Part shown: piece by piece, positions 1-64,000 of the stretch
How positions within the stretch are numbered: the first letter of the stretch is position 1
Layout of the letters: every line of letters starts with the position of its first letter
Virus record (IMG/VR): IMGVR_UViG_3300023047_000002
Origin: a virus
Taxonomy: Duplodnaviria > Caudoviricetes
Length of the DNA stretch: 64,000 nucleotides
Reading direction: 5' to 3' (one strand)
The notes under the pieces: generated by a model
Told to the model about the DNA's origin: nothing
Database searches by the model: none
The model's input: the letters and a program-made list of their open reading frames with translations, nothing else
Position numbers and translations under genes: made by a program

Positions 1-600
1 CATAAAGACGAATGGTGCGTGTTCCTCGACACGGATGAGTTCCTGATGTTTAAAGACGGGTATACACTCAACAACTGGATATCCGACCTGGAAACGAAAG
101 CACGTGAAACCGGCGATTGGTTTTCATACATCGTGTTGCGAAACTTCAATGCAAGTGGTCACATCTATGCTCCAAACGTACCTACAGTACAAGCATATAA
201 ACAATGGGAATACAGAGACAACGACATGCTGTGCAAGTCAGTGGTCAATGTCTCAAGACCTTATAAATTCTTCTGTATCCAACGTGCGATGAGATACGAA
301 CAAACACAGCCTAGCAAACCACATGCACAGGAATTAGATACAGGTAATGTGTGGATAAATCATTATTTCACAAAGTCATGGGAAGACTGGCTGATTCGTA
401 TGAGACGTGGGTCACAAGACCCGAACCTTCGCAAACTTGAACAGTTCTTTGACATCTACAATAAAGATATGATGCGTTACAAATCACTTCTCATAGACTC
501 ATTCTATATGTGTCAGGATGAGTGGATGCAGGGTGGAACTGAGTTCATACCACAAGAGATTGCTCCTTGTATTGATGTTCTGAAAAGCTCTCTTCCGTGA
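1..600 (+). CDS. Glycosyltransferase (GT92/DUF23- or GT2-like), 5' truncated by window edge
   Basis: Frame is open from position 1 (HKDEWCVFLDTDEFL); DxD-type LDTDEFL motif and C-terminal INHYFTKSWED motif. Confidence 0.7.
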   Translation, partial: HKDEWCVFLDTDEFLMFKDGYTLNNWISDLETKARETGDWFSYIVLRNFNASGHIYAPNVPTVQAYKQWEYRDNDMLCKSVVNVSRPYKFFCIQRAMRYEQTQPSKPHAQELDTGNVWINHYFTKSWEDWLIRMRRGSQDPNLRKLEQFFDIYNKDMMRYKSLLIDSFYMCQDEWMQGGTEFIPQEIAPCIDVLKSSLP

Positions 601-736
601 GCTACCCACAGCTCGAATCTGTTAAATGTCAGTTGGTAGTTCACCTCTCCTGAAAAATCTCCGATGAAGTCTGTGCAGTCATGTTAGGCGAAATTGACTC
701 CCTTGAGTGTTATGCACGATGACATAGATCAGAAAT

Positions 737-785
737 AAAAGACAAAAACCACAAGCCAAATAAAGGCTTGTGGTTTTTGTCTTTT
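737..785. terminator. Long bidirectional hairpin terminator
   Basis: AAAAGACAAAAACCACAAGCC ... GGCTTGTGGTTTTTGTCTTTT perfect inverted repeat. Confidence 0.8.
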
Positions 786-788
786 TCA

Positions 789-829
789 TGGTGCTGTTTT
801 AATCCCTTGGTTTTCTTTTGTGGTAGTGT
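789..829 (+). promoter_or_regulatory. TGGTGCTG-box promoter upstream of 878
   Basis: TGGTGCTG, 27 nt, then TG-g-TAGTGT. Confidence 0.65.
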
Positions 830-877
830 CGCTATAAGACAAAATGGGTTTGTCTTATATTATAGCAGAGGATTGAA

Positions 878-1369
878 ATGGCACTAATATGGAAAAAGAA
901 ACGAATGATACGGTCTGAAAGGATTCATCGAATCATCGAGATGGCTCTTAAAAAAGCTAAATACCAAGATCGTGTCGCTGATTTGCTGCCACAGATTGCA
1001 CAGAATTGGTGTCTTTGTACATATTGCCGAATGTACGACCCAGACAACATAAATTACCGTGGGTGGCGTAAAGAACTCATCGCTCATATAGGAATGCTTA
1101 AATCGATTCCTGTAAAAGGCGATAAGGAAAAATGGACACGAGATGAAGTCATAAATACAAGCGAGTATAACAATGTGGATGTAATTCGCTGTGTATGTGA
1201 CTTCAAACTTGACGATGAGGATGAAATTGACTTCACGCAATCAATAAGAAAAGATCTGTATCGTGATTGTGCAGAGAATGCAGAAACAATCGTGTCGCTT
1301 ATCTCAAGTGATTCGTTGCCCTCAGAAAAGCTCTATAAGATATTCCCACTTAAAACAGATCGATTCTGA
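878..1369 (+). CDS. Hypothetical protein, paralog of 1394..1903
   Basis: RBS GAGG; shares EMA..KxxYQxRVxxLxxQIAxNWCLCxYC with the next gene. Confidence 0.8.
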   Translation: MALIWKKKRMIRSERIHRIIEMALKKAKYQDRVADLLPQIAQNWCLCTYCRMYDPDNINYRGWRKELIAHIGMLKSIPVKGDKEKWTRDEVINTSEYNNVDVIRCVCDFKLDDEDEIDFTQSIRKDLYRDCAENAETIVSLISSDSLPSEKLYKIFPLKTDRF

Positions 1370-1393
1370 CAGAAAATGAGGTGAACATTAATT

Positions 1394-1903
1394 ATGATAC
1401 GCATAAGTCATGCAGTTAAAAAACAACGCTTTATTCTTGAGATGGCTTTTAACAAAAGTCAATTTCAGACACGTGTGTTAAACCTTGCAAAGCAGATTGC
1501 TGAAAACTGGTGTCTCTGTCAATATTGCCATAAATATGAAAAGACTTTTCCTACGTATGTCCACTGGAAAAGCGAGCTTGAAGGATATCTTGACGAGTTA
1601 AACACAATGTCCATTGACAATGATAGATCACGTGAGAAGTGGAGCCTTGAAATTCTCAGAAAGGGAGACTTTGATGACGCTCAAAAAGTTTTCCGACAAT
1701 GCAAAAGGAAATTCATGATAGAGCATGTGCTGAACATGCCAAAAAATTCGCAGATAGAAGTGTGTGATGACTTTGCCAACATGATTGAGGATATCTCAAA
1801 ATGTATCGGAAGCGTTGACGGCATTGTCCCGTTCACATGCAAATGGTTTCCTGAAGTGTTGACAACCTTCGACATCCGATGGAGATCCGAACACAAATAT
1901 TAA
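1394..1903 (+). CDS. Hypothetical protein, paralog of 878..1369
   Basis: RBS GAGGTG; QIAENWCLCQYC motif. Confidence 0.8.
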   Translation: MIRISHAVKKQRFILEMAFNKSQFQTRVLNLAKQIAENWCLCQYCHKYEKTFPTYVHWKSELEGYLDELNTMSIDNDRSREKWSLEILRKGDFDDAQKVFRQCKRKFMIEHVLNMPKNSQIEVCDDFANMIEDISKCIGSVDGIVPFTCKWFPEVLTTFDIRWRSEHKY

Positions 1904-1916
1904 AGGATGTGAATCA

Positions 1917-2525
1917 ATGGCACGACAAAATAAAACAATCAAACCTAATACAGAAGAGAAAAAGCAACAAGAGCAACAGGAACTTGAAGAGCTCAAGCTC
2001 AGAATGGATAAGATGAAAGCCGAAGAAGAGCGACTAAAAGCAAACACGGTTCCAACGGCTGAGTATCTTGAAAACATTCGCAAAACGCATAAAGACCCGT
2101 ATTGGATGTCGTATGAAGTGGTACAGATAAAGCTCGGATCACCCATACAGACGATTTTCACTAGCGAACATTACTACGAGGCATTCGACGTTTTCAAGGA
2201 ATACTTCGAGAAAGATAAACACGCCAGAATGGATTTGGTCGTTCGTGAGGTACGTGATGGCACACCTATTTTCAGAACAATCGTAGCTGAATTTGAGGTA
2301 GCGGGAGCACATGGGGATGTGACATCTGATGGAAGACAAACACTTTCATCGTTTGCTAGTCCGACCGATTATGGACGTTTTGGCCCTAGTGTGTACAATC
2401 AAACGTACAAAGATGCTAAATGGGCAGGATATGAGGCATACTCTCGCCCCCTAAAGACTTTCAGTTATGGAGATTGTAGCAGTGGTTTTGACCAGAAAAG
2501 CGAGCCGAAAGCCCACCCGCTTTAG
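1917..2525 (+). CDS. Hypothetical protein; stop codon lies inside an IS605-like hairpin
   Basis: 202-aa ORF with N-terminal coiled coil. Confidence 0.7.
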   Translation: MARQNKTIKPNTEEKKQQEQQELEELKLRMDKMKAEEERLKANTVPTAEYLENIRKTHKDPYWMSYEVVQIKLGSPIQTIFTSEHYYEAFDVFKEYFEKDKHARMDLVVREVRDGTPIFRTIVAEFEVAGAHGDVTSDGRQTLSSFASPTDYGRFGPSVYNQTYKDAKWAGYEAYSRPLKTFSYGDCSSGFDQKSEPKAHPL

Positions 2526-2541
2526 CGGGTGGGTAGTTGAC
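2500..2541 (+). repeat. IS200/IS605-end-like palindrome (left-end/right-end hybrid)
   Basis: GCGAGCCGAAAG-CCCACCCGC-TTTA-GCGGGTGGG-TAGTTGAC. Confidence 0.75.
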
Positions 2542-2741
2542 TAAAGGTGGTGTGAACTTTCTTTATATGCAACAGTTTGAGAACCCATCCCTGAAGTATG
2601 AGACCCTAACGTATCTAAAACAGGTGATGTTTCTTTAGGCAAAGGTTGTGCTTGCGTCGTATCGTTTTCGTATAACAAAGCAAAAAGTACAGCGCAAACA
2701 ATGATAGTGAACACCATATAGATGCTTTTTATTATGTTCAT
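2541..2741 (-). CDS. Small membrane-anchored protein
   Basis: Hydrophobic helix IYMVFTIIVCAVLFALLY; start codon uncertain (2741 or 2762). Confidence 0.5.
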   Translation of the reverse strand: MNIIKSIYMVFTIIVCAVLFALLYENDTTQAQPLPKETSPVLDTLGSHTSGMGSQTVAYKESSHHL

Positions 2742-2773
2742 TTCGGTTACCTGTATGTTCAAAAGTTGTATTC

Positions 2774-4333
2774 TTAATACAGAACGAATGCAGAAGCATT
2801 CGTGGACGTTCTGAAACTCGTGTATTTTGCAACAATGTCACTCTGAGACTTCATTTGCTGAAGACCATTCTCTTTACATACGTCGGCATCCGTACTAAAG
2901 ATAACATCACGCCATTTCTCAAAAACACGATAAGAAGTCATGTTGTCCGTACCCGCAGAGTTTCCAAAAATGCTTTTAATCTGGTTCACAAGAACTTTAG
3001 CATAAGACGCTTTGTCAGAAGTCTGCATTTGCTGTAATTGTGTACGAACCTGTGATGGGTCTTCCGTTTCAGGGCTATGTCCCATCTGTTGTTGTGCTTG
3101 TATCTGATTAGCAGGCTGCTGTGCATTAGCCACGACATCCTGACCATTTGCTGTTGCGGCATCAAGCAAAGCATTTCCTGTTGTGCCCTGTGTCGTCTGT
3201 GTGCCAGTTCCACCAGAAGTGCCCTTCATTGATTTACCAAGGGACTTGGCAAGATCGTCATCTAATTCTGCTGCACTGGCTAACGGTCTTAATGCACTCC
3301 ATGCATCATCTTTACTTGACTGTGATTCATGATTCCACGGAATAATAACCATGTTAATGCATGGAATACCATCAGTAGTCTGGTTGGTTCCAACAGAGAA
3401 TGTGCACCTTCCAAGCCATGGTAATTTATCTGTACGGACAGCAGACATGGATGCAATCAATTTTGCCTGGTAGTTAGAGCCGGACAACGCAGTCATTCCC
3501 TGCGTAAACTGTCCTTTTAGGAACAGAGGAGCGGCTTCTTCAAACATCTCAAGTAATGACTTCGAGTCTCTTTCAGTTTCTGACGTATTTGAGGTCGCAT
3601 TCTGATTATCGCCATCCGCTTCATACGCACGCAAAATCTTAAAAGGAATCATGTTTCCGTTCTTATCCCTGCGAACAAACGATTCCTTTTTACCGGCTTC
3701 GCCTGTATTACCTGTGTTTGAGGTTGTGTTGTCCGAACCTTTACTTGCTTGTGCCTGAGCTGCAAGAGCATCATCCTGCGTGCTCTGTGCCTGTTGAGTT
3801 TGTTTCGGTTCTTCATTAGGTTTGTTATCATCCACCTGATTAACAGATGCGACTTCCAATATCTGTAACAGGTAAATTGTCGCACCCTCAGCGTAACCTT
3901 TCGAGTCATAACATGCAGTACCAACCACAATTACGCTGTCATCAAAAGCGTCTCTGTTAATCATGTCGTAGAACGTATTGCTGTCTCCGCCAACGAACTT
4001 CACAGGGTTCGTCTGCGTAGAAATAAGACGTGTTTTTCCATTGACTGTTTTTGCCTCAAACCCTCTTATTTCTTCACCGGCAGTGGAAGGGAACTCGACG
4101 TACACCTGACCTTTTTGCTTTGCTACATCGCACAGACCTTCTCGGAACAACTTCTCTACTGTCTTGAGACGGCTTTCTTCGATACATGGTTTTGTTCTGC
4201 GATAGAATGACTTGCTTTTCAGCGACAGTTTGTTGAGTTCTAATGTACTTTCTGAATCATTGTCTCCACGTGCTTCTGTGAAAGTTATGTTTGTGGTTGT
4301 CATATTGGATTTATTTTTATTGAACAAAATCAT
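2774..4333 (-). CDS. Hypothetical, probable internal virion protein with Gln/Thr-rich linkers
   Basis: ATG at 4333 with GAGG RBS; basic..Glu tags (FTEA, RRTKPCIEES, KKESFVRR, ILRAYEAD). Confidence 0.7.
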   Translation of the reverse strand: MILFNKNKSNMTTTNITFTEARGDNDSESTLELNKLSLKSKSFYRRTKPCIEESRLKTVEKLFREGLCDVAKQKGQVYVEFPSTAGEEIRGFEAKTVNGKTRLISTQTNPVKFVGGDSNTFYDMINRDAFDDSVIVVGTACYDSKGYAEGATIYLLQILEVASVNQVDDNKPNEEPKQTQQAQSTQDDALAAQAQASKGSDNTTSNTGNTGEAGKKESFVRRDKNGNMIPFKILRAYEADGDNQNATSNTSETERDSKSLLEMFEEAAPLFLKGQFTQGMTALSGSNYQAKLIASMSAVRTDKLPWLGRCTFSVGTNQTTDGIPCINMVIIPWNHESQSSKDDAWSALRPLASAAELDDDLAKSLGKSMKGTSGGTGTQTTQGTTGNALLDAATANGQDVVANAQQPANQIQAQQQMGHSPETEDPSQVRTQLQQMQTSDKASYAKVLVNQIKSIFGNSAGTDNMTSYRVFEKWRDVIFSTDADVCKENGLQQMKSQSDIVAKYTSFRTSTNASAFVLY

Positions 4334-4875
4334 CGCAGTCCTCAATAAGTACGTCAGATGAAGACATAAGACAAAAAGATTTCCTTTGAGATATGCAGTC
4401 TGCCCTTCCCAAAGGAAACAAATGGTTGCGTTAATTTGGCAACGCAACACCTACACATCTTTGATAACATCTATGGTTATCATGTCGCTATTTATTGCTG
4501 TAAGCCACCAACATGAAAGTCAGTGTAATGCGTATTGTCATTTACGACAACGACAATACGGCTTCCCCTCGACAAAGCATCAACTGAGTTGAACGAACTG
4601 GGGAGGCATCATAACGTTTCATTAAAGTTGATGCATAGTTCCTAAGAGATGAGTCTGTTCTCTTCAGTATGACATTTACTACGGGCGTTTTAGAGGTAGT
4701 ACACCCATATTAAATGCCATACCTCTGAGACGGACGAGACTGTGTGAATCAACGGATACGTGCGTTACACCTGTAATAAATGTCATACCTCTGAGACATC
4801 TAATGGAGGTTTAAAATGCCACACCTACGAGATACGTATCTAATGACCGGGAGGCATACAAGAGAAAACCAATAA

Positions 4876-6555
4876 TCAAGACAACGACCAGTTTCCGTTA
4901 AGAAAATCGTTATACGAACCTATAAGACCCTTTCCTCCTTTTTCTGTGTTTTCTGCTGCTTCTTTCGTTGCTTTAGTTGAGGATTTATTACCGTTTTTGC
5001 TACGACTTTTTATTGTCTTTCCAAGACCTTTCTGCCAGAGTAATGATTTCTTAATATAGTCCATTCGGCTTCGGTCAATCTCTACGTAATCGCATGTGAT
5101 GGATGATCTGCACTCCGCCCCCATCAGACGGTCAATCAGTGCAAGGTGGTCTTTGAAGAGCATAATTTTGTACGAATCGATTGTACCTTCTACTTCAAGC
5201 AGATACACATGTTGTTTCTTGTATGCTGAATCGACGCGACAAATTCTACCGACTGTCTGAATAACATTCTGAACACTGAACGAGGTGTTAAACATGATAA
5301 TGTTATTCGCTTTCTGCAGGTTTCGTGAAGCAGTACCTGATGAAGTCATAATTACAACGTCACGCGGTTGCATGATTACTTCAATCTCAGAACGTTTGTT
5401 TTCAGGGATTTCTCCTGACAGGATATGGACTGTATGGACGCCAAACTCTGTTCGGTGTTTCTCAACAAATTCACGGACAAGTTCTACGGTCTCAAGGTAC
5501 TCGACATAAATCAAACATGCCTCATTTCGGTTCATCACAAGTTTTAACGTTTCTGACAAGAGCTTGAATTTGTTTGAGACAAAACCCTCAGGCAACGACA
5601 AGGTATTACCACCATCGTCTGTAATCGGATTGCCATCAACAACACGCTGCAAATCGTGAAGTCTTGCTCCCCAGTCCTTTTCATCCTTGGTCACCAGGAG
5701 ACCCTGTGCAGCACTAACATAAGCATCTGAAAGTTCATCATCTAATATGGTCTTCAGAAACGAGTACTCTACATCATAAGTTTTTGCACCCTTGATAGTT
5801 AGCATGTCGATGTACTTGTTCAGCTCTTCCATATTTTGGTAGCCAATGATTTCCTTGATTATACGCTTGTGCTGATACGGATTAAATGCCTGACCCTTTT
5901 TACGCATGTAAATCTCACGGTCTTTTGTCACACAATATCTGTCACGAAATGCGAACCATGAAGTAAACACACGAGGGAACGTGAAGTGGTACAGGTTATA
6001 AAGTCCCTCAATGCTGTTTACGAGTGGTGTACCGGTTAAGCAGTACACGCCAATACATTTCTGACGTACTGACCATAACGACTTTGACAACTCACTCTTT
6101 TCGTTCTGCAAGCAATGTGCTTCATCTATGAACAGGTATGTCGGGAATGTTTCTGTTATTCGTAACAAAGCTGGAACAATCTGTTTCAGATAGGTATGTT
6201 CCACAATGATGATTTCGTGGTTCATCACCTGTTCCCATGTTGCATCTTTGTTCTTTACCGTAAGCAAAAGGTATGGCTTTCCTATCTTCGTAACACACTC
6301 ACGTTCATACGCAATGGACGCAGCTTTCGGAACTGCAAAAATACATCTAACGGGTGCTTTAAACCCTTCAACGCCTTTAGCACAAAGCTCCATCGCATAA
6401 TGCAGCGACAGAAGCGTTTTGCCGCAGCCACACTGTAACGCAATGACTGAAGACTTCATCTTTCTCAGCTTATCAAGAGCCGTTTCTTGTTCTTGATTCA
6501 ACGAATATCCCGTGTATACCCACGTATCTCTAAAGTCAGTTTTTTTCTTTGCCAT
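4876..6555 (-). CDS. SNF2-family (SF2) helicase/ATPase
   Basis: Walker A-like CGCGKT, DEAH, LTGTP, C-terminal QTVGRICR. Confidence 0.85.
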   Translation of the reverse strand: MAKKKTDFRDTWVYTGYSLNQEQETALDKLRKMKSSVIALQCGCGKTLLSLHYAMELCAKGVEGFKAPVRCIFAVPKAASIAYERECVTKIGKPYLLLTVKNKDATWEQVMNHEIIIVEHTYLKQIVPALLRITETFPTYLFIDEAHCLQNEKSELSKSLWSVRQKCIGVYCLTGTPLVNSIEGLYNLYHFTFPRVFTSWFAFRDRYCVTKDREIYMRKKGQAFNPYQHKRIIKEIIGYQNMEELNKYIDMLTIKGAKTYDVEYSFLKTILDDELSDAYVSAAQGLLVTKDEKDWGARLHDLQRVVDGNPITDDGGNTLSLPEGFVSNKFKLLSETLKLVMNRNEACLIYVEYLETVELVREFVEKHRTEFGVHTVHILSGEIPENKRSEIEVIMQPRDVVIMTSSGTASRNLQKANNIIMFNTSFSVQNVIQTVGRICRVDSAYKKQHVYLLEVEGTIDSYKIMLFKDHLALIDRLMGAECRSSITCDYVEIDRSRMDYIKKSLLWQKGLGKTIKSRSKNGNKSSTKATKEAAENTEKGGKGLIGSYNDFLNGNWSLS

Positions 6556-6575
6556 GTTGTTTCCTACCTATATGA

Positions 6576-7199
6576 TCACCAGTCCGCATTAAACACAACG
6601 CATTCAGTATCCCAATCAATATCTCTAAGTATGGAACGAATACCTGTGAGCAGTTTCGACACATGGTCGAAGTGTGAATCAGAACACCTACAAGGAAATG
6701 CTTTGTTTGTTATTCGGTTGACATTACCATGAATACGATTTTTTGTTTTTTCGTCTGCGGTCACCGTGTACGAAATCAAAACACCAAAATCATCATATCC
6801 TAACACACAACCTTTCTGATTCTTTAAGTATTTCTCTATATCAATCAGGCATTTTTTAGCACTGTCAAGAAGTTCCTCACATTGTGCTCGTGTGATGACC
6901 ATATCTTTTGCATAATAATCGTCATCATACCCAAAGAACTCCAAAAGAAAATGGAACTTACGAAAGTAAAGAGCTTCAGAATCAAACGTCTCTGTAGAGT
7001 CACATGAAGCATTAAACTGAGAGAGAGCTTTGAACAAAGCTAGCTCTAGAGTACAGTCATTATTCTCTGCCCATACTTTAAGACGACCAAGTTCGTACAG
7101 AACACCTGCGTCATTCAATGAACAGGTCAATAAATCAGGATTGAACGGTTCAGAAGAAACGACTCTAGGCTTAACATAAAAATAAGCATCAAGACCCAT
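6576..7199 (-). CDS. Conserved-type phage hypothetical protein (MGLD...YFRK...W pattern)
   Basis: MGLDAY start, YFRKFHFL motif, ends VFNADW. Confidence 0.7.
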   Translation of the reverse strand: MGLDAYFYVKPRVVSSEPFNPDLLTCSLNDAGVLYELGRLKVWAENNDCTLELALFKALSQFNASCDSTETFDSEALYFRKFHFLLEFFGYDDDYYAKDMVITRAQCEELLDSAKKCLIDIEKYLKNQKGCVLGYDDFGVLISYTVTADEKTKNRIHGNVNRITNKAFPCRCSDSHFDHVSKLLTGIRSILRDIDWDTECVVFNADW

Positions 7200-7209
7200 A
7201 GTTCACATC

Positions 7210-7674
7210 TCACATGTCTCTGTAATTGTCTTCACCACGAACACTTCGGCAGACCTCCTCATAATTTTCAATGCCAAAACCACATTCGTACACTTCAAAC
7301 ACTTGCACATGTGTGTCTTTAAGACGACGTTGAAGTGACCGAGGAAGCTCCGAAAACGTGTGCTGCGAGGGTTCCTTGAAAAACCGGCAATCCGTAAGTG
7401 CAAAGTCACCACGTAAGTATTTACGAAGAATGGCGAATCGTTTCTTGCCGTCCACCACTTCATACGGTCTGTCTTTTCCTTTGAGATTTGGATTCTCACC
7501 GATAACGAATGGAATTACCGATGTGTCAATCAGAAGACTTTCGATGTAACAGGTAAAGTCCTCAAGATGATAACCTTGCAGAACGTCTTCATCTGGATCA
7601 ACGATGTAAGACGTATTAAGTAACTGATCAACCGTCATTTCCATTCGTTCGACTCTCACATTAGGAACAATCAT
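7210..7674 (-). CDS. DUF262 (ParB/Srx-fold, GmrS-like) domain protein
   Basis: YIESLL..IPF..YEVVDGKKR (a DGQQR-like motif). Confidence 0.7.
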   Translation of the reverse strand: MIVPNVRVERMEMTVDQLLNTSYIVDPDEDVLQGYHLEDFTCYIESLLIDTSVIPFVIGENPNLKGKDRPYEVVDGKKRFAILRKYLRGDFALTDCRFFKEPSQHTFSELPRSLQRRLKDTHVQVFEVYECGFGIENYEEVCRSVRGEDNYRDM

Positions 7675-8235
7675 TTAATCCACTCCATTTTTATTTGGAA
7701 CAACTTCGCCATAAGAAAGCGTATGTGCAGGGTCAAGATACCATACAAGCATATCGAGTGAAACCTTTGCAAGATAAACGCAAACCTTGTTGAACTTTTC
7801 AAGATTACCAAACCCCATTCCGATGACATAACGCATTGCACTGATGCAACGCGTGCTTTCTTCTGGATTGCTAGATTCTGGCAAATCAGGTGCATCTGGA
7901 AGAGACGAAATCGCTTCATATGCATCACTATACAGTGCCTTTGAACAGATGCCTTCTGGCGTCAGCTCCGATAACGTGTTAATGAGATGATCCATGAAGG
8001 GGACAAAACCGTCCTTATTGATGGCTTCAAGAAACACTTGCTTGTCTAACGGTTTTACGCCATAGCACGTCACGTACTTGCCTCTACGTTTCTCCACTCT
8101 CGATGTAATGCGTTCGGAATAGGTGGCCTGTTCAATGGCAACCCATCTATTATCGAGAACGGAAAGCATGTCGATGATGGTTGGAAACACCCATACGATA
8201 AAACGTCTGTATTCAAGCTGTGACAGCTGTCTCAT
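7675..8235 (-). CDS. Hypothetical protein
   Basis: ATG at 8235 with GGGAG RBS; abuts the next gene. Confidence 0.65.
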   Translation of the reverse strand: MRQLSQLEYRRFIVWVFPTIIDMLSVLDNRWVAIEQATYSERITSRVEKRRGKYVTCYGVKPLDKQVFLEAINKDGFVPFMDHLINTLSELTPEGICSKALYSDAYEAISSLPDAPDLPESSNPEESTRCISAMRYVIGMGFGNLEKFNKVCVYLAKVSLDMLVWYLDPAHTLSYGEVVPNKNGVD

Positions 8236-8593
8236 AATTAACTCCCTTTGCAGTCCAACTGTAAACACGACCATTCTTCACGATGTCGCCATTTCCAAGT
8301 TTTATTTCGACGATTTGACCGGCATACTTTTGCATTACACTCTTGATGCATTCAAGCTGCTTGCGTGAAAACGAACCGCGTTCGTTATACTGGTTCACAA
8401 GACTGGTACAGAACTCTGCATCATGCTTATTGAATCCTACGCCATTATTAAACGACGTAACAGAGTTGTCCTGTTCCGAGGCTTCCTGATACGCATAGAC
8501 GAATAACAACGCATGAATTGCTGTATCGTCCTTCTCGGAAATTTGGGTTTTGAGTTTCGTGACAATTTCTTTTTTGCTTGTGAATGTAGCCAT
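8213..8593 (-). CDS. Hypothetical phage protein
   Basis: AGGAG RBS; YQEASEQ..NGVGFNKHDA..KQL motif. Confidence 0.75.
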   Translation of the reverse strand: MATFTSKKEIVTKLKTQISEKDDTAIHALLFVYAYQEASEQDNSVTSFNNGVGFNKHDAEFCTSLVNQYNERGSFSRKQLECIKSVMQKYAGQIVEIKLGNGDIVKNGRVYSWTAKGVNYETAVTA

Positions 8594-8635
8594 GTGTTTG
8601 TCTCCTAATGGCGAAACGGTTTATCGACAAACACA

Positions 8636-8675
8636 TGTATAACACTCCCAACCTGTCAGAGGATGCACAGCACCA
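8636..8675 (-). promoter_or_regulatory. TGGTGCTG-box promoter upstream of 8593
   Basis: TGGTGCTG, 26 nt, then TG-t-TATACA. Confidence 0.65.
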
Positions 8676-8684
8676 TGACAAAGA

Positions 8685-9299
8685 TCATACGGATTCCGTT
8701 ATCATGTCATGCGGAAACCTACAGTTAAATTCGACCCCTAAAAATTCACCTTCGTTACCGTTGTAACGCACATAGCTCTTATAGTTAGCTGGGTACACGT
8801 CTTGTAGATTATACGTCCGAACAGTTTCACCGGTTTCTCCATTGATTGCAAACAAACGTGCCTTTCCTACGTGATCCATTGGTTTGTCATGGTAGTCATA
8901 AAACCACTTCTTCAATTGAGAATCTTGCTCACAGATAGCTTTGAACTTCATATAACTGAACAAGTGACCGTATAATTTACAAGTTTGACCAGTTCCTTGT
9001 ACGTCATACACATCATAAATAATCGAATTGTCCATCCCGTCTTTTTCAAACTTAACACAAAACACAGTCTGATGACTGTATCTTACATTAGACGGAGTAT
9101 ACGTCTCTTTCACATCGTCCAGACGACACCATGCTTTAACCTCATGTGGTTCATATTGTGAACTCCACCTATACTGATACCAATGATTGTTTCTCCATTC
9201 TGCCTCAGAGATGTTGCCCTTATCCGTCAGAATAATGTAGCTGCCGGACTCATCACCGGGTGTCTGTTTACCGTCATACCATGTAATTCCCATTGTCAC
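8685..9299 (-). CDS. Hypothetical protein
   Basis: 204-aa ORF with GGAG RBS. Confidence 0.7.
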   Translation of the reverse strand: MTMGITWYDGKQTPGDESGSYIILTDKGNISEAEWRNNHWYQYRWSSQYEPHEVKAWCRLDDVKETYTPSNVRYSHQTVFCVKFEKDGMDNSIIYDVYDVQGTGQTCKLYGHLFSYMKFKAICEQDSQLKKWFYDYHDKPMDHVGKARLFAINGETGETVRTYNLQDVYPANYKSYVRYNGNEGEFLGVEFNCRFPHDMITESV

Positions 9300-9331
9300 T
9301 CTCCAACTATCGTAGTTTGGTTATTATCCTG

Positions 9332-9898
9332 CTAGTCCCACATGTCTAAATAATTTTCAGCGAGAAGCGAGAACCCTTCTTTTCGGATTCGATTATGCTC
9401 TTTCCATAATGATTCATCTGTGTCCTCTGTCTGGCCAGTCATATCAGAAAGAGATACTTCAAAAGCCATCTTTATCTTATTCAATACCTCATGCCATGTT
9501 TCAGGAGTCATTCCTGCTTTGTAACTCGCACCTTTTCTAATCCATACGTCCAAAGCAGGAATCGCAAATTCTGCCAAAGCACACCCGAACTCCCAACATG
9601 CGTATGGCGTAGGATATCCTTCCAACATGCAGAAGACAAAATCCATCGGATACCACAAGTCTCCGTCCTGTGCGGTTATTTCATGACACGTATCGTGAAG
9701 TGTCCATTTCGGAAACCAGGCATCCTCTTCAAGGTCGTCATCAGACGGAAACGTGTACGAACAAATGACCGTTTGACCGTCACTTAAACGAACCATGAAT
9801 TTGCCGAAATAAGGATTCCTATCGTCATTGAGTTCTGTTTTTACCTTGTACGGTCTTTCCTCTGAAAACTTTTTCCACTTGAATTGCTCAAGAGACAT
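9332..9898 (-). CDS. Hypothetical protein
   Basis: 188-aa ORF; C-terminal W..VL.KI..AF...G..LL..YL.MWD pattern common in phage proteins. Confidence 0.7.
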   Translation of the reverse strand: MSLEQFKWKKFSEERPYKVKTELNDDRNPYFGKFMVRLSDGQTVICSYTFPSDDDLEEDAWFPKWTLHDTCHEITAQDGDLWYPMDFVFCMLEGYPTPYACWEFGCALAEFAIPALDVWIRKGASYKAGMTPETWHEVLNKIKMAFEVSLSDMTGQTEDTDESLWKEHNRIRKEGFSLLAENYLDMWD

Positions 9899-10213
9899 AT
9901 TACACTATCCAATAAGTTATGTTGTCGTACATCATGCAAGGAACTTGGATGTCATATTCTTTCATATCCGCACCAATCCAATCCCATGTTTCTCTCTCCC
10001 CTTGTGTATTGCGTGTGGGCAACAGACGTTGCCCACGAGTCCTTATCGTTTCAGCAGAATGGCATTCCCATATTGGGCTATGTTCTTTTCAGCAAAGTAG
10101 TTATCCTTGCCCCATGCATCTGTCATATGAAGTTTAATCGGTTCGGCTTTATACCCATTCACCATCAAAGCGGCGATAAGGCATGTTTTCGCCTCAACCG
10201 TAATAACCACTTC

Positions 10214-10251
10214 GTGAACTACCCACCCGCTTTAGCGGGTGGGTAGTTCAC
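10214..10251. repeat. Perfect palindrome made of two IS605-like right-end arms
   Basis: GTGAACTACCCACCCGC-TTTA-GCGGGTGGGTAGTTCAC (17-bp arms). Confidence 0.85.
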
Positions 10252-10255
10252 ACAC

Positions 10256-11260
10256 TTAAAATGTGTGTATTTCAAGGGGAGTTATCATCTCACGCAATTC
10301 TTCACCTTGAGTGATAGCATTAATGTATTTGTCCCCAAATTGCCTTAGCAGTTTTAAGCACAAATCCAAACATTTTATTACATCATTTGGAAATTCGTTT
10401 ATGTCATCTTCATAAAAAGCATTACCAATAGATTCAATGTAATTTTTGGATGTTTTCACAAGGTCAACAGAACTATTTGTAGTCTGCTCCAAGACACGTG
10501 TTAAAACTTTAGTGACACTCTTTTGAGTGTGTGAGTTCAAATCGATTTCATCAGGGAAAACGTTTGCATATTTTTGAAAGTCTGAATAGCTCATGGAGAC
10601 ACCAAGAATGTCTAAAACTGAGGTGTTCACTCTATCGAACAAGTCTTGATTCTTAAATCCATATATCACCTTTCGGTGCTTCGTTGTGTCTTCAAGACCT
10701 ATCTGCCTAAAATAATGAACACCGTCTTCGTCAAGTTCAAGTTGATCATGTTTATTTAAAATTTCTTCTGCATAAATATTTGGGATTGGATATCCGTTAT
10801 ATTTTTTCATCAAATATTCAACTTTGCCACTGACTTCTGCCCAATACCATCCTTCATAGTTTTTGATATCGTATCGGATCAGGGCTCTAGCGAACTCACC
10901 AGAACCCTTTATGTCCATATTTTTAGCGAGTGCAATGTTTTTATAACTACCATCTACAATTCGGAACACTTCTAATGCCATTATATCATTCTGGTGATTA
11001 GAAAGCTCAGACTCTTCGTAAGTGGTTGATGTGATTACCCTAAGTAATTTAGCACTTTTTAGAAACTTTTTTGGGTTGCTTGTTCCCAAATAACCACCAA
11101 TTGACGCATAAGCCTTTTCAATAATATCACGCATTTTAACGAAAAATGTTTCAACATCTGGCGGTGTAATATCATAGATTGCACAAATTTCCCATTGCAC
11201 ATGACTTATGGATTCCCCATAAGTCGAAGTGTGATGTCTGTTTTTTCTAATCAGTGCCAT
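10256..11260 (-). CDS. Hypothetical AT-rich protein with basic N-terminal tag
   Basis: GAGG RBS; MALIRKNRHHTSTYGES; WAEVSGKVE..GYPIPN..HYFRQIG motif. Confidence 0.8.
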   Translation of the reverse strand: MALIRKNRHHTSTYGESISHVQWEICAIYDITPPDVETFFVKMRDIIEKAYASIGGYLGTSNPKKFLKSAKLLRVITSTTYEESELSNHQNDIMALEVFRIVDGSYKNIALAKNMDIKGSGEFARALIRYDIKNYEGWYWAEVSGKVEYLMKKYNGYPIPNIYAEEILNKHDQLELDEDGVHYFRQIGLEDTTKHRKVIYGFKNQDLFDRVNTSVLDILGVSMSYSDFQKYANVFPDEIDLNSHTQKSVTKVLTRVLEQTTNSSVDLVKTSKNYIESIGNAFYEDDINEFPNDVIKCLDLCLKLLRQFGDKYINAITQGEELREMITPLEIHTF

Positions 11261-11340
11261 ATCGCTACCTCACTTCATTTAAGATAAAAGTCTCGATAGC
11301 AACCTTTCCAACCATTTCAATGTTGCTATCATCACACGAT

Positions 11341-11381
11341 CTTATAGCACACTATTTCTTACAGTATCTCTAACAGCACCA
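11341..11381 (-). promoter_or_regulatory. TGGTGCTG-box promoter upstream of 11260
   Basis: TGGTGCTG, 27 nt, then TG-c-TATAAG. Confidence 0.7.
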
Positions 11382-11400
11382 CGAAACAAAAAGTCTCCTA

Positions 11401-11422
11401 CTTTAGGCGGTGGGTAGTTCAC
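11401..11422 (+). repeat. IS605-like right-end remnant
   Basis: CTTTAGGCGGTGGGTAGTTCAC. Confidence 0.7.
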
Positions 11423-11453
11423 GTAATAATGATAGCTGCACTTTCTTTTGGTG

Positions 11454-11492
11454 TGGTGCTGGAAAAAGGACGTTCGACTTCTGTGATATAGT
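11454..11492 (+). promoter_or_regulatory. TGGTGCTG-box promoter upstream of 11561 (divergent from the 11381 copy)
   Basis: TGGTGCTG, 25 nt, then TG-a-TATAGT. Confidence 0.6.
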
Positions 11493-11560
11493 AGTGTGAG
11501 TATGTAGCAACTGTGGGTGGTACGGTTGCTGTCGAATGGAAGTAATCCTAATATCTGGAT

Positions 11561-11941
11561 GTGTTGATTATGCGAAAACGTGATCGTTCAAACGCTTTTG
11601 AAATGACAACTTTGAGAAAAGCACGTTCTGGCTTGCCGGTAAACATATACCTGGACGACAGTGGATCTTATCTTAATTGTGATTATGAACCTAGAATCCA
11701 ATTTCAACCAAATAAAGGAAACTGTCCGGACATTCGTTCTCTGATACCTATGACAATTTCAGACGAACCTACTATTCCGATAAAGAATTATCAGTCACGG
11801 TTAAATGGTGTTGGAAGTAATGACATCTCTTTGATTATGTCATTCGTCATTGCAAACAAAACAAATCTTCTCAGATTATGTGACCGTAATGATGAATACG
11901 ATATCTCCAATTTTTTGGATGACATGGTTAAAGTCTCGTGA
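11561..11941 (+). CDS. Hypothetical protein (EM..L....SGLP.NI pattern, possibly DUF4160-related)
   Basis: 126-aa ORF with basic N-terminal tag; its TGA stop lies in the palindrome arm. Confidence 0.7.
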   Translation: MLIMRKRDRSNAFEMTTLRKARSGLPVNIYLDDSGSYLNCDYEPRIQFQPNKGNCPDIRSLIPMTISDEPTIPIKNYQSRLNGVGSNDISLIMSFVIANKTNLLRLCDRNDEYDISNFLDDMVKVS

Positions 11942-11973
11942 ATTACCCACCGTCTTTAGCGGGTGGGATTCAA
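11938..11973 (-). repeat. IS605-like right-end palindrome
   Basis: GTGAATTACCCACCGTCTTTAGCGGGTGGGATTC. Confidence 0.7.
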
Positions 11974-11998
11974 AACAGAGTATCTGGTGAGGTGTTGC

Positions 11999-12982
11999 AT
12001 GTTTCGTTCATTTGAATCAGTTAAAATTGATGATCCTGTACTTGAACTTGAATGGGAAGACCTGTCATTGATTGGCGGAGCTACTGGTCTTGCCCTAAGT
12101 CTTAAAAACAGTCTTTCGAAGTTCCTAAGAAATTATGGAGAACACGACATTCTTGAAGACTTATATCATGCAGTGGCGCTTGGTCTTAGTAATCTCCAAG
12201 AAATCGGTATGTTTGACGGTTTTTTGTCAAATCCTAATATTGAGTTTCGTGGAAAGACTAATATTTCCATACAGAATAAACTTGATAGACATCACATACA
12301 TTCAGCAGGTCGTCCTCTTGAAAAGGTCTTTAACGACTTGATTGGTATTAGAATTATCGTAGAAGATTATTCAGTATGGGAATCTGTAAAACATAAGTTT
12401 GATTCATCGGTGTGTACTGTCGTTGACATGAGATGCGGAAAGTTCCCTGATGATGGTTACAGAGCTGTTCACGTTTACTTCCAAGCTGATCACTTGCATT
12501 ATCCTGTTGAACTTCAATTCGTGTCTGAGCATGACAGTCAGTTCAACGCATGGCAACACGACCATGCATATAAGTCATCATGGTTTGCTCCTTCTGTAGG
12601 AAAGAAATTGCGTGAGTTATACGATGACTGGAAAATTCAGACAGAGGATGAGTATGTGTCAGAGCTCACTAAACTGTCATCAATGGTTACGTACTCAGAA
12701 AAAAGGACGTGGGAAGGTACGAAACTTGTTGCGTGCAGATTCGGTATAAAGGGGTGTATAGGGTACATGCCTGAAACGATTCACGAGTTAATGTACCTTT
12801 ATCGTGAACTTTGTCCCTATTGTAGAAGACAGATTCCAACAGTCGATGTAACTGTCGTTAAGGGAGAGAGTTATGCTGAGTTTAGTCCATGTACGATCTA
12901 CGCTACCTATACTGATTTTTATGCGGCGATATTCCATGATTTGTTAAGAAAACCTGAACGGCACTCACGGTGTACACCATGA
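11999..12982 (+). CDS. RelA/SpoT-domain small alarmone synthetase
   Basis: ATG 11999 with GAGGTG RBS; synthetase motifs RGK..S..K, NDLIGIRII, GYRAVH, PVELQ. Confidence 0.8.
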   Translation: MFRSFESVKIDDPVLELEWEDLSLIGGATGLALSLKNSLSKFLRNYGEHDILEDLYHAVALGLSNLQEIGMFDGFLSNPNIEFRGKTNISIQNKLDRHHIHSAGRPLEKVFNDLIGIRIIVEDYSVWESVKHKFDSSVCTVVDMRCGKFPDDGYRAVHVYFQADHLHYPVELQFVSEHDSQFNAWQHDHAYKSSWFAPSVGKKLRELYDDWKIQTEDEYVSELTKLSSMVTYSEKRTWEGTKLVACRFGIKGCIGYMPETIHELMYLYRELCPYCRRQIPTVDVTVVKGESYAEFSPCTIYATYTDFYAAIFHDLLRKPERHSRCTP

Positions 12983-13082
12983 ACTACCCACCCGCTAAAG
13001 GCGGTTGGTATGAATTAGGATATTAAGGTGACATGGAGACATTAAAGACATCGTTACCACCGCCTAAAGGCGGTGGTAACGA
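12980..13082. repeat. Two IS605-like palindromes
   Basis: TGAACTACCCACCCGCTAAAGGCGGTTGGT (12980-13009) and TCGTTACCACCGCC-TAAA-GGCGGTGGTAACGA (13051-13082). Confidence 0.75.
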
Positions 13083-13233
13083 GTGCCTTCGAGACACAAT
13101 GATTAACATCATTCATCCACCAATTTATCGTTATTCACTCTTCTTCAATCTTCTTCAATCTTATTCTACTTGATGATGTGCCACGAGTCTGCAATTCTGT
13201 ACTCAGTTCTTTGTACTGTTCCGAAATGAGTAT

Positions 13234-13338
13234 TTACTTTGTGGATTCTCTTCGGTTCGCTAGCTTTAGTAGAGCAAAGAGGATCAAACATACCGTAACG
13301 GCTATCATGGATTCTATAATAGATTCTATCGTCCACAT
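13234..13338 (-). CDS. 34-aa single-TM peptide (not in the ORF track)
   Basis: AGGAGAG RBS; MWTIESIIESMIAVTVCLILFALLKLANRRESTK. Confidence 0.5.
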   Translation of the reverse strand: MWTIESIIESMIAVTVCLILFALLKLANRRESTK

Positions 13339-13431
13339 GTCTCTCCTACATTAGGCAATTAACAAATTTTAAATCTAAACACAATTTGAAACGACCCGTG
13401 ATAGAATCCACTACTCAAGCACGAATAAGAG

Positions 13432-13872
13432 TTACATGTTCTGTTTTTGTTCGGTTGCAATGGAAACTCCACCCAACGTGTTAGCCCAATTCTCAGGGAA
13501 ATGACAGTAATACCAGAGGATACTGTAATTCCCTTTCCGTCTTCTCCAATAGAGAATAACTGATGGAATAGCTACCACAAATAAGTAAAGAGGACCCAAA
13601 AACAAAGACTGAACACTGTGACCTGACTCATGCCTTAATATGTCTTCCTTAGAATCCTTGTGCGTGAAAATAAAAGGTCCCAATGACCAACACGTGTGCC
13701 AAGGATGTTTAACCCTCCACACGGTCATACCTGTATGTTCATTTTTCCAAGGTTCGATATCATGGAGTACTATTAAAACGAGCAAGGCAGCAATCACTTG
13801 TGGTAACTGCCATAAAAACAAAAGCCATACAACAGGGGAACTCAAGTTCGCATAATTGAAATCTGCTTTCAT
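13432..13872 (-). CDS. Membrane protein with HEXXH motif
   Basis: WQLPQ..SLG..LRHESGHSVQS..LGPLY..E.WA; hydrophobic helices. Confidence 0.75.
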   Translation of the reverse strand: MKADFNYANLSSPVVWLLFLWQLPQVIAALLVLIVLHDIEPWKNEHTGMTVWRVKHPWHTCWSLGPFIFTHKDSKEDILRHESGHSVQSLFLGPLYLFVVAIPSVILYWRRRKGNYSILWYYCHFPENWANTLGGVSIATEQKQNM

Positions 13873-13921
13873 AATGAAAAATCCTATTATGCCCCTGTAA
13901 GTACAACTGTTTGATAATGAT

Positions 13922-13964
13922 GCGAGCCGCAAACCCACAGGCTAAATCCGCGTTGGTAGTTCAC
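13922..13964 (+). repeat. Degenerate IS605-like left-end/right-end hybrid palindrome
   Basis: GCGAGCCGCAAACCCACAGGCTAAATCCGCGTTGGTAGTTCAC. Confidence 0.6.
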
Positions 13965-14028
13965 CGCATAGAAAAAGAGCTCACAGAATACTTTCCATGA
14001 GCTCTATCAGATGTATCAACAAACTAAC

Positions 14029-14366
14029 GTCAACTACCCACCGCCTTTAGGCGGTGGGCTTGTAACTGACCCGTAGCTCTTGGTCGAGTGTTTGACACTC
14101 TACTACGTTTTTTACCAACTTTCTTTTCAGAAGATTGGCTGTCGTTACATCGTGGGGTGATTGACTGCACCCCGTAGGCTTGAATCATGTTCAAGACCCA
14201 CTTAAACTTGAATCTTGGTGTTTAAGTTCAGAGAGTGCCTTCAGTCCAAGTACCAAACGGTTTTCTCTCAAAACCTTAAATACAAAATATCACTTAACAA
14301 AGCAAGCAAGATTTTTAGTTGGCTCGCTTACCCACGGGCTTTAGCCCGTGGGCTTCCGCTCGCCTT
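14029..14366 (-). mobile_element. Non-autonomous IS200/IS605 element (PATE-like), 338 bp, no ORF
   Basis: Target CCAT, then left-end hairpin GGAAG-CCCACGGGCT/AGCCCGTGGG; right end CAAG-CCCACCGCC-TAAA-GGCGGTGGG-TAGT-TGAC. Confidence 0.8.
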
Positions 14367-14374
14367 ATGGTGAA

Positions 14375-16339
14375 CTAATCTCTGATAAGTTCGACCGTAA
14401 GGTTCTCAGGCACAAAGTTGCTCGGTGTAACGACCGAACCGTCCTTGACATCCAAACGATAATTCATAGCAGAGATAATGCCTTCAAACTCATTCGGGAG
14501 CGAAGCACATCCAAACCCTTCATGGAACACCTTATCTCCCCAAGGTGACACTGTAACTGACTCGTCATTCTCAGGATTTTTGTACGTGAGTTGTACACGT
14601 GCATTGACATCCTCATCGAAGTTCAGAACTATCCACGGATGATGGGTGCCACTTGCATAGATAGCACCAAGGATATTGTGTTCTGCATTCACAAGAATTT
14701 TCTCATGAATCTGGACTTTGACATTTGCAGACTTCGTGAGATCTTTATCTGCAAACAACTCATACATGGTATCTCCTGCAGCTGCATCGCCTTGGACATA
14801 GAAGGTACGACCAATCCACTCAGCAACACTGTTTTCGATGACACGAACTTTAATGAACGTGTCTGTGCCATTACCGTCTTCCCAAACCTTGGCGGCTTTA
14901 CCATCGGCAAGTTTATTTCCATCCATGTCATAAGACGTAAAGGTGCAGCCAATATTGTTCCAGTTACCGGGTGCATTATTGACGGTATCCCATATATCCT
15001 CATCAGGATATTTCTCATAATATTTCTTCAAGCCACCATGTTCAAGAGATTCGTTGAATGCGGCAGCCTGTTCTTCTGCAGTTCCAAGTCCAATACACTC
15101 TGCACGTTTGTCGCCACCAAGCCAGTCAATAACTTCATGCGAGGAAAGAATGTCGCTTGCCTTTACGAAGTAAGCACCCTCAATGAAGTCCTCATTGTCC
15201 GCAGGACGTTCAGGAACGATGATAATATTTCCGTCTCTATCTTCATTGTACGACAGACACTCATAATAAACATCATCGCCATTACTGAATGCTTTGAGAC
15301 GAATAGCGAGGTCACCGATTTCACCATCTTCATTGAGGTCAGAACCACCCATAACAAGACCACGAGGTTTATCCGATTCATCCGCTTCAAAGTCAGCAAT
15401 AGGCATCGCAAGGTCGCTTTCAGGAACAACCAGAGTTGCGATTTGAACTTCAGGAGTTCCAATCTTGTTATATCCTGCAAGAGTCGGATCGCCATTGGCA
15501 TCAACAGGATACTGACAAATGTATTTCTTAATACCACTTTCCGTAAAAGAGCTGCGAAGATTTACAGGCAGAATGCTCTTTTCGCCAGTGTCTTCATCTG
15601 TAAGAATTGCCAGGGCAAGACCGATACGGACGATTTCAGTTGCATCGTCAAAGAGTCTTCCTTCGATATTGTATTCTACACCATCGACCATAACGGTACA
15701 GAACAACGGTGAGTCACCGAGTAACTCATGGTTCTTTTTCTCTTTTGCAACCGCACATCGAGTGCCTTCAATCAATGTATGGGTTTCACCGATTTTGGAA
15801 TCCAATGTTGGATGAAGAACCAAAACATGACCACTCTTGACAACGTACTGAGTACGCGGGTCATGCACAATGTCCTGACTCTCGACCACTTCTTCTGACG
15901 GAACAGGAAGCAAACTGCTTGTCCATACCCATTTCGATACAGGAGAGCGTTCCAGGAAATTACGTCCATGTGCATCGCCATCAAGTTTCTTCACCTGTGT
16001 GGTATCAAGTCGAACACGATAATAAACCTTTCCGTTTTTATCCGTGTAGCTGAACTTTGACATCACATCTATTTTGTGACCAAGACTTACGGTATCATCG
16101 CCAAAAGTCTCTTTCAGATACGGCAGAATCATTACCTCTGCATTACCCGGACAAACACGACCAACATGAAGGTACTTTGTTTCCGTACCCTCCCCACTTG
16201 CCAGTTCAAAGTCCTTAACATCCTCAGCAAATGATTCCGATATTGGTGCGACATTAGACGTTCCAAGACGTACTTCATGTTCAAAACTCCGAACAAAAAG
16301 AATTTTTTTCAATGCTTTCATACTTATACCGATGCTCAT
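14375..16339 (-). CDS. Acidic hypothetical protein, probably structural
   Basis: 654-aa ORF downstream of the tape measure gene; GGAG RBS. Confidence 0.7.
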   Translation of the reverse strand: MSIGISMKALKKILFVRSFEHEVRLGTSNVAPISESFAEDVKDFELASGEGTETKYLHVGRVCPGNAEVMILPYLKETFGDDTVSLGHKIDVMSKFSYTDKNGKVYYRVRLDTTQVKKLDGDAHGRNFLERSPVSKWVWTSSLLPVPSEEVVESQDIVHDPRTQYVVKSGHVLVLHPTLDSKIGETHTLIEGTRCAVAKEKKNHELLGDSPLFCTVMVDGVEYNIEGRLFDDATEIVRIGLALAILTDEDTGEKSILPVNLRSSFTESGIKKYICQYPVDANGDPTLAGYNKIGTPEVQIATLVVPESDLAMPIADFEADESDKPRGLVMGGSDLNEDGEIGDLAIRLKAFSNGDDVYYECLSYNEDRDGNIIIVPERPADNEDFIEGAYFVKASDILSSHEVIDWLGGDKRAECIGLGTAEEQAAAFNESLEHGGLKKYYEKYPDEDIWDTVNNAPGNWNNIGCTFTSYDMDGNKLADGKAAKVWEDGNGTDTFIKVRVIENSVAEWIGRTFYVQGDAAAGDTMYELFADKDLTKSANVKVQIHEKILVNAEHNILGAIYASGTHHPWIVLNFDEDVNARVQLTYKNPENDESVTVSPWGDKVFHEGFGCASLPNEFEGIISAMNYRLDVKDGSVVTPSNFVPENLTVELIRD

Positions 16340-16410
16340 CGTTCGTCTCCTACAAAGCCCCTTTAACAAACCACAAAAATTTTAACGTTACACGTTAGAT
16401 GTTGACAACA

Positions 16411-19400
16411 CTAAACTCCAAAACCGACAGCAGGACGGAAAGGCATAGCTGCATTTCGAAGTTCGTTTGTCCGACTGGTTCTATTCTGTTCCTTAACTTC
16501 ACGAGTCAATTCTCTTACCTCACGAGATAGTTCCTGCATGGATTCAGTAACCGCAATAGAATCAGCCTCATTCTTGCTAATAATTGATTGTTCCCTAAGG
16601 TAATTCAACTGCTGCATTGCAGTCAATTCCTTTAACGTTGCGTAATTATGTTCTATGGATTTGATGTAATCCTCGAATCCATCTTCAAGAGAACCGAACG
16701 CTGTAGGCATTCCGTCTCTTACACGGAATGTTCGTAACGGATTTATAGTTTCAATATCACCATCCTGCGTAACATCTACAAAGTTTTTACCAAGCAATTT
16801 TCTCATCACTGGATTCGTAAACAATGAACCTGCTTTGCTACTTAAAATGCCACGGACAAGAGCATCCTTTAAGATACCATTTCGACTTTGATGCCTGTAC
16901 TTGTTTTCCAAGAGGCCGAACGAAGAGATCATATTGAGCAAACTCAACGATTTTAAACTACTTTCGTCACTTCCACCAGAAGACATTACAGAAGACTTAA
17001 CAAGAGGAATCTGTGAAGTTGAAATTTCATCTCCTATGGGGTCTGTTTCACTTGCAACGCCGCTCGGAACAAAGTCCAACGCTTTTGAATAGTTTCCAAA
17101 GAGCGATTTAAAATACCCTGCGTATTTAAAATTCTTTTTCGGAATTTTGTTGTTCACAACGCCTGTGTTCTTAGTTCTCGTTGCTAGAAATACCTCTGGG
17201 TTATCATATTTCCCAGCACTGCCAGAGGCATTCCAGTATTTTCCATCCCCTGATGCAATTCCGACATGACCTGGTTTTTCTTTAACACCTGTGAATACAA
17301 TCATGCCAGGTTTAATGTCATCAAATCCTACACTTACCCAATCATCATCTTCAAGCAACCCTTTCACGTGTCTTGCAGCCCGAGTTACGTTTCCTTTTTT
17401 GTCACGCTTTTCTTTCAAATCATACCCGAATACGATTGAAGATACACCGTAAGAGAATCGGTTATACAAATCGTTTCTGCCGATTGATTTAAAAGCATTT
17501 GACACGAGCTGGTTACAAACAAATCCGTCCCATACATGTCCGTCACGAGGGTCTTTTTTTCCATGTAATTCATATTTCTTACCCTCATTCGAGGAAGCGA
17601 ACCTAAGCATACGTTCAATAACAGACTTTGCACCGTCAGAAAGTTCTTCATTAGTTTCACCTGTCGAAACTTTTCGTTCACTGGAAGCAAGACTATCTGC
17701 CATCGCCTTGAATGACTCACGAACATCTTGGGACACATCTGCACGTTTTGACATCGCACCAGCAAGGTATTTAACACGTTCAGGATTGTTCGCAGGTAAA
17801 ATGACCTCCACATTTCCGCCCTCTCCGACATGTGTTACTGTGTCCTTGTCAATAATGTTTCCGTTTGAATTGTAAAACACCTGACCTGCATTGGCTGCCG
17901 AAATAACATCAGCACGTGTTGAAGCTGTATTCTTATCAGACAACGTTCCTGCAATAGCCTCACCACCGGCTTTACCTGCGAAGGCTCCGCCTGTTATTCC
18001 TGCACCTATGGCCAGAGGGTTTCCGCCAGATGCAAGTCCTGCAGCAACACCACCACTAACTGCTCCTACGGCTGTTCCAACAGTTCCGTACTTAGCTACG
18101 TTCTCCTTATATCGTGCTTCAATAAGCTCACCTGCAATCTTCTGCTGTTGATTAGCAAGAGATGTTGCACGATTACCATACACTCTTTGTGACGAATCAT
18201 CTCCCTCGACTTGAGCCATCGAAGATCGTTGACGATTATCTTTAAGTTCCTTTGTAACGCGGTCGAGCTCTTCTTGTTTTTCTCTTCTGTCTTCTTCCTT
18301 ACAGACCGTCTTTTTTATTCCTTTAACCAACTCCACAACAGTCGTCACCAAACCAACGATAATAGCTAGAGGGCCTGCTACTTTTAACAGACCGCTACCT
18401 AGTTTAGTCACGCCGCCCTTTAAAAGATTACCTAACTTTCCTCCGGTTCCTTTCAGAAGATTGCCAATCTTTGTGTTACTTAAAAGGTTACTGACGGACT
18501 GTGCGGTCAGTAGGAAGATTACTGCATTGAAACCTTTGGTAATTATTTCTGCTGTAGAACCCTTACCATTAAATACCCACATAGAGCCGACAGCTCCTGT
18601 AAACTTCGACCCTATCCATGTCTCAACATTATCTTTCCACTGTTCCAACATAGGAGTTTCAAAACCTTTTTTGGCTTGTTCCGTGTCGGTAACCATGACA
18701 CCTTCTTTTCCATTGATGATCCTATCTAGCTTCATCACGTTGTCCATTGCTTTCTGGTCACCCGTGATTCCTGCTTGCTGCATGTCATGCTGAATACGTG
18801 CATCAAACGCACGTTTAACGTCTGTATTCCCATTTGCTATATCGTTACGTATTGCACGCACCATTTCCGCCATGGACATATTTTCATTGACAGACGCACC
18901 TGCATGAGAACCTATGTTGTACAGGTCTTTAAACAGCTCATCTTTTCCACGCATGTCGATACCCTGAATGTCTTTTCGGATATCATCCATTGCTGCCTTT
19001 TGTGATTCTTGCTGCGAAATACCCAAAGCCATATTCTGCTGGACTGCTTCTCCATATTCTTTCATTAGCTTTGAGGTTTCTGCATTATTCATCCCCTGCT
19101 GGCGTGACAGGGAAACCAGATACTTGAAGTCCTCATTCATCTTGGAAACATCAACACGATACGTGTTATCGCCTGAGGACATCTTCATAAACTGGTCCAT
19201 TATCTGCTTCTGTGACTCACTGTCCATGTCCATGGCATCAAGAGTCATCAAGGTGTTTTGGTCAACTTTCATACCGAACTTGTTCAAACCGACGACCATA
19301 TCCCGAGTCGTCGAATTCAAGTGTTCAGCATTGACGCCATTGTTCAACACCTGCTCTTTAATTGCCTTTACAGACTCCTCCATAGAAATGTGAACATCAA

Positions 19401-20178
19401 GACTGTCACGCACGGAATTACGGGCGTCCACAGTATTGTCCATAATGGCAACAGAAGTGTCTCGCGACATGTGATAATTACGACGCATTTCATCATTGAA
19501 TTGCTCAAACTTGGACAAACTGTTGGTTAAAAGACCTTGTATTTTCTTTAAAATCTCGACGATGACTGCATTCCTAGTTGCAACCATCTGTAAAGCAAGA
19601 GCCTCCTGTTCCTGTGATGTCTGACCTGTTTGGTTATCTGCTTTTGCTCCAAGACCAAAAGTATTTTGGTCAGAACTGTCATTACGCTGCATACGTAATG
19701 AATTGTCCAACGCCTGTTTGAAATTCTCTGCCTGTGTACCAATAGGTGTTCTACTCTGGTCATACTTACTTCCGCTACTTCCATTCCCCTTGCCTGAGTC
19801 AGCCATCGCAGGTAACGCATTGGTACCATTCTGAGAAGGTAATGGCGTACTTGGAGGTTGTGCAGGTTGTGGATTTGGTGTCTGTGTGCCAGGCTGAGAT
19901 TGCTGTGAGCTCCTGTTGCTTATCAGCTTGGAAAGCTCTCCCATAGCAGACGCCAGTGCGTCATTCGTTTTTTGTGTCTCTTTAATCGAGCGAAGAACAC
20001 CATTCAAAGCCTCTGCGGTCTTGCCCCAGAGTTTGGCCATGTTCTCGTCGGACTTCTTCTGCATCTCATGCAGACGTGTGTTTAGTACATCAATCCCATG
20101 ACGGACATCGTTGTCTGTTACCAGCACGGCATTTGTCTGTGTCACTGTATTCACTGTCGAAGAAGTCACTGTCGGCAT
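16411..20178 (-). CDS. Tape measure protein with C-terminal NlpC/P60-like peptidoglycan hydrolase domain
   Basis: Helical N-terminal half and Gly/Ala-rich hydrophobic stretches; DGFVCNQLV (Cys) and PGHVGI (His); lies downstream of sheath and tube. Confidence 0.8.
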   Translation of the reverse strand: MPTVTSSTVNTVTQTNAVLVTDNDVRHGIDVLNTRLHEMQKKSDENMAKLWGKTAEALNGVLRSIKETQKTNDALASAMGELSKLISNRSSQQSQPGTQTPNPQPAQPPSTPLPSQNGTNALPAMADSGKGNGSSGSKYDQSRTPIGTQAENFKQALDNSLRMQRNDSSDQNTFGLGAKADNQTGQTSQEQEALALQMVATRNAVIVEILKKIQGLLTNSLSKFEQFNDEMRRNYHMSRDTSVAIMDNTVDARNSVRDSLDVHISMEESVKAIKEQVLNNGVNAEHLNSTTRDMVVGLNKFGMKVDQNTLMTLDAMDMDSESQKQIMDQFMKMSSGDNTYRVDVSKMNEDFKYLVSLSRQQGMNNAETSKLMKEYGEAVQQNMALGISQQESQKAAMDDIRKDIQGIDMRGKDELFKDLYNIGSHAGASVNENMSMAEMVRAIRNDIANGNTDVKRAFDARIQHDMQQAGITGDQKAMDNVMKLDRIINGKEGVMVTDTEQAKKGFETPMLEQWKDNVETWIGSKFTGAVGSMWVFNGKGSTAEIITKGFNAVIFLLTAQSVSNLLSNTKIGNLLKGTGGKLGNLLKGGVTKLGSGLLKVAGPLAIIVGLVTTVVELVKGIKKTVCKEEDRREKQEELDRVTKELKDNRQRSSMAQVEGDDSSQRVYGNRATSLANQQQKIAGELIEARYKENVAKYGTVGTAVGAVSGGVAAGLASGGNPLAIGAGITGGAFAGKAGGEAIAGTLSDKNTASTRADVISAANAGQVFYNSNGNIIDKDTVTHVGEGGNVEVILPANNPERVKYLAGAMSKRADVSQDVRESFKAMADSLASSERKVSTGETNEELSDGAKSVIERMLRFASSNEGKKYELHGKKDPRDGHVWDGFVCNQLVSNAFKSIGRNDLYNRFSYGVSSIVFGYDLKEKRDKKGNVTRAARHVKGLLEDDDWVSVGFDDIKPGMIVFTGVKEKPGHVGIASGDGKYWNASGSAGKYDNPEVFLATRTKNTGVVNNKIPKKNFKYAGYFKSLFGNYSKALDFVPSGVASETDPIGDEISTSQIPLVKSSVMSSGGSDESSLKSLSLLNMISSFGLLENKYRHQSRNGILKDALVRGILSSKAGSLFTNPVMRKLLGKNFVDVTQDGDIETINPLRTFRVRDGMPTAFGSLEDGFEDYIKSIEHNYATLKELTAMQQLNYLREQSIISKNEADSIAVTESMQELSREVRELTREVKEQNRTSRTNELRNAAMPFRPAVGFGV

Positions 20179-20212
20179 GGTATAAAATCTCCAAAGAACT
20201 CAAGCAAAAATG

Positions 20213-20319
20213 AAACACGTCCATAAAGGGGTCTATTTTGCGTTATACGCTATTTTCTAACACAGACGTGTATTTACCAGGGTAAGGTCGTAACTTTTTA
20301 GTACGGCGTAAATTTGAGG
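20213..20319. repeat. 107-bp intergenic element, copy 1
   Basis: 94/107 identical, ungapped, to 31973-32079. Confidence 0.9.
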
Positions 20320-20406
20320 GGTATATAGACGAAAAATAAAAGGGGATTAACCTAACTGGAAAATCCCCTTGACGAAACCGAACCGTACTCTGAAAAGAAT
20401 CAATCA

Positions 20407-21348
20407 TTATCGAACAGAACGCAACACAAGTTTACGTCCTTCGTTCATTCGATACGAAGCCGAGTCACGAACCCAGTCAACAAATGCAGAAGCGTCCTTA
20501 ATGTCTTCAGCTGTTTTGACGGCGGTACCATCAGAGGTAATAACCATCGCCAGAGCATTGTTGTAAGGTACAACGTCTACAGTCAACTTATGAGGCATTC
20601 GGTCTTTGTCCGCATAATTTCCAGAATAAGAAACAAGCGAAGTCTCTGACAGGGATGAGCTATACACCCTTGTCAAATCAATGATGTAATCAGCACATAC
20701 GCTCTGCACAGAAGAGTCAATTGCACGTGCGATATTTTGAGATGTTTCGCGAAGATTCGTTGTAAGTGCGGTAACACCAACACCCAAATCGACAGAGTCA
20801 CCCTGAACATCGCTTTCAATGTGACCAACGAGTTCCATATATTCCGAAACCTGTGATCGAACGAAATCCAAGAAACTCTGAGAATCTATACGACTGTTAA
20901 TGACAGCCGAAATACCATCTTGACCCTCGATGTGCGTAATGATTCCACCGTTATCCACATCAACAGAAATCACCATTGCAGGTCTGTCATCCTCAGTTCC
21001 ATCAGACGAAGACGTAAGAGTGTCTGCATACGCTTTGAGATTCCAGGTTTCAGACCCGTCAGTATGATGAACAATATCCAGCGTAGCATCATTACCACAT
21101 CCGTTCTGAGTAAGAATACCATCAATGACCTTCTCCAAGGCCTCACGGGACTCTTCATCCTCAAAGATTTCAGTTGGCTTGTTCACGGTCAGTGATTCCT
21201 GCATAATTTCTGAATCCGAATCAATGTCACCATGATCAAAACTTTCGTACTTTGGTAATGAAAAGGAACGCTTGATTTCACGACCATAAACATCAGTAAG
21301 TGCTTCATTCTTATGAAGCAGGTTTGTTTCCTTATAGAGAGTAGCCAT
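20407..21348 (-). CDS. Hypothetical virion-associated protein
   Basis: Between tube and tape measure; PKYES, IMQES and C-terminal RMNEGRK tags. Confidence 0.7.
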   Translation of the reverse strand: MATLYKETNLLHKNEALTDVYGREIKRSFSLPKYESFDHGDIDSDSEIMQESLTVNKPTEIFEDEESREALEKVIDGILTQNGCGNDATLDIVHHTDGSETWNLKAYADTLTSSSDGTEDDRPAMVISVDVDNGGIITHIEGQDGISAVINSRIDSQSFLDFVRSQVSEYMELVGHIESDVQGDSVDLGVGVTALTTNLRETSQNIARAIDSSVQSVCADYIIDLTRVYSSSLSETSLVSYSGNYADKDRMPHKLTVDVVPYNNALAMVITSDGTAVKTAEDIKDASAFVDWVRDSASYRMNEGRKLVLRSVR

Positions 21349-21368
21349 AAATCTGTCCCTCCATCAGA

Positions 21369-21965
21369 TTACGAGTCAGAAGTGGCAAGGGATACACGTT
21401 CAAGACGGTCACATGAAAAACTTGCGTTTATTGTCGTGAAACCGCCCTGCGTACCCATCTGTGGAATCTGTAACGATGTTGGAAACAGACCGTAAATTTC
21501 CCATGCACGGATAACAGAAGCATCAGGTGCAAACACAAACAACGTAGCCGTTGTTTTATAATTCACTGCAAGACCCATCAGTCGGTTTCCGTCAAAATTA
21601 TAAATCAAACGGAACCAGTCAAGAAGAAGATTCTGAACATCATAACCAATGGCATCAATACACGTGATGTTGAAAGCTCCGCCCATCTGCGGGTTCGTAG
21701 CAAAGTGCACCTGGTCATTACCACGACGTACCGGTGCTGCTGTAACACCAAGCTGAGGAAGACCTACAGACTGAACAGCAAGTCGGATAACTTCCTCATC
21801 GACATTCGTGAAAGAACGACGGGTACTGTTAATTTTATCAGGGAACTGTGTTTTCGGAAGGTCGATTTTAAGTTCCCAATGTGCGTCACGTTGAGGTTCC
21901 CAGTTTACACTGTTTGAGAAATGAGACGCACCGTAATACTGCGATAATTTTACATTGTCAGGCAT
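21369..21965 (-). CDS. Tail tube protein (T4 gp19-like)
   Basis: 198 aa; V.LP..., F.IT..D, W..LIYN, YK....L, WEIYGLFPT, FSCD pattern; lies downstream of sheath. Confidence 0.85.
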   Translation of the reverse strand: MPDNVKLSQYYGASHFSNSVNWEPQRDAHWELKIDLPKTQFPDKINSTRRSFTNVDEEVIRLAVQSVGLPQLGVTAAPVRRGNDQVHFATNPQMGGAFNITCIDAIGYDVQNLLLDWFRLIYNFDGNRLMGLAVNYKTTATLFVFAPDASVIRAWEIYGLFPTSLQIPQMGTQGGFTTINASFSCDRLERVSLATSDS

Positions 21966-21985
21966 GATAAACCTCCTACTGATTA

Positions 21986-23116
21986 CTATTTCAGACGGTT
22001 GCGTCCGTTATACTTACCAGAAACACCAGGGCACATGCGTGTAAGTTTGACACCGTTTACATGAGCTTCAGTCATGACAGTCATCTGATGATTCTTAGCA
22101 TAAATGCGAATGTCGTTCGGATCTTCATTATTCGATTCCTGCGACAAAATGTCTGGGTTGACGTCCAACACATTTTCTTTCTTGGCATCTTTGTCAGAAT
22201 CACCTTCGATTTTATCCTCAGATTCCGAGAAATGGATATCATCACCGTCAGGAATAACCGAATTATCAGGAATCGCTTCTACAAGAGAGTTCAAATCAGG
22301 TACCTGAGTGTTGATTTCCTCTTCATCTTTCTTTCGTCTTTCAGGTGACTTTGACCACATCATAGCTTCACGAAAAGCACTCGTTGCACTCGAATCATCC
22401 GTGAAGTCTTCGAACTCTTTCGTTTTTGTGTAAATCTTTGCGAAAGGTTGGTCACCGCATTCAACGCAGACATCTACTCCTGCATTGTAAGCCTGCGCAC
22501 AAACTTTCATTGCATCCTGAAGCGAGTCAAATTCACCGCTGTACTTCTTACGTGTAGCTGAATGCTCACGAGTAATACACGACACCTTGTAAATAGGATG
22601 GTCATCTTCATTTGCCGATGCTTTGCAGATAGAAGAAACCTTGTGCACTTTCTCAGACTTCACTTTCATGCTTATAAGGCGAAGAGATTCAGACTTTCGT
22701 TTGCTGAGAAAGCAAATACGTGACGCTTTCATTGTGTCAGCATTAAGAGTGCCCTCGATACAAATAAGGCAACCTTTCTCAAGCGATTTGAGACAGCTCT
22801 CTGCAAGGTCACCTTTCGACACTTTAATGTGATAAGTTAAGACTTTTGTTTTATGGTCCTTATCAACAGTCGTGTTCATAACATCAAACATCAACGAACG
22901 CTTCATTTCGAGAGGGCTGCTGATACGACCGATGATGATGTCCTTTGTTCTTGCTTCGACAGCAAGGTCTTCCTCTGTTGCACCCATTGTTTTGCACAGA
23001 ATGTCGAACTCTTTTCGGTCTTCTGCTTCAACCAGAGAATCAGAAATCTCTGTTTTTTCATAACGCCGTACCGACATACGCTGCACACTATTTTTATGCT
23101 CTCGTTTAATAAGCAT
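21986..23116 (-). CDS. Hypothetical protein with SSB-like OB-fold segment and basic..Glu tags
   Basis: ATG 23116 with AGGAG RBS; IIIGRI..P.E and GDLAESCLKSLEKGCLICIEGTL resemble SSB. Confidence 0.6.
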   Translation of the reverse strand: MLIKREHKNSVQRMSVRRYEKTEISDSLVEAEDRKEFDILCKTMGATEEDLAVEARTKDIIIGRISSPLEMKRSLMFDVMNTTVDKDHKTKVLTYHIKVSKGDLAESCLKSLEKGCLICIEGTLNADTMKASRICFLSKRKSESLRLISMKVKSEKVHKVSSICKASANEDDHPIYKVSCITREHSATRKKYSGEFDSLQDAMKVCAQAYNAGVDVCVECGDQPFAKIYTKTKEFEDFTDDSSATSAFREAMMWSKSPERRKKDEEEINTQVPDLNSLVEAIPDNSVIPDGDDIHFSESEDKIEGDSDKDAKKENVLDVNPDILSQESNNEDPNDIRIYAKNHQMTVMTEAHVNGVKLTRMCPGVSGKYNGRNRLK

Positions 23117-23252
23117 GGTTTTATCTCCTATATCGTATGAATTATTCAGAATTTCAAATTCACAATCCATGTAAACGTCCTGTACGGCGAGTAAACAGAT
23201 CCCAGAATTTACTGTCTGTTTCGATAGCCGTACAGGATATAACAGTGGTGTC

Positions 23253-26219
23253 TTAGATTGCTCCGGATTCAACTGTATTTGCTGACGAATCAACAATGAA
23301 ATCAACAGTAAAGATTTCAGCATCAGGAACGAACTGTAAATGAATCACGCCGTTGATTTTACGCTGTGCAATCAATTCTGGTGATGTCGTGTCGAAACCC
23401 ATTGCAACAGAATACTGTGCAAGACCTCCAAGTGCGTATATAGGTTCAAGAATGCTTGAAGAAACGTACTGTTTCCATTTCTGCCAAAGAGAACGGTCAT
23501 TAAGCGAGAATGTCAGTGTGTTCGTATACCGATCAACCTGCTGGTGGATATACACGAGAGTTCTTGCGATATGGGCTGCACTCAAATCGGTGTATTTGTA
23601 ATTCAAGGTTTCATTTCCGTAAATTTGAACACCAAGTACGCCCAAATCGAAAATAGGATTGATTCGATGATTGATAAGTTTATTTCGTTCTGTCTTTGTG
23701 GATGGATTGCGAATAACAGAAACACCGTCAGGAAGTTTACCACCCTGCTCACCGGCAACAGGATAGAACGTACCACGTGTACGATATGAAGCAAGGCCAC
23801 GCATGATGACGAGATAACATGGCGACATGTCAACACGTACAGTATTCGAAAGGACACCGTTATTCAGTTTCTGACAGGTCACACGAACCCAATCCCAATA
23901 CATCTCACAGTAAAAACTCTGATCACCATAAGTAACAGGCTCAGACATGCCGTATTCCCATAGGTCAGAAAATTCACCAAGAGAGTTTACCCAGTTGCAC
24001 GCATCATCCAGCGACATACCATATGGAGTTGTAAATATGCATGTCAAATCCTTACGGTCAGCTGCAATCTGTTTTAGGTAGTAATGTAATACACGTCTTG
24101 GAGACTCCTCCTCCTCTATTTTTTCAGGAAGATGGACAAGGTTTCCATCTTCATCTGTAACCATCGCAGAAAGCTCGGAAATAAAACATCCGTTATATGC
24201 AGGATTCTTGAACTCTTCAAAAGCACGCTGATAATCACCAACACCGAACGCCATTTTGCCCTGTGATAGAATAATTGGTTCTCCACAAGTATGTCCGCTT
24301 TTAACGACCGAACGTAAAGTCTCCACAACATCCGTACCATTAGCCTCATAGGGTTCCATGAGCGTAAACGACAGATAACTGCCCAATACAGAGTTCAACG
24401 ACTCCATGAAAGCACCGTTTGATAAACCCTCCGCCAGTGAAACACGTGTTGAAACAATCACATTCTGGTCAGGATTCGATTCATCATAATGAGAATACAG
24501 ACGCACATCCATTGCATACAGACCCAAAGATTTCGGTTTTAGCTGTATCAATTTTGTCATCAAGTAGAGTTCATCTGTGATACTCGAAATAACATCAGCA
24601 TAAGGCTTTGTCGCAGCCGTGTGTTTAACAGAAACCTCAAGACCATCTGTGAAAGGGATTTCAACACCCTCAGAATTCTTCTGCTTCTGGAATGTGACTT
24701 TTGTCTTGATTTCGCTGTCAACCATAACGGTCTCGACCTTGTAGTCAATCCCATCAACCATGTATGTGCACGACACAGGGCTGTTAGCCACATAAAGCCG
24801 TGTTTCACCAGAACCAGTAGATGCAAACGTAATCAGATTATTTGTCTTCGCATCTTCGTATTCCGTTGCATCGTAAAGTACTTCACCACCTAAAAGCGTG
24901 CAGGGCACGACACCCGGTAGAAAACGACCAAGCATGTCATCCGTTTTTACAGAAGCATCAACAGGATTACGTTTTTGATTGATTGCACATGCTAGTGCAA
25001 CATTCATCCCGAACTTCGTATTTGTTGAAGCCATCTTAACGCTTGACGGATATGTTGCAAACATACCGACAGGTGCAAGAGCACCCGAAGTGTCCGACCC
25101 AGTAGAGACTCTCGACAGAATCACGACATAATCATTGTCTTCAATGGCACTCTTGACATCTTCCTGCGAATACCAGTCAGTGTCGGTCGTGTCTATGGCA
25201 ATAATGGATTTCTGTGAAGCCCCCATAGCTGAAAGTTTCCCGAAAGCGTCTGCAAGATCAAATTCAGGTTCAGACGAAGGGAACGGAACAAAAATAAATT
25301 CGCCACACCCCGCAGAATTGAACCAGTACGTAATAATCTCATACACAGGCGAACTGTCATCAATTCCATAAATATTGCGAAGTTTAGCCAAGTCTCCGAT
25401 TTTCCAGATACCATGATAGTTACCGACGCCACCCTCAAGGGCAGTCCAGTCCGATAGCTCAGTTAAAAGCTCTTCATCGCTCTTGTCAAAAGAACCATAC
25501 ACTACAGTGTTTGAGTCAAACGAGTTAGCAACTGTATCACCACTGGAAGAAAGATTTTCAATCTCTTTGTATCCATCAGAACCCTTTTCACCTACATGTA
25601 CTGTATAAATGCTTCCTGTTTCGACACCATCCTGCATGGTGGATTCACGTGAAACCTTGACAGCAATGTTGTTACCGAAAGCACCCATTCGACGCATAAA
25701 AATTGTATTGGTTGAATCAAGTTCTTTCTTGGCTACCTTGTCAAGCGTACCGAAAGCAGTCTCGAAACCAAGCACAGGAATCCCATTCCCATTCGTTATA
25801 TCTGAAAGTTTCGTGTAACCGTCAATAAGAAGAACACCGTCTTCATCTGTACGCATTATATCTGTGAAAGTGTCTTTCTTTGAATCATCATTCAACAGAC
25901 AAATAAACTCAGCAGGATCACCAGAGGGTACTTTGCTGATATAAACAGAAAAACCAGTACGTACAATTTCACGAACTGCATAAAGGTCACGATACTTTTC
26001 AGGGTCAATACGTGGGTCACCAAACACACGGTCAAGCGTGTCTGTATCTTGAATAAATACAGGTTCATAAACAAGTTCCTCCGAATCTGACTTGGGCTTC
26101 GGTCCCCACGGCGTGACACACGCGAACAGTCCGGCGAAATCGGGTGCGTTCTTGATAAGCGAATTGTCCTTGATATATGTCTGGACATACGCCGCCTCTC
26201 TCGTAGTTGTAGGTTTCAT
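23253..26219 (-). CDS. Contractile tail sheath protein (gp18-like) with large insertion
   Basis: N-terminal TPWGP..EPVFI..LDRVFGDP; C-terminal PVAG..G, INPI, IYGNETL, F..ND..W, F.PDAE. Confidence 0.9.
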   Translation of the reverse strand: MKPTTTREAAYVQTYIKDNSLIKNAPDFAGLFACVTPWGPKPKSDSEELVYEPVFIQDTDTLDRVFGDPRIDPEKYRDLYAVREIVRTGFSVYISKVPSGDPAEFICLLNDDSKKDTFTDIMRTDEDGVLLIDGYTKLSDITNGNGIPVLGFETAFGTLDKVAKKELDSTNTIFMRRMGAFGNNIAVKVSRESTMQDGVETGSIYTVHVGEKGSDGYKEIENLSSSGDTVANSFDSNTVVYGSFDKSDEELLTELSDWTALEGGVGNYHGIWKIGDLAKLRNIYGIDDSSPVYEIITYWFNSAGCGEFIFVPFPSSEPEFDLADAFGKLSAMGASQKSIIAIDTTDTDWYSQEDVKSAIEDNDYVVILSRVSTGSDTSGALAPVGMFATYPSSVKMASTNTKFGMNVALACAINQKRNPVDASVKTDDMLGRFLPGVVPCTLLGGEVLYDATEYEDAKTNNLITFASTGSGETRLYVANSPVSCTYMVDGIDYKVETVMVDSEIKTKVTFQKQKNSEGVEIPFTDGLEVSVKHTAATKPYADVISSITDELYLMTKLIQLKPKSLGLYAMDVRLYSHYDESNPDQNVIVSTRVSLAEGLSNGAFMESLNSVLGSYLSFTLMEPYEANGTDVVETLRSVVKSGHTCGEPIILSQGKMAFGVGDYQRAFEEFKNPAYNGCFISELSAMVTDEDGNLVHLPEKIEEEESPRRVLHYYLKQIAADRKDLTCIFTTPYGMSLDDACNWVNSLGEFSDLWEYGMSEPVTYGDQSFYCEMYWDWVRVTCQKLNNGVLSNTVRVDMSPCYLVIMRGLASYRTRGTFYPVAGEQGGKLPDGVSVIRNPSTKTERNKLINHRINPIFDLGVLGVQIYGNETLNYKYTDLSAAHIARTLVYIHQQVDRYTNTLTFSLNDRSLWQKWKQYVSSSILEPIYALGGLAQYSVAMGFDTTSPELIAQRKINGVIHLQFVPDAEIFTVDFIVDSSANTVESGAI

Positions 26220-26412
26220 AAGCATCTCCTTTTCGTTGTACAACGTAAAATCGTGCCCGTGCGGGTCAGCACCGATGTGCGCACAACAGGTGAAGACCTT
26301 AGATGCACATACGGCACGTAAATATATACGTCAAAATTTGATAAATAAACGTCATGATGTGCTTATGGCTAGGAAACAAAGACACATAAGACTTTCAGAC
26401 ATATACTGTCGG

Positions 26413-26595
26413 TCACTCGCCAACAGGTACAATGCGTGTCTCTATGCGATGGTCTTCACCACGAAGACATAGCAAAAAGTTTGTCCAGACACGACCCCTA
26501 AATGCATTGAAATGAGCAACAATGTATGAATCAAACGTCTTATACTGACGCCATTCAGAATCATTAACACGTTTCAGTTCAATCTGATACTTCAT
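26413..26595 (-). CDS. Small hypothetical protein
   Basis: 60-aa ORF with AAGGA RBS. Confidence 0.5.
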   Translation of the reverse strand: MKYQIELKRVNDSEWRQYKTFDSYIVAHFNAFRGRVWTNFLLCLRGEDHRIETRIVPVGE

Positions 26596-26619
26596 TGCAC
26601 TCAATCCTTTCAAAAAAGA

Positions 26620-26655
26620 AAAAGCCCGTTAGACAATATTGTCTAACGGGCTTTT
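26620..26655. terminator. Bidirectional rho-independent terminator
   Basis: AAAAGCCCGTTAGACAAT/ATTGTCTAACGGGCTTTT. Confidence 0.8.
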
Positions 26656-26681
26656 GATTTCACATAGAAGTAAATCTACAT

Positions 26682-27377
26682 TTAACAACGACGATAACGA
26701 CGTGTTCTCATCGTAGTTTTGCGTGATTCCTTGGCATCTTCTAAGGATTCTTCAAGGTTCTCAATAATGTCGTCAAGTTCGCCACAGACTGAGCTATAAA
26801 CATCATCAGCTTCGCCGGACACTTTGTCGTTGTAATACTCAACTTCCCACTGCAAATGTTTCACGCCAATAGCAAATACATTTTCAAAGTCTTCATCTGA
26901 ATTGATCACAGGAATGCCGTTGTCCAAAAACTGAACATCATCCTCGAATGAGAGGTCATCAAAAAGATCCGCAAAGGGAACTTCAATTTCATCAACACGA
27001 CCATGATCGTTCATGGCATAAGCAACGTCTTCGTCGAAATTGATGTCACGATATTCTTTTGCTTCATCCAGAGCTTCCTGAATAGCACTACGTGAGTTAT
27101 CTGCGGACATGAACGTATGACCTGTAACATCGCTAAGACGCAAAGATTCCGGATAAACCGTATGGAAAATCAGTGAGGTTTCCGTCACATCTTCGAGTTT
27201 CATGTAACCTTCATAAGGAAGTTCCTGACCGATACTGTCTCTTGTGGAAACATAGACTGAATCCCCGTCACTTGAACCACACTGGTCAAATGCTTCTGCC
27301 ACCATATCGTAAAAGTCGTCGCGGCCAATCTGCTTACGGCTTTCAAATTTACGTCTATTTCGTTGTTTCTTAATCAT
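26682..27377 (-). CDS. Acidic protein with basic N- and C-terminal tags (candidate internal head protein)
   Basis: MIKKQRNRRKFES... and ...AKESRKTTMRTRRYRRC. Confidence 0.75.
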   Translation of the reverse strand: MIKKQRNRRKFESRKQIGRDDFYDMVAEAFDQCGSSDGDSVYVSTRDSIGQELPYEGYMKLEDVTETSLIFHTVYPESLRLSDVTGHTFMSADNSRSAIQEALDEAKEYRDINFDEDVAYAMNDHGRVDEIEVPFADLFDDLSFEDDVQFLDNGIPVINSDEDFENVFAIGVKHLQWEVEYYNDKVSGEADDVYSSVCGELDDIIENLEESLEDAKESRKTTMRTRRYRRC

Positions 27378-27378
27378 A

Positions 27379-28002
27379 CTAAACCTCCTCACCATTATCG
27401 TAATCATCAGGATAAATACCGTCGAGAAGGTAATCATTCGGGTTGACTTCTTCGATACGAAGGTTTTCACGTACATAAAGCTGTGGATCAACGTACAGAT
27501 AACCATAGGCGTCCAAGGCCTGATCGCAGAGATCATACCAACGGTCATCACCAATACGGTTACAGATTTCATCCATGCTCATGTCTTTTATGCTTTCGAC
27601 TTCTTCAGGTGTAAAGCCATATTTCTCAGGGTCATCGAGAATGGCGTCACGTGCATAATCACCCTGAATGTCATAGATTTCATCATCAGGAACGAGCAGG
27701 TAGCTCGCGTTTTCTGCGCACCAACCGACAGCAGTTTCAAGAATCGTTTCAAGAGCACTATCGCTACCCCATACGAGCATCGTGTCAAGGAAGTATCCAT
27801 GACCGGGCCAAATACCTACCTGAAAGAGATGATCGCAGTAATTGGCATCCTCTGGATTGATGCATCCGAACGTCGTGCGCATCTCACGTTCTTTACCATC
27901 GTAACTGCTCACGTAACCCTCGCAACGACGCTTTCCAGAAGTTTTCTGCTGTGCGCTTGAGTAATGTGTTCGTAACGTGTGTTTCTTAACTTCTTTGACC
28001 AT
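27379..28002 (-). CDS. Acidic protein with basic N-terminal tag
   Basis: GGAGGA RBS; MVKEVKK...GKRRCEG. Confidence 0.75.
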   Translation of the reverse strand: MVKEVKKHTLRTHYSSAQQKTSGKRRCEGYVSSYDGKEREMRTTFGCINPEDANYCDHLFQVGIWPGHGYFLDTMLVWGSDSALETILETAVGWCAENASYLLVPDDEIYDIQGDYARDAILDDPEKYGFTPEEVESIKDMSMDEICNRIGDDRWYDLCDQALDAYGYLYVDPQLYVRENLRIEEVNPNDYLLDGIYPDDYDNGEEV

Positions 28003-28321
28003 AACCAAATCCTCCCAAGAGATTATTCACTAAAGGCGAAACCATTATATACTTCAAAAATGACGATACCCACGACCGCAGCACCATCAAAGTATCGTTG
28101 TAATACATCTGCCGGAACCTAATGTCATGTTTGAAGTAAAACTCATGCCGTACCTCGTCATACGAAATACTGCGCAAAACTCTGTCACACTCCATTAATT
28201 TTGATTTCCGAAGTTCCATTTTTGGTATCTGCACAAAACACAAAATGCCTTGTGCCTGAACACGTTTAACAAGAACATCGGCATAACCGTTGTCGTATGG
28301 GTTCCTAATTGCAAATCTCAT
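27986..28321 (-). CDS. Hypothetical protein
   Basis: 111-aa ORF starting MRFAIRNP. Confidence 0.55.
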   Translation of the reverse strand: MRFAIRNPYDNGYADVLVKRVQAQGILCFVQIPKMELRKSKLMECDRVLRSISYDEVRHEFYFKHDIRFRQMYYNDTLMVLRSWVSSFLKYIMVSPLVNNLLGGFGYGQRS

Positions 28322-28336
28322 AGTACGACCGACCTG

Positions 28337-28377
28337 TGGTGCTGTGAAACAAAAGACACACATAAGTATGATAGAAC
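28337..28377 (+). promoter_or_regulatory. TGGTGCTG-box promoter upstream of 28440
   Basis: TGGTGCTG, 27 nt, then TG-a-TAGAAC. Confidence 0.65.
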
Positions 28378-28439
28378 TAATAGACGAGACCAAAAGTCTT
28401 GGTCTTTTTGTTACTCACATGTGACTCAGAGGTAATGAC

Positions 28440-29582
28440 ATGAAAAAGGAAAAGTTTGAGACAAAAGAATTCATCACATTTGACACGGTATATGGCGACA
28501 ATCAGATAAACATCGACATACCACGTGAAAGATTTGACATTGAAAACTGCACGGTATGGCTCACATCGGAGCAGATAAGCGATATGTGCAATGTGACGGT
28601 CAACTTCATTAAGGCCACCCGTATAATGAAAAGCGGAGTGTTTGACGATGACACGTGTGTACGGTACGGAATGCCGGAGACGATGTACAACCTGTCTGTT
28701 TCACTCATGCTCCTACTAGAATACGCACCAACAGTTGCCAACAGATTCATCGCATTCGTTACTAAAAAACTCTGCGAACTCTACCTTGAAAACAGTCTCA
28801 AAGAGGAAGTCACTCTGAAAGAACTGCCGTTAAAAATGAAAGCCATCACGAACGAGTTCGAGAAGTTTAAAAAGAAAAACGAAGATTTGGAAGCACGGCT
28901 CAAACAAATGAGTGACGATATCGACTTGCTGAAACGAACAAGCAAACAATCAACTGACGATGTTATGAAAGTTCTTGAAACCAAAGTGAAGAAAGAAACT
29001 AACACAGACGCCGAGAAACTTCGACGTATCACCGAAAACGAAATGCAAAAGAGACTAAATCAGGAAAAGTTCTGTGATAACGTTGCCAACGACGAGTTTT
29101 TTACTGTTCCGGACTTCATGCACCTGCCATCCATCCAGAAGTTGTTCCTACTTAAAGGAATCAGTGACCAGTCACGATTATTCACCATGATTAAAAGTGT
29201 AATCACAACACAGGCCAACTACGGTGTTCGTGCAGAAATGTCCAAAACATTATGTATCTCTGCATACGAATCCAGTGAACTGTTCGACAAGATTATGTGC
29301 TCGTGGAAATCAGACAATCCAAGACCTATCGGTACGTTGGTTTCATTTCATTCAAAGGAAAAGATCGACAAGATTATTCGGCACGTAAAGACGTACACGT
29401 TTTATAGAGACGGTGAAACAAAGTACAACTGCCTTGCATCATACCCGTACAAACTTCTACGCGATGCCGTAAAAGCCGCAATACAATTCAACAAGTTCGA
29501 TGAAGTTCTGGACACGATAAAAAGCGTACTGGCAACGGATGATGAAATCGACAGCTTGGTAAAACAGTATCTCAACACATGA
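28440..29582 (+). CDS. Putative DNA-binding protein (RhuM/antirepressor-like N-terminus plus coiled coil)
   Basis: TVWLTSEQISDM..YNLSV..VANRF resembles the RhuM-type N-terminus; central coiled coil. Confidence 0.55.
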   Translation: MKKEKFETKEFITFDTVYGDNQINIDIPRERFDIENCTVWLTSEQISDMCNVTVNFIKATRIMKSGVFDDDTCVRYGMPETMYNLSVSLMLLLEYAPTVANRFIAFVTKKLCELYLENSLKEEVTLKELPLKMKAITNEFEKFKKKNEDLEARLKQMSDDIDLLKRTSKQSTDDVMKVLETKVKKETNTDAEKLRRITENEMQKRLNQEKFCDNVANDEFFTVPDFMHLPSIQKLFLLKGISDQSRLFTMIKSVITTQANYGVRAEMSKTLCISAYESSELFDKIMCSWKSDNPRPIGTLVSFHSKEKIDKIIRHVKTYTFYRDGETKYNCLASYPYKLLRDAVKAAIQFNKFDEVLDTIKSVLATDDEIDSLVKQYLNT

Positions 29583-29585
29583 TAC

Positions 29586-29619
29586 GAAAAAAGGCACTCA
29601 TTTGAGTGCCTTTTCTTTT
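29586..29619. terminator. Bidirectional terminator between convergent genes
   Basis: AAAAGGCACTCA-TT-TGAGTGCCTTTT; same stem as 42095-42130. Confidence 0.8.
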
Positions 29620-29622
29620 ACG

Positions 29623-30231
29623 CTATCGTTTACCATAGCGGCTTTCTTGCTTCTGACCAAACATCTCTCCAAACCATTCTTCCATATCAGAAGCATAACT
29701 GGAATAGAGATTACCATTGCCTTTCACTTTAGTACCTCGACATACTGCAATAACAGGGTATGCCTCATCATAAGTGAGTTGACCTCTGTAAGAGCTTGAG
29801 TCTTTGCACATTTTCCTTATGGCAACAGCAACAGGCGTGTCATGCCAGTACACGTAAAGACAATGCTGTATTACGTCTTTACGGTTTGAGCATGCCGAAG
29901 CATCCGTGTAATAAGTTTCAAGTGCAAACCTATGTTCCAGTGAAGACTTTCCGAACAATCGTTCCAAAACTTCGAACAAAGCATCCCACACATCGGTACG
30001 TTTTTTGTCGTTAAGGCACCCGAAAGCGGCCATGGCGTACATATAATCATAAGCATCTAAACCGAGAAGGTTCTCTTCCAACCATTCAGAAAACTCCTGA
30101 ACTGATTTGTCACGGAACTTCCATGCGAGCTTCACCAGATACTTAAAATTCTTAAAGTCCGTAGCATTTAAGTAAGAAGCACCTAACGATTCCTTACGAA
30201 TCAAAGATTTTCTCTTGTATGTAATAAGCAT
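29623..30231 (-). CDS. Hypothetical protein with basic terminal tags
   Basis: AGGAG RBS; MLITYKRKSLIRKES... and ...KQESRYGKR. Confidence 0.75.
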   Translation of the reverse strand: MLITYKRKSLIRKESLGASYLNATDFKNFKYLVKLAWKFRDKSVQEFSEWLEENLLGLDAYDYMYAMAAFGCLNDKKRTDVWDALFEVLERLFGKSSLEHRFALETYYTDASACSNRKDVIQHCLYVYWHDTPVAVAIRKMCKDSSSYRGQLTYDEAYPVIAVCRGTKVKGNGNLYSSYASDMEEWFGEMFGQKQESRYGKR

Positions 30232-30244
30232 ACAGCATCTCCTG

Positions 30245-30628
30245 TTAATCAAAGTTGTTGTTTTCAGGCTCTTCTCCACCTTCCTCTGGTACAGGTTCTT
30301 CTCCTTCTGGTGCAGCTTCTTCACCACCCTCACCACCTGTTTCTTCATCAGAACCGTTACCACTGTCTTCGGCATTCTCAGCTTCAGCTTCTGCAGCATC
30401 CAAGTCAATACCGATATTAGACAAGGCTTCTTCGATACGGTCAATAACTGCCTCACCTCGTGCAACACGGTCAGACAATGTGGACACAAGTTCCTGCAAC
30501 TGTGCAAGAACCACATCGAAACCCAACGAGACACGGTCAGAAGGCTGACTGTCTTCCATTGCACGTGTCTTCGTCAATGACTTAACGAAATCCTGTGAAG
30601 CAATTTCAAGTTTATCGTTTCTGTACAT
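30245..30628 (-). CDS. Very acidic small protein
   Basis: GGAG RBS; coiled coil followed by a Glu/Gly-rich tail. Confidence 0.75.
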   Translation of the reverse strand: MYRNDKLEIASQDFVKSLTKTRAMEDSQPSDRVSLGFDVVLAQLQELVSTLSDRVARGEAVIDRIEEALSNIGIDLDAAEAEAENAEDSGNGSDEETGGEGGEEAAPEGEEPVPEEGGEEPENNNFD

Positions 30629-30747
30629 AATGAAATCTCCAAATCATGTGCAAAAGGTGCACATGATTTGACTATTGTGCACCATAGGTTCTTTCTGTTA
30701 GATACAAGACAGTACTAATCCATATTCTCCCAACCATAATCGCCTTT

Positions 30748-30837
30748 GTGAACTACCAACCGCCTAAAGGCGGTTGGCTTCAGGTTTCATCAAACAAGAC
30801 TTAGCTTTCTTCGTAATTGAATACTTACCATGGCACT
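30748..30837 (-). mobile_element. Partial TnpB-type omegaRNA/right end overlapping the 3' end of 30790..31254
   Basis: GAAGAAAGCTAAGTCTTGTTTGATGAAACCTGAAGCCAACCGCCTTTAGGCGGTTGGTAGTTCAC aligns with 56889-56954. Confidence 0.75.
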
Positions 30838-31254
30838 TGATCGTTCATATTTACGTGTTCTACTGCGAACAAATCTGGATTCCAAAGCACATTCAGAACC
30901 GCAACCGACGAGATCAGTCACTTTATCCAGAAGGTCACGTGACGTCCAACGAACCTTGCCGATAAGAACGTAGTCACCGCCCTCATCCTGTGGAGCAGCA
31001 AAGCATTTCGCCCAAACATTGTCGATTTCTACTTCACAGAACAACCCGTCCATGTAGTCGTCATCCGACGTGTTTCTTACAGTAACATACCCATAAGATT
31101 CATGTGGGATGACTTCCCATTTGTCGCCATCGGAGAAACTGTCAACGATGTTCAATGCCTGACAGATGTCCTGTGCCACATCAAGACGCCACTTAGCATC
31201 TTGTGCTTCTGATTCCTTACAAAAAACTCTATTTTTTAAGACCGGTTTTAACAT
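30790..31254 (-). CDS. Hypothetical protein with basic terminal tags
   Basis: AGGAGGA RBS; MLKPVLKNRVFCKES... and ...ALESRFVRSRTRKYER. Confidence 0.75.
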   Translation of the reverse strand: MLKPVLKNRVFCKESEAQDAKWRLDVAQDICQALNIVDSFSDGDKWEVIPHESYGYVTVRNTSDDDYMDGLFCEVEIDNVWAKCFAAPQDEGGDYVLIGKVRWTSRDLLDKVTDLVGCGSECALESRFVRSRTRKYERSSAMVSIQLRRKLSLV

Positions 31255-31957
31255 CGATTCCTCCTTGTGGAACAAATTCCTCCCGTGGTGCGTGCACCTC
31301 AAGATCTGTAATAATACCTTTTGATTTGTCAGTATCTTTAACCTTAACGTGAATACCCATATCGTCAACCTGATACCTGCGATATTTACGGAAGATCCAA
31401 GCACGCAACGTTAATGACAAGGTAGCGCGATAAAAAGGTGTGTGCTCATCGAAATTGTCCAAATCAGAATTATCCTGAACACCATCAAAAAGCAAATGAA
31501 CGCTCATACCATCAATGATAGCGTCATCTGCATCGAACGTAAGGTATGGGAAACGCAAAAGATTTTCCTGTGCTTCAACGACAAGCTCATCAAAGTTATC
31601 CCTGTCAAGAGCGAGAATCTCAAGGTCGTACTTTAACTCATACGAACTATTCACAATGGTAAGGTCATCAGGATATCCATGCGAGGCTATCTGCTCAGGA
31701 GACATCATGTTCGTTCTTCTATCACCTGTCTTTAACTGTGAATACGTATTGTTGTCTTTATAAATCACAGGACATTGTGTTCTACGAAGAATCAGAACTG
31801 GAAATGAAATGTCCTGCCCCTCATAAATATTATTGTCACGTATTTCAGCGATGGAAATGCTCGCACGATTCACCCATACCGTGTTTGGATAAAAGAACTG
31901 AAACCGACGAAGAAGTCCCATATCGTAATCACGGATATCGACAATTTTACGTGCCAT
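31229..31957 (-). CDS. Tail completion/sheath-stabiliser protein (gp15-like)
   Basis: IRDYD.GL, FPVLILRR, YELKYDLEI...D.L..E pattern; near the neck gene. Confidence 0.6.
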   Translation of the reverse strand: MARKIVDIRDYDMGLLRRFQFFYPNTVWVNRASISIAEIRDNNIYEGQDISFPVLILRRTQCPVIYKDNNTYSQLKTGDRRTNMMSPEQIASHGYPDDLTIVNSSYELKYDLEILALDRDNFDELVVEAQENLLRFPYLTFDADDAIIDGMSVHLLFDGVQDNSDLDNFDEHTPFYRATLSLTLRAWIFRKYRRYQVDDMGIHVKVKDTDKSKGIITDLEVHAPREEFVPQGGIDVKTGLKK

Positions 31958-31972
31958 TTTTAACTCCTAAAC

Positions 31973-32079
31973 AAACACGTCCGTAAAGGGGTCTAGAATG
32001 CGTTATACGCGATTTTTTATTATAGACGTGTACTTACTAGGGTAAGGTCGTAACTTTTCAGTACGACGTAAATTTGAGG
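31973..32079. repeat. 107-bp intergenic element, copy 2
   Basis: Ungapped match to 20213-20319. Confidence 0.9.
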
Positions 32080-32189
32080 CCCATATAAAGAAAAATCCCC
32101 GTGACGGAGAACACAGGGATTTTTCTTTAAACACGCAAGAGGACTGCATACTAAATTAGATATGCATCTCACGTCTTGTTCTGTTCCGA

Positions 32190-35100
32190 TTAACGCTTTT
32201 CCCAAGGTAATCTTAAACTGTTTTGAAGATATCCAGGGAATCCATCTATGGCATCAATCACATTGAGCCACAAATCACGCAAATCTTTGAACAGACCTTC
32301 AAGATCAGAATCAAGATGTAAAGAGTCCGCAAGGAGATCTATCTGCTCAAGGTCTAAATCAAACATGGCCTCAACAGTACCATCTATACGCTCAACTTCC
32401 TCATACATCTCTTCAAAGTCCTGCATCGACACTTTTCCACGACCTTTGAGAAGATCCAAATACGTTGGAAGTGACGAATCATCGTTAATCTCGAAAGAAG
32501 CATCACCATAACCTAACCGTGAAGCATCGCAGGAATATTGTTTTTCATTAAAAGAATCCTCAATCTGGTCAAGACAATCAAGAATATCTGACGCATAGAA
32601 CGCCAGTTCTTCATTATCTTTCTTGTTATCCTGAACCCAATCACGGCAATTGCGAATACTCGACTCAATGTAGTAAGGCATCTCACTTCCCTTTCCACCA
32701 CGATTCGAATTGTCACGGATAAAGATAGCAACAGGGTCATCCACGATAGAATCATCAAATCGCTTAAAAGCATCGAACAAGTCTTCCATATCATCACGCA
32801 GTTCTTTCTTCTCAGACGGAGTAAGGAACTGACGGCGAGATGTGGTGTGCTTTTTAATATATCGCATGTCGCGAAGAAGCTGCTGAATGTAATTGTCATT
32901 CAACTTTACCCACCCATCTGCACAACGCTCTCTGAAAGCATTTACATCAGAAGCAGTTATCTCTTCCTCAATGGTAGGGAGACCATTCATGTTTACCCAT
33001 TCAAGCAACTCCTGAATAGGATAATCTTCATATTTGCTGTATATCATTGCTTCATTACGTCCTTTACTGTTCCTGTTACGTAAATATTTACGTGTACGGC
33101 TCTCGAACACGTTCACATTAACCATATTACGAATACTTGCTGAATCGTCAATATCTATTCCATCAACAAGGTCAATGCACTCACCGAATGCAGCACAAGC
33201 ACAACGTATAAGGAATTTTAACCCTTCCACTTGTTTGTCTGCATCGACTTCACGGCACATCGCAGTCGCATTATACACGTTATCAACGAGAGAACATCCA
33301 TAAGCACGACCACGGGTTTTTACCAAGCCTGAGAACACACGGTCAATATGCTCTCCGAGTTTCTTGCGACCCACACTCTGAACACCATTAACCTGTCCAA
33401 GACTTACGGATACACAGAACGGAATGAGGTCATGTTTTGCCTGTGGGTCATCAAGACTGCCAATATACGGCGCGGCGATTTTAATGCTTAATGAACAACT
33501 CCAATCAGGTGCGTTCGCTCCACGTCCGCTGACATTGTAACTTACTTTTCCGCCACGCAATGGTTTTCCGCTCTTTCCGATTTCAGGTTCACGTCGTGCA
33601 AATCCACCGAACGACACAGATATACCACCATAAACAGCGTGTTCAGTGTCGAATCCGTAATCCTCACGTGAGGGATCACCCATCCAAGCATCCGCAAAAT
33701 TTCTTCCTGTTGCTTTAGAACCTTTACCTTGGAAATCAGACTGAATGGCAATAATCATATCAGTCGCATCCTGTTTATTCAGGGCTTCCTCACGGCCAAC
33801 AACCTTAGTCGATCCTTGACCACCGGTCACCTCAGTAAGAGTTGAGATGTACGCATTTGCTTCTTGCTCAGCTATTGCACGGTAAGAAGACTGTTCCCAT
33901 TCAAGCCGCTTTCCAGGTCCGCCTGTTCTTGCACGTTTTCCAGTTTCAGGGTCTTTTGGAGAATCGCCCGTAATACGTGCTGCGGCATCGTGTTTGGAAG
34001 GATCGTCCAAAAGGTCATCAAAGTCCATTCCGTGAGCGTGCGATCCTACGCCATGCTCAAGTTCTTTTGTATCGATGTCACCAAACACAACAGGAAGAAT
34101 ATCTGCCAGTTCAGGATTATCACGAAGAATAGACAGACGAACCGAATCGGCAGTATCGTTATCATTCAGAGGGTGTAAAATCTCAAGAAGCTCTTCCTGA
34201 GAAATAACATCGTTCTTAACAGCTGCAATCATCAGCTTCTTGAGATTACCCATTGCTACACGCTTGTTCGAGAAGTCAGTAACGATGAGTGAATCAGAAT
34301 CCTTTGGCTGTGCAACATCCGTACTGCTTACATGCGATTTCCAATCATCACCATACTGAGCTTTCAATGTGGCGAGACGTTGTTTCGATGTAGATGACGG
34401 TTTAAGATTGCTTTTACGAGGAACTTGTCCTGTCTTCAGGAATCGAACATAGATCTTAATTTCTTCAATGAGAGGGATGTTTCCTTTCTGGTCAGGCATG
34501 ATACTGATACCGTAAACACGACGGTCAACAAGTACCTGATTACCGTTATCATCAACGTCATAGATTTCTTCAACGTCTCCGTCATTAAATCCCTCTAACG
34601 TCTTACGCAGATGACGCACTCTTGTTTTGCGTTCATGTACGCCGAGCTGATCAGCGATTTTTACAAAAACGGATGGGCGTATGTGTTTTGCAACCACTTT
34701 TTCGCCTTTGTCTGTTATGCAGAACAGACCGCTTTTGTCGATACCGATCTGGACGTAATGATCAATACCAAAGTTAGATCTGCCCATCACATCAATATAG
34801 CATTGTCCGTAGCTGCGAACAAATTTGCAAAGACCCATAAGCGTTGCATCACCGGCACTTTCGCATTTACGAATAGTTCCGGTCTTAACGGCACACTCAC
34901 GTCTTCCACGTCCTCCGTCAATTTGGTTCAATGCTTTAGTAATGAAATTCTTTGTCGAATCACTGACTTTCCAGTCTGACATTCGTGGACTCTGCATCTC
35001 AAAGAAACCTAAGTTTCCTCCACGACCATTAAAAGTGTCCGCAATAGCAACACGCATCGTTACAGACCACATACCCGTATTGAGTGCATCACGAACTGTC

Positions 35101-35297
35101 TTTTCCAAGGATTTCAAAAACGACTTGTATGCCTTGTCCTGAGCATTAAAGTCTCTTTGAGACAAAGACAGTTTTTTAATAACACGACTGGATTCCCCCT
35201 CACATACGATGAACTGATACTCACAGTCCATGAAGTAATCCATCTTTCGTGCGTTTAACTCACGGTAAATAAAGTCAAGAAACTCTTTAAATTTCAT
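32190..35297 (-). CDS. 1035-aa multidomain protein with internal basic..Glu linkers (candidate head polyprotein)
   Basis: RGRRECAVKTGTIRKCES; VHERKTRVRHLRKTLEG; VFESRTRKYLRNRNSKGRNEA. Confidence 0.75.
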   Translation of the reverse strand: MKFKEFLDFIYRELNARKMDYFMDCEYQFIVCEGESSRVIKKLSLSQRDFNAQDKAYKSFLKSLEKTVRDALNTGMWSVTMRVAIADTFNGRGGNLGFFEMQSPRMSDWKVSDSTKNFITKALNQIDGGRGRRECAVKTGTIRKCESAGDATLMGLCKFVRSYGQCYIDVMGRSNFGIDHYVQIGIDKSGLFCITDKGEKVVAKHIRPSVFVKIADQLGVHERKTRVRHLRKTLEGFNDGDVEEIYDVDDNGNQVLVDRRVYGISIMPDQKGNIPLIEEIKIYVRFLKTGQVPRKSNLKPSSTSKQRLATLKAQYGDDWKSHVSSTDVAQPKDSDSLIVTDFSNKRVAMGNLKKLMIAAVKNDVISQEELLEILHPLNDNDTADSVRLSILRDNPELADILPVVFGDIDTKELEHGVGSHAHGMDFDDLLDDPSKHDAAARITGDSPKDPETGKRARTGGPGKRLEWEQSSYRAIAEQEANAYISTLTEVTGGQGSTKVVGREEALNKQDATDMIIAIQSDFQGKGSKATGRNFADAWMGDPSREDYGFDTEHAVYGGISVSFGGFARREPEIGKSGKPLRGGKVSYNVSGRGANAPDWSCSLSIKIAAPYIGSLDDPQAKHDLIPFCVSVSLGQVNGVQSVGRKKLGEHIDRVFSGLVKTRGRAYGCSLVDNVYNATAMCREVDADKQVEGLKFLIRCACAAFGECIDLVDGIDIDDSASIRNMVNVNVFESRTRKYLRNRNSKGRNEAMIYSKYEDYPIQELLEWVNMNGLPTIEEEITASDVNAFRERCADGWVKLNDNYIQQLLRDMRYIKKHTTSRRQFLTPSEKKELRDDMEDLFDAFKRFDDSIVDDPVAIFIRDNSNRGGKGSEMPYYIESSIRNCRDWVQDNKKDNEELAFYASDILDCLDQIEDSFNEKQYSCDASRLGYGDASFEINDDSSLPTYLDLLKGRGKVSMQDFEEMYEEVERIDGTVEAMFDLDLEQIDLLADSLHLDSDLEGLFKDLRDLWLNVIDAIDGFPGYLQNSLRLPWEKR

Positions 35298-35302
35298 AAT
35301 CC

Positions 35303-35989
35303 TTACCTCATGCAGTAGAACAAGCTGTGTGACACTGTGCCGAGCTTCTGTTCCAACTCGTTTATTGCACTGTTACCCTCAGACAGAAGGTCCGACGAAG
35401 ACAATGTGACCGGCGAACCCTGGATAGTCACTTTTGAATAGATACGACCGAGTATCAATTTGGTCAATGCAAGAGAATACTCAAAACACCAATTGACATA
35501 GTTTTCTGGCATATTCTCTACGCTTTTTTCTGTGATTGCCTCTACAGTATAAGGCGGTTTTTGACCATCAATGTATAACGTATCACCTGCCAAACGAAAC
35601 CCGATATCGTCAACGGTTTCTTCAAGAGTGTTATATAACGTCTGTGCAAGTAACGACTGTTGAAGACCATTTGAGAACGCCGTACTGTTACCAAGGCTGC
35701 CATAGTACATATTCATCTGAATAATGTCCGTAGTAGCCTGATAATTTGATTGTGCATACGTACCTGACGGAGAATGCACACGCAAAACAGCATAGACAAG
35801 TTTATCGGTAAATTTAACAGTGGAAGACACTACCGTGAATACATCAACTGAATTGAGATAAGGTGCTACTTTTCGTATAGCGATGTCACATTGTTGACTT
35901 ATTACGTCATCGCCTATCTCGATGTTCACGACAGGCCAGCCTAGACGTGTCTTAATCTCGTTCACCCATCTTGCACGGTCTAAAAGCAT
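35303..35989 (-). CDS. Neck protein (T4 gp13-like head-tail adaptor)
   Basis: IKTRLGWPVVNIEI..Q..IAI; W..EY.LAL.K.ILGRIYSK..GSPVTL....L.EG..I.ELE. Confidence 0.85.
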   Translation of the reverse strand: MLLDRARWVNEIKTRLGWPVVNIEIGDDVISQQCDIAIRKVAPYLNSVDVFTVVSSTVKFTDKLVYAVLRVHSPSGTYAQSNYQATTDIIQMNMYYGSLGNSTAFSNGLQQSLLAQTLYNTLEETVDDIGFRLAGDTLYIDGQKPPYTVEAITEKSVENMPENYVNWCFEYSLALTKLILGRIYSKVTIQGSPVTLSSSDLLSEGNSAINELEQKLGTVSHSLFYCMR

Positions 35990-36109
35990 TTGTACTCTCC
36001 TGGAAAGGAACTAACATAAGTATCCTTGTTTTTTGATACAACAAAGCCACCATGAATGAAGCACGGTGGCTTTGACATAACAGGAATAACTTAAAACAGC
36101 GTACCTCAC

Positions 36110-36532
36110 TTATTTCAAAAGTTTGTGAACCTCGCGTTCATTGCAGACCAACTCAAACATGGTTGTCGTCACATAATCGCAACGATCTTCAAGCTCTGTG
36201 ATGATGGTTACATTATCACATGTACCATAATCTGAAACGAAATCTTCAAAAGATTCATCGTCCTCAAACAGATACGCAGTTACTCCATACACCTCATCAT
36301 CACCCTCACCGGACAGGATGCATAACCTTAAATGTTCATCAGCATCTGCTACACTCAAAGCACGAACAGTATCGGAAACGGCATCATTGAAACAATCGCA
36401 TAACCATTCGTCAAACATGGATGGCGAAAGGCATACATCGTTACGACATGCAAGAACATACGGCTGATCACCTGCATCAACATCCAGCATATCCAGTATC
36501 TTACGTACAACAGAATCTTCATTGCGTGACAT
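36110..36532 (-). CDS. Acidic hypothetical protein
   Basis: 140-aa ORF with GGAG RBS. Confidence 0.7.
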   Translation of the reverse strand: MSRNEDSVVRKILDMLDVDAGDQPYVLACRNDVCLSPSMFDEWLCDCFNDAVSDTVRALSVADADEHLRLCILSGEGDDEVYGVTAYLFEDDESFEDFVSDYGTCDNVTIITELEDRCDYVTTTMFELVCNEREVHKLLK

Positions 36533-36549
36533 AACGGGACTCCAAACGA

Positions 36550-37047
36550 TTAAAGATTCTTTGCGGCTTTGAGCATGTCTTTTCGGCTCATACCATCAGT
36601 GTCGATACCCTTTGACGCGAGATACGCAGCGAGTTCGTCCTTTTTCATCATGAAAATCTCTTTCTTAGGGGATTCTTCGTGTGCTTTATTAACTTCAGCG
36701 TTCTTTGAATCCATATCAGAGGTTTCTTCCGATGAAACCTGTTCTACTGTATCCGTAACTTCTTCAACACTCTGATGTTCTTCAGACGAAACAGTTTCAG
36801 CAACAGTATCAATCGGTGTTTCGTTAGGTACCATGTCGTTCTCTACTGGTTTATGTAAGGCATTTCCGTTATCAGAAATTGCGGAAATAACCTTTACAGA
36901 GAACGCATTGTTGCGTTGAAGCTCACGAAGCATATCATCCGTAAGGTTCATTCTGACCTGAATCCCTGCGGGGAAAATATACCGTTTTCCACCAACCCAC
37001 ACGCCTGTCTTAACACGACGTAAATTCTTAACCTCTGCTTTTACCAT
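36550..37047 (-). CDS. Hypothetical protein with C-terminal SAP/Rho-N-like helix-extension-helix
   Basis: MKKDELAAYLASKGIDTDGMSRKDML. Confidence 0.65.
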   Translation of the reverse strand: MVKAEVKNLRRVKTGVWVGGKRYIFPAGIQVRMNLTDDMLRELQRNNAFSVKVISAISDNGNALHKPVENDMVPNETPIDTVAETVSSEEHQSVEEVTDTVEQVSSEETSDMDSKNAEVNKAHEESPKKEIFMMKKDELAAYLASKGIDTDGMSRKDMLKAAKNL

Positions 37048-37200
37048 AGCAATGATTCCTTTACATAATACAACATTTGAAACAGATTACGGACTGCTTT
37101 TCAAGCCGTCTTCAAACTTCTTCAAATATAGATATAACGCAAACACAGATACGATGACACGCGAATAGCAAACACCTGTCCCATACGCCTACTTGGTAGT

Positions 37201-38946
37201 TCACTTAATTCGTTGCAGCATCACGCAAGCACCTGTATAACCATTTGGCACGTAGTCCTCATAAGAACTGTTGTAGGAACTCACACAGCTTAGTAATTTG
37301 TATTTACCTGACGATAGATACGCGTAATTAGGTGCACCGCCTCCATTGCCTTGGGTTGCAGTACTCAGCGGTACATAAGTACTTGTACCATTAGAATCAG
37401 AACCTGGTTTAAATGTGGCATAATACCATGCGCCTCTTTCAGGATCATTTTCGTAGTCATTTGTATGTGCAAATGGCTGTTCGGTCTCCCAATTACTTGG
37501 CGTAACCACGTCAATAATCTTACCTGCGGGTTGTGGGTTACCGAAAATACTTCTTAAAGTTGCCCAACACGGAATTGCCATTATTATTGACCCAATTTCT
37601 ACCTTGAATAAAGGCGGCTCAGTATATTCATTCTCGCCAGGAAATGTTGGATGATCCGCTGTCGGTACATATTCAGGCGAAACGAGTTCGCCATGTAATT
37701 TACCACACGTAATAGGCGGTTTTTTGTCAGTGCCAGTTGTAGGCTCTAGTCTAATTCCAAAACCGGCATCAAAACCACCAATCTTAAGACCACCAGAAAT
37801 GGCATCCATAACGATTTGGCGTGTGTCGTTATCGGCCATCAATGTTATACCTGATGTACATTGAAGGTTATCAGTATAAATCTTACGCCATTTGTATGAG
37901 CTGCTGCCTAAGTCGTACAAAGCATTAACTGTTGGTATTAAACTACCTTGCATTGACAGAAGTCCTGAACCTCCTGTGGATAGATAGCCAGTGCCAAAGT
38001 CAATGCTATCTGTATAAACGCTTATGAACCTTCTGTCGTAATCACCTAATCGAATATTACTACCATCAGGTAAAATGGATCTGGTTATTGTTATACCAGA
38101 TCTTCCAGCGGCTAGACTTTCACATGTGAGTTCACCGCATGTGATTTGAGGGAAATCCGCACTGAATGTGACGTGAAGTGTTTTGATGTATGCGACTTCC
38201 CACGGATCTTCTTCAGTTCCAAGACCCGAGACATTAGCGTGAGGATCCGGTTTGAGTGTGGTTGCACATACAGTAATGGCACCGATATGATCAACGCCGT
38301 TCTCCACCCACGTGTTTCGGATACCTTGTGTAGAGACGTTTCCCCACGGATGCTCCTGATCACCAAGCCATGATGAGGTCGTTTCGGGGATAATATTGGC
38401 ATCGACGGTCATATCACCGCCCACAAAACCTGTCCCTAACTCATACTGATCGATGTAAGCATCATTAAGAACCACATAATCTTGGAATATCTTTTCTCCC
38501 TTAATCTCTTGAGTATCGCCATCAGACGGATTCCAATCATTCAGCAAGGAAGACAATACATTTCTGTCAAGGGACACATCTCCAAATGTGATCTTATTAC
38601 AGGTAATGTTGCCGATATCTGCATAACCCAAGGTCGCAGTTGTTCCATAAAGGTCAGTCAAATAAACATCGGACACTCCAAGCCGTCCCTTTTCGTCACC
38701 TTTATCAAGAATTTCTACTTTATGTGCTTTCAGCGTATTCAGATTTAGATCTTCTTTAGTCTCTTTCATACTGCGTATAAATGCGGCTGTCAGAAACTCA
38801 TCACCAACCCAAAGATTTTCCCCGACGTGAAGATCTCCGGTACACGAAATCTCATAGCTTGAAATGTTGGTGGCAGTTAAAGTACCAAGACTCATTTCAT
38901 AAACTTCATCTTGCGGATTCCATGTAATCAATTTCACTGTACGCAT
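37201..38946 (-). CDS. Tail fibre/spike-like protein
   Basis: Repeated IIP/ILP..LG....W..(IY) units; ATG 38946 with GGAGG RBS. Confidence 0.65.
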   Translation of the reverse strand: MRTVKLITWNPQDEVYEMSLGTLTATNISSYEISCTGDLHVGENLWVGDEFLTAAFIRSMKETKEDLNLNTLKAHKVEILDKGDEKGRLGVSDVYLTDLYGTTATLGYADIGNITCNKITFGDVSLDRNVLSSLLNDWNPSDGDTQEIKGEKIFQDYVVLNDAYIDQYELGTGFVGGDMTVDANIIPETTSSWLGDQEHPWGNVSTQGIRNTWVENGVDHIGAITVCATTLKPDPHANVSGLGTEEDPWEVAYIKTLHVTFSADFPQITCGELTCESLAAGRSGITITRSILPDGSNIRLGDYDRRFISVYTDSIDFGTGYLSTGGSGLLSMQGSLIPTVNALYDLGSSSYKWRKIYTDNLQCTSGITLMADNDTRQIVMDAISGGLKIGGFDAGFGIRLEPTTGTDKKPPITCGKLHGELVSPEYVPTADHPTFPGENEYTEPPLFKVEIGSIIMAIPCWATLRSIFGNPQPAGKIIDVVTPSNWETEQPFAHTNDYENDPERGAWYYATFKPGSDSNGTSTYVPLSTATQGNGGGAPNYAYLSSGKYKLLSCVSSYNSSYEDYVPNGYTGACVMLQRIK

Positions 38947-38986
38947 AAAACCTCCATAAGTACATAAGACTGTGATTTGATACACA

Positions 38987-40177
38987 TCATACACACTCAT
39001 ACGTAAAAGAAGCACAAGGAATTTCCTCAGATAAAACAAAACCCAACCTGCCCATCATACGAAGGCACACCTCACATGCAGGAGAAGTCTTGACGTAAGA
39101 TTCATGCATCTCAGGGTACATAAGGGCGAGCAATGAACGAAGGGAAAATCCCACCTGTGAAAACACACGTTCACGAACAATACAATCACGTCCAACCCAC
39201 ACAGGATATTTGCGGATAGCGGCTTTACGCTTCGAAGGCTGCATACATGTAACATCAGAAAACCATATCTCAGGCATCGTCAATTCTACAGCAAACCTAA
39301 ATGACTCTTCAGACGGATTTCTACGAACGGATGACGAACAAAACCAGGTCATGAACTCATTTAAGAATCTGTCCGTAAATCGAAAGTGGGATACCTTTGG
39401 GAACACACGCATGGTAAGTATCGGATACTTACAACAAACTTTACGGGAAGACAAAAGACGTGCATCGAACCGCAAGCACAGGTATGCACACCCACATTCA
39501 ACGTACATAAACGACTCCCTTTTATAATCACACGGCATAAGGTGTTCTACGAAAGGACTGTAGTCTATTCTTGAAAGAAACTCATCATTAGTATTTACAT
39601 CATTCATCACTTTGAAGTCATACTGACAATCCGACGTACCGGACGAATCACGCGCATACAGCAGAGAGTAAAATGTCGGAGAGAAACATTTAATAATGGA
39701 TTTCATCGTTACGTCTTCATCAGATAAAACCGTACCGTATGACGGATAATCGGCAACAGGAAACTTAACTCTGTTTACAGATGAAGACAGTAGAGAATGC
39801 AAACGCATACCTGCTGTTTCATTGAACTTAACACCAAAAGATGACAGCGTTATGGATGTACGTTGTTTGTGTGCAATGCATAAAGCAGGAACTTCTTCGT
39901 GCCTTACAGGGAACTTCCTTATTCTGTAAGAATGAAGGAGTTCTACGAAATGCTTACGTGCAGAAAGCATACGTTCACATTCACAGGAACAGTAACCTCT
40001 CTTGAAAAGTCTTTTAGGATACCAACCTTCCCTCTTGCACAGGACACAAACACACCGGTACATGCGTTTGGAATCATCACCTATACCATCGGTACGGATG
40101 TCACCGGTGAACCTTAACGTATGCGACATCCTTCCCTTTGGCACATCTGAGTTTCTTTTCATGCTGTCACATGTCAT
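38987..40177 (-). CDS. Cys-rich protein sharing a zinc-binding domain with the adjacent endonuclease
   Basis: SHTLRFTG..CVCVLC..WYPKRLF..CSCECER matches 40174..41946. Confidence 0.6.
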   Translation of the reverse strand: MTCDSMKRNSDVPKGRMSHTLRFTGDIRTDGIGDDSKRMYRCVCVLCKREGWYPKRLFKRGYCSCECERMLSARKHFVELLHSYRIRKFPVRHEEVPALCIAHKQRTSITLSSFGVKFNETAGMRLHSLLSSSVNRVKFPVADYPSYGTVLSDEDVTMKSIIKCFSPTFYSLLYARDSSGTSDCQYDFKVMNDVNTNDEFLSRIDYSPFVEHLMPCDYKRESFMYVECGCAYLCLRFDARLLSSRKVCCKYPILTMRVFPKVSHFRFTDRFLNEFMTWFCSSSVRRNPSEESFRFAVELTMPEIWFSDVTCMQPSKRKAAIRKYPVWVGRDCIVRERVFSQVGFSLRSLLALMYPEMHESYVKTSPACEVCLRMMGRLGFVLSEEIPCASFTYECV

Positions 40178-41946
40178 ACTGTACTCATATCATCGTCATA
40201 GTATTTAATCCACCTAATGTTGCCTGAACGAGTCACACGGAAGTAACCGAGCTTCTCCATGATGTAGATTTCCTTGCTAGATGCCCCGCATGATACAGCC
40301 TCCTCATAAAGTTCAGGATACCTTGCTTTCAATTTCTTTACCTGAACCTGCTCGCGCCTTACGACCGTAGACACTCCCCTTGCCCAATAGTATGGAAAAC
40401 TCACGTCTATACGTTCAAACCCCAAGCTCGCGTACATGCCTCCTGTGAACAAATCGCAGTCGGAGTAAGAAACAACGGAAGAAGGTCTGTATTCGCGCTC
40501 GAACGCACGAAGCAGCCTTGAGGCACCACCGACAACGGAATACCCATGACGAACTGAAAACCGAAGAAGCTCATACTGACCGCCGGTAAAGCGACCGTCC
40601 TTAAATTTCGGAAGACTGAAAGACATCATGCAGAACACCTCAGAGGTACCCTTGTCTGTAAGGGAATAGGTCACAGACACATTCGTCCTCGCATTAAGAC
40701 CCTGCATGTGATTGCATGAGTAGAAAGAAATCGCCTCTTCATGCGTGGCCTTTCTGATATCCAAGCAACGTGCGTACATAACTTTACGTGGAACCAGAAT
40801 ATCGTGCAGAAATGCCTTCCATGCGTCCTTACGTACATTCCAGGATGTCTGGTATATCTGTACAAGACGTATCCCCTTTGACATGCTATCCTTCCATTTC
40901 CTGTAATGGTATCGTCGGTCTGTACGTATCTTTTCTGAATGCCAGTAATCTCCGTTGCATTCTATCGCGAGGTTCATGGAAGGAATAAAGATGTCATACT
41001 CAAGCCCGTTTTCCATAACACTACGTTCATGCCGTCTGACAATTTCGGGTGATACAAGTGACATAACGTAATCAGACACCTCTTCCTCAAACGCACTTGT
41101 ACGACTGCCGCATTCAAGGCATACAGGCACACGATACTCATTGCTTATTATGTCCTTCATCCTCTTTGTGAACGGGTTTCCGCACACAGAACATTTAAGC
41201 GTGACCTCGTCGCTGTACAGATTGATTTCCTTTCTGTCCAGACGAACAAGTTCACTTTCCTTGAACAGAAGAGGACGTACCCATTCAGGGTATTCACGGG
41301 ATGCAACGAACGTCTCCTTATGAAGACATCCGCATGAACGGGTCATCCCGTTAAGCAGGAGTTTCCTTCTTACAGATACAACACTGCCGCAGTCACATAC
41401 GCAGTCATACCATACAGCAGGGTCATCATGTGGAGGATTTTCAGTTCTCTTTATGACTGTTAGCTTCCCGTACTTCGTTCCCTGCAGAAGATCACCACGA
41501 TTATACTTCGGATACTTCATGACACGGTACTTCTTCAGAATCTCTATGAAGTGCCTTCTTCGTTCCATAAGGCGTTCACAGTCACATTTGGCATAACCTA
41601 GTCTGAAAAGACGCTTTGTGTACCATGAGGATTTGCCACATACAGTGCATGTGCAGTAATACTGACGTACCCCTTCCGTCATCGCATTCCCGGTAAAAAC
41701 AAGCGTGTGGCTCGTGCTTCCTTCTGCATCATCAGACATGTCTGGAGACCTGCGTGACCCTTTCTCTCTTTTGCATACCTTGCATTGAGTCACTAACCCG
41801 CGTGTAAGACGGTTGTACTGCACAATATACTCATTTCCGCAGGAACATCGACATACTGCCCTCAATGCGCTCTGCTCACGATTTTCACCAATAACGGTCA
41901 GGTCTCCAAACACCTCACCTACAATGTTTTTAATTACTGTCGGCAT
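40174..41946 (-). CDS. Hef-like/Vsr-DUF559-type homing endonuclease with zinc-ribbon repeats and C-terminal GNAT-like domain
   Basis: G.LTVI..C.C.CG repeats; LEYDIFIP..NLAIECNGDYWHS; YELLRF..GGASRLL..SYSD..G.MY..LGF; adjacent to the capsid gene. Confidence 0.75.
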   Translation of the reverse strand: MPTVIKNIVGEVFGDLTVIGENREQSALRAVCRCSCGNEYIVQYNRLTRGLVTQCKVCKREKGSRRSPDMSDDAEGSTSHTLVFTGNAMTEGVRQYYCTCTVCGKSSWYTKRLFRLGYAKCDCERLMERRRHFIEILKKYRVMKYPKYNRGDLLQGTKYGKLTVIKRTENPPHDDPAVWYDCVCDCGSVVSVRRKLLLNGMTRSCGCLHKETFVASREYPEWVRPLLFKESELVRLDRKEINLYSDEVTLKCSVCGNPFTKRMKDIISNEYRVPVCLECGSRTSAFEEEVSDYVMSLVSPEIVRRHERSVMENGLEYDIFIPSMNLAIECNGDYWHSEKIRTDRRYHYRKWKDSMSKGIRLVQIYQTSWNVRKDAWKAFLHDILVPRKVMYARCLDIRKATHEEAISFYSCNHMQGLNARTNVSVTYSLTDKGTSEVFCMMSFSLPKFKDGRFTGGQYELLRFSVRHGYSVVGGASRLLRAFEREYRPSSVVSYSDCDLFTGGMYASLGFERIDVSFPYYWARGVSTVVRREQVQVKKLKARYPELYEEAVSCGASSKEIYIMEKLGYFRVTRSGNIRWIKYYDDDMSTV

Positions 41947-42094
41947 CTAGTCTCTCCACAAAATAAGCAAAAACACTTGCTACAAAAGGACTTTATATGC
42001 CGGCGCACTGACTGTCAATGGATTATTCATACAGATTTAAACGTGTATAGTACTGAATAATATGTCAGGAACTACTGTAAACCATTGATATTAA

Positions 42095-42130
42095 AAAGAA
42101 AAGGCACTCAAACCGAGTGCCTTTTCTTTT
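42095..42130 (-). terminator. Terminator after the major capsid gene
   Basis: AAAAGAAAAGGCACTC-AAACC-GAGTGCCTTTTCTTTT. Confidence 0.8.
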
Positions 42131-42164
42131 TATCAAATCCCAGTACTAAACAAAAAGTACTGAA

Positions 42165-43622
42165 CTAATAACCCTTGATTTCACCACGAACGAGGAGTTC
42201 AGGACGGAGCATCTTATAAGCCCACATACTGATGAAGCCTGATTCGACAGTGAACGTATTTCTAGTCAACCAGTCTGTATGCATGATCGGTAAGTAGTCT
42301 GCGAGCAGTGCACAACTGTTCTCTAATATACTCTTATGACCAACTAAGTACTCGTTTTCACGAATATAAGGTGAACAAATAATCTTGAGTGAGTTATCAA
42401 GAACACCTGCAACGTAAGGACCGTTAGGATTCTCAACATAGTTCGGTTCGAAACGAGGACGACCAATGTTCATAAGAACGTTGAGACCTTCAATACCGAC
42501 AACCGCCCAGTTACCACGGAATTTGTAGCTCTTCTGGTAAATCTTGTTGGCACATTTCTGAAGCTCACCGCAGAAGCTCTCATCGTGTTCACGCTGTGAA
42601 ATGTAATTCGTGTTGGTGCGATCCCACATTGTGCGGTTACCGGCCTGACGCAGAAGGTTGTCAATAACCTCATTGTCACGTTCCTGTTTCATTTCCATTG
42701 TGCAGTTGTCAATAAGGGTCTTCTGAAGGTCAATACCGAAGCTGTTCTGATACATGTAACCTGCATCGAACGAATACTCAACACGGAGTTTGTGAGGAAG
42801 AGCATGAATCGGTTCGTTTCTCATACGGAACACAGGGCGACCAGCCAAAGAAGGAGCAGAACCCAAATCCTGAGTGTAATCAACGAACACACTTGAGAGT
42901 TTGGAAAAAGCATCATTCTCGGATGCAAACATCACAAGACCGCTGTCCGGATTAACTTCGAGGGTACCGGCCTTGAGAAGGTCACTACCGATAGGATAAC
43001 CCTGAGCGTCCAAAGCACGAAGTTCCCATGTGCTCGTGCCTGTTTTGCGAAGTGCATAACGTTTGCTCGAATCACCTGCATCAGTGAAGATAATCTGATT
43101 GTCAGCATCAATGAGCATAGGCATATGTGCAACATGCAATTCGACTTTTCCGCCCACGATCGTAGCGGGTTCACCACAGATACGACCAGAAGCAAAACGG
43201 TTGCGACTTGTGTGATTGACGGAAACGCCAAGGTCGTTAATCATCACGTTGCCCTGGAGATTGTCACCACGGCTGTCACCATAGGTCATTTCCCAGAAAG
43301 TAATCTGACCCTGAGGACTGTCGATAGGCTGCACCCAAATAAGGTCTTCAATAATCGAGGAAGCACTCATCTTGGCAATCATGTTAATCATGTGTTCGGG
43401 GAACCAAGAAATTCCGGACGGCTGAGAAATACCGCTGCGGATGATTCCTTCGTTCACACGTTTCTGACCCTCTTCAAGAACGCGGGCGGCGTTGTTGAAT
43501 GTCAAAAGAAGGGTGTCTTCCTGTGCCGAGGTAAGTTTACCACGAACATCAGTGACTTTCTTAACGTAGGATTCATAATTGCGTTTGAGAATGTTACGAT
43601 CTTCTTTAGTCAAAACTGCCAT
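42165..43622 (-). CDS. Major capsid protein (T4 gp23-like)
   Basis: VQPIDSPQGQI, HKLRVEYSFD, E...ERDNEVI, GNWAV, GP..AGVL, YLVGHK, YLP motifs; follows the protease gene. Confidence 0.92.
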   Translation of the reverse strand: MAVLTKEDRNILKRNYESYVKKVTDVRGKLTSAQEDTLLLTFNNAARVLEEGQKRVNEGIIRSGISQPSGISWFPEHMINMIAKMSASSIIEDLIWVQPIDSPQGQITFWEMTYGDSRGDNLQGNVMINDLGVSVNHTSRNRFASGRICGEPATIVGGKVELHVAHMPMLIDADNQIIFTDAGDSSKRYALRKTGTSTWELRALDAQGYPIGSDLLKAGTLEVNPDSGLVMFASENDAFSKLSSVFVDYTQDLGSAPSLAGRPVFRMRNEPIHALPHKLRVEYSFDAGYMYQNSFGIDLQKTLIDNCTMEMKQERDNEVIDNLLRQAGNRTMWDRTNTNYISQREHDESFCGELQKCANKIYQKSYKFRGNWAVVGIEGLNVLMNIGRPRFEPNYVENPNGPYVAGVLDNSLKIICSPYIRENEYLVGHKSILENSCALLADYLPIMHTDWLTRNTFTVESGFISMWAYKMLRPELLVRGEIKGY

Positions 43623-43635
43623 AAAAACTCTCCTT

Positions 43636-45165
43636 TCATTTCCCTTTACCGGTAAGGAACACCCCTCGGGCAGGGGCTATTTCGTGAACATCACGCTCAA
43701 AGTTAGATATACTGCGAACACGTCTTTCGTAAGACTTGCCGTTTCCTTTAGTTACTGCATTGTTATCAGCAAGCTCCGTAAGTCGGTCAGCGTCTATTCT
43801 GTATCGTTTCGATAGACGCTGTGTTGTTTCTTGAATGCAATCTTTACCTTCATCAGACATAAGGTCGCTTACGGGCACACGATGACTTTGTTTTTTATTG
43901 TTTACAGCTTCCGTCTTCATCTGTTTATGGTCAAAACGGGTACGTCGAATCTTGCCCGTCGATACCGATTCTACAGCTTCGTCAGTCTTCTTAACTGAAA
44001 CTTTCTGTAAAGAAGACTCACTTACACGTTTTACGATACACTGTGAACGCTTGTAAAGAGAATCAAGTTTACGTGCAAGAGACTCTGCTTTACATGCAAG
44101 CTCTGAATACCGTTCAAGGTAATGTGCCTGATAAATGTCTCTCTCAATACCGGAACGCAAACTTTCGTTACTACGCTTCAAGAACGCTTCATTTGCCTGT
44201 AAAGTTTCAACCTTTTCAGTGAGCGTCTCAATGGTTTCACGATAAGCATCAATATCCTGCTCCATACGGGCAATACGCATACCGTCCGTTTCCTTCTCAG
44301 ACGCGTGAGAGACAGACTCAAAGGCTTTACATGAACCAGAAGCATCCGTAGCTTTATCAGACGAAGACATAATAGCATCAATGCTGAGCTTTTTCGTGTT
44401 ATGGTTTGTTTCATCCTTGCGGTTCAGCGTAAGTGCGTTCACACCATTACTCTTACGGATAACAGAGTTTACTGCATCATCTGTACGTTTTTCAAGTTCC
44501 TGTGCCATATCACGCATACGGCTTTCAAAAGCAGGAATCTTTAATGCGGACAATGCCGCAACATTGCTTCTAAGCTCGCTTGTCGTCATAGACTCAAGCG
44601 ATTTGCTTTCCTGTACCTTTTCAAGGTGTGCGCACTTAAACCCAGGGTCTGGAACTGCATCGAACGTGATTAAGTCGTACTCAGTTTCCGACATCACTTC
44701 CGTATTGCCTTCCATTTTACTTTCTGCAAGAGCACGTGCTGAAATACCGATTTTGCTGCCGTAATCAATAAGCGTTTTAAGAATACGCCCTACCGGCGTG
44801 TCAAGAATAGCGAATCTTCCAAAAACGAGATGGTCGCTGTTCTCTGGGATCCAGATACGTTCCACAGACAAAGCAACCTCAGGGTATGCGATGTCAACAC
44901 GTGTCTCCGGATGTCCACCCTCGCCAAGCATACACTTATTCTTAATGGCCTCTTTGACCGGCGGATAATTGATTATCCTGTCCTCGATCAGCTTTCGGGA
45001 GTAGATGCGGTTGTTTTGGTTGACTTTTCCGAATTCCATGCAAGGCCCTTCCACGATGCATAAAGCATTGGAAGATTTGCCGGAACCCTTCTCGTCAACA
45101 CGCCGCATTTCACTCACGAGCGATTCCGTGACAAGACGTTTTGCTTGTGTTGTCTGTACTGGCAT
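43636..45165 (-). CDS. Prohead core protease (gp21-like, peptidase S77/U9) fused to a coiled-coil scaffold
   Basis: NQNNRIY, LGEGGHP, ILDTPVGRI, GISARA, FDAVPDPGF, then ~320 aa of coiled coil. Confidence 0.92.
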   Translation of the reverse strand: MPVQTTQAKRLVTESLVSEMRRVDEKGSGKSSNALCIVEGPCMEFGKVNQNNRIYSRKLIEDRIINYPPVKEAIKNKCMLGEGGHPETRVDIAYPEVALSVERIWIPENSDHLVFGRFAILDTPVGRILKTLIDYGSKIGISARALAESKMEGNTEVMSETEYDLITFDAVPDPGFKCAHLEKVQESKSLESMTTSELRSNVAALSALKIPAFESRMRDMAQELEKRTDDAVNSVIRKSNGVNALTLNRKDETNHNTKKLSIDAIMSSSDKATDASGSCKAFESVSHASEKETDGMRIARMEQDIDAYRETIETLTEKVETLQANEAFLKRSNESLRSGIERDIYQAHYLERYSELACKAESLARKLDSLYKRSQCIVKRVSESSLQKVSVKKTDEAVESVSTGKIRRTRFDHKQMKTEAVNNKKQSHRVPVSDLMSDEGKDCIQETTQRLSKRYRIDADRLTELADNNAVTKGNGKSYERRVRSISNFERDVHEIAPARGVFLTGKGK

Positions 45166-45269
45166 GGTTCGTCTCCATCTTACATGAACTACCGAAAAGC
45201 ATACAAAGGATTTCGGCTACTTTCTATTCGATAGTATACGCCATAAGGCATCATGTGGTTTGATACTGT

Positions 45270-46619
45270 TCATTTCACCACGGCATCTAACATTTTATTC
45301 AGAAGAGAGGCAACCACTTCTATATAATCCCTCTGCAAGAAGGTGAATGCATAATAGAACGACTTATTATTAACATCGTGGGTGAGATCCAAGAAATTCA
45401 CAGTACTCTGGAAATGAACCTTTCGTACCGACATCGTGACTTTACCTGTCTGATTGAAATCCTTTATTGGAGTGTAATGCGCATAGGACAAAACATTTGA
45501 CCAGCTGAATTCCAAATCAATCGGGTAGGCATAAGACAAGTCTCTGAAATAATGACTGACAGACACCTTGATGTTGCAGGACTTTGCATTAGTAGGATAA
45601 TTATTCTGCTTCAACTGTTCCTCAATCGCATCAGCAAGAGCGTTAGTGGCTCTTTCATGTTCTCTGGACAGGTAATGTTTCTTTGAGGCGTCACGAATCA
45701 GTTTGTCCAGTCTGTCATTAGACCCCTTGATGAACCATGTCTTGAAAGCATCCACGGACATTTTCTCCAATTTGGATACATTGTCGGCTTCTGCATTAAT
45801 CTCCATATAGGTCTTCAGGTATGACCAGAATTCGTCCTGATCATAGGCATCCAATGTTCGTATGACGTTTGGAAGTTTAGTAGAAAAGTCATCAGTTACG
45901 GCCTGTTTACGGAAGTTGGGTACGATATCGTACACCAGGTCATTTACCGCTCCCACCTGCCATGCATTGAACTCCGTATCTACCCATAGGCAGTACAGAA
46001 GGTACAAGGCTTTTGAGAACATCTCCTTGTCCTTGGTATCCTCCAACGGACGCATGTTCTTGGCCTGACCTCTACTCATGTCGTCCTGACGCATCGGCGA
46101 ATCCCCTTCCCAGTGAAGTTCATCAAAGGCATGAACCATCTCATGTTGGAGAGTCTTTAGGGCTTCTCTGTCCACATCATTACCACGGGTGCTGAAGTAG
46201 GCATCGAAATTCGATGTTCGGATTTTCACCACAACATTCTGTGCTGCACAGAACCCTCCTGAGGATATAAGGGTTTCCCATATCAAGAAGTGATTTCTGT
46301 GTTGAAGTGCTGACAGAACATTATCCCAATATTCCTTAATTTCAGCATCGCTGGCCTTTGTATTTTTGCTAGTGATATCGTAATCCGAGAGAAGTACGAA
46401 ACACACGGACACTCTGTTGTAGTTGTTTTTCTTCACACTGTCTGGAACATCATCCACGGATTCTAGGTAGTAAACCGAATCGGCAACCCAACATCCGTCA
46501 GAAGGGTGTTTGTCTTCACGATATAAATTTTCCAAGGCGGCTTTAGCAGAATAGTACAAGGCCTTCAACCCAGACAAGTCATACTGAATACCGAACTTTT
46601 CCGATACGAATCTCAACAT
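45270..46619 (-). CDS. HEXXH zinc-peptidase-like protein
   Basis: TLQHEMVHAFD ... TEFNAW. Confidence 0.6.
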   Translation of the reverse strand: MLRFVSEKFGIQYDLSGLKALYYSAKAALENLYREDKHPSDGCWVADSVYYLESVDDVPDSVKKNNYNRVSVCFVLLSDYDITSKNTKASDAEIKEYWDNVLSALQHRNHFLIWETLISSGGFCAAQNVVVKIRTSNFDAYFSTRGNDVDREALKTLQHEMVHAFDELHWEGDSPMRQDDMSRGQAKNMRPLEDTKDKEMFSKALYLLYCLWVDTEFNAWQVGAVNDLVYDIVPNFRKQAVTDDFSTKLPNVIRTLDAYDQDEFWSYLKTYMEINAEADNVSKLEKMSVDAFKTWFIKGSNDRLDKLIRDASKKHYLSREHERATNALADAIEEQLKQNNYPTNAKSCNIKVSVSHYFRDLSYAYPIDLEFSWSNVLSYAHYTPIKDFNQTGKVTMSVRKVHFQSTVNFLDLTHDVNNKSFYYAFTFLQRDYIEVVASLLNKMLDAVVK

Positions 46620-46710
46620 AGAACATCTCTCCTACGACATTCCATACAAAACAAATACAACGGAATTAGATAATTTGAAAATTTCTGACGTGCATACAGA
46701 CCTAAAAACG

Positions 46711-46751
46711 TGGTGCTGATACGAGGAACAGATGCACACTCATGTTACAGT
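46711..46751 (+). promoter_or_regulatory. TGGTGCTG-box promoter upstream of 46785
   Basis: TGGTGCTG, 27 nt, then TG-t-TACAGT. Confidence 0.7.
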
Positions 46752-46784
46752 AGAGTCGCTTTCTTAACATACATGGAGGTGAGC

Positions 46785-47051
46785 ATGATAGACATAAAAG
46801 ACAAAATTGAATTTAACTTTCCATTCGCAACAAAAGTAAAAGGCAAAATGCACGATTACGAACCGATGACCGACAAGCAAGAAAGATACATCCGGGACAT
46901 CTGCAACTATATGGACATGGAGTTTCCTGAAGTAACCACAAAGGAAGAAGCATGTAAATGGCTTGAAGAAAATGTGCCAAGGTTCCACGCGGAGATTGCG
47001 TCAGATGAAGCACACATGCTGCACTTATACGAGAACTATGGCGACAGATAG
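46785..47051 (+). CDS. 88-aa protein, paralog of 49884..50153
   Basis: GGAGGTG RBS; NFPF..YEPMTDKQERYI..IC..TKEEAC.WL..DEAHM..GDR. Confidence 0.8.
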   Translation: MIDIKDKIEFNFPFATKVKGKMHDYEPMTDKQERYIRDICNYMDMEFPEVTTKEEACKWLEENVPRFHAEIASDEAHMLHLYENYGDR

Positions 47052-47052
47052 T

Positions 47053-47105
47053 TGAACTAACCAACCTCCTAAAGTCGTGTTGGCTTCAAACTTCAACGAA
47101 CAAGA
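47053..47105 (-). repeat. Degenerate IS605-like right end/omegaRNA 3' part
   Basis: TCTTGTTCGTTGAAGTTTGAAGCCAACACGACTTTAGGAGGTTGGTTAGTTCAA resembles 56902-56954. Confidence 0.65.
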
Positions 47106-47187
47106 TAATGAACACACGTATGCCTAGTTTCTGTTACATAAAGCATACGAAAAGCAAAACAGTACTAATATTTGAGAGAGTTGAATC

Positions 47188-49698
47188 ATGTCAGAACACA
47201 CAAAGAAGAACAGTCAAACACATACAGTGAAAGAATTTGCAGACACATTAAAGTCTTTCAAACCATTTTATCGCATGAAGACATGCACAATCGAACGAGA
47301 GGTAGAAGACATATACAACGAGGGAATATCCTTTTATTTCAAGGATGCAGACATTAAGCACCCTTACGAATGTGATGGAGTTATCTCAACCACATTCGGA
47401 CACGGAAATTTGCTAAAGATGATAATGGAATACAAGTATAACGAAGACATGAAGCAGAAGTCTGCTATTGCAAAAGTTCTTGTCCAAGTAGTGTTCTACC
47501 TCAAACGATTTGAGGATGCAGGAATGGAACTACCTAACGTAGTTATGGTAGGCGACATCAACGAATGCTTTGTCATGCACTCAAACGAACTTCTTAAATA
47601 CCTTGACTGGAATGTGAACTGGAAGACTGCACCGTCTGAAGCATATAAGAAATGCCCTGAAATGGTGCTTGATATCGTTGAAGACGAATCCATAAATCCC
47701 TACGTCTTCTGGATTGATGAGTCATTCGACTTTAAAGACGTTATCGCGAAAATTCACAACCTTTGTGAGAATGTGAAGCGTTATGTGCGTATCACAGAGC
47801 ATAATATTGCATCCATCTTTGAGTATTTCCGTGATCGTGTTCTGCTTAAAAAAGACGCTTTAAGTGCTAATGAACTGGTGACTGTATTTATCGGTCTGAT
47901 AACAAATGATGAAGCGTACTACCTCCATCCGAAAAAGAAAAACACCCTTATTACGCCTAACGGAAACATACCTGTCAACAGTGCTTCCTTTGTCTCATTC
48001 TTTGACCAGTATGCAAGGGAATACACGCCGCAAGAAAGAATGAACTTCACGGCGATTGCTGACCGTCTGATTGAGGATACAACTAGAAGAAGACAGGGTG
48101 CTTTCTTCACGCCAGTTCGGTTTACAGACTTTGCTCACCGCATGATTGAAAAAGAGTTGGGCGAGAATTGGCGTAATGAATACGTTGTTTACGATTGCTG
48201 TTGGGGAACAGGTGGACTGACAAGGGATTACCGCTTCAAAGAACTCTATTGCTCTACACTGGATAAAGGAGAGCTTGAATTGGGTTCGCGGTATAATCCA
48301 GAGGCAACCAAATGGCAAATGGACTTCTTGAATGACGGAGATGAGTGTTTTGACAAAGGTCTGATAAATGCTTTTGAACAAAACAAGCCTATTGTGTTCT
48401 TCATCAATCCGCCTTATGGAACTGCCTGTACTTATGATAATAAATCTAAAGGTGGAACGAATGATACATCGATTCGTGATAATATGACGGAAACTAAGTT
48501 TGGAGGTAGTGAAAATCTTCAACATCAGTTTATGTATCGCATAACAAAGCTAGTTCAGAAGTATAATCTTACGAATGCGTACTTTGCATTATTCTCTAAT
48601 CCAATCTGGCTATCAGGCGCAAAACAGGGTACGTTCTTGAAAAACTTTACATCACGTTGGGAATGTCTTGATGCTTATTTGTTTCAGGCGAGCCATTTTG
48701 CAGATGTTTCTGATGTTTGGGGTATTAGTCTTACTTTATGGAAATCAAATAGACAGGCAACACCAATTAAGGAATACAAACTAAAATTGATTGATATTCT
48801 TGACGATGGTTCTATTGATGTCATAGGAAGTCATGTTCTCTATAACTCAAGTTACTTTAATAAAGCTAATGATTGGGTTCGTGAACCTGTAAAAAGATTA
48901 AAAAGAACGGATTGTTTTCCACCTGTAACATCAGGATTGACCATTAAAGAGTGCAATATAAGGGCTAGTGGAATTGAAGGTCAGTTAGGGTATTGTTTGA
49001 ATAATGCAAATTCAATTCAAGACAATCAGCAGAAAGTGGCTATGTTTTCAACAACATACGGTAACGGTAACGGTCACGGTATATGTAAAGAGAACTTCAC
49101 CCGATGCACAGCACTGTTCACGGCTAGAAAACTCATTGAAAACACATGGATAAATCACGCAGACGAATATCTTGCACCGAACGAGAGTCATCCTGATTAC
49201 AAACGGTTTGAAGCAGACTCAATCGTGTATTCCCTGTTTGAGAATAAATCAAACCAAACGTCGATGCGTCAAATCACGTACAAAGGAAAGCTCTATGATA
49301 TTCCTAATGAGTTCTTCTGGATGTCTAAAGATACCATGATGGGTTTGGCTAATGAAAATCATGATGACTTCATGTTTAACGATGCACGGACAAGCAAAGA
49401 ACGGTATGTGTTTACGCTCTTGCAGAAGCCGGAGATAGCACAGCACTTATCCGAAACAGCAAAACGTCTTCTCGAACTAGCAACAGAGATGACGGTCAAA
49501 TCAATGAAGTATCGCACCCTGTTTGAATCAGACCATCCAGATTACCATATTCACACATGGGATGCAGGGTATTATCAGTTGAAGAACCTTTGGAAAGAAT
49601 ACCTGCCAGAAGACTTCAAGCGATTCCGCGATCTGTTCAAACAGTTCGGAAACGAATTGCGTCCATTGGTTTATGATTTAGGATTCTTACGTAAATAG
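47188..49698 (+). CDS. Fused endonuclease/N6-adenine methyltransferase (Type IIG/IIL-like)
   Basis: N-terminal CDG..MEYK (PD-(D/E)xK-like); GAFFTP; motif I YDCCWGTG; motif IV NPPY; TRD-like C-terminal half. Confidence 0.8.
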   Translation: MSEHTKKNSQTHTVKEFADTLKSFKPFYRMKTCTIEREVEDIYNEGISFYFKDADIKHPYECDGVISTTFGHGNLLKMIMEYKYNEDMKQKSAIAKVLVQVVFYLKRFEDAGMELPNVVMVGDINECFVMHSNELLKYLDWNVNWKTAPSEAYKKCPEMVLDIVEDESINPYVFWIDESFDFKDVIAKIHNLCENVKRYVRITEHNIASIFEYFRDRVLLKKDALSANELVTVFIGLITNDEAYYLHPKKKNTLITPNGNIPVNSASFVSFFDQYAREYTPQERMNFTAIADRLIEDTTRRRQGAFFTPVRFTDFAHRMIEKELGENWRNEYVVYDCCWGTGGLTRDYRFKELYCSTLDKGELELGSRYNPEATKWQMDFLNDGDECFDKGLINAFEQNKPIVFFINPPYGTACTYDNKSKGGTNDTSIRDNMTETKFGGSENLQHQFMYRITKLVQKYNLTNAYFALFSNPIWLSGAKQGTFLKNFTSRWECLDAYLFQASHFADVSDVWGISLTLWKSNRQATPIKEYKLKLIDILDDGSIDVIGSHVLYNSSYFNKANDWVREPVKRLKRTDCFPPVTSGLTIKECNIRASGIEGQLGYCLNNANSIQDNQQKVAMFSTTYGNGNGHGICKENFTRCTALFTARKLIENTWINHADEYLAPNESHPDYKRFEADSIVYSLFENKSNQTSMRQITYKGKLYDIPNEFFWMSKDTMMGLANENHDDFMFNDARTSKERYVFTLLQKPEIAQHLSETAKRLLELATEMTVKSMKYRTLFESDHPDYHIHTWDAGYYQLKNLWKEYLPEDFKRFRDLFKQFGNELRPLVYDLGFLRK

Positions 49699-49799
49699 GA
49701 ACGAAAACAAACGAATCTGCATGAAACAGAAACCTCTGTGTGACCTACGGGATGTGCGAACCAGAACACCAAAGACTATGTGATTGAAGGCATTTATCG

Positions 49800-49840
49800 T
49801 GGTGCTGTTTTAGAACACTGATAAACGCTTGTGGTATGAA
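49800..49840 (+). promoter_or_regulatory. TGGTGCTG-box promoter upstream of 49884
   Basis: TGGTGCTG, 27 nt, then TG-g-TATGAA. Confidence 0.7.
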
Positions 49841-49883
49841 CGTATGAGGGATTAAACGCTTATTAAAGAAAGGATCTTGGGGT

Positions 49884-50153
49884 ATGAATGACGACAACAC
49901 AAAACATATTGCAGACAATTTCCCTTTCGTTACTGTATTTCGTAAACGAGTACCATGCTATGAAGCAATGACCATAAAGCAGGAACGCTACATCACGAAA
50001 ATATGCCATTACCTCGATATCGACATACCAAACATCGCAACAAAAGAGGATGCATGTGAATGGCTTAAAAAGTACATCCCAATTTACCAAAGACAGCTAA
50101 TCATAGACGAAGCACACATGATTTCATTTCACGAAGACGCGGGCGACCGGTAA
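49884..50153 (+). CDS. 89-aa protein, paralog of 46785..47051
   Basis: NFPF..YEAMTIKQERYI..TKEDACEWL..DEAHM..GDR. Confidence 0.8.
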   Translation: MNDDNTKHIADNFPFVTVFRKRVPCYEAMTIKQERYITKICHYLDIDIPNIATKEDACEWLKKYIPIYQRQLIIDEAHMISFHEDAGDR

Positions 50154-50185
50154 AAGGAAACGTATATAGACAGAAGGAACAAACA

Positions 50186-51289
50186 ATGAGTAACCAAATT
50201 CCATTCCGAATTAGAGGTATACGAGGGGTACAGTTAAACGACACTACGTACATTCTTGCGATGGACATAGCGGAACACTTTACACATCCTACAACGAAAT
50301 ACCCGGACGAATGGCAAAGCCTCAAATTGTCTAACGAGGTATGTCGTGAGTTCGGAATCGACTTTGACGATAAAACAGTACACGTCTATACGAAAGACAA
50401 GCTAAAACCATTTATTGACCGTCTATTTAACGAGTCTTACGCACGGTACAACGACAGCGAAAAACCACGTACTCCACAGGCCATAATGGAACTATTTGAC
50501 GTATATGCACTTTATGACGAACTGTTCCACCGTATCCCTGCTAAAAATTTGGAGTTCATCAAAGAAAACGCCGCTTCGGAATGGCTTGTTCGTTTGCTTC
50601 TGCTGTGTATTTCAGCACATCGAAATGACGCTGAGACGACAAGAAAAATCCTGAAATACGTCCATTCGCTTAACTGTGTTTCACCGCAAGAAGATGCGGA
50701 TATTCTTCGTGCAACGGAAGAGAACAAACAGCAACCGTTATGGGCTGCCATCACGAAAATGTTCTGTCAAACATGTGACTTGGTTTCACGAGAGCGTAAC
50801 GAGGTGTACAAAGTTCTTTCAGATTTCGATGCAACATATAGATCAACCATCGAGAAACACTTACCACAATGCGAAATCGGAGCAGGATGTGGACGTGCTT
50901 TGGTTGGGAATCTCGATATAATGGGAGATTACACGTATGAACTCTATGTGTGCATGTCGCAGGACAAGAAAGAAATTCCGCCACACGTCCACATCACACG
51001 ATACAACAAGCATACACGAAACGCAGATTATTGTTGGGACATTCGTGTATCGTTAATTGACGGCGGAATCTTTCCAAATGAAGAAAAGGGAAACAACGAA
51101 GTTGACTGTGCGGCTCTGCACAACTTCATGCATTCACTACGACCTTACGGATATCCAAACGACTTCACATACAAAACAGGGTATGCGCACTGTCTTGATT
51201 TACTTCGTGATGGGGCCGTAGCAAACGAACTTGGAAAGAAACCAATACCTAACTTCTTCCCGCAACATGTCGCAAATATCAACACGTAA
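50186..51289 (+). CDS. Hypothetical protein with C-terminal DUF4160-like PPHxH domain
   Basis: EIPPHVHI..IRVSLIDG; the N-terminus loosely resembles Bro-N. Confidence 0.55.
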   Translation: MSNQIPFRIRGIRGVQLNDTTYILAMDIAEHFTHPTTKYPDEWQSLKLSNEVCREFGIDFDDKTVHVYTKDKLKPFIDRLFNESYARYNDSEKPRTPQAIMELFDVYALYDELFHRIPAKNLEFIKENAASEWLVRLLLLCISAHRNDAETTRKILKYVHSLNCVSPQEDADILRATEENKQQPLWAAITKMFCQTCDLVSRERNEVYKVLSDFDATYRSTIEKHLPQCEIGAGCGRALVGNLDIMGDYTYELYVCMSQDKKEIPPHVHITRYNKHTRNADYCWDIRVSLIDGGIFPNEEKGNNEVDCAALHNFMHSLRPYGYPNDFTYKTGYAHCLDLLRDGAVANELGKKPIPNFFPQHVANINT

Positions 51290-51293
51290 AAAG

Positions 51294-51324
51294 AAAGGCC
51301 GCATGATATTTCATGCGGCCTTTT
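51294..51324. terminator. Bidirectional terminator
   Basis: AAAGGCCGCATGA-TATT-TCATGCGGCCTTT. Confidence 0.8.
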
Positions 51325-51370
51325 CTCTTTGGTGGTATGCCTAGTTGATTACGTAATCAACTATTTTTGG

Positions 51371-52543
51371 CTAAAAACCGAGTGCCCCATTAATGTCGTG
51401 GAAATTCCATTTTCCGTTCCACATGTCGAATGTCCAGTCACGACTCGAAAGGGCACATCCTGTGTAGCTCTTGATTGGTTGTGCATGAGCACCTTTTTCC
51501 GAACCAGGCTTAGAAGGATCAGGAACAAACAGAGGCTCGCTTACACCTGGAACGAGTTTTCCGGATGAGCTTTTACCGATAGATGAAAGAACAACACGTC
51601 CTCCACGGAAACCCGTCACTTTAAAGTATGCTTTTCTTCCCCAACAATTACCGACAAACAAGTCACCGACTTTAAGACGCGACACGAACTGATCTTTCGA
51701 ACAATGCTCAGGATCAACCTCCGCATAACGCTGAGCGGCTTCATCGTCAGCAACATCAGCCATGCTTGCTTCGTTACGACGTACACGACGCATTCTACGT
51801 GACTCTTTTTTGCCTTTACCGAGCTGTGCATCAACAAGACCGATAATACCCTCACCCAGTTTGTCGAACTCAGGCTTATCAACGTCTACACTGACGATTT
51901 TCTTGTTTCCACTGTCGTCTTTAAGGGCTGCCTTGTCGTTTGAATAATCCAACTGAACGGTAACGCTTTCGTCTTCACCGTTTTTCGGGAACACTGTAAC
52001 GACAGCGGTTCCGTTATCTGTAACTGTGATTTCGACCTGACCGCCATCATAGTACTTTGTCAGCATTGCATCTACGGCTTTCATAGTGTCCGTGAAACCA
52101 CCTTCATAATCGGTACGTACAGACTCACGGCGTGTGCGACGTTTTACACTTCTTCCTTCATCGACATACTGAGGTTCGAGCCACTGAAGTCCTGGAACAA
52201 CCCGATCTGCGTCAGGCATTTCACCCATGTCGAACTTTTCACCGGGAAGGAAGCTGCCATCCTCCTGCTCAACCATAAGCTGCTGCGACATGAAACCGCC
52301 ATCCTTGTAAGTTTTGGCGTAAATAACGCAGGTCGTGCCTTCATCGACTTCTGTAACTTCCATATAGCCCATATCGTTAAGCCAGATATAGACATAGACA
52401 CCTTGTTCTGCCATTCCTTTTTCGAGTTCTTCTGCAAACGAATACCACAAGTTGTGTGTATCATCTGCAATGGATTCGTTTTTAAGAACACGTTTATTAC
52501 GTTCATTAATTCGTTTGAATCGGTCACGATTAAAAAGAGTCAT
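51371..52543 (-). CDS. Three-domain protein with basic..Glu linkers (candidate head polyprotein)
   Basis: KRINERNKRVLKNES; VDEGRSVKRRTRRES; KKESRRMRRVRRNEA. Confidence 0.8.
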   Translation of the reverse strand: MTLFNRDRFKRINERNKRVLKNESIADDTHNLWYSFAEELEKGMAEQGVYVYIWLNDMGYMEVTEVDEGTTCVIYAKTYKDGGFMSQQLMVEQEDGSFLPGEKFDMGEMPDADRVVPGLQWLEPQYVDEGRSVKRRTRRESVRTDYEGGFTDTMKAVDAMLTKYYDGGQVEITVTDNGTAVVTVFPKNGEDESVTVQLDYSNDKAALKDDSGNKKIVSVDVDKPEFDKLGEGIIGLVDAQLGKGKKESRRMRRVRRNEASMADVADDEAAQRYAEVDPEHCSKDQFVSRLKVGDLFVGNCWGRKAYFKVTGFRGGRVVLSSIGKSSSGKLVPGVSEPLFVPDPSKPGSEKGAHAQPIKSYTGCALSSRDWTFDMWNGKWNFHDINGALGF

Positions 52544-52558
52544 AGGAAACCTCCTTAA

Positions 52559-54277
52559 TTACATGGTACGGAAAATGTCACTGATGATACTGTCAGCAAG
52601 TTCGGAAACACTGTTAAATTCAGCCACGTCATAAACTCCCATCATCTGATGAGTATCAGCATACCGAACCTCAACACGGTCCCAAATATCAATCTCGAAT
52701 TTCAAGTAATTACGTATCGTCAAGATACCACGATGTGCTGTCAACATCTTGTAGGAGCATGTGTACATGGAATTTATACCATGCTGTCGTTTATTTCGTT
52801 TAAACGCATCAACGAGAGCCGGCATGAGTTCCTCGTATTCAATACAGTTAGCTTCGTATTTTCTTCTGTAAGAACGAACGCTTCTTGACTCTTTTTTGCC
52901 CTTCTCAAGCAATGACTTTTTACTGTTCAAGTACGCTTTCACATCAGCTGCAGGAGACTGAGTATCTTCAACAATCTGAACGTCATCATAGACATCGAAC
53001 AAAGACACATGATTGCCGTGAACGCTTACACGGATGCACAGGATTTCTTCATCGCTGTGCCCGTTTGTGTAAGCATACGAACCAAACAGGATATAGTTAT
53101 GTGACTTGGTTTCGATATCAACCTTTGCGCACATGTTAAACGGAACTTTGAACCCAAAGAAGTCCTCCATAATGACGCTTGAGTTCAAGAAATCGAGCAT
53201 CACCTGTTTAATGTCGCTTATGGTTGAATTGGTATCCATGATACGTTCATTCGCACTGGTTTTCAGAGACGGACGAAGTTTGCGAAGTTCGTTCTTTCCA
53301 AACACAAGTGAATATTTTTCAAGTCTACGCTTGGATGTTCTACGTTTTGACTCGCCAGTAACGGTATCATACAACGAATCGTAGTCAATCTCATCTTCAG
53401 ACATACCATAATCGTCACGTGTCATTGGATTGAAGTCAAGGTTTTCATCAGGACGCTCGCACATGTAATCGACAGCAACAGATTCCCACAGGCGAGACCA
53501 CATGTCTTCAGCATGATTGCGTGGATGACACCATTCACGTAACTGCAATGTGATTACAGAAATCATATCCTTCAATGACATTTCACGAGACACTGTAACA
53601 ATGCCGTCAGAAGTAAGACCAAACTTTGGCAATTTCTTTGTCAAAGCATTGACCTTTGGGTCTTGCCAGTTAAAAGGAACAAGACCCGGTGATGTAATTT
53701 TCAGTTTTGAAAAAACAGTGTAATATTCTGCATTGTCATTTGCTCCAAGGGATTCAAGCATGGCAGAAATGGACAATTCTCTAACAGTTCCGTTATCTGC
53801 AATGGTGAACTCACGAACATCGACAGTCTCATCATTGCGACCAGTTCCCGGAGTGACATCCACACGAATTTCATCAAAGATGTCAGACATGCGGGCGTCA
53901 TCGTCATCTTTAAAGAAATTCGAGCAAACGATTTCAATGTCTTCTGCTGTTACATCAATGTGAGAAGCCAAAAGCTCCATGGCATCTTCACGGGTAGAGT
54001 TCGGATTGTCAGACAGAACAATCAGAGTTGGGTATAAAGGAATATTCCCATCCTGCTGCAAACGCATAAAGACAAACGTGAAATGACTTCCCAACACGTT
54101 TGAAATGTCTTCCTGCGTGCCTTTCGATACCTGTTCCAACGTCTGACGTGAAGGATAAAACACATCCCATCCATCACGAAGAAGAACGGTAGCGATTGCT
54201 TTTGCTGTCATCCAGTAGGTGCCAATATGGCTTTCGTACCGTTTGTTTACACGATTATATTTGTTTAATCTTATCAT
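52559..54277 (-). CDS. Multidomain protein with basic..Glu linkers (candidate head polyprotein)
   Basis: ATG 54277 with GGAG RBS; NRVNKRYES; GESKRRTSKRRLEK; KKESRSVRSYRRKYEA. Confidence 0.8.
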   Translation of the reverse strand: MIRLNKYNRVNKRYESHIGTYWMTAKAIATVLLRDGWDVFYPSRQTLEQVSKGTQEDISNVLGSHFTFVFMRLQQDGNIPLYPTLIVLSDNPNSTREDAMELLASHIDVTAEDIEIVCSNFFKDDDDARMSDIFDEIRVDVTPGTGRNDETVDVREFTIADNGTVRELSISAMLESLGANDNAEYYTVFSKLKITSPGLVPFNWQDPKVNALTKKLPKFGLTSDGIVTVSREMSLKDMISVITLQLREWCHPRNHAEDMWSRLWESVAVDYMCERPDENLDFNPMTRDDYGMSEDEIDYDSLYDTVTGESKRRTSKRRLEKYSLVFGKNELRKLRPSLKTSANERIMDTNSTISDIKQVMLDFLNSSVIMEDFFGFKVPFNMCAKVDIETKSHNYILFGSYAYTNGHSDEEILCIRVSVHGNHVSLFDVYDDVQIVEDTQSPAADVKAYLNSKKSLLEKGKKESRSVRSYRRKYEANCIEYEELMPALVDAFKRNKRQHGINSMYTCSYKMLTAHRGILTIRNYLKFEIDIWDRVEVRYADTHQMMGVYDVAEFNSVSELADSIISDIFRTM

Positions 54278-54338
54278 AACACGACAACTCCAAAAAGGTA
54301 AGAGACACAAGCCTGAGAAGTTCGATATACAATAGCTT

Positions 54339-55469
54339 TTAATCTTCAGAACGGACAGGTAGTAAAGGACCACCCTGAGTGTACCCGATAAGCAGTCCGC
54401 CACCTACATGAACCATACTGTTATTGTTGTACCATGTTCCGATAGGTCTGTGATTCGGCGTAGTCATAACAAATCGCTTGGTATCCAGGTAACCCTTTAA
54501 CGTATCGCCCCACATAATTCTGTATGTGTAAGGGTCAGATTCCTCTTCAGAATACCCTGCGAACACAGCGATACGGGCAAATCTGTCTTTACCTAAGACA
54601 GCAGGGATATACGTCTTTAAACTCAGATAATGAGAATCGATATGAAGATGACAAGGAACCCACACGCTCATGTTATTGTTTGCGTTCATGCACGCTGCAT
54701 ATGCAACACCGGGTTTTGTATGCAATGGAAAAGCAAAGTCCTCATCAGAACCTATGCCACAGTCATCAATAGGAGGATAATTCTCATCAGCATCAAGACT
54801 CAGACGGACCGCCAGATACCTTGAACAGTATGATGTATCTCGGTCAGGGTAAAGAAGTTCTCCCATAAGCGAACCACATGCGAACCCCCTAAGATGATCT
54901 TCATCGGACATCTTATGTGAAAAACCATATACCGTGTAACCATCCGAAACAACAATGTAGGAGTAATATTCGTCAGTTCGATTGATGTCTAAAAAAGACT
55001 TAACCATTCTATTACGTGCACCAACAGTTCCGACAAAAGGAGTACTTTGAAAAGGCTTTTTGAGTCCCGTCACATTACCATCATCGTCACGTAGGAACTC
55101 AAATTTTTCTGAACTCGTCGGAGGCACAACAGAACACATAAGACCGCCAGCATATTGACCTGGATGTGTCTGCCCGCACTCATCCTTACCGACCGATGCA
55201 GGGAGACAAAAAGTCATGAACGACTCAGGGACAGCAGAGACATTCATGGCAAAGCACGCTTTCAAACCAGAATCATGCACAAGCAGAATATAGACAATCT
55301 CAGGAAGAACCGCCAATGATTCATCCCAAGTACCTACAAGATTCCACCCATGGTCAATAAGAGATAAAGCAACTCCTGTTAGTACACCACGTGCACCATC
55401 CATATCCGATGTAAAAGTTCCGCCACGGAAAGAATATTCTGAACGCTGAAAAATGCCTACATCTGCCAT
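54339..55469 (-). CDS. Hypothetical protein, possibly structural
   Basis: 376-aa ORF. Confidence 0.7.
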   Translation of the reverse strand: MADVGIFQRSEYSFRGGTFTSDMDGARGVLTGVALSLIDHGWNLVGTWDESLAVLPEIVYILLVHDSGLKACFAMNVSAVPESFMTFCLPASVGKDECGQTHPGQYAGGLMCSVVPPTSSEKFEFLRDDDGNVTGLKKPFQSTPFVGTVGARNRMVKSFLDINRTDEYYSYIVVSDGYTVYGFSHKMSDEDHLRGFACGSLMGELLYPDRDTSYCSRYLAVRLSLDADENYPPIDDCGIGSDEDFAFPLHTKPGVAYAACMNANNNMSVWVPCHLHIDSHYLSLKTYIPAVLGKDRFARIAVFAGYSEEESDPYTYRIMWGDTLKGYLDTKRFVMTTPNHRPIGTWYNNNSMVHVGGGLLIGYTQGGPLLPVRSED

Positions 55470-55519
55470 AACACTACTCTTTTCTGATTACGTCTTACAC
55501 TGTTATAACAAAGTCTGAA

Positions 55520-56545
55520 TCAGTCTTCATCACGAAGCTGCTCAAGCGTCCACTCTTCAAGTATCTGGACAGGCTCGACAACCTTTCCATCAAGAAGGTA
55601 TGACATATCCTCATTCATGCACAAGTCCAAAAGACGTTTTACACCTTTTGATGCCCCATACTGACCGCTTGTGAATGGATCCGCAGTAGAAACGAATTTA
55701 CCTGCTACAGATTTATTTTTTAACGTATCCATAAAGTCTTCATAACCTGAGCCAACGGCGGCTGAGATAAAAGCGTCAGATGCTTTAACCAAAAGAAGGC
55801 GTGATTGGACTTTTGCTTTTGGGTCGTCATGCAGGAAATCCCAGGCATCCTGAAATCCAACCTGCGGTTTGTTAGTCCTAAAGAACCTAAGGTTCGTCAT
55901 GCTTTCATCAGCATCAATGTAGTAATAGCAAAACTCAGCCGACATGCGTGCAGTTTTAAACACAGGGAACATAGCTTTTTCGTGTTCTGCAAAACGTGTA
56001 ATACTCAAGTCATCAATTCCAACGCTTTTACGGTTTACGATATCGGCATTATCACGCCATCGTTTACCATGACCACCCTCACGATTGCTTTCAAGCACTT
56101 CACGTAAATCAGAGTACTGCATGAATGTCAGTGCATGACACATTTCATGTGCCAGCGTGTCACGTAAATCATGCAGTGAATTGAACACCGTATCTTTGCT
56201 AATTGTTATTCCAGTCGAAACAAATCCGATACGTTGATTTACCCATCCATTTTCACGAAGATGGGTCATCGCTGAAAACACAGGAAGATAGCTGAAACAT
56301 CCAAGCGTACCAATACCTATACTGTCATACTTTACCCATTCATCCTTCCAACCGTTAAGTCGGAAATACCCATCGAAATAAAGGTCATCTATATCGTGAA
56401 ACAGATCAACAAGAAACACATCAGTCTTCCAATTTTCCCGGTCGATACGGTTTTTTATACGTCCACGTTTAGGTGGATTTGACTGCTGTGTATCGTCAGA
56501 TTCGTTTCGTTTATTCCGTATTGAATTTCGTTTTCTGATAAGCAT
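55520..56545 (-). CDS. SprT-like zinc metalloprotease with basic N-terminal tag
   Basis: DTLAHEMCH..GHGKRW; MLIRKRNSIRNKRNES. Confidence 0.75.
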   Translation of the reverse strand: MLIRKRNSIRNKRNESDDTQQSNPPKRGRIKNRIDRENWKTDVFLVDLFHDIDDLYFDGYFRLNGWKDEWVKYDSIGIGTLGCFSYLPVFSAMTHLRENGWVNQRIGFVSTGITISKDTVFNSLHDLRDTLAHEMCHALTFMQYSDLREVLESNREGGHGKRWRDNADIVNRKSVGIDDLSITRFAEHEKAMFPVFKTARMSAEFCYYYIDADESMTNLRFFRTNKPQVGFQDAWDFLHDDPKAKVQSRLLLVKASDAFISAAVGSGYEDFMDTLKNKSVAGKFVSTADPFTSGQYGASKGVKRLLDLCMNEDMSYLLDGKVVEPVQILEEWTLEQLRDED

Positions 56546-56705
56546 TGAGACTCCCAGCTCGTCGTCTGATAAAACAAACAGATTAAGACAGTATGTTTGA
56601 TTTATAATGATACGCAAACCACACGTTGATTTAGATGGTTTTGTAGTTCACGACAGGATGCATCTTCTTTGTCAAAGCCTATTTAACGCTTTTACGATTT
56701 ACCAT

Positions 56706-56954
56706 AAGCGAGCCGAAAGCCAACGGTCTTTAGACCGTGGGTAAGGCGAACAATATTACCCATAACAAATTATCCTTGAAACAAAAACAGAATTATGTTA
56801 TCTACTTCTAAATTCCTACGGAACATAGGAATACAATGCAAGCGGAGAATAAGTCCTCTGGCAAGCACTCAAAGTCTAAAAAGAGTTTGAAGAAAACTAA
56901 GTCTTGTTCGTTGAAACTTGAAGCCCATTCGCCTTTAGGCGGTGGGTAGTTCAC
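56706..56954 (+). mobile_element. Non-autonomous IS200/IS605 element (249 bp): left end, promoter, omegaRNA, right end
   Basis: CCAT at 56702-56705; left-end hairpin; TTGAAA-17-TATCTA; right end GAAG-hairpin-TAGT-TCAC. Confidence 0.8.
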
Positions 56955-56974
56955 TCGTAAACAGACAGAAAAAG
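56811..56974 (+). ncRNA. Putative TnpB-type omegaRNA (reRNA) scaffold plus flank-derived guide
   Basis: 5' hairpin ATTCCTA-CGGAACA-TAGGAAT and GCAAGCGGAGA resemble tnpB 3' tails; scaffold ends at right-end TCAC; guide would be TCGTAAACAGACAGAAAAAG. Confidence 0.55.
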
Positions 56975-57046
56975 TTCAGATTTTAATCAACATGGCGTCA
57001 CATAGAACGTAGTATTTAAAACCAAACAATTTTGATGCGTAGAGTG

Positions 57047-57133
57047 CTCAAATTTGCCCTGTACTAAAAAGTTACGACATTACCCTGGTAAGTACTAGGG
57101 TAAAATAAAAAATCGCGTAGAACGCAATTTAGA
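57047..57133. repeat. Inverted, diverged copy 3 of the 107-bp element
   Basis: Reverse complement reads GCGTTCTACGCGATTTTTTAT..GTACTTACCAGGGTAATGTCGTAACTTTTTAGTACAGGGCAAATTTGAG. Confidence 0.85.
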
Positions 57134-57160
57134 AGCATTCTACGCTATTTTTATTTTCAC

Positions 57161-57260
57161 CGGGCTAAATCAGGGTGTGCTATGTCTATCTGATTTAGCC
57201 CGTGGGCTTGCGGACTCTTTGGTCAACTACCCACCCGCTAAATCCTATGGGAGGAATGCG
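57161..57260. repeat. Rearranged IS605-like palindrome cluster
   Basis: CGGGCTAAATCAG/CTGATTTAGCCCG stem; GTCAACTACCCACCCGCTAAA..GGGAGGAATGCG. Confidence 0.65.
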
Positions 57261-57331
57261 ATCCACCAGATGAAAACGAGAGCGTTTTCATGCACTCTCG
57301 TTTTCTAGTTTACCAACAATTAAGTGGAATT

Positions 57332-60300
57332 CTACACCTCGACAATCCTGACGATCTCTTCAGAGCCGTGTTCGTCATCCACGGGAACAGCTACTCCACA
57401 ATCGAAGAACTCTGCGTCTTCCTCTGTTGTAGTGAACTTCCAAAGAACGGTAAGAATGTCACCCACAGATTCTCCCTCATCCTCCTGAGAATCAACGACG
57501 ACTGCGTCCTGTCCTGTCAAAGGAACAACTATTCTGTTCATAATCCAATATTCCTCAAGTTCTTTAACGTTTATGCAAGCATAATATTCAACAGGTGAAG
57601 ACTCAGAGGCTATTCTGTACATGACCACACTGTCGTTTTCATCAACATACGCTGCATCGACATGAGCGACATTCTGACGGGAATCAAGATATTCAAGAAG
57701 TGCAGCTTCCTCATCGCTACTTAAAGAATCTCCACTCCCATCAGCCTTTGACAGTGGGATAGACATACGCTGTGTACCGAGATAGACATTAAAGTCCGCA
57801 ACGTCTAAGAACGTATTGCTAGAACCCTGTTTGTTTCTGGTAACATCGGCAGAAGGTATGAACACACGAAGTGCTTCCGTACTCTCATTGACATCAGGTG
57901 TCGTCGGATCATCGACGGAAATATGAGAATCAGCATTGTTCATTTCACTACGTGCCATTTCAACGCAGATATAACGGAATCCGTCTTCGTCGCTCACAAC
58001 ACTAAAATCCTCAAATGTCGTATCCTCTTCAAACACATGCAATACAGGTGCATCAGACATATCCCACAGGTAAGCCTTTGCATTTGCGTGAACAGTAACG
58101 GTTTCGTCATTGATGGAGACTGCCTCGGACGGAACCTGTACGATGATACAATTGTCGTCCTTAATCCATGCAGCATGTGTCTGAGTTGCAGATAGAACTA
58201 CCGTAACCTCATAGTATGTATGAATGTCAGAAGGATCTGAGTCATCTACGAGCTTACGTGAAGGAACCATGTACAGGCTATGTGCGATAACAGGGTTTCC
58301 GATATCGTAAAGCAACGGAGAAACAAACGGAGTGTTTGCTTTATGGAACAGCTGTACGTTATGTACTATAGGCTCAGCGATTCGTACAAAACCTTTACGA
58401 AGGTAAAGACCAGAGTAAATACCAGAGTTCTGAGCTATACGGTAGAACACGATTTCTCCGTCCTGCTTGACTGCTTTATCCACATGGAACTCTGTGAACG
58501 CACTGTCAAGGTCTGAAACGGATATGTTGAGCGTTTCATACGATGCAGATGTAGAATAATCACTGTACAGCTGAACCTGCTGATAGCGTGGGAAGACCTG
58601 TAAATCACAGTCTTCAAAAGTTACAGAATGAACAGGTTCAAGGCATTCTTCCAACGCCCATATGATAACGTTCCCAAGTACGTCACCTTGTGACGAGATT
58701 CCAACCTCAAATCCGTAATAACGAGACCCTGAATGAGAAACCATATATTTTGGCGTAAGCCGTGTGTTCGGAATAACGAAGGAATAAGCAAGAACATTAA
58801 CGCCGCCTGTTCCATCGAGAACCATAGGCTGCTTCAAAGAAACACGTGTACTTCTGTACGCATCAGTCACAACACCAGGTGCGATATAGACACAGTTCGG
58901 ATTGTCCAAATTCTTTAACATAACCGTGTCAGGACTTACGGACGAAAGTTCACTCTCCTCAAGGGTCTCACCATTAAACATGTACGTCATCGGAGCAAGA
59001 GCGGCTGCTTTATCCTTAAGGTAAAACTGAGGGAGTGAACTACCTTGGTAAATCTCATTGATGACAGAGAACTGACTTGCGATACGTGAAACATTGACAG
59101 AATGAATAACACCTGTGTCTTCATTAACAGAAAGATGAATGACACCACCTGCACATACACAGGATTTTGTAAACGTCACGAGATCTCCTGGGTGGAACAC
59201 AGGAGTGTAGTAATCGAATGCATCGCTTTCAGCAATGTCTCCGTCAGTCGAGTCGATTCCTGCTACAGTTGATGTATCATCAGGGTTGCCGATGAACACA
59301 GCCCTCAAGTTCTCATTAGCTACCTCAACCACATAAATGTTGTCGGTGGATGGTTGAAGATTCACATCTTCAACGATACTGATGTAAACTTCATTACCTT
59401 CAATTTCTGCAAGCAAAATAGTGTCCTCTCCTTGGAGGTTGTTACTGCTGCTACCAAGAAGTTTGAGGAAGAATCCGTGAGGATCTCGTTCTTCTTGCTG
59501 TGCGCTGGACAGACCTTCAAGAGACGAAGACTGCCATATCTTTATCGGAGAGGGCGTGCCACTTGTAAGAGATGGATTTTCATGCTCACTTACAACTGTA
59601 GGATCTTTCGTGACCCACACATCCTTGGGCTCGCTGAAACGAATGAATGAGAGTTCCTCTGTAGCTTCAAGGATTTCTTCCGGATAAGCGTAACCATCAT
59701 CAGAGATGTAATAAACAGACTCACTTGCGAAACTTGGAGAATGGATTGAAATTCTAAGTTTCTTGACGAAATTAGGAACTGTGCCTACAGTCACTTCTTT
59801 AGTTCCGTATGTATCAATGGGCAATACTCCATCACTTCCGCAAGCAGTAACGGTCTTGACAAAGTAACTGCACACTGTATGTGTGTCAGAACCGCCTTGA
59901 CCTTCGATCACCTTTAATGCATTACTTCCAAGCTCTTCCTCTACAAAACGATACTCGTCATTTCCAGTTTCATCAGCAAATCGATACATTCGAACCATGA
60001 CGCCGTGATCAGGCCCATAATTACCTTCGTAAGAAATTACATTCATGTAATCATTTGTACGTCTCACAAGATAACGACCGCCATCAGGAGAGACATGCTC
60101 AAATAACGTTTCCGAAGGCTGATAAACATTGGTATGAATATTTTGAACACCTTGAATAACACGGTTCCATACGTTCAGAGCTGTAAAAACACTGTTGACG
60201 GGAACATTGATCTCGCTTTCATTCCAATGAAGATGTGCAGGTACAGTACCTTCCATGACAATGTACGCGTAATTACCTCCACCTGCATTAAAATAAATCT

Positions 60301-62704
60301 CATTCTGAACAGGAATCCTGGCTGATTTACGTTCATCATTAGAACCCCAATTAGAACCCCAGAAGCACAGAGCTCCATCGTCATCTATTATCCATCGCTT
60401 TGACTCAACAGTCTCACAATAAAGCGTACCCTCTTCACCGGAAAGAAGACCTTCCTGAGTTATCTGCACTGTAACGGAGTCTGTCGAAGTCCATGTGGTT
60501 GATACGTCACCGTCAAGATATGGAACACACTGTTTGTACGTAATAGAACTACCGAGTATCTTACAGTCTATACCGACCTGACGTGTCACTTTCTCATACA
60601 GAGTTTCATTCGTAAACTTACCTGAATCGATACCGATACCCCAACGGCTTTCAAACAAGACGCCAAAAGAATTAGTAAGGTCAACAGTGGATCCGGCAGG
60701 AATTACTTCTGCTTCGGAAGCACCTGGGAACGGAGTGCGTTTTAACGAAATGTCATTAGGCGTAAAGTTCTTGACTTTATCACCTTCTGCCAATGCATAC
60801 ATTATAGGTATAATGACATCAACATACCGTGCAATGTACGTAACGCCTTCTTCCTCGTCGCCTTCGAGCAGCTTGACATAACGATAAGATCCATGGACAC
60901 ACTGACCAAGAATCTTAAACACGTGATCCCCTGTAATGGCATGATCATTATCAAGGATAGCATCATCTGTGCTTGAAACATAATCATCTACAACAAAAGC
61001 AACCACAGGAATAAGGCTTTCACCTCGTAAGGAACACAGATATGAACCATTAAACTGAAGCATGTTATCGCTGTCAGCGACGAAAGTTCCAAAGTCAGGT
61101 ATGAATTCCAAGCGTATACTGACGCCTAACATACCGATTGGGCATTTGCATAAGGTACCGTTGTGCGTAAACTGAAAAGTGTCTACATTCTTTCTCACAA
61201 GCTGAACATTGTCACCGTAGTGAAGAACGTATGGCTCCTCGTCTTCCACGGTTAAAGCAGACACCTGAAGCATAGCGTATGCATTTCCTGTAAGCTCTTC
61301 CTCAACCAGTCCGAGATCCTGCTTAACCGTGATGTAAACGCATTCTTTAACACGCACATTATGACCATCAACAACAGTAGGCTCGATTTCGGAGAAGATG
61401 TAGTTTCCATCAGATGCACGGCCATTTACCCAACCACGACGCGTAGATACACCAGCAGATTCCTCCAAAGAAATCGGTGTATCTGACGTAATATGGAACC
61501 ATGCCCTTCCGCTCTTGTCATACACTACCATATCTGCAGGATACACGGAACCGACAGAAAGTTTACCGAAAGTACGTCCCTCGTTATTTTCAAGGCTGAA
61601 CGATGGACGTAGCATAACAGCTTGAGTAACGGTAACCGTCGTATTCTGTAATGCAATACATGGATTATCATTTACAAAAATAAACGCATCATAGTTCGTG
61701 ATCGTTTCTTTCACGTCAGGAGTAAAAATGTTGATCTCTGGAACGATGCCGTTTACGTCCATAGACTCAACTTTCCAACGAGATCCGATGCTTGAGAGTG
61801 CACCCTCAATTTCTACACGCTGCGTAAGCTCAATATACTGTAAAGGCTTTGAAGGGTACACATTGTAATCAACATGACACCCGTCAATGGTCACAATTAC
61901 CGTACCGCCGTCATTAGACAATGAAAGTTCGAGATAGTTCTTCCACTGACGTGAGACTTCATGCGTCGTATGAGCCTCAAGTATCGTAACATTCTCATTG
62001 CCATTGACGAGACAATGCTTTTGAGTGTCCCCAACGGTAAGCTGTGCATTGACAGGAACCGCGTTAGCATAGAATTCATCAGGGACTTCACTTACGTAAC
62101 CCACGATAACGTCATTGCTGACGAGGACGTATTTCTGAGCGTCCGGAGAATCCTCAAGCGTAATAATACTATGCCCGTTATAAGATCCAACTACCCATGC
62201 AACGATATTACCTCCGGTAGTTGTAGAAACATCACCTGCCTTGTAAACATTAATATCTCCGTCTGTCTTAAACAGTTCCTGGATATGTTGTGCTGATGGA
62301 CGGAGCTGAACTTTCTCTGAGTGATCATTGATAGTGAACTCTGGCTCACATTCTTCTATCTTCAAAAGCAAGCTGATATCGCCATAACGCTTGTACTGTG
62401 AAACTCCGCTTCGGAGGAAACGTATCTTCTCATCGCCTGTATTAATATTTTTGCATTTGGTGAGTGATGTGTCAACTGTAGCACGTGGAACTACTGAGCT
62501 ATCTGTGATCTCACGTGCATGTTCCTTCATGCTGTCTAAATAAGTTGCACTGAGGAATACATAACGCTTCTGCCAAATCTGCTCAACGATATCCTTATCA
62601 GGATTAAAAGAGTCCATGATTGAACCAAGAGTTCCTGATGTAACGCTGTACAGTGTCTGGTTGCCAGTGGCAGGATTCTGACCAATAAAGAAAATCGTAC
62701 TCAT
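57332..62704 (-). CDS. 1790-aa acidic, beta-rich protein with degenerate SH3b-like repeats (candidate virion appendage)
   Basis: Segments such as GKLSVGSVY..GRAWFHI..RRGWV and LKRTPFPGASEAEVIPAGSTV; AGGAG RBS. Confidence 0.6.
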   Translation of the reverse strand: MSTIFFIGQNPATGNQTLYSVTSGTLGSIMDSFNPDKDIVEQIWQKRYVFLSATYLDSMKEHAREITDSSVVPRATVDTSLTKCKNINTGDEKIRFLRSGVSQYKRYGDISLLLKIEECEPEFTINDHSEKVQLRPSAQHIQELFKTDGDINVYKAGDVSTTTGGNIVAWVVGSYNGHSIITLEDSPDAQKYVLVSNDVIVGYVSEVPDEFYANAVPVNAQLTVGDTQKHCLVNGNENVTILEAHTTHEVSRQWKNYLELSLSNDGGTVIVTIDGCHVDYNVYPSKPLQYIELTQRVEIEGALSSIGSRWKVESMDVNGIVPEINIFTPDVKETITNYDAFIFVNDNPCIALQNTTVTVTQAVMLRPSFSLENNEGRTFGKLSVGSVYPADMVVYDKSGRAWFHITSDTPISLEESAGVSTRRGWVNGRASDGNYIFSEIEPTVVDGHNVRVKECVYITVKQDLGLVEEELTGNAYAMLQVSALTVEDEEPYVLHYGDNVQLVRKNVDTFQFTHNGTLCKCPIGMLGVSIRLEFIPDFGTFVADSDNMLQFNGSYLCSLRGESLIPVVAFVVDDYVSSTDDAILDNDHAITGDHVFKILGQCVHGSYRYVKLLEGDEEEGVTYIARYVDVIIPIMYALAEGDKVKNFTPNDISLKRTPFPGASEAEVIPAGSTVDLTNSFGVLFESRWGIGIDSGKFTNETLYEKVTRQVGIDCKILGSSITYKQCVPYLDGDVSTTWTSTDSVTVQITQEGLLSGEEGTLYCETVESKRWIIDDDGALCFWGSNWGSNDERKSARIPVQNEIYFNAGGGNYAYIVMEGTVPAHLHWNESEINVPVNSVFTALNVWNRVIQGVQNIHTNVYQPSETLFEHVSPDGGRYLVRRTNDYMNVISYEGNYGPDHGVMVRMYRFADETGNDEYRFVEEELGSNALKVIEGQGGSDTHTVCSYFVKTVTACGSDGVLPIDTYGTKEVTVGTVPNFVKKLRISIHSPSFASESVYYISDDGYAYPEEILEATEELSFIRFSEPKDVWVTKDPTVVSEHENPSLTSGTPSPIKIWQSSSLEGLSSAQQEERDPHGFFLKLLGSSSNNLQGEDTILLAEIEGNEVYISIVEDVNLQPSTDNIYVVEVANENLRAVFIGNPDDTSTVAGIDSTDGDIAESDAFDYYTPVFHPGDLVTFTKSCVCAGGVIHLSVNEDTGVIHSVNVSRIASQFSVINEIYQGSSLPQFYLKDKAAALAPMTYMFNGETLEESELSSVSPDTVMLKNLDNPNCVYIAPGVVTDAYRSTRVSLKQPMVLDGTGGVNVLAYSFVIPNTRLTPKYMVSHSGSRYYGFEVGISSQGDVLGNVIIWALEECLEPVHSVTFEDCDLQVFPRYQQVQLYSDYSTSASYETLNISVSDLDSAFTEFHVDKAVKQDGEIVFYRIAQNSGIYSGLYLRKGFVRIAEPIVHNVQLFHKANTPFVSPLLYDIGNPVIAHSLYMVPSRKLVDDSDPSDIHTYYEVTVVLSATQTHAAWIKDDNCIIVQVPSEAVSINDETVTVHANAKAYLWDMSDAPVLHVFEEDTTFEDFSVVSDEDGFRYICVEMARSEMNNADSHISVDDPTTPDVNESTEALRVFIPSADVTRNKQGSSNTFLDVADFNVYLGTQRMSIPLSKADGSGDSLSSDEEAALLEYLDSRQNVAHVDAAYVDENDSVVMYRIASESSPVEYYACINVKELEEYWIMNRIVVPLTGQDAVVVDSQEDEGESVGDILTVLWKFTTTEEDAEFFDCGVAVPVDDEHGSEEIVRIVEV

Positions 62705-62740
62705 ATCTTTAAACTCCTTTTCAAAACAAGGATTAACGGA

Positions 62741-64000
62741 TTAGTCACCTTCGCCACTGACAGGGGCGGAGTTTGATTCATATTTTGTCTGACCAATAAG
62801 AGTGATCTGAACACAACGGTCAAGAACATCTATGGACAAATCAGAAGCACTCATTGTTTGGATTGCTTGAGGCAGCTTTATATTGCCATCAATGAGATTC
62901 ATGCTGAAACCTTCCTGTGCATCAATAATGTCCTGACTAAGGATATTACGTACTTCATCTGAGATCTTTATCGCAACAGCCGTACTCGGAAGATAACACT
63001 TGATCTCGTCAGCCGTGTCTGATGCCTTATACTGTGCAGACAAAACGGACTTGCCCTTTACAATTTTACAAACAAAAGTTCCAATGGTTACTGTCACAGG
63101 GAAGACAAGAGAACTGTCAGGCATGACACCGTTATAATAAGTAACTGGATTTTCAGCTGATGCAATAATAGTGTAAACCTCATCTTCTTCAGGTGGGTCA
63201 ACAAGCGACAACGTAATATCTGACAGTCTGATATAATACTCCGGAACAGTGTCTATACGAGCAAATCCATTTGCACTTGTTCCACTGACAGGAAGATAAG
63301 GAACTCTGGACAAATCAATAGTTCCAATTGGAGCTTCTGTGCTTGAAGGATGTTCGTACTTGTTCACAACATCTGTTCCTGTAGCATAGAGCTTAATACT
63401 TGTAAGTGTAGAATCTTCATACGGATCAAGAACGGAAGGCGTGATGGTCATCAATGCCTTTGAACACCAAAAGATGCTTCCGTCATACGAAGCCATAGAA
63501 GGAAATGCGTCTCTTACGGAATCTTTAAGCGTAAATCCAATTCCCAACTTATCACGCGTCTCGTAATACTTGTCGATATACTCCGGATGCTCCATCAAAA
63601 TACGCGATGTTTTGTCGAAAGAATCAGAGCTTGGGTGACGATAAACAAGCTCATCGATCACAGAGAAAGGCTTAACGCGAATGTACGATGAATGATCTGA
63701 ATCATCAATGAGAGACACAACGTTCTTCTGAACGACACAGTATGGATTCAAAGAGTCATAAAGCTCAGCAGAGAGAGTAGGATCTGGATAGAAATAAAAT
63801 GCAGTCATCCCGTCATCGAAAGCATCTTTCAACAGACCTGGGAACCCGTAATCAACATTTGGAGACCCTACAAACTGAAATGCAAGAGCATTACCAAACA
63901 AAGCATAATGAATGTCATTCCAGTTTTCAGGCTCAAATGAAGCATGGACAGGAACATTGTTGAACCGAACGTCATGTGTTTTGGAATTGAATGTTTCCAT
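62741..64000 (-). CDS. Large acidic protein, probably 5' truncated by window edge, with SH3b-like segments
   Basis: Frame is open to the window edge; VNKYEHPSSTEAPIGTI..NGFARI..YYIR. Confidence 0.6.
   Translation of the reverse strand: METFNSKTHDVRFNNVPVHASFEPENWNDIHYALFGNALAFQFVGSPNVDYGFPGLLKDAFDDGMTAFYFYPDPTLSAELYDSLNPYCVVQKNVVSLIDDSDHSSYIRVKPFSVIDELVYRHPSSDSFDKTSRILMEHPEYIDKYYETRDKLGIGFTLKDSVRDAFPSMASYDGSIFWCSKALMTITPSVLDPYEDSTLTSIKLYATGTDVVNKYEHPSSTEAPIGTIDLSRVPYLPVSGTSANGFARIDTVPEYYIRLSDITLSLVDPPEEDEVYTIIASAENPVTYYNGVMPDSSLVFPVTVTIGTFVCKIVKGKSVLSAQYKASDTADEIKCYLPSTAVAIKISDEVRNILSQDIIDAQEGFSMNLIDGNIKLPQAIQTMSASDLSIDVLDRCVQITLIGQTKYESNSAPVSGEGD

Follow-up and report, generated by a model that had tools for sequence, protein, structure and literature searches.

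Glutamate-bounded basic peptides in late proteins of an uncultured jumbo-sized phage as most likely cut sites of a T4-type head protease

Short arginine- and lysine-rich peptides bounded by Glu are found at the N-termini, between the modules and at the C-termini of many late proteins of an uncultured phage of ~230 kb, where they most likely mark cut sites of a T4-type head protease and perhaps serve as loading signals too. The analysis covered 64,000 nt of IMGVR_UViG_3300023047_000002 (the window, i.e., the whole stretch analysed), which were compared with relatives (G001, G002, L007, L012, and the P0039 lineage) whose capsid proteins are 42-96% identical; the nearest named phages share a capsid identity of ~25%. 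Our main reading, to which we give a probability of about 0.7, is that head-associated precursors carry these polybasic peptides as removable propeptides and spacers, which would be excised by the phage's own gp21-type (S77) prohead protease. All the peptides named in the original prediction, i.e., 13 N-termini, three tails, and the sites of capsid and scaffold, were found at or beside the positions given for them. Of the tags it had placed on about 15 unrelated proteins, 7 to 10 are well supported and the rest are weaker; the tagged proteins share no sequence similarity otherwise, but the genes starting at 878 and 1394 are paralogues and the set is thus not wholly unrelated. Its proposal of a head-protease cleavage code agrees with the S77 protease, the Gp23 capsid, the excess of Glu followed by a small residue and the conserved junctions described below; the proteins look like modular polyproteins with excisable spacers and do not carry N-terminal zip codes only, and the capsid targeting and the packaging of many ejected effectors that it inferred are more speculative.

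The protease gene immediately precedes the capsid gene (see the table). Its product matches Pfam Peptidase_S77 (PF03420) with an E-value of 5e-13, which exceeds the curated cut-off, as well as PHROG 207, head maturation protease (E=4e-37); the match to S80 is weaker (E=3e-7), and a profile search of PDB sequences gave no match. The glutamates of the four candidate self-sites in the protease-scaffold protein (E14, E214, E334, and E383) are invariant across three lineages. As for the capsid protein, G001 carries DALE↓S and QANE↓S at positions equivalent to aa 17 and 58, and strong conservation between both proteins begins past the second site; we infer that the capsid propeptide may be cut at these Glu sites.

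Table. Positions of the candidate basic peptides, predicted cut sites (↓) and head genes in the window
Feature	Coordinates	Strand	Basis
Tag MLIRKRNSIRNKRNE↓S of g55520, 341-aa protein (55520-56545)	56501..56545	-	RBS GGGAG, passes strict rule
Tag MIRLNKYNRVNKRYE↓S of g52559, 572-aa protein (52559-54277)	54233..54277	-	junction conserved
Spacer KE↓SRSVRSYRRKYE↓A in g52559 (aa 464-475)	52853..52888	-	
Tag MTLFNRDRFKRINERNKRVLKNE↓S of g51371, 390-aa protein (51371-52543)	52475..52543	-	relatives; RBS AAGGAGG
Spacer DE↓GRSVKRRTRRE↓S in g51371 (aa 130-140)	52124..52156	-	
Spacer KE↓SRRMRRVRRNE↓A in g51371 (aa 248-258)	51770..51802	-	
Prohead protease (aa 1-~214) fused to scaffold-like C-terminal region	43636..45165	-	Pfam, PHROG matches
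Candidate self-site E14↓S	45124-45165	-	
Candidate self-site PAFE214↓S	44524-44547	-	
Candidate self-site KRSNE334↓S	44164-44181	-	
Candidate self-site KRVSE383↓S	44017-44034	-	
Major capsid protein	42165..43622	-	Pfam Gp23 E=1e-24, match from aa 76
Capsid propeptide, sites KRNYE17↓S and KRVNE58↓G	43449-43622	-	predicted cuts
Second spacer HE↓RKTRVRHLRKTLE↓G in g32190	34593-34631	-	
Spacer FE↓SRTRKYLRNRNSKGRNE↓A in g32190, 1035-aa protein (32190-35297), aa 733-749	33051..33101	-	
Tag MLKPVLKNRVFCKE↓S of g30790 (30790-31254)	31213..31254	-	RBS AAGGAGG
Spacer LE↓SRFVRSRTRKYE↓R in g30790, then short aberrant tail	30844..30879	-	
Tag MLITYKRKSLIRKE↓S of g29623 (29623-30231)	30190..30231	-	RBS AGGAG
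C-terminal tail KQE↓SRYGKR of g29623	29626..29643	-	
Leader MVKE..KTSGKRRCE↓G of g27379 (27379-28002)	27919..28002	-	relatives
Tag MIKKQRNRRKFE↓S of g26682 (26682-27377)	27342..27377	-	RBS AGGAGG, passes strict rule
C-terminal tail AKE↓SRKTTMRTRRYRRC of g26682	26685..26726	-	sequence
Weak candidate leader MLIKREHKNSVQRMSVRRYE↓K of protein 21986-23116	23057..23116	-	RBS GGAG
Short leader MFRSFE↓S of RelA/SpoT-family protein (11999-12982)	11999..12016	+	Pfam RelA_SpoT E=1e-8
Weak candidate leader MRKRDRSNAFE↓M of protein 11570-11941	11570..11602	+	sequence only; poor RBS
Weak candidate leader MALIRKNRHHTSTYGE↓S of protein 10256-11260	11213..11260	-	RBS GAGGT
Leader MIRISHAVKKQRFILE↓MA of paralogue 1394-1903	1394-1441		
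Leader MALIWKKKRMIRSERIHRIIE↓MA of protein 878-1369	878..940	+	family conservation

A strict rule (among the first 32 residues, a Glu with S/A/G immediately after it and, before it, 10 residues in which K/R outnumber D/E by 3 or more) is satisfied by 8 of 46 N-termini, while random internal windows of the same proteins averaged 1.05 and never exceeded 4 over 2000 draws; seven of the eight are located in the minus-strand structural block. The strict match at 49884 as well as a match at 20407 probably reflect chance, and the leaders at 11999 (net charge 0), 11570, 11260, and 23116 (Lys at P1') fail the rule. This eight-fold excess bears on the trivial explanation that miscalled starts read 5' leaders in frame, to which the usual Lys-rich N-termini and chance would add. 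The motif was indeed loosely worded in the original prediction and three tags end in E↓M, whose Met may be the true start (878, 1394, and 11570). Nevertheless, GGAG-type ribosome sites precede most of the tagged upstream ATGs and are absent ahead of the in-frame downstream Met codons, which argues against start-codon artefacts; furthermore, the tags are conserved as peptides in relatives, in frame within long ORFs, and E21-M22 is conserved in more than 40 members of the 878 family that carry upstream leaders. An artefact of this kind thus appears highly improbable.

The residues that bound the basic runs are also biased. Over the window and its relatives, where orthologous sites are included and the counts are consequently not fully independent, the right boundary is Glu rather than Asp in a ratio of 51:22 (background 48% E; p=2e-4), with S/A/G following this Glu in 25 of 51 cases (background 21%; p=6e-6), the left boundary shows a ratio of 49:17 (p=2e-5), and all seven C-terminal basic tails are preceded by Glu; in the window only, the ratios are 20:9 (right) and 19:6 (left). 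One may object that no cut takes place and that the basic stretches function as linkers or arms, for instance nucleic-acid-binding or flexible interdomain ones, whose Glu bounds merely reflect acidic neighbours: the modules are strongly acidic, so that an acidic residue beside a basic run is expected, and the AF2 model of g52559 is disordered at residues 460-478, around the spacer, and confident from 479. However, acidic neighbours do not account for the preference of Glu over the equally common Asp, followed by S/A/G at more than twice the background, nor for homologues that start with Met exactly at the junction, and the motif recurs both in the capsid propeptide and in the scaffold, the phage being endowed with a protease of a Glu-specific family. 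We consider such uncut linkers quite improbable.

Comparison of relatives indicates that the orthologues of g55520, g52559, g51371, g30790, g29623, and g27379 keep the junction while the tag varies in length and sequence, and that homology between relatives begins at the E↓S junction. For instance, the g55520 orthologue of G001 starts with MIKRIYE↓S; the g52559 junction E↓SH[TI]G..W is common to three lineages whose tags count 15, 19, and 24 aa; the orthologues of g30790 carry MLKRVLKNRVFCNE↓S in G002 and MIRPTNKRNSYTLKHE↓S in G001, that of g29623 carries MLRTDKRNLLLRKE↓A in G002, and the leader of g27379 ends with ..KKLRCE↓G in G002. The tag junction of g51371 reads ..SRKVE↓SVADD in G001, and the homologue in L012 begins with Met exactly at this position, devoid of any tag. 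The g26682 gene is absent in G001 and G002. Altogether, the conserved junctions, the onset of homology there and the excess of Glu followed by a small residue resemble what would be expected of removable propeptides.

The same basic peptides occur internally with Glu on both sides (E↓S-basic-E↓S/A) in g51371, g52559, and g32190, which had escaped the original prediction. The g52559 spacer separates a 448-aa module from a 97-aa module, and both of its sites are conserved in G001, L007, and the P0039 lineage. What serves as N-terminal tag in one phage may be an internal spacer in another: the g51371 tag peptide occurs in L007 as a linker within a protein (aa 237, ..KKTKNE↓SIA), and G001 splits the g32190 counterpart at the FE↓ spacer (33051..33101), the downstream part being a gene of its own that starts with MFRINRRICE↓S and the upstream part being joined via ..KSRRFE↓S to a g27379-like module, so that the domain homologous to g27379 follows an internal site. 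More generally, modules are permuted, fused or lost at spacers among relatives; tblastn segments of G001 break at the 52124..52156 spacer of g51371 with a permuted module order, and g30790 is 154 aa long as compared with 402 aa in G002 and 370 aa in G001, its short aberrant tail being due to the lack of the two downstream modules of these versions. Likewise, the g29623 orthologue of G002 runs on with KQE↓SHCITRKRSTE↓A and a second module, and the g29623 tail is therefore a spacer remnant. Hence the mirror-image tails do not form a code of their own and are better described as the same spacer cassette left at the C-terminus after loss of a downstream module, or as recurring C-terminal tails. 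Since similar spacers differ in codons, it is the peptide that is under selection rather than a repeat in the DNA.

A logo of 61 sites has R/K at P3 in 44 and Arg at P4 in 25, with Ser (36), Ala (15), or Gly (10) at P1', from which we infer a putative cut rule close to R-[RK]-x-E↓S. In phage T4, gp21 cuts after L/I-x-E in the proteins with a capsid targeting sequence or propeptide (IPI, IPII, IPIII, Alt, gp67, gp68, gp22, gp23, and gp24), Alt being trimmed at both ends, and internal proteins are brought into the head by leaders of 10-20 aa (PMC9026906, PMC5694885). The phage studied here shares with T4 the protease (S77) and capsid (Gp23) families, short leaders with a final x-x-Glu on proteins that are otherwise unrelated and, as predicted from sequence, C-terminal processing, many scaffold sites and leaders portable between cargos. 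It differs in the strongly basic character of its leaders, which have R/K at P3 and P4, the 878/1394 family with its hydrophobic P3 being the exception; the cassette is also an internal spacer with Glu on both sides in multi-module precursors, and the cargo modules are acidic instead of basic as T4 internal proteins are. The proteases gp175/gp245 of phiKZ, 201phi2-1, and SPN3US belong to MEROPS S80 and recognize S/A/G-x-E, SPN3US being cut after A-x-E with Ser preferred at P1' (PMC10052503, PMC5694885). The likeness with these jumbo-sized genomes lies in the preference for Ser at P1' and, predicted here, in several cuts after Glu per precursor and in propeptides on many head and ejection proteins; however, long propeptides (111-254 aa) prevail in them and no basic character is described for these, P3 is occupied there by Ala or some other small residue and here by a basic one, S77 outscores S80 in the present protease, and a modular spacer architecture is unreported for them. 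As the basic P3 departs from both L/I and A/S/G, the assumed specificity is without experimental precedent.

In the mechanism that we propose, late proteins, mostly acidic, would be synthesised with one module behind an N-terminal leader or with several modules in a row, the joint being an Arg/Lys-rich cassette of 6-25 residues that starts just past a Glu and ends with Glu followed by Ser/Ala/Gly. In the prohead, the protease would cut after the cassette Glu residues, as it would in the capsid propeptide and scaffold, thereby removing leaders, excising spacers by double cuts, clipping C-terminal tails, and freeing separate modules. Being self-contained, such a cassette would allow modules to be gained, lost or swapped between genes at the joints, as the swapping among relatives illustrates. 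Cutting of the tags by the head protease is a well-supported prediction, although the whole system is known from sequence, unlike that of T4, and the tagged proteins would be located in the head. It is conceivable, with somewhat less than even odds, that the basic peptide doubles as the loading signal for the prohead core, in the manner of the T4 capsid targeting sequence. Alternatively, and this we find unlikely, the peptides would be cut out without being address labels, as a recognition context for the protease or as small polycations retained in the head and neutralising the packaged DNA, like the mu/pVII peptides of adenovirus, with modules that load themselves. The double Glu bounds would then release free peptides of 10-17 residues with a net charge of +4 to +7, the concentration of K/R at P3/P4 resembles a recognition rule, internal spacers and C-terminal tails fit N-terminal zip codes poorly, and the L012 homologue is wholly without tag. 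On the other hand, short leaders suffice for loading in T4, whose cleaved peptides exit the head (PMC9026906, PMC5694885), the tags reach far past P4, up to 25 residues, and their shared M-[LI]-[IK]-R-K-like start exceeds the needs of a protease. A bolder scenario, itself doubtful, regards the cassettes as a plug-in loading code that glues acidic modules and core proteins electrostatically; their double-cut excision would dissolve the core and leave polycationic counter-ions for DNA, and as the cassette is portable, host genes (here a RelA/SpoT-type nucleotide pyrophosphokinase) could be captured as packaged, injected cargo by adding a leader. Adenovirus protease cuts precursors pVII and pX (mu) in the particle, releasing short, very basic peptides. 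This is an analogy only, given that this enzyme is an unrelated cysteine protease with a different motif and the virus is eukaryotic.

If both cutting and loading are true, this clade would present a second, chemically different solution to the capsid-targeting problem of T4, in which one arginine-rich Glu-bounded cassette serves N-terminal, inter-module, and C-terminal positions, and the known specificity range of gp21-type proteases would be widened. Module shuffling at cleavable joints would account for the evolution of large and rapidly changing repertoires of internal proteins in jumbo phages; in addition, a simple sequence rule could predict the packaged proteins of uncultured phages, and a compact tag might be used to load foreign proteins into engineered capsids.

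The tags at 878, 1394, 11260, 11570, and 11999 lie outside the structural block and that at 23116 among tail genes, between those of sheath and tube, where head packaging is less expected. In G002 the P2 residue of the 23116 leader becomes Asp. Only a 93% identical relative shares the 11260 leader, which distant homologues are without; the gene called at 11561 probably starts at the ATG at 11570. In the 878 family (more than 200 clusters), the leader of 6 to 60+ aa ends with [LIV]-x-E followed by M-A, E21 is invariant, and P3 is L/I/V in 44 of 55 members; the leader forms a separate helix in the AF2 model (pLDDT 93), and the invariant E-M-A could be structural instead of a cut site. None of the cargo modules matched known virion protein families, and the only recognisable enzyme domain among them is RelA_SpoT. 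Phage RelA/SpoT homologues carry MLGKRRIE↓S, MITQKKYNMFVE↓S, or ..SIVE↓S ahead of the same conserved start, and bacterial homologues of ~200 aa have no leader, which suggests that a host-derived enzyme may have been turned into virion cargo.

The window covers 64 kb from the genome of an uncultured jumbo-type myophage. A DNA-level search of a database of deposited phages gave no near match to it, and the named phages closest to it share only ~25% capsid identity. The original prediction had described here a short basic peptide ending in Glu at the start of many unrelated, mostly acidic proteins, and every peptide it quoted was found in the sequence. No sequence similarity links the tagged proteins to each other, apart from those at 878 and 1394, which are paralogues, and nine of 13 are net acidic. 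The gene call was self-trained, and starts were chosen by ribosome site (GGAG type). As good ribosome sites precede the upstream ATGs of the tagged genes and none is found at in-frame downstream Met codons, the leaders are translated; on this and on in-frame conservation, a start-codon artefact was rejected. A strict rule (Glu followed by Ser, Ala or Gly in the first 32 residues, with the preceding ten residues carrying a net basic charge of 3 or more) is satisfied by 8 of 46 N-termini, against a mean of 1.05 for random internal windows, which never exceeded 4 in 2000 draws; the structural block holds seven of the eight. The leaders at 11260, 11570 and 23116 are weak: that at 23116 has Lys at P1' and its gene lies between tail genes, and distant homologues of g10256, the gene starting at 11260, have no leader.

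Features of the window, with leader junctions and internal spacers (g plus number, gene named by its lower coordinate; slash, candidate cut after Glu at P1, the next residue being P1')
Feature	Coordinates	Strand	Junction in window	Junction in relatives	Internal spacers or profile match
Protease-scaffold fusion	43636-45165	-			Pfam Peptidase_S77 E=5e-13; PHROG 207 E=4e-37
Gp23-family major capsid protein	42165-43622	-			
Head-tail adaptor	35303-35989	-			
Tail sheath	23253-26219	-			
Tail tube	21369-21965	-			
g55520	55520-56545	-	MLIRKRNSIRNKRNE/S	MIKRIYE/S	
g52559	52559-54277	-	MIRLNKYNRVNKRYE/SH	MYSRRLSNRNAKLMPRRYE/SH; ..LKGLVKE/SH	KE/SRSVRSYRRKYE/A
g51371	51371-52543	-	..KRVLKNE/SIADD	..SRKVE/SVADD	DE/GRSVKRRTRRE/S; KE/SRRMRRVRRNE/A
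g32190	32190-35297	-			FE/SRTRKYLRNRNSKGRNE/A; HE/RKTRVRHLRKTLE/G
g30790	30790-31254	-	MLKPVLKNRVFCKE/S	MIRPTNKRNSYTLKHE/S	
g29623	29623-30231	-	..LIRKE/S	..LLRKE/A	
g27379	27379-28002	-	..KRRCE/G	..KLRCE/G	
g26682	26682-27377	-			
RelA/SpoT protein	11999-12982	+			Pfam E=1e-8
878/1394 proteins	878-1903	+			
449-aa gene	45270-46619	-			
HNH/homing-endonuclease genes	38987-41946	-			
Gene island	28440-29582	+			weak PHROG match, endolysin-like
Gene island	46785-51289	+			
Paralogues within the latter island	46785-47051; 49884-50153				
23-nt motif	20213-20235; 31973-31995	-			
Long genes behind the motif	16411-20178; 31229-31957	-			

Scans for relatives led to five lineages: G002, a 98.6-kb fragment whose capsid is 96% identical to that of the window; L007 (JAEEGK010000061.1, 238 kb; protease 83%); G001 (227.6 kb; capsid 69%); and L012 and L013 (OCTW013423137.1; the L013 contig 252 kb), with 42% identity in the capsid and 64% in the protease domain. 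A protein search gave one further lineage for the g52559 family. Among orthologues the junction is kept while the tag drifts, and similarity starts with the residue directly after Glu. The protease leader (LVTE/S), the protease/scaffold junction (PAFE/S) and two scaffold sites are invariant across three lineages. Judged by capsid, the named phage nearest to the window is Bacillus phage vB_BceM-HSE3; polybasic tags are absent from it save for one possible case (MKERLILERILNKRKSGE/S), so that the trait seems clade-specific. Searches of IMG/VR with g27379 and g10256 returned nothing useful, the protease alignment, run as a profile against PDB sequences, gave no match, and an AlphaFold model of g52559 built as a portal test reached a pLDDT of 47, too poor to use.

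The same cassette, overlooked in the original prediction, is also internal to proteins, where each spacer begins right after a Glu and has as its last residue a Glu, with a small residue next to it; therefore, two cuts would excise it. Over the window and its relatives, with at most 40 kb covered per relative and counts that are partly non-independent, basic runs meet Glu at their right boundary in 51 cases and Asp in 22 (background 48% Glu, p=2e-4) and this Glu is followed by Ser, Ala or Gly in 25 of 51 (background 21%, p=6e-6), the left boundary is likewise Glu (49:17, p=2e-5), and Glu precedes the basic C-terminal tails in 7/7. The bias persists when the window (20:9 and 19:6) or G001 (18:5 and 19:5) is counted by itself. 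A logo of 61 different sites reads Arg at P4, Arg or Lys at P3 (44/61), Lys, Asn, Phe or Tyr at P2, Glu at P1 and Ser>Ala>Gly at P1'. A repeat or recombination cassette acting at the DNA level was rejected as an explanation, since codons differ among similar spacers; the constraint therefore lies on the peptide.

Tags and spacers are interchangeable between relatives, and the joints are the places where modules are permuted, gained and lost. The g51371 leader is an internal linker within a 601-aa protein of L007, and the L012 homologue of g51371 module A starts with Met exactly at the junction. A g32190 spacer corresponds in G001 to an N-terminal leader (MFRINRRICE/S) on a separate gene, and the upstream half of g32190 is joined there via ..KSRRFE/S to a g27379-like module; the g51371 and g52559 modules are spread differently across three G001 ORFs. 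A second g29623 module is present in G002, and g30790 has one module in the window versus three in G002 and G001. The window copy of g30790 (154 aa versus 402 aa in G002 and 370 aa in G001) thus misses ~670 nt with two modules, and its last 17 residues look aberrant. Of the ends formerly described as mirror-image tails, KQE/SRYGKR (at the stop) and LE/SRFVRSRTRKYE.. are leftover spacers that stand at a gene end because the downstream module was lost; genuine basic tails following Glu do recur in G001, L007 and L012. The g26682 product (231 aa) is very acidic (net -29) and has a leader and a tail that are both basic; as no homologue was found in G001 or G002, g26682 is an accessory cargo gene. 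The acidic coiled-coil protein g30245 has a homologue in G001 (L005:4909-5868) in which EE/GRMIKFRTRNMVRE/EEE is duplicated in tandem, the copies being basic spacers inside poly-Glu.

The best reading of the cassettes is that they are propeptides and spacers taken out by the S77 prohead protease. The interpretation in the original prediction is thus supported in part: removal by a head protease is retained, and the mirror-image tails are replaced with spacers and basic tails. The head protease would cleave after the cassette Glu and remove the leaders, and a double cut after Glu would excise the internal spacers of modular precursors; we infer for the tagged proteins cleavage, a virion location and ejection. 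The basic peptide may in addition be a loading signal, may do no more than give the protease its recognition context, or may supply counter-ions for DNA. The T4 protease of the same family cuts after Glu at L/I-x-E, and S80 relatives in phiKZ and SPN3US use A/S/G-x-E with Ser favoured at P1' (PMC9026906, PMC10052503); in T4, unrelated proteins enter the head by means of short leaders, Alt is trimmed at both ends (PMC5694885), and an Asp at P1 prevents processing without preventing loading (PMC9026906). Unlike these precedents, P3 and P4 are basic here and the cassette would serve as an excisable spacer of modular precursors. A full-text literature search of incomplete coverage returned no paper linking arginine-rich propeptides to a prohead protease. 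The classical T4 rule is found in the large uncharacterised phage family of the 878 and 1394 proteins (206 clusters, E<=0.001). Their leader measures 6 to >60 residues and closes on [LIV]-x-E (P3 Leu, Ile or Val in 44/55, P1 Glu in 48/55) before a near-invariant Met-Ala; basic leaders occur in the nearest relatives only. The family has an invariant W-C-x-C-x-x-C motif, and the model of the 878 protein is a confident all-helical fold (pLDDT 93) in which the leader forms a helix of its own; fold searches of PDB and BFVD with this model gave no significant match.

Cargo proteins found almost no matches in Pfam and PHROGs, and the only function assigned among them is the RelA/SpoT family domain (small alarmone synthetase-like) of the protein at 11999, which has an additional DUF6718-like C-terminal part and no homologue in G001 or G002. 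Its leader is only MFRSFE/S; phage homologues have MLGKRRIE/S, MITQKKYNMFVE/S or a 33-residue leader ending IVE/S, all preceding the same conserved start, and bacterial homologues of ~200 aa, one from Mogibacterium sp., have the domain start without a leader. Since leaders are carried by the phage homologues and by none of the bacterial ones, these comparisons support the view that the protein would be a captured enzyme to which a leader was added.

Directly upstream of the protease lies a 449-aa gene without family match, 87% identical to its G001 counterpart (flanking protease 53%, capsid 69%) and missing at the same position in G002 and L007; it may be recently transferred or mobile, and is not obviously the portal. 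Two partly paralogous HNH/homing-endonuclease genes (590 and 380 aa) adjoin the capsid gene downstream, a site that holds an 831-aa version in L013 and a 325-aa one in L007. Two plus-strand gene islands, one of them with a pair of paralogues, break up the minus-strand structural module. A 23-nt motif, TAGACCCCTTTAYGGACGTGTTT, occurs twice on the minus strand (0 expected by chance), each copy directly upstream of a long minus-strand gene, and is possibly a late promoter or regulatory element.

Follow-up and report, generated by a model that had tools for sequence, protein, structure and literature searches.

Palindromes between the genes of a phage accessory island as probable ends and remnants of an IS200/IS605-type element

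The window, i.e. the whole stretch of 64,000 nucleotides of phage DNA that was analysed, belongs to a large, uncultured myovirus and contains a hypervariable accessory island, which is embedded among the structural genes. The island spans positions 10214–14371, and eight units of one hairpin family lie within these ~4.2 kb. Such crowding is accounted for solely by invoking a permissive region. The genes, which lie in mixed orientations, are those described originally. An accessory ORF at 10256..11260 (minus strand; 334 aa) has no assigned function and a 93% identical homologue in other assemblies. The ORF at 11561..11941 (plus strand; 126 aa) belongs to a phage-only protein family. It is followed by a gene with a RelA_SpoT domain (11999..12982, plus strand; Pfam E 1.3e-8), which resembles a small alarmone synthetase, and by two membrane genes on the minus strand. 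The first of these (13234..13338) codes for 34 aa with a single helix. The second (13432..13938) codes for a multi-pass protein with an HESGH motif, of which a close relative keeps a homologue (85%); its true start is probably near position 13873. A domain search of the window's 46 main ORFs gave no match to Y1_Tnp, OrfB_IS605 or an integrase (Phage_integrase), nor to any other recombinase domain. The earlier statement that the window harbours neither tnpA nor tnpB is correct for intact genes. It does not extend to fragments, two of which (tnpB, 13221–13072 and 14173–14048) were detected by means of tblastn with E values of 8e-17 and 7e-16.

Every palindrome of the original prediction, i.e. 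those at 10214, 11401, 11938, 12980, 13051, 13922 and 14029–14366, is present. They belong to a GC-rich hairpin family with the core CCCAC-SSSC-TWWA-GSSS-GTGGG, of which the 64 kb contain about 16 copies, compared to an expectation of about zero. The tail motif gave 11 matches in the window when up to three mismatches were allowed (0.07 expected), and the core motif gave eight (0.00 expected), which confirms that the palindromes are real and beyond chance. Stem pairing is kept by means of compensatory variants (CCCGC, CCGCC, GGGC and GGTC). The ordinary terminators of the phage (26620, 29587, 51294) are flanked by an A-run and a T-run and are thus unlike the hairpin family; no T-run was found next to family hairpins.

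Intact hairpin-bounded units exist in other phages, namely at positions 4456–6308 of L074 (phage G005, 252 kb; GC content of the locus 37%) and at positions 5658–7510 of L075 (phage G004, 42 kb; 52%). The two units are 97% identical over 1,853 bp in phages that are otherwise unrelated. This unit begins and terminates at family hairpins and codes for a 134-aa Y1 TnpA (PF01797, E 1.5e-33; NF033573, 113 bits at a cut-off of 55) and a 423-aa TnpB (PF07282 and PF01385; NF040570, 186 bits versus 100). Units that contain only TnpB and are bounded by family hairpins occur in phages G002 and G003, and in all four phages the accessory TnpB is oriented toward the right end. Positions 14029–14173 of the window are 92% identical to the tnpB-proximal right end of the intact element, and positions 14029–14273 (245 nt) are 91% identical to a gene-less copy located at 224.5 kb in G005. 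The right-end motif was found in at least 80 IMG/VR stretches, and many of the matches listed lie in contigs larger than 200 kb. As far as these sequences tell, a single IS605 family has spread widely in uncultured phages, many of which are very large. The intact TnpA plus TnpB elements with these exact ends, together with guide pairing of the IS608 type, support the original assignment of the palindromes to IS200/IS605 ends; they would be the end hairpins, mini-copies and wreckage of an element of this type.

The reference IS200/IS605 elements are IS608 from Helicobacter pylori and ISDra2 from Deinococcus radiodurans (Karvelis et al. 2021, PMC8612924). Like these, the phage family combines a Y1 TnpA with TnpB and possesses subterminal hairpins at either end. 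The cleavage site is paired in both cases with a four-base guide that precedes the foot of the hairpin, the phage copies would likewise insert after a short motif, and tnpB is directed at the right end, where a structured RNA region is located. Unlike IS608 and ISDra2, the family is carried by phages and has TTSAC-like motifs at both ends, and the window holds decayed or gene-less derivatives alone, which are known from sequence.

The end-recognition rule of IS608 was reportedly described by Barabas and co-workers in 2008. Here, pairing of the guide bases before the hairpin with the cleavage site was scored at positions 1:2, 2:1 and 4:4, which provides a base-level test separating still-cuttable hairpins from dead ones. 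As in IS608, the tetranucleotide preceding the hairpin and the cleavage motif vary in concert. Five left-end types were observed (guide/motif AAAG/TTAC, CAAG/TGAC, GAAG/TCAC, GAAA/TCAT and CAAA/TGAT), and each left end is preceded by its predicted motif. At dozens of loci, the right ends consist of CAAG-hairpin-TAGTTGAC or GAAG-hairpin-TAGTTCAC. A full score of 3/3 was obtained for the ends of both gene-less elements described below (343 bp and 252 bp), as well as for 30748 and 57190. In contrast, the gene-flanking hairpins a–d (10214, 11401, 11938 and 12979), which separate three genes, and the hairpin at 13051, which completes the set a–e, score 0–2 of 3. Furthermore, hairpins a–d are all of the right-end type and have no left-end partner. 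The gene-flanking copies look dead, and integron-like gene shuffling is therefore not supported. If these hairpins are right-end relics without a matching guide or a left-end partner, TnpA could not have excised the genes between them. The proposal that they serve as attC-like or TnpA handles for moving single-gene cassettes finds no support: the guide rule failed, left-end partners are missing and the window contains no recombinase.

The units of the island differ in their state of preservation. The hairpin at 10214..10251 (no strand assigned) is flanked on either side by a right-end tail and forms a palindrome of 38 nt without mismatches; its guide ACTA scores 0/3 and it should therefore be uncuttable by TnpA. 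The half-hairpin at 11401..11422 (plus strand) consists of a right arm and the tail TAGTTCAC alone, its left arm having been replaced precisely at the loop. In the truncated right end at 11938..11975 (minus strand; guide GAAT, 2/3), the tail GTGAATTA is followed by arms from two variants, and the hairpin (11938–11967) is imperfect due to mismatched arms. The same holds for the hairpin (12979–13008) of the solo right end at 12979..13010 (minus strand; guide CATA, 2/3), which has the chimeric arms CCCACCCGC and CCAACCGCC. The palindrome at 13051..13082 (minus strand) is perfect over 14+14 nt. Its right arm continues into tnpB-internal sequence, which recurs in inverted form as the left flank; this would mark a template-switch correction. 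A tnpB pseudogene fragment (13072..13221, minus strand) comprises residues 211–257, contains an in-frame stop and is 74% identical to the intact TnpB. The 49-nt mini-element at 13919..13967 (plus strand) has a single hairpin and follows TTGAT, and its guide CAAA predicts TGNT; the palindrome at 13922–13964 is degenerate. The gene-less element at 14029..14371 (343 bp, minus strand) has one hairpin per end (14037–14058 and 14331–14352). Its left end has the guide GAAG and follows TTCAC, and its right end is of the type CAAG-hairpin-TAGTTGAC. It contains the last 42 codons of tnpB (residues 382–423, at 14173–14048) and folds strongly, with a scaffold adjoining the right end (z = −5.3).

Family units also exist beyond the island. 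A degenerate hairpin at 597..644 (no strand assigned) has a right-end tail on either side and a disrupted centre. The single-hairpin mini-element at 2503..2541 (plus strand) consists of the left-end outer flank GCGAGCCGAAAG, the hairpin and the right-end tail TAGTTGAC, and a 94% identical copy resides at a different locus of phage G005. Two right-end remnants are located on the minus strand; the one at 30748..30812 has an intact GAAG/TCAC pairing, the one at 47053..47105 is degenerate. A second gene-less element (56703..56954, plus strand; 252 bp) has a left end that follows TTTAC with the guide AAAG and a right end of the type GAAG-hairpin-TAGTTCAC. The left-end remnant at 57163..57265 (minus strand) carries a 24-nt insert in its loop and adjoins the tail of a chimeric right-end/left-end hairpin, which shows that one copy inserted in tandem, with a right-end tail as its target.

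Gene-less elements that are mobilised in trans are known as PATEs and from the ISGst network (PMC3119063; Meers et al., PMC10055086). The elements 14029–14371 and 56703–56954 have the hallmarks of PATEs: they contain no protein gene, possess both ends and have copies at unrelated loci. Similar to the known cases, they retain the guide-RNA region in addition to both ends, one unit occurs at differing loci in differing genomes, and presence/absence polymorphism is observed. In contrast to them, the phage family also includes single fused-hairpin forms of 45–49 nt and solo right ends, and reaches a very high copy density in one phage locus.

The locus was compared with L001 (~90% nucleotide identity), the only close relative in the collections searched. 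In L001, the 343-bp and 49-bp units are missing and their flanks are conserved; this plain presence/absence is the outcome that the original prediction itself had named as evidence against cassette capture. The whole record of L001 (98.6 kb) contains two copies of the right-end type, compared to the 11 matches to a related tail motif (up to three mismatches) in the 64 kb of the window. The gene block 9967–13446 is swapped for a methylase gene in L001, and neither breakpoint (9966 and 13446) is at a family hairpin. A second variable block (592–2558), which is absent in the relative, has family units at both breakpoints: the hairpin 597–644 is 5 nt away from the left one (591/592) and the mini-element 2503–2541 is 17 nt away from the right one (2558/2559). 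This flanking on both sides is in favour of the cassette idea and is not predicted by a picture of decay only.

At the junctions, the two empty sites of L001 are off by 3–5 nt. The altered bases fall exactly on the recognition motif or on the start of the target, where TTCTCTAT replaces TTCAC and AAT replaces CGC. These changes would be in agreement with TnpB-guided homing and co-conversion, in which the right ends would supply guide RNAs to a TnpB whose gene lies in another part of the genome. Element-free alleles of co-infecting relatives would be cut, and repair would copy the element plus neighbouring accessory genes, such that both accumulate together. Every right end directly adjoins a neighbouring gene at its 3' end, which would thus provide the guide, and the 343-bp element retains its strongly folding scaffold. 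Moreover, L001 encodes an extra TnpB gene of its own that is missing from the window. However, the window has no intact TnpB, the solo hairpins 10214, 11401, 11938 and 12979 retain no guide-RNA scaffold, and imprecise loss equally explains the altered junctions. Cutting and homing are purely predicted, and we consider this scenario quite unlikely.

Right-end tails often supply the stop codon of a converging neighbour gene (reverse complement G-TGA-AC). Of 57 family tails, 14 have a TGA that terminates an ORF of 60 codons or more, whereas the same is true of 99 among 1,402 GTGAA sites outside the family (p = 6e-5). For example, the TGA stop of 11561..11941 lies within the right-end tail of the following unit, and that of 11999..12982 within the tail of the following right end. 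The intergenic position, mostly at gene 3' ends, the compensatory variants that keep stems paired and the perfection of some palindromes are also what one would expect of domesticated, REP-like hairpins, kept for mRNA 3'-end protection or for the insulation of transcription units. Such a function is very improbable, as L001 possesses the same flanking genes (664 aa and 168 aa) without these hairpins, the stem variants follow transposon subfamilies in other phages, and a T-run is missing in a phage that has terminators of its own. A genuine REP/RAYT system was likewise rejected. Although GC-rich palindromes of ~35–45 nt that are scattered intergenically and derive from Y1-transposase substrates are common to both, no RAYT gene was seen, and the sole Y1 transposases found are inside hairpin-bounded tnpA/tnpB elements. 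Since identical hairpin ends bound these ordinary elements, they are IS ends.

Two otherwise well-formed stem variants are combined in each of the chimeric hairpins 11946 and 12987, for which random decay is a poor explanation. The inner right arm of 11946 complements the left arm of 12987 in 9/9 positions, whereas the matches within the hairpins are 7/9 and 6/9. The right arm of 12987 is the well-formed variant CCAACCGCC, which is shared with 30756 and the G005 right end, and the right arm of 11401 matches the left arm of 11946 in 8/9 positions. In addition, the loop is the precise site of breakage or expansion in several hairpins (11401, 57190, 57230 and L115), and block 592–2558 is bordered by family units. 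These observations would fit a hairpin-centred exchange of cassettes, integron-like or PeSL-like, with breakage and joining in the loops. A gene bounded by two hairpins would be excised, or would form a circle closed by a single rebuilt hairpin, before entering the loop of a resident hairpin and leaving chimeric hairpins at the gene borders. By nicking, cruciform cutting or template switching, the loops of transposon ends would turn into an integron-like platform without a dedicated integrase, which we deem unlikely. The arm matches use the two commonest stem variants, with a rough chance estimate of ~0.1, and the chimeras are mutually reverse-complementary (20/22), so that a single flip of one imperfect hairpin explains them equally well. 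Further counter-arguments are the lack of a recombinase gene in the window, the mixed gene orientation and the L001 breakpoints 9966 and 13446 outside hairpins. Finally, the gene of a RelA-like protein in another assembly (95% identical) is preceded by 37 open codons, with divergence from 12 nt before the ATG, which leaves no space for the stop in the hairpin's loop. The two loop-joined chimeric hairpins keep the possibility of loop recombination alive at low odds.

A comparison with established cassette systems points in the same direction. The attC sites of integrons have the core sites R'' (RYYYAAC) and R' (GTTRRRY) and extrahelical bases; their cassettes share a single orientation and are moved by the tyrosine recombinase IntI at attI. 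The phage hairpins resemble attC in being imperfect palindromes at cassette borders, and the chimeric ones resemble hybrid attC sites. By inspection, however, the hairpin ends GTGAAC/GTTCAC are outside the R''/R' core motifs, and perfect palindromes such as 10214 have no extrahelical bases. An integron cassette array was rejected, because IntI is missing among the 46 main ORFs of the window, the core motifs are unmatched and genes are encoded on both strands. For the promoter/stem-loop (PeSL) cassettes of T4-type phages, modular shuffling in hyperplastic regions has been proposed (PMC2839356, PMC4122927). Here, too, a large myovirus has repeated stem-loops at the borders of its accessory genes in such a region. 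PeSLs, though, are regulatory motifs composed of an early promoter and a terminator, whereas the hairpins of the island are transposon ends without a T-run.

We therefore favour as the likely explanation a hypervariable locus that was the target of multiple insertions by a single IS200/IS605 family, in which the transposon ends have decayed and TnpA did not move the genes. One family of the IS605 group, with a Y1 TnpA and the RNA-guided nuclease TnpB, would circulate among uncultured phages and have inserted repeatedly. The stages of decay would then be represented by the gene-less elements of 343 bp and 252 bp, both still well formed, the minis of 45–49 nt, which are fusions of a left-end flank with one hairpin and a right-end tail, a copy that was deleted except for a tnpB fragment and its hairpin, and the solo right ends. 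The position at gene boundaries would arise because insertions survive solely in intergenic DNA or within a gene's final codons, where the right-end tail often gives the converging neighbour its stop codon. The three island genes would not be transposon cargo. Turnover of gene content would be due to ordinary recombination in conserved flanks, as in other hyperplastic regions of phages. The hairpins may add local instability by fold-back template switching, which would result in loop flips, perfected palindromes and chimeric arms. Such hairpin-driven switching is visible, for example, in the left-end loop, which is TTTA in G005 and TAAA in G004 in copies that are 97% identical.

Taken at base level, the guide/cleavage test argues against the movement of cassettes by the transposase, and the repeat family is traced to an intact source element. 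The leads that emerge are a widespread phage IS605 family, tails that act as stop codons, and fold-back template switching. Moreover, the empty sites of L001 are altered where TnpB would read, which fits a role of TnpB as a homing nuclease that may shape competition between phages.

All palindromes named in the original prediction, which had read them as IS200/IS605 ends, were found in the window (GC content 42.5%). They share the core CCCAC-SSSC-TWWA-GSSS-GTGGG and are flanked either by GTGAACTA and TAGTTCAC or by GCGAGCCGAAAG and its complement. In the 64-kb window, the core was matched eight times (0 expected) and the tail motif 11 times (0.07 expected). Looser scans yielded about 16 family units in the 64 kb, eight of them within the island (10214-14371). 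The unit at 11401 consists of a right arm and tail only; the arms of the units at 11938, 12979 and 13922 are mismatched. The window covers structural genes of the phage, among them those for the tail sheath, the prohead protease and a Gp23-type capsid protein (42165-43622). Ordinary intrinsic terminators were ruled out, because the hairpins have no T-run and the phage possesses terminators of its own; the latter are bidirectional and, unlike the family hairpins, flanked by an A-run and a T-run. A search of Rfam gave nothing above threshold for 9500-15000. An intergenic repeat of 87-125 nt that may be a promoter or leader occurs in three copies (20213-20337, 31973-32096 and 57047-57133; 79-86% identical) and also in related phages (L001 4254-4356 and L147 5710-5812).

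Family members with the same flanks were detected in four other IMG/VR phage records by means of an exact search with the core pattern. Two of these phages, G005 (252 kb) and G004 (42 kb), are otherwise unrelated, and the GC content of the fetched loci is 37% and 52%, respectively. They have in common a segment of 1,853 bp that is 97% identical, both ends of which coincide exactly with family hairpins. It encodes a Y1 transposase of 134 residues and a divergent TnpB of 423 residues; the loop of the left end reads TAAA in G004 and TTTA in G005. G002 and G003 contain TnpB-only units between the same hairpins. Because of these hairpin-bounded elements, the GCGAGC flank can be assigned to the tnpA-side left end, and the TAGTTSAC flank is the tail of the right end on the tnpB side. 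In IS608, base pairing reportedly links the four bases preceding the hairpin foot to the cleavage site (positions 1:2, 2:1 and 4:4; Barabas et al. 2008). For the left ends of the phage family, guide and cleavage site covary as AAAG/TTAC, CAAG/TGAC, GAAG/TCAC, GAAA/TCAT and CAAA/TGAT. Right ends read CAAG-hairpin-TAGTTGAC or GAAG-hairpin-TAGTTCAC at dozens of loci. This covariation supports the boundaries of the elements as well as their assignment to the family and, together with the intact elements carrying the same ends, bears out the reading of the hairpins as IS200/IS605 ends.

The right-end motif alone matched at least 80 IMG/VR stretches, and many among the matches listed lie in contigs longer than 200 kb. 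Y1 transposases are present in 104 deposited phage records. The mere presence of an insertion sequence of this family in a phage is therefore no novelty. An over-strict left-end pattern had no match in IMG/VR. When bacterial genomes were scanned for the hairpin core, scattered single matches with unrelated flanks came up, and none pointed to a host that carries a matching family of repeats. The single matches occur in Gammaproteobacteria, Magnetococcales, Nitrosospira and others (L014, L028, L032, L044-L046, L051, L056, L057, L067 and L070). Their flanks, for example CAGTCC..AATTCGAA-hairpin-TTGTTGAGT, are unrelated to those of the phage family, and these matches look like the central part of an integron attC site.

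The 46 main ORFs of the window include no intact gene for TnpA, TnpB or an integrase; the copies are present in various states of reduction. A gene-less element of 343 bp (14029-14371, minus strand) obeys the guide rule at both ends and holds the last 42 codons of tnpB with 88% identity. A homologue of 245 nt is found at another place in G005, and the minus-strand RNA of the element folds far better than shuffled sequences (z = -5.3). A second gene-less element comprises 252 bp (56703-56954). At 2503-2541 and 13919-13967, a left-end flank, one hairpin and a right-end tail are fused to miniature units; comparable ones recur in other phages, twice in one contig of 224 kb with different flanks. 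At 57190-57221, a left end directly follows the tail of the right end at 57222, which is a tandem insertion. A wrecked copy (12979-13221) consists of a solo right end and, after it, a palindrome fused to residues 211-257 of tnpB. The right arm of this palindrome (13051-13082) runs on into tnpB coding sequence, and its left flank TCGTTA is an inverted copy of the tnpB-derived TAACGA. Hence the palindrome grew longer through copying across the hairpin. The perfect 38-nt palindrome at 10214 would have arisen from a right end in the same way. A further sign of such fold-back template switching is the left-end loop, in which the G004 and G005 copies differ.

The proposal that the hairpins serve as attC-like handles for the shuffling of single-gene cassettes was not borne out. 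The hairpins separating the three island genes (10256..11260, 11561..11941 and 11999..12982) reach a guide-rule score of only 0-2 of 3, and there is no left end among them, which is why TnpA-driven movement of these genes is not supported. Transport as cargo was likewise rejected, as no pair of left and right end brackets any gene. A RelA-like protein from another assembly, 95% identical to that of the island, is preceded by a long open frame, and its gene ceases to match the window 12 nt upstream of the ATG; this copy therefore lacks the 11938 hairpin. The hairpins at 11946 and 12987 each combine arms of two well-formed stem variants, and their inner arms, on the side of the RelA-like gene, are perfect complements of one another. 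Such chimeric arms are the pattern expected from recombination by crossover in the hairpin loops. However, the two hairpins are reverse complements of each other at 20 of 22 positions, so that one flipped imperfect hairpin accounts equally well for the pattern, and the stem variants involved are the commonest ones. A loop crossover is considered improbable.

Neither megablast with window 9000-16000 nor tblastn with the flanking 664-residue protein gave a match among deposited phages. With the latter protein as query, searches of IMG/VR and JGI metagenomes retrieved the same contig, the only relative. In its locus L001 (about 90% identical), the 343-bp and 49-bp units are absent and their flanks are conserved. 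The whole record (98.6 kb) contains two right-end-type copies, compared with 11 matches in the 64-kb window for a related tail motif with up to three mismatches. Window 592-2558 is replaced by about 100 bp in the relative, with both breakpoints within 5-17 nt of family units. Window 9967-13446, which comprises all three presumed cassette genes, is replaced in L001 by 1.3 kb that lack family hairpins and contain a gene for a DNA methylase; this replacement breaks at 9966, where a small conserved gene has its start codon, and at 13446, inside the 3' end of the membrane gene. The methylase (L001 12596-13351) belongs to the N6/N4 type (PF01555, E = 5e-30). Both empty sites of the relative (L001 11975-12060 versus window 13919-14372) are altered just at the cleavage point. 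The relative has TTCTCTAT in place of TTCAC, and AAT replaces CGC as the first target bases. These changes could reflect an escape from TnpB cutting or, equally, imprecise loss. The relative carries a short family unit of its own (L135 760-802), whose loop is expanded to TTTAAA, in the intergenic region homologous to the second hairpin cluster of the window (56600-57330). Since the two phages hold different units there, the region is a shared insertion hotspot with differing contents. The relative additionally encodes a TnpB of 559 residues (L001 8279-9958; HTH, OrfB_IS605 and TNB domains), which is absent from the window and is flanked in L001 by the counterparts of window genes 16411..20178 and 14375..16369.

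With respect to the island proteins, the 334-residue protein has a homologue, P0008, that is 93% identical. Neither this protein nor the 126-residue one could be assigned a function by means of PHROGs, PADLOC, NCBIfam and the ESM Atlas. IMG/VR queries with the RelA-like protein, the 334-residue protein and an alignment of RelA-like homologues gave no match. The GC content of the island core (10500-12500) is 36-39% compared to 41-45% for the structural genes on either side, consistent with acquired DNA. The conserved membrane ORF at 13432-13938, which probably starts at Met-23 (around 13873), contains an HESGH (HExxH) motif as well as several hydrophobic segments; these features suggest a small membrane metalloprotease-like protein.

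Right-end tails of the family frequently double as the stop codon of a converging neighbour gene. In 14 of the 57 tails, the TGA inside G-TGA-AC closes an ORF of 60 codons or more, compared to 99 of 1,402 other GTGAA sites of the same loci (L081-L155; p = 6e-5). Within the island, the tail supplies the stop codon of the 126-residue gene (11939-11941) and of the RelA-like gene (12980-12982). Furthermore, a converging ORF ends within -12 to +6 nt of 19 of the 52 TTCAC-type right ends, versus 4.4% of random positions. The insertions that survive would be those at gene ends, and by such an insertion the 3' end of the neighbouring gene would become the guide of TnpB. The hairpins belong to a phage-borne IS605 family with gene-less and miniature derivatives, which is unusual for its density and its range of decay states.

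Follow-up and report, generated by a model that had tools for sequence, protein, structure and literature searches.

Candidate modular head-cargo polyproteins with basic, Glu-bounded spacers in an uncultured large phage

Two minus-strand ORFs near the head-assembly genes of an uncultured phage of ~240 kb probably encode modular internal-head cargo polyproteins that the prohead protease would cut after the Glu ending each basic tag; we infer both the cleavage and the location in the virion. Each module, of ~100-300 aa, would lie behind a disordered, Arg/Lys-rich tag with Glu as its last residue, and the internal spacers would be the retained tags of the modules downstream of them. The tag, like the capsid-targeting sequences of T4, would carry the precursor into the core of the prohead; a gp21-type serine protease would next cleave behind the terminal Glu of each tag and so set the separate modules free. 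The new N-termini predicted by this scheme are Ser24, Ser141 and Ala259 of ORF1 and Ser16, Arg345 and Ala476 of ORF2. The spacers also serve as joints for the fusion and splitting of modules and for their exchange between genes and between phages.

RESULTS

Organization of the two ORFs

Positions are those of the window, that is, the whole stretch of 64,000 nucleotides that was analysed. The two ORFs are made up as follows, with module boundaries given in both residues and nucleotides.

51371-52543, minus strand: ORF1, 390 aa, tag-A-spacer-B-spacer-C; candidate cargo polyprotein
52475-52543, minus strand: ORF1 basic N-terminal tag, aa 1-23; Glu23 is last, followed by Ser24
52157-52474, minus strand: module A, ORF1 aa 24-129; net charge -17
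52124-52156, minus strand: ORF1 spacer 1, aa 130-140; basic, flanked by Glu129 and Glu140
51803-52123, minus strand: module B, ORF1 aa 141-247; net charge -8
51770-51802, minus strand: ORF1 spacer 2, aa 248-258; flanked by Glu247 and Glu258
51374-51769, minus strand: module C, ORF1 aa 259-390; net charge +1
52559-54277, minus strand: ORF2, 572 aa, tag-D1-spacer-D2-spacer-D3
54233-54277, minus strand: ORF2 basic N-terminal tag, aa 1-15; Glu15 is last, followed by Ser16
53351-54232, minus strand: module D1, ORF2 aa 16-309; net charge -28, the most broadly conserved module
53318-53350, minus strand: ORF2 spacer 1, aa 310-320; a clade-specific insertion in the homologue alignment
52889-53317, minus strand: basic stretch and module D2, ORF2 aa 321-463; D2 proper is aa 345-463, preceded by Glu344
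52853-52888, minus strand: ORF2 spacer 2, aa 464-475; flanked by Glu463 and Glu475
52562-52852, minus strand: module D3, ORF2 aa 476-572; the C-terminal module

Both ORFs, and all four of the linkers quoted in the original prediction, are present in the sequence as it described them. There are two internal spacers per ORF, each 11-12 aa long, rich in Arg and Lys and with Glu at both edges. The domains had been called acidic, a description that suits A, B and D1 but not C, D2 (net charge -2) or D3 (net charge -3), which are near neutral.

ORF1 is preceded by a strong ribosome-binding site, AAGGAGG. On sequence comparison the correct start of ORF2 is the ATG at 54277, since the longer reading frame that opens with GTG at 54403 runs into the upstream gene and the homologues start at the residue equivalent to this ATG. 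The DNA coding for the spacers contains neither Shine-Dalgarno-like internal starts nor unusual Arg codons, so nothing points to nested translation or to pausing. The DNA of the second spacers of ORF1 and ORF2 has in common a 37-nt repeat with an identical 17-nt core, and the best direct-repeat partner of the DNA coding for ORF1 spacer 2 is ORF2 spacer 2.

Predicted structures and family searches

Overall, confidence in the AlphaFold models is low, with mean pLDDT values of 52.8 and 48.5 for the two ORFs. In ORF1, pLDDT falls below 50 at residues 1-30, 126-150 and 244-271, corresponding to the tag, spacer 1 and spacer 2, which are set off by blocks that are better predicted. In ORF2 it does so at residues 460-478, with spacer 2 at 33-39 between blocks of 58-81 and 83-90. 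The linkers had been expected to be disordered between domains, and the tags and three of the four spacers are putatively so in these models; the fourth, ORF2 spacer 1, falls within a region of pLDDT <50 (residues 180-350) where the model, which is poor for D1, is uninformative.

The predicted folds of modules A, B, D2 and D3 are alpha-beta5-alpha (D3 at pLDDT 83-90). Profile-profile comparison of A, B, C, D2 and D3 gave nothing significant (the best pair, A with B, had E=0.012), so the shared topology hints at a common origin rather than establishing one. Against the PDB, Foldseek returned nothing at E <=0.001 for the ORF1 model, and in a wide VIA-align search of the ORF2 model D3 matched generic alpha-beta5-alpha sandwiches with Z <=8.2, its middling matches including actin-capping protein, frataxin and type III secretion chaperone folds. 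Neither blastn nor tblastn matched either ORF to any of 50,697 GenBank phage records, Pfam and PHROGs gave no family for ORF1, ORF2 or six large neighbouring ORFs, and the ESM Atlas search yielded no usable match. Homology to the T4 internal proteins was likewise not found for ORF1 or ORF2 in Pfam and PHROGs. That the modules match no known virion protein family in Pfam, PHROGs or tblastn against GenBank phages counts against a role as cargo.

Module shuffling in relatives

The genomic context of homologues was read on three viral contigs (L001-L008). The fused form of ORF1 recurs in several independent assemblies (P0001-P0004), and its parts are also found singly: stand-alone tagged homologues of module A are L005:9369-9800, P0068 and P0072, and module B stands alone in P0065, P0071 and L008:9929-10363. 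Module B is in addition fused to at least five unrelated partners in relatives. In P0005 and P0006 module C follows directly after A, and B is missing. Module D1 occurs in all 53 ORF2 homologues; D2 is missing from the P0050 family and from P0016, the P0017 family has D2 without D3, and in phage L005 D3 is carried on a different gene, behind X and B (L005:8001-9353). At least eight alternative architectures split exactly at the spacers, namely X-A-B-C, A-C, B-D, X-A, X-B-D3, D1-D2, D1-D3 and B with unrelated modules.

In the X-A fusions, the internal linker preceding A matches the tag that the stand-alone A gene at L005:9369-9800 carries. The spacers are true module boundaries, and they share homology with the tags at the N-termini of stand-alone genes. 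The original prediction fares well in two respects: its linkers do resemble the tags of stand-alone genes, and the concatenated modules do occur in different combinations. The search that it proposed, for stand-alone homologues of each domain, gave a positive result for A and B; no stand-alone D2 or D3 was found among the shorter proteins searched. A weak match of module B to the bacterial repeat protein P0074 (E=2e-4) was judged to reflect beta-strand composition, not homology. The tagged B gene of L008, a more distant phage, adjoins nrdD/nrdG, not head genes, and this counts against the cargo reading.

Invariance of the junctions

A basic-Glu motif was defined as Glu followed by Ser, Ala or Gly, with at least three Lys or Arg among the six preceding residues, and its expected frequency was obtained from 5000 residue shuffles. 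Four sites occur in ORF1 against 0.24 expected (P=2e-4) and three in ORF2 against 0.18 expected (P=6e-4). Over all 42 ORFs of the window, the enrichment is not significant (10 observed versus 5.8 +/- 2.3), a null result that we count against the cargo reading; seven of the ten sites are in ORF1 and ORF2, and one is in the neighbouring SprT-like gene.

Glu, and never Asp, stands immediately ahead of the module in every one of 79 distinct junction variants; these come from six module families that are not significantly similar to each other, and they include N-terminal tags as well as internal linkers. Across the module families the tags are 10-35 aa long and Arg/Lys-rich, and Glu is always last. 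Lys and Arg predominate at position P3 of the junctions; at P2 the residue is Asn, Tyr, Lys, Arg or Met. In relatives the spacers drift in sequence and in length (8-16 aa) while keeping their basic charge and both edge Glu residues, and this retention despite drift points to selection. The known cleavage motifs, L/I-x-E of T4 and S/A/G-x-E of phiKZ and SPN3US, are not matched at the junctions, and few sites fit them, so an altered specificity of the protease must be assumed.

Head genes and metallopeptidases in the neighbourhood

The neighbouring genes that bear on processing are these.

42165-43622, minus strand: gp23-like major capsid protein (Pfam Gp23, 1.4e-24)
43636-45165, minus strand: prohead protease, S77/S80, gp21-like (PHROG 207, 4e-37; Pfam Peptidase_S77, 5e-13; S80, 3e-7)
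45270-46619: HExxH protein next to the head protease, the second HExxH protein flanking the locus
55520-56617, minus strand: SprT-like HExxH metallopeptidase gene (Pfam SprT-like, 1.9e-9), with a probable start near 56545

The phage encodes a gp21-family protease with catalytic His and Ser: His85 and Ser142 are conserved in the relative L005 and lie inside motifs that align to gp21, and comparison of the protein with the T4 gp21 structure 5jbl gave E=4e-4. It has a C-terminal extension of 280 aa that is rich in Glu-Ser pairs, with conserved Glu-Ser sites past the catalytic domain. A further site, of the basic-Glu type, lies 19 aa short of the C-terminus, and the Ala-Phe-Glu sites of this extension are among the few that fit the known cleavage motifs. 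In the capsid protein a conserved Glu58, followed by Gly or Ser and preceded by a basic pair (basic-x-x-Glu), ends a candidate propeptide of ~58 aa. The protease and capsid genes are on the same strand as ORF1 and ORF2, 6-9 kb off, and in L005 they directly adjoin the ORF1 and ORF2 homologues. The protease at 43636-45165 is a candidate enzyme for the processing of ORF1 and ORF2, and head-protease cleavage of the two proteins is plausible because the phage has a gp21-type protease and because Glu always stands just before the modules.

DISCUSSION

The spacers could instead remain uncut, serving within multi-domain proteins as flexible basic linkers or arms that might, for instance, bind DNA or RNA or mask the acidic modules, or persisting as neutral fusion scars kept as recombination joints. 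The exchange of modules at the linkers and the 37-nt repeat common to the second spacers agree with this, but we think it unlikely: it leaves unexplained why Glu, and never Asp, precedes six unrelated modules, and why the same tags occur on stand-alone genes and on a neighbour in the capsid module, and the retention of Glu and charge through drift, pointing as it does to selection, speaks against it.

The spacers might also, as the original prediction had it, be cut at both of their Glu residues, leaving free Arg-rich peptides of 11-12 aa that stay in the head and neutralize or condense the packaged DNA in the manner of adenovirus mu. Glu stands right before the basic run in every internal linker examined, and in the stand-alone forms of A and B a Glu is directly followed by a basic tail, with which the protein ends. 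The precursor of mu (pX) provides a likeness, since the adenovirus protease cuts two sites around a highly basic middle fragment, which is released in the capsid (PMC7998265); however, the virus is eukaryotic, the enzyme is a cysteine protease with another motif and the basic peptide is the product, not a linker, so that the comparison is an analogy only. Several upstream spacer edges, with Asp or Gly before the Glu, do not have the basic P2-P4 context of the module-proximal sites, which counts against cleavage there, and without a second cut at the upstream Glu no free basic peptide would arise. Moreover, T4 propeptides are thought to exit the head rather than to remain in it (PMC9026906). 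By our own estimate, at assumed T4-like copy numbers, the ~6 charges per peptide would amount to a few percent of the ~486,000 phosphates of the genome. The protamine-like DNA neutralization that the original prediction envisaged is unsupported. We regard cutting at both sides as quite unlikely. A broader version, in which the peptides so released are kept on the genome as a tailed-phage counterpart of mu or protamine, and the tag DNA acts as exon-like joints that reshuffle injected, possibly anti-defence, modules, seems to us improbable.

Cleavage of the linkers by another protease (the tagged SprT-like metallopeptidase, the HExxH protein encoded beside the head protease, or an enzyme of the host that attacks disordered basic segments) might be suggested by the two HExxH proteins flanking the locus and by the proposal that embedded zincin-like peptidases process capsid-packaged polyvalent proteins (PMC5512222), but is highly improbable. 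Strict P1 Glu is a hallmark of gp21/gp175-type prohead proteases, and the SprT-like protein looks like cargo, not a processor, because it bears the same type of basic tag itself, ending in Glu-Ser. To our knowledge, SprT-type enzymes do not require Glu at P1 in this strict way.

The preferred reading, modular cargo cut by the prohead protease, has its closest parallel in T4, whose internal proteins were reportedly found to carry capsid-targeting sequences by Mullaney and Black in 1996. These sequences are present on IPI, IPII, IPIII and Alt and are removed by the prohead protease gp21, whose processing is blocked by Asp at P1 (PMC9026906), the residue never seen at P1 here. As in T4, there is a short N-terminal propeptide with a terminal Glu (at the sequence level, tags of 15 and 23 aa), there is a gp21-family protease in the head module, and one kind of tag is borne by unrelated, fast-evolving cargo. 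In contrast, the T4 tags are 7-20 aa long, are not Arg-rich and follow L/I-x-E, whereas those described here are strongly basic and 15-35 aa in length; and T4 cargo is encoded by separate genes with a single N-terminal tag, whereas here tags are also found between concatenated modules. By analogy, the tags look to be a novel version of the combined capsid address label and cut site of T4.

For a single gene with multiple mature products there is a precedent in phiKZ: gp162 is cut after Glu17 and Glu137, and the resulting fragments have separate roles (PMC11297242). The substrates phiKZ gp162 and gp93 (proteins of the inner body and minor capsid proteins, which gp175 cleaves) and those of SPN3US gp245 resemble the scheme proposed here in having a jumbo-phage protease and multiple Glu cuts, but differ in their motif (S/A/G-x-E or A-x-E), are without basic spacers or combinatorial small modules and have no homology to ORF1 or ORF2. 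In SPN3US every substrate cleavage removes an N-terminal propeptide only (PMC10052503). The polyvalent proteins (Iyer et al. 2017, PMC5512222) are also multi-module, are predicted to be packaged and injected, undergo extensive domain shuffling and are sometimes processed by proteolysis; they differ in having recognizable effector domains, MuF/portal or type IV secretion contexts and embedded peptidases. Several known effector or anti-defence domains characterize that class, and neither ORF contains a Pfam or PHROG domain.

If the tags work as proposed, they would constitute a second, chemically different code for capsid addressing and cleavage in T4-type heads, one that is Arg/Lys-rich with a terminal Glu. 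We know of no other instance of several small cargo proteins being carried in one precursor and separated inside the prohead, as these would be. The tags would further supply a rule, readable from sequence, for spotting packaged and injected proteins of uncultured large phages, and proteins packaged in this way would likely be host-takeover or anti-defence factors. With such a compact tag, foreign proteins might also be loaded into capsids. The shuffling of modules at the tags suggests a route by which the cargo repertoires of these phages diversify.

Modular organization of the putative cargo genes

Two adjacent genes near the head genes, ORF1 and ORF2, putatively encode polyproteins made of modules; each begins with a basic stretch ending in Glu (the tag), and basic linkers bracketed by Glu (the spacers) lie between the modules. 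Both ORFs stood as originally predicted when the window sequence was re-read. The start of ORF2 is placed at the ATG at 54277, since the longer GTG ORF runs into the upstream gene and homologues begin at the ATG-equivalent residue.

Layout of ORF1 and ORF2
51371-52543, minus strand: ORF1, 390 aa
Residues 1-23: tag
Residues 24-129: module A
Residues 130-140: spacer 1
Residues 141-247: module B
Residues 248-258: spacer 2
Residues 259-390: module C
52559-54277, minus strand: ORF2, 572 aa
Residues 1-15: tag
Residues 16-309: module D1
Residues 310-320: spacer 1, then more basic sequence as far as Glu344
Residues 345-463: module D2
Residues 464-475: spacer 2
Residues 476-572: module D3

The spacers are 11-12 aa long with a net charge of +4 to +5, and each has a Glu just before it and another as its last residue. 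The modules had been described as acidic; by net charge this is clearly so only for A, B and D1, and C, D2 and D3 are near neutral.

The main result is that homologues from metagenomes show the spacers to be boundaries between modules. ORF1 homologues include an X-A-B-C order (P0003; X is an additional upstream module), A-C without B (P0005, P0006), a tagged B followed by a D3-like module (P0007), and X-A proteins that end within the basic spacer (P0008-P0011). Among ORF2 homologues, a 445-aa family is D1-D2, lacking D3, and a 465-aa family and P0016 are D1-D3, lacking D2. In the related 227.6-kb viral contig L005, D3 forms the C-terminal end of a different gene, behind X and B (L005:8001-9353), and A is a separate gene of 143 aa. 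A (P0068, P0072, L005:9369-9800) and B (P0065, P0071, L008:9929-10363) also occur as stand-alone genes, and in alignments B is fused to at least four unrelated partners (P0066, P0067, P0069, P0070). The stand-alone A genes have an N-terminal tag visibly homologous to the internal linker ahead of A in the X-A fusions, so that spacers and tags are the same entity. At their other end, the genes for A or B alone close with a basic tail right after a Glu.

Compared module by module with a 234-kb relative, identity varies (D1 92%, D2 67%, D3 79%), a hint of mosaicism. The best direct repeat of the locus (37 nt, 76% identity) links spacer 2 of ORF1 with spacer 2 of ORF2, and its core of 17 identical nt codes for the Lys-Lys-Glu-Ser edge; this is consistent with spacers serving as recombination joints.

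In the distant, low-GC phage L008 (7840-9198 and 9215-9601), the segments of a 452-aa gene adjoining stand-alone B are likewise separated by several basic runs that end in Glu-Ser/Ala/Met, and one segment matches the C-terminal module of P0069. This B gene adjoins nrdD/nrdG, not head genes, and nrdD carries a large, putatively intein-like insertion.

Conservation of Glu at the junctions

With the conserved opening residues of each of the six families of modules (A, B, C, D1, D2, D3) as anchors, Glu lies directly ahead of the module in 79/79 distinct junction variants, spanning about 25 upstream contexts, and Asp in 0/79. Profile-profile comparison found no significant similarity between modules, and the junction Glu is thus not due to detectable homology. 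The spacers drift in sequence and length (8-16 aa) but stay basic and retain the Glu on either side.

Sites were also counted as Glu followed by Ser, Ala or Gly, with at least three Lys/Arg among the six residues ahead of the Glu. ORF1 has four against 0.24 expected (P=2e-4) and ORF2 three against 0.18 (P=6e-4; 5000 shuffles each). For the window's 42 ORFs taken together, enrichment is not significant (10 versus 5.8 +/- 2.3); seven of the ten sites fall within ORF1 and ORF2 and one in a SprT-like neighbour. The signal is local to the two ORFs and is no genome-wide composition effect.

Overall confidence of the AlphaFold2 models is low (mean pLDDT 52.8 for ORF1 and 48.5 for ORF2), but its profile along each sequence is informative. 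In ORF1, pLDDT falls below 50 at 1-30, 126-150 and 244-271, the tag and both spacers, and the blocks between score 55-78. In ORF2, residues 460-480 score 33-39, flanked by D2 (58-81) and D3 (83-90), and spacer 1 lies within a long low-confidence region where the model is uninformative. The expectation that linkers lie outside folded domains is thus supported for three of the four. The predicted fold of modules A, B, D2 and D3 is in each case helix, five strands, helix; matches to the D3 fold are generic only (Z <=8.2).

The head genes and their neighbourhood

No close relative of the window was found among GenBank phages. The head genes lie on the same strand as ORF1 and ORF2:

42165-43622, minus strand: major capsid gene, gp23-like (Pfam Gp23 at 1.4e-24)
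43636-45165, minus strand: prohead protease (PHROG 207 at 4e-37; Pfam S77 and S80)

The protease matches the T4 gp21 structure 5jbl (E=4e-4), and its His85 and Ser142, within gp21-aligning motifs, are kept in L005. Comparison with L005 also reveals conserved Glu-Ser sites directly after the catalytic domain and, 19 aa short of the C-terminus, a conserved basic run closed by Glu. Residues 214-509 contain a 280-aa, probably coiled-coil, scaffold-like C-terminal extension; the whole protein has 18 Glu-Ser/Ala/Gly pairs, several kept in L005. These features suggest self-processing and a fused scaffold. The capsid protein has a conserved basic pair, then x-x-Glu and Gly/Ser, at residue 58, ahead of the conserved core, comparable in position to the 65-residue propeptide of T4 gp23 (PMC9026906).

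In L005, the homologues of the putative cargo genes adjoin the protease and capsid genes on their upstream side. The window has three plus-strand ORFs without family matches (46710-51289; 113, 836 and 367 aa) in between; they are missing at the equivalent position in L005, and so look like an inserted accessory island interrupting an otherwise minus-strand head module. Just upstream of the protease, a 449-aa protein (45270-46619, minus strand) with HExxH at residue 159 has no Pfam or PHROG family and is the most conserved product of the module (87.5% identity to L005). Directly downstream of the capsid gene (38987-41946, minus strand) are a 396-aa ORF and a large gene resembling those of HNH/homing endonucleases (PHROG 559 at 1e-76).

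Similar signals occur in two other minus-strand genes. A SprT-like HExxH metallopeptidase (55520-56617; L005:4272-5363) has a basic tag ending in Glu-Ser and, ahead of its conserved core, another basic run with Glu at its end; it may be a capsid-packaged, injected protease. A 1035-aa ORF without known family (32190-35297) has one spacer near residue ~733 (Glu-Ser, 17 basic-rich residues, Glu-Ala) and may be a further polyprotein.

Proposed processing

Glu is the P1 residue of T4-type prohead proteases, within L/I-x-E in T4 (PMC9026906); phiKZ and SPN3US use S/A/G-x-E or A-x-E (PMC11297242, PMC10052503). T4 internal proteins are sent to the prohead core by a 10-20 aa propeptide, which is afterwards removed, and Asp at P1 blocks their processing (PMC9026906). 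In the most economical reading, by analogy, the basic tags would serve as a divergent signal for both targeting and cleavage: the tag would direct the precursor to the prohead, where the protease would cut it into separate modules. This would require a shifted subsite preference, for basic residues at P2-P5. The upstream Glu of each spacer may be cut as well; some of these sites have no basic context. The further proposal that protamine-like peptides freed in this way neutralise packaged DNA finds no support, and by our own estimate the charge set free would be small beside ~486,000 phosphates.

The closest known systems are the CTS-tagged internal proteins of T4 and gp162 and gp93 of phiKZ. 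Cuts after Glu17 and Glu137 of gp162 give fragments with separate roles (PMC11297242), and in SPN3US all substrate cleavages take off an N-terminal propeptide only (PMC10052503). Adenovirus mu, a basic peptide that two cuts release from its precursor, is an analogue only (PMC7998265). Polyvalent proteins share the theme of packaged, shuffled, multi-module proteins but are defined by known effector domains, which are absent from ORF1 and ORF2 (PMC5512222). In the literature searched, neither Arg-rich tags with a terminal Glu nor small cargo modules strung together with such tags between them were found described.
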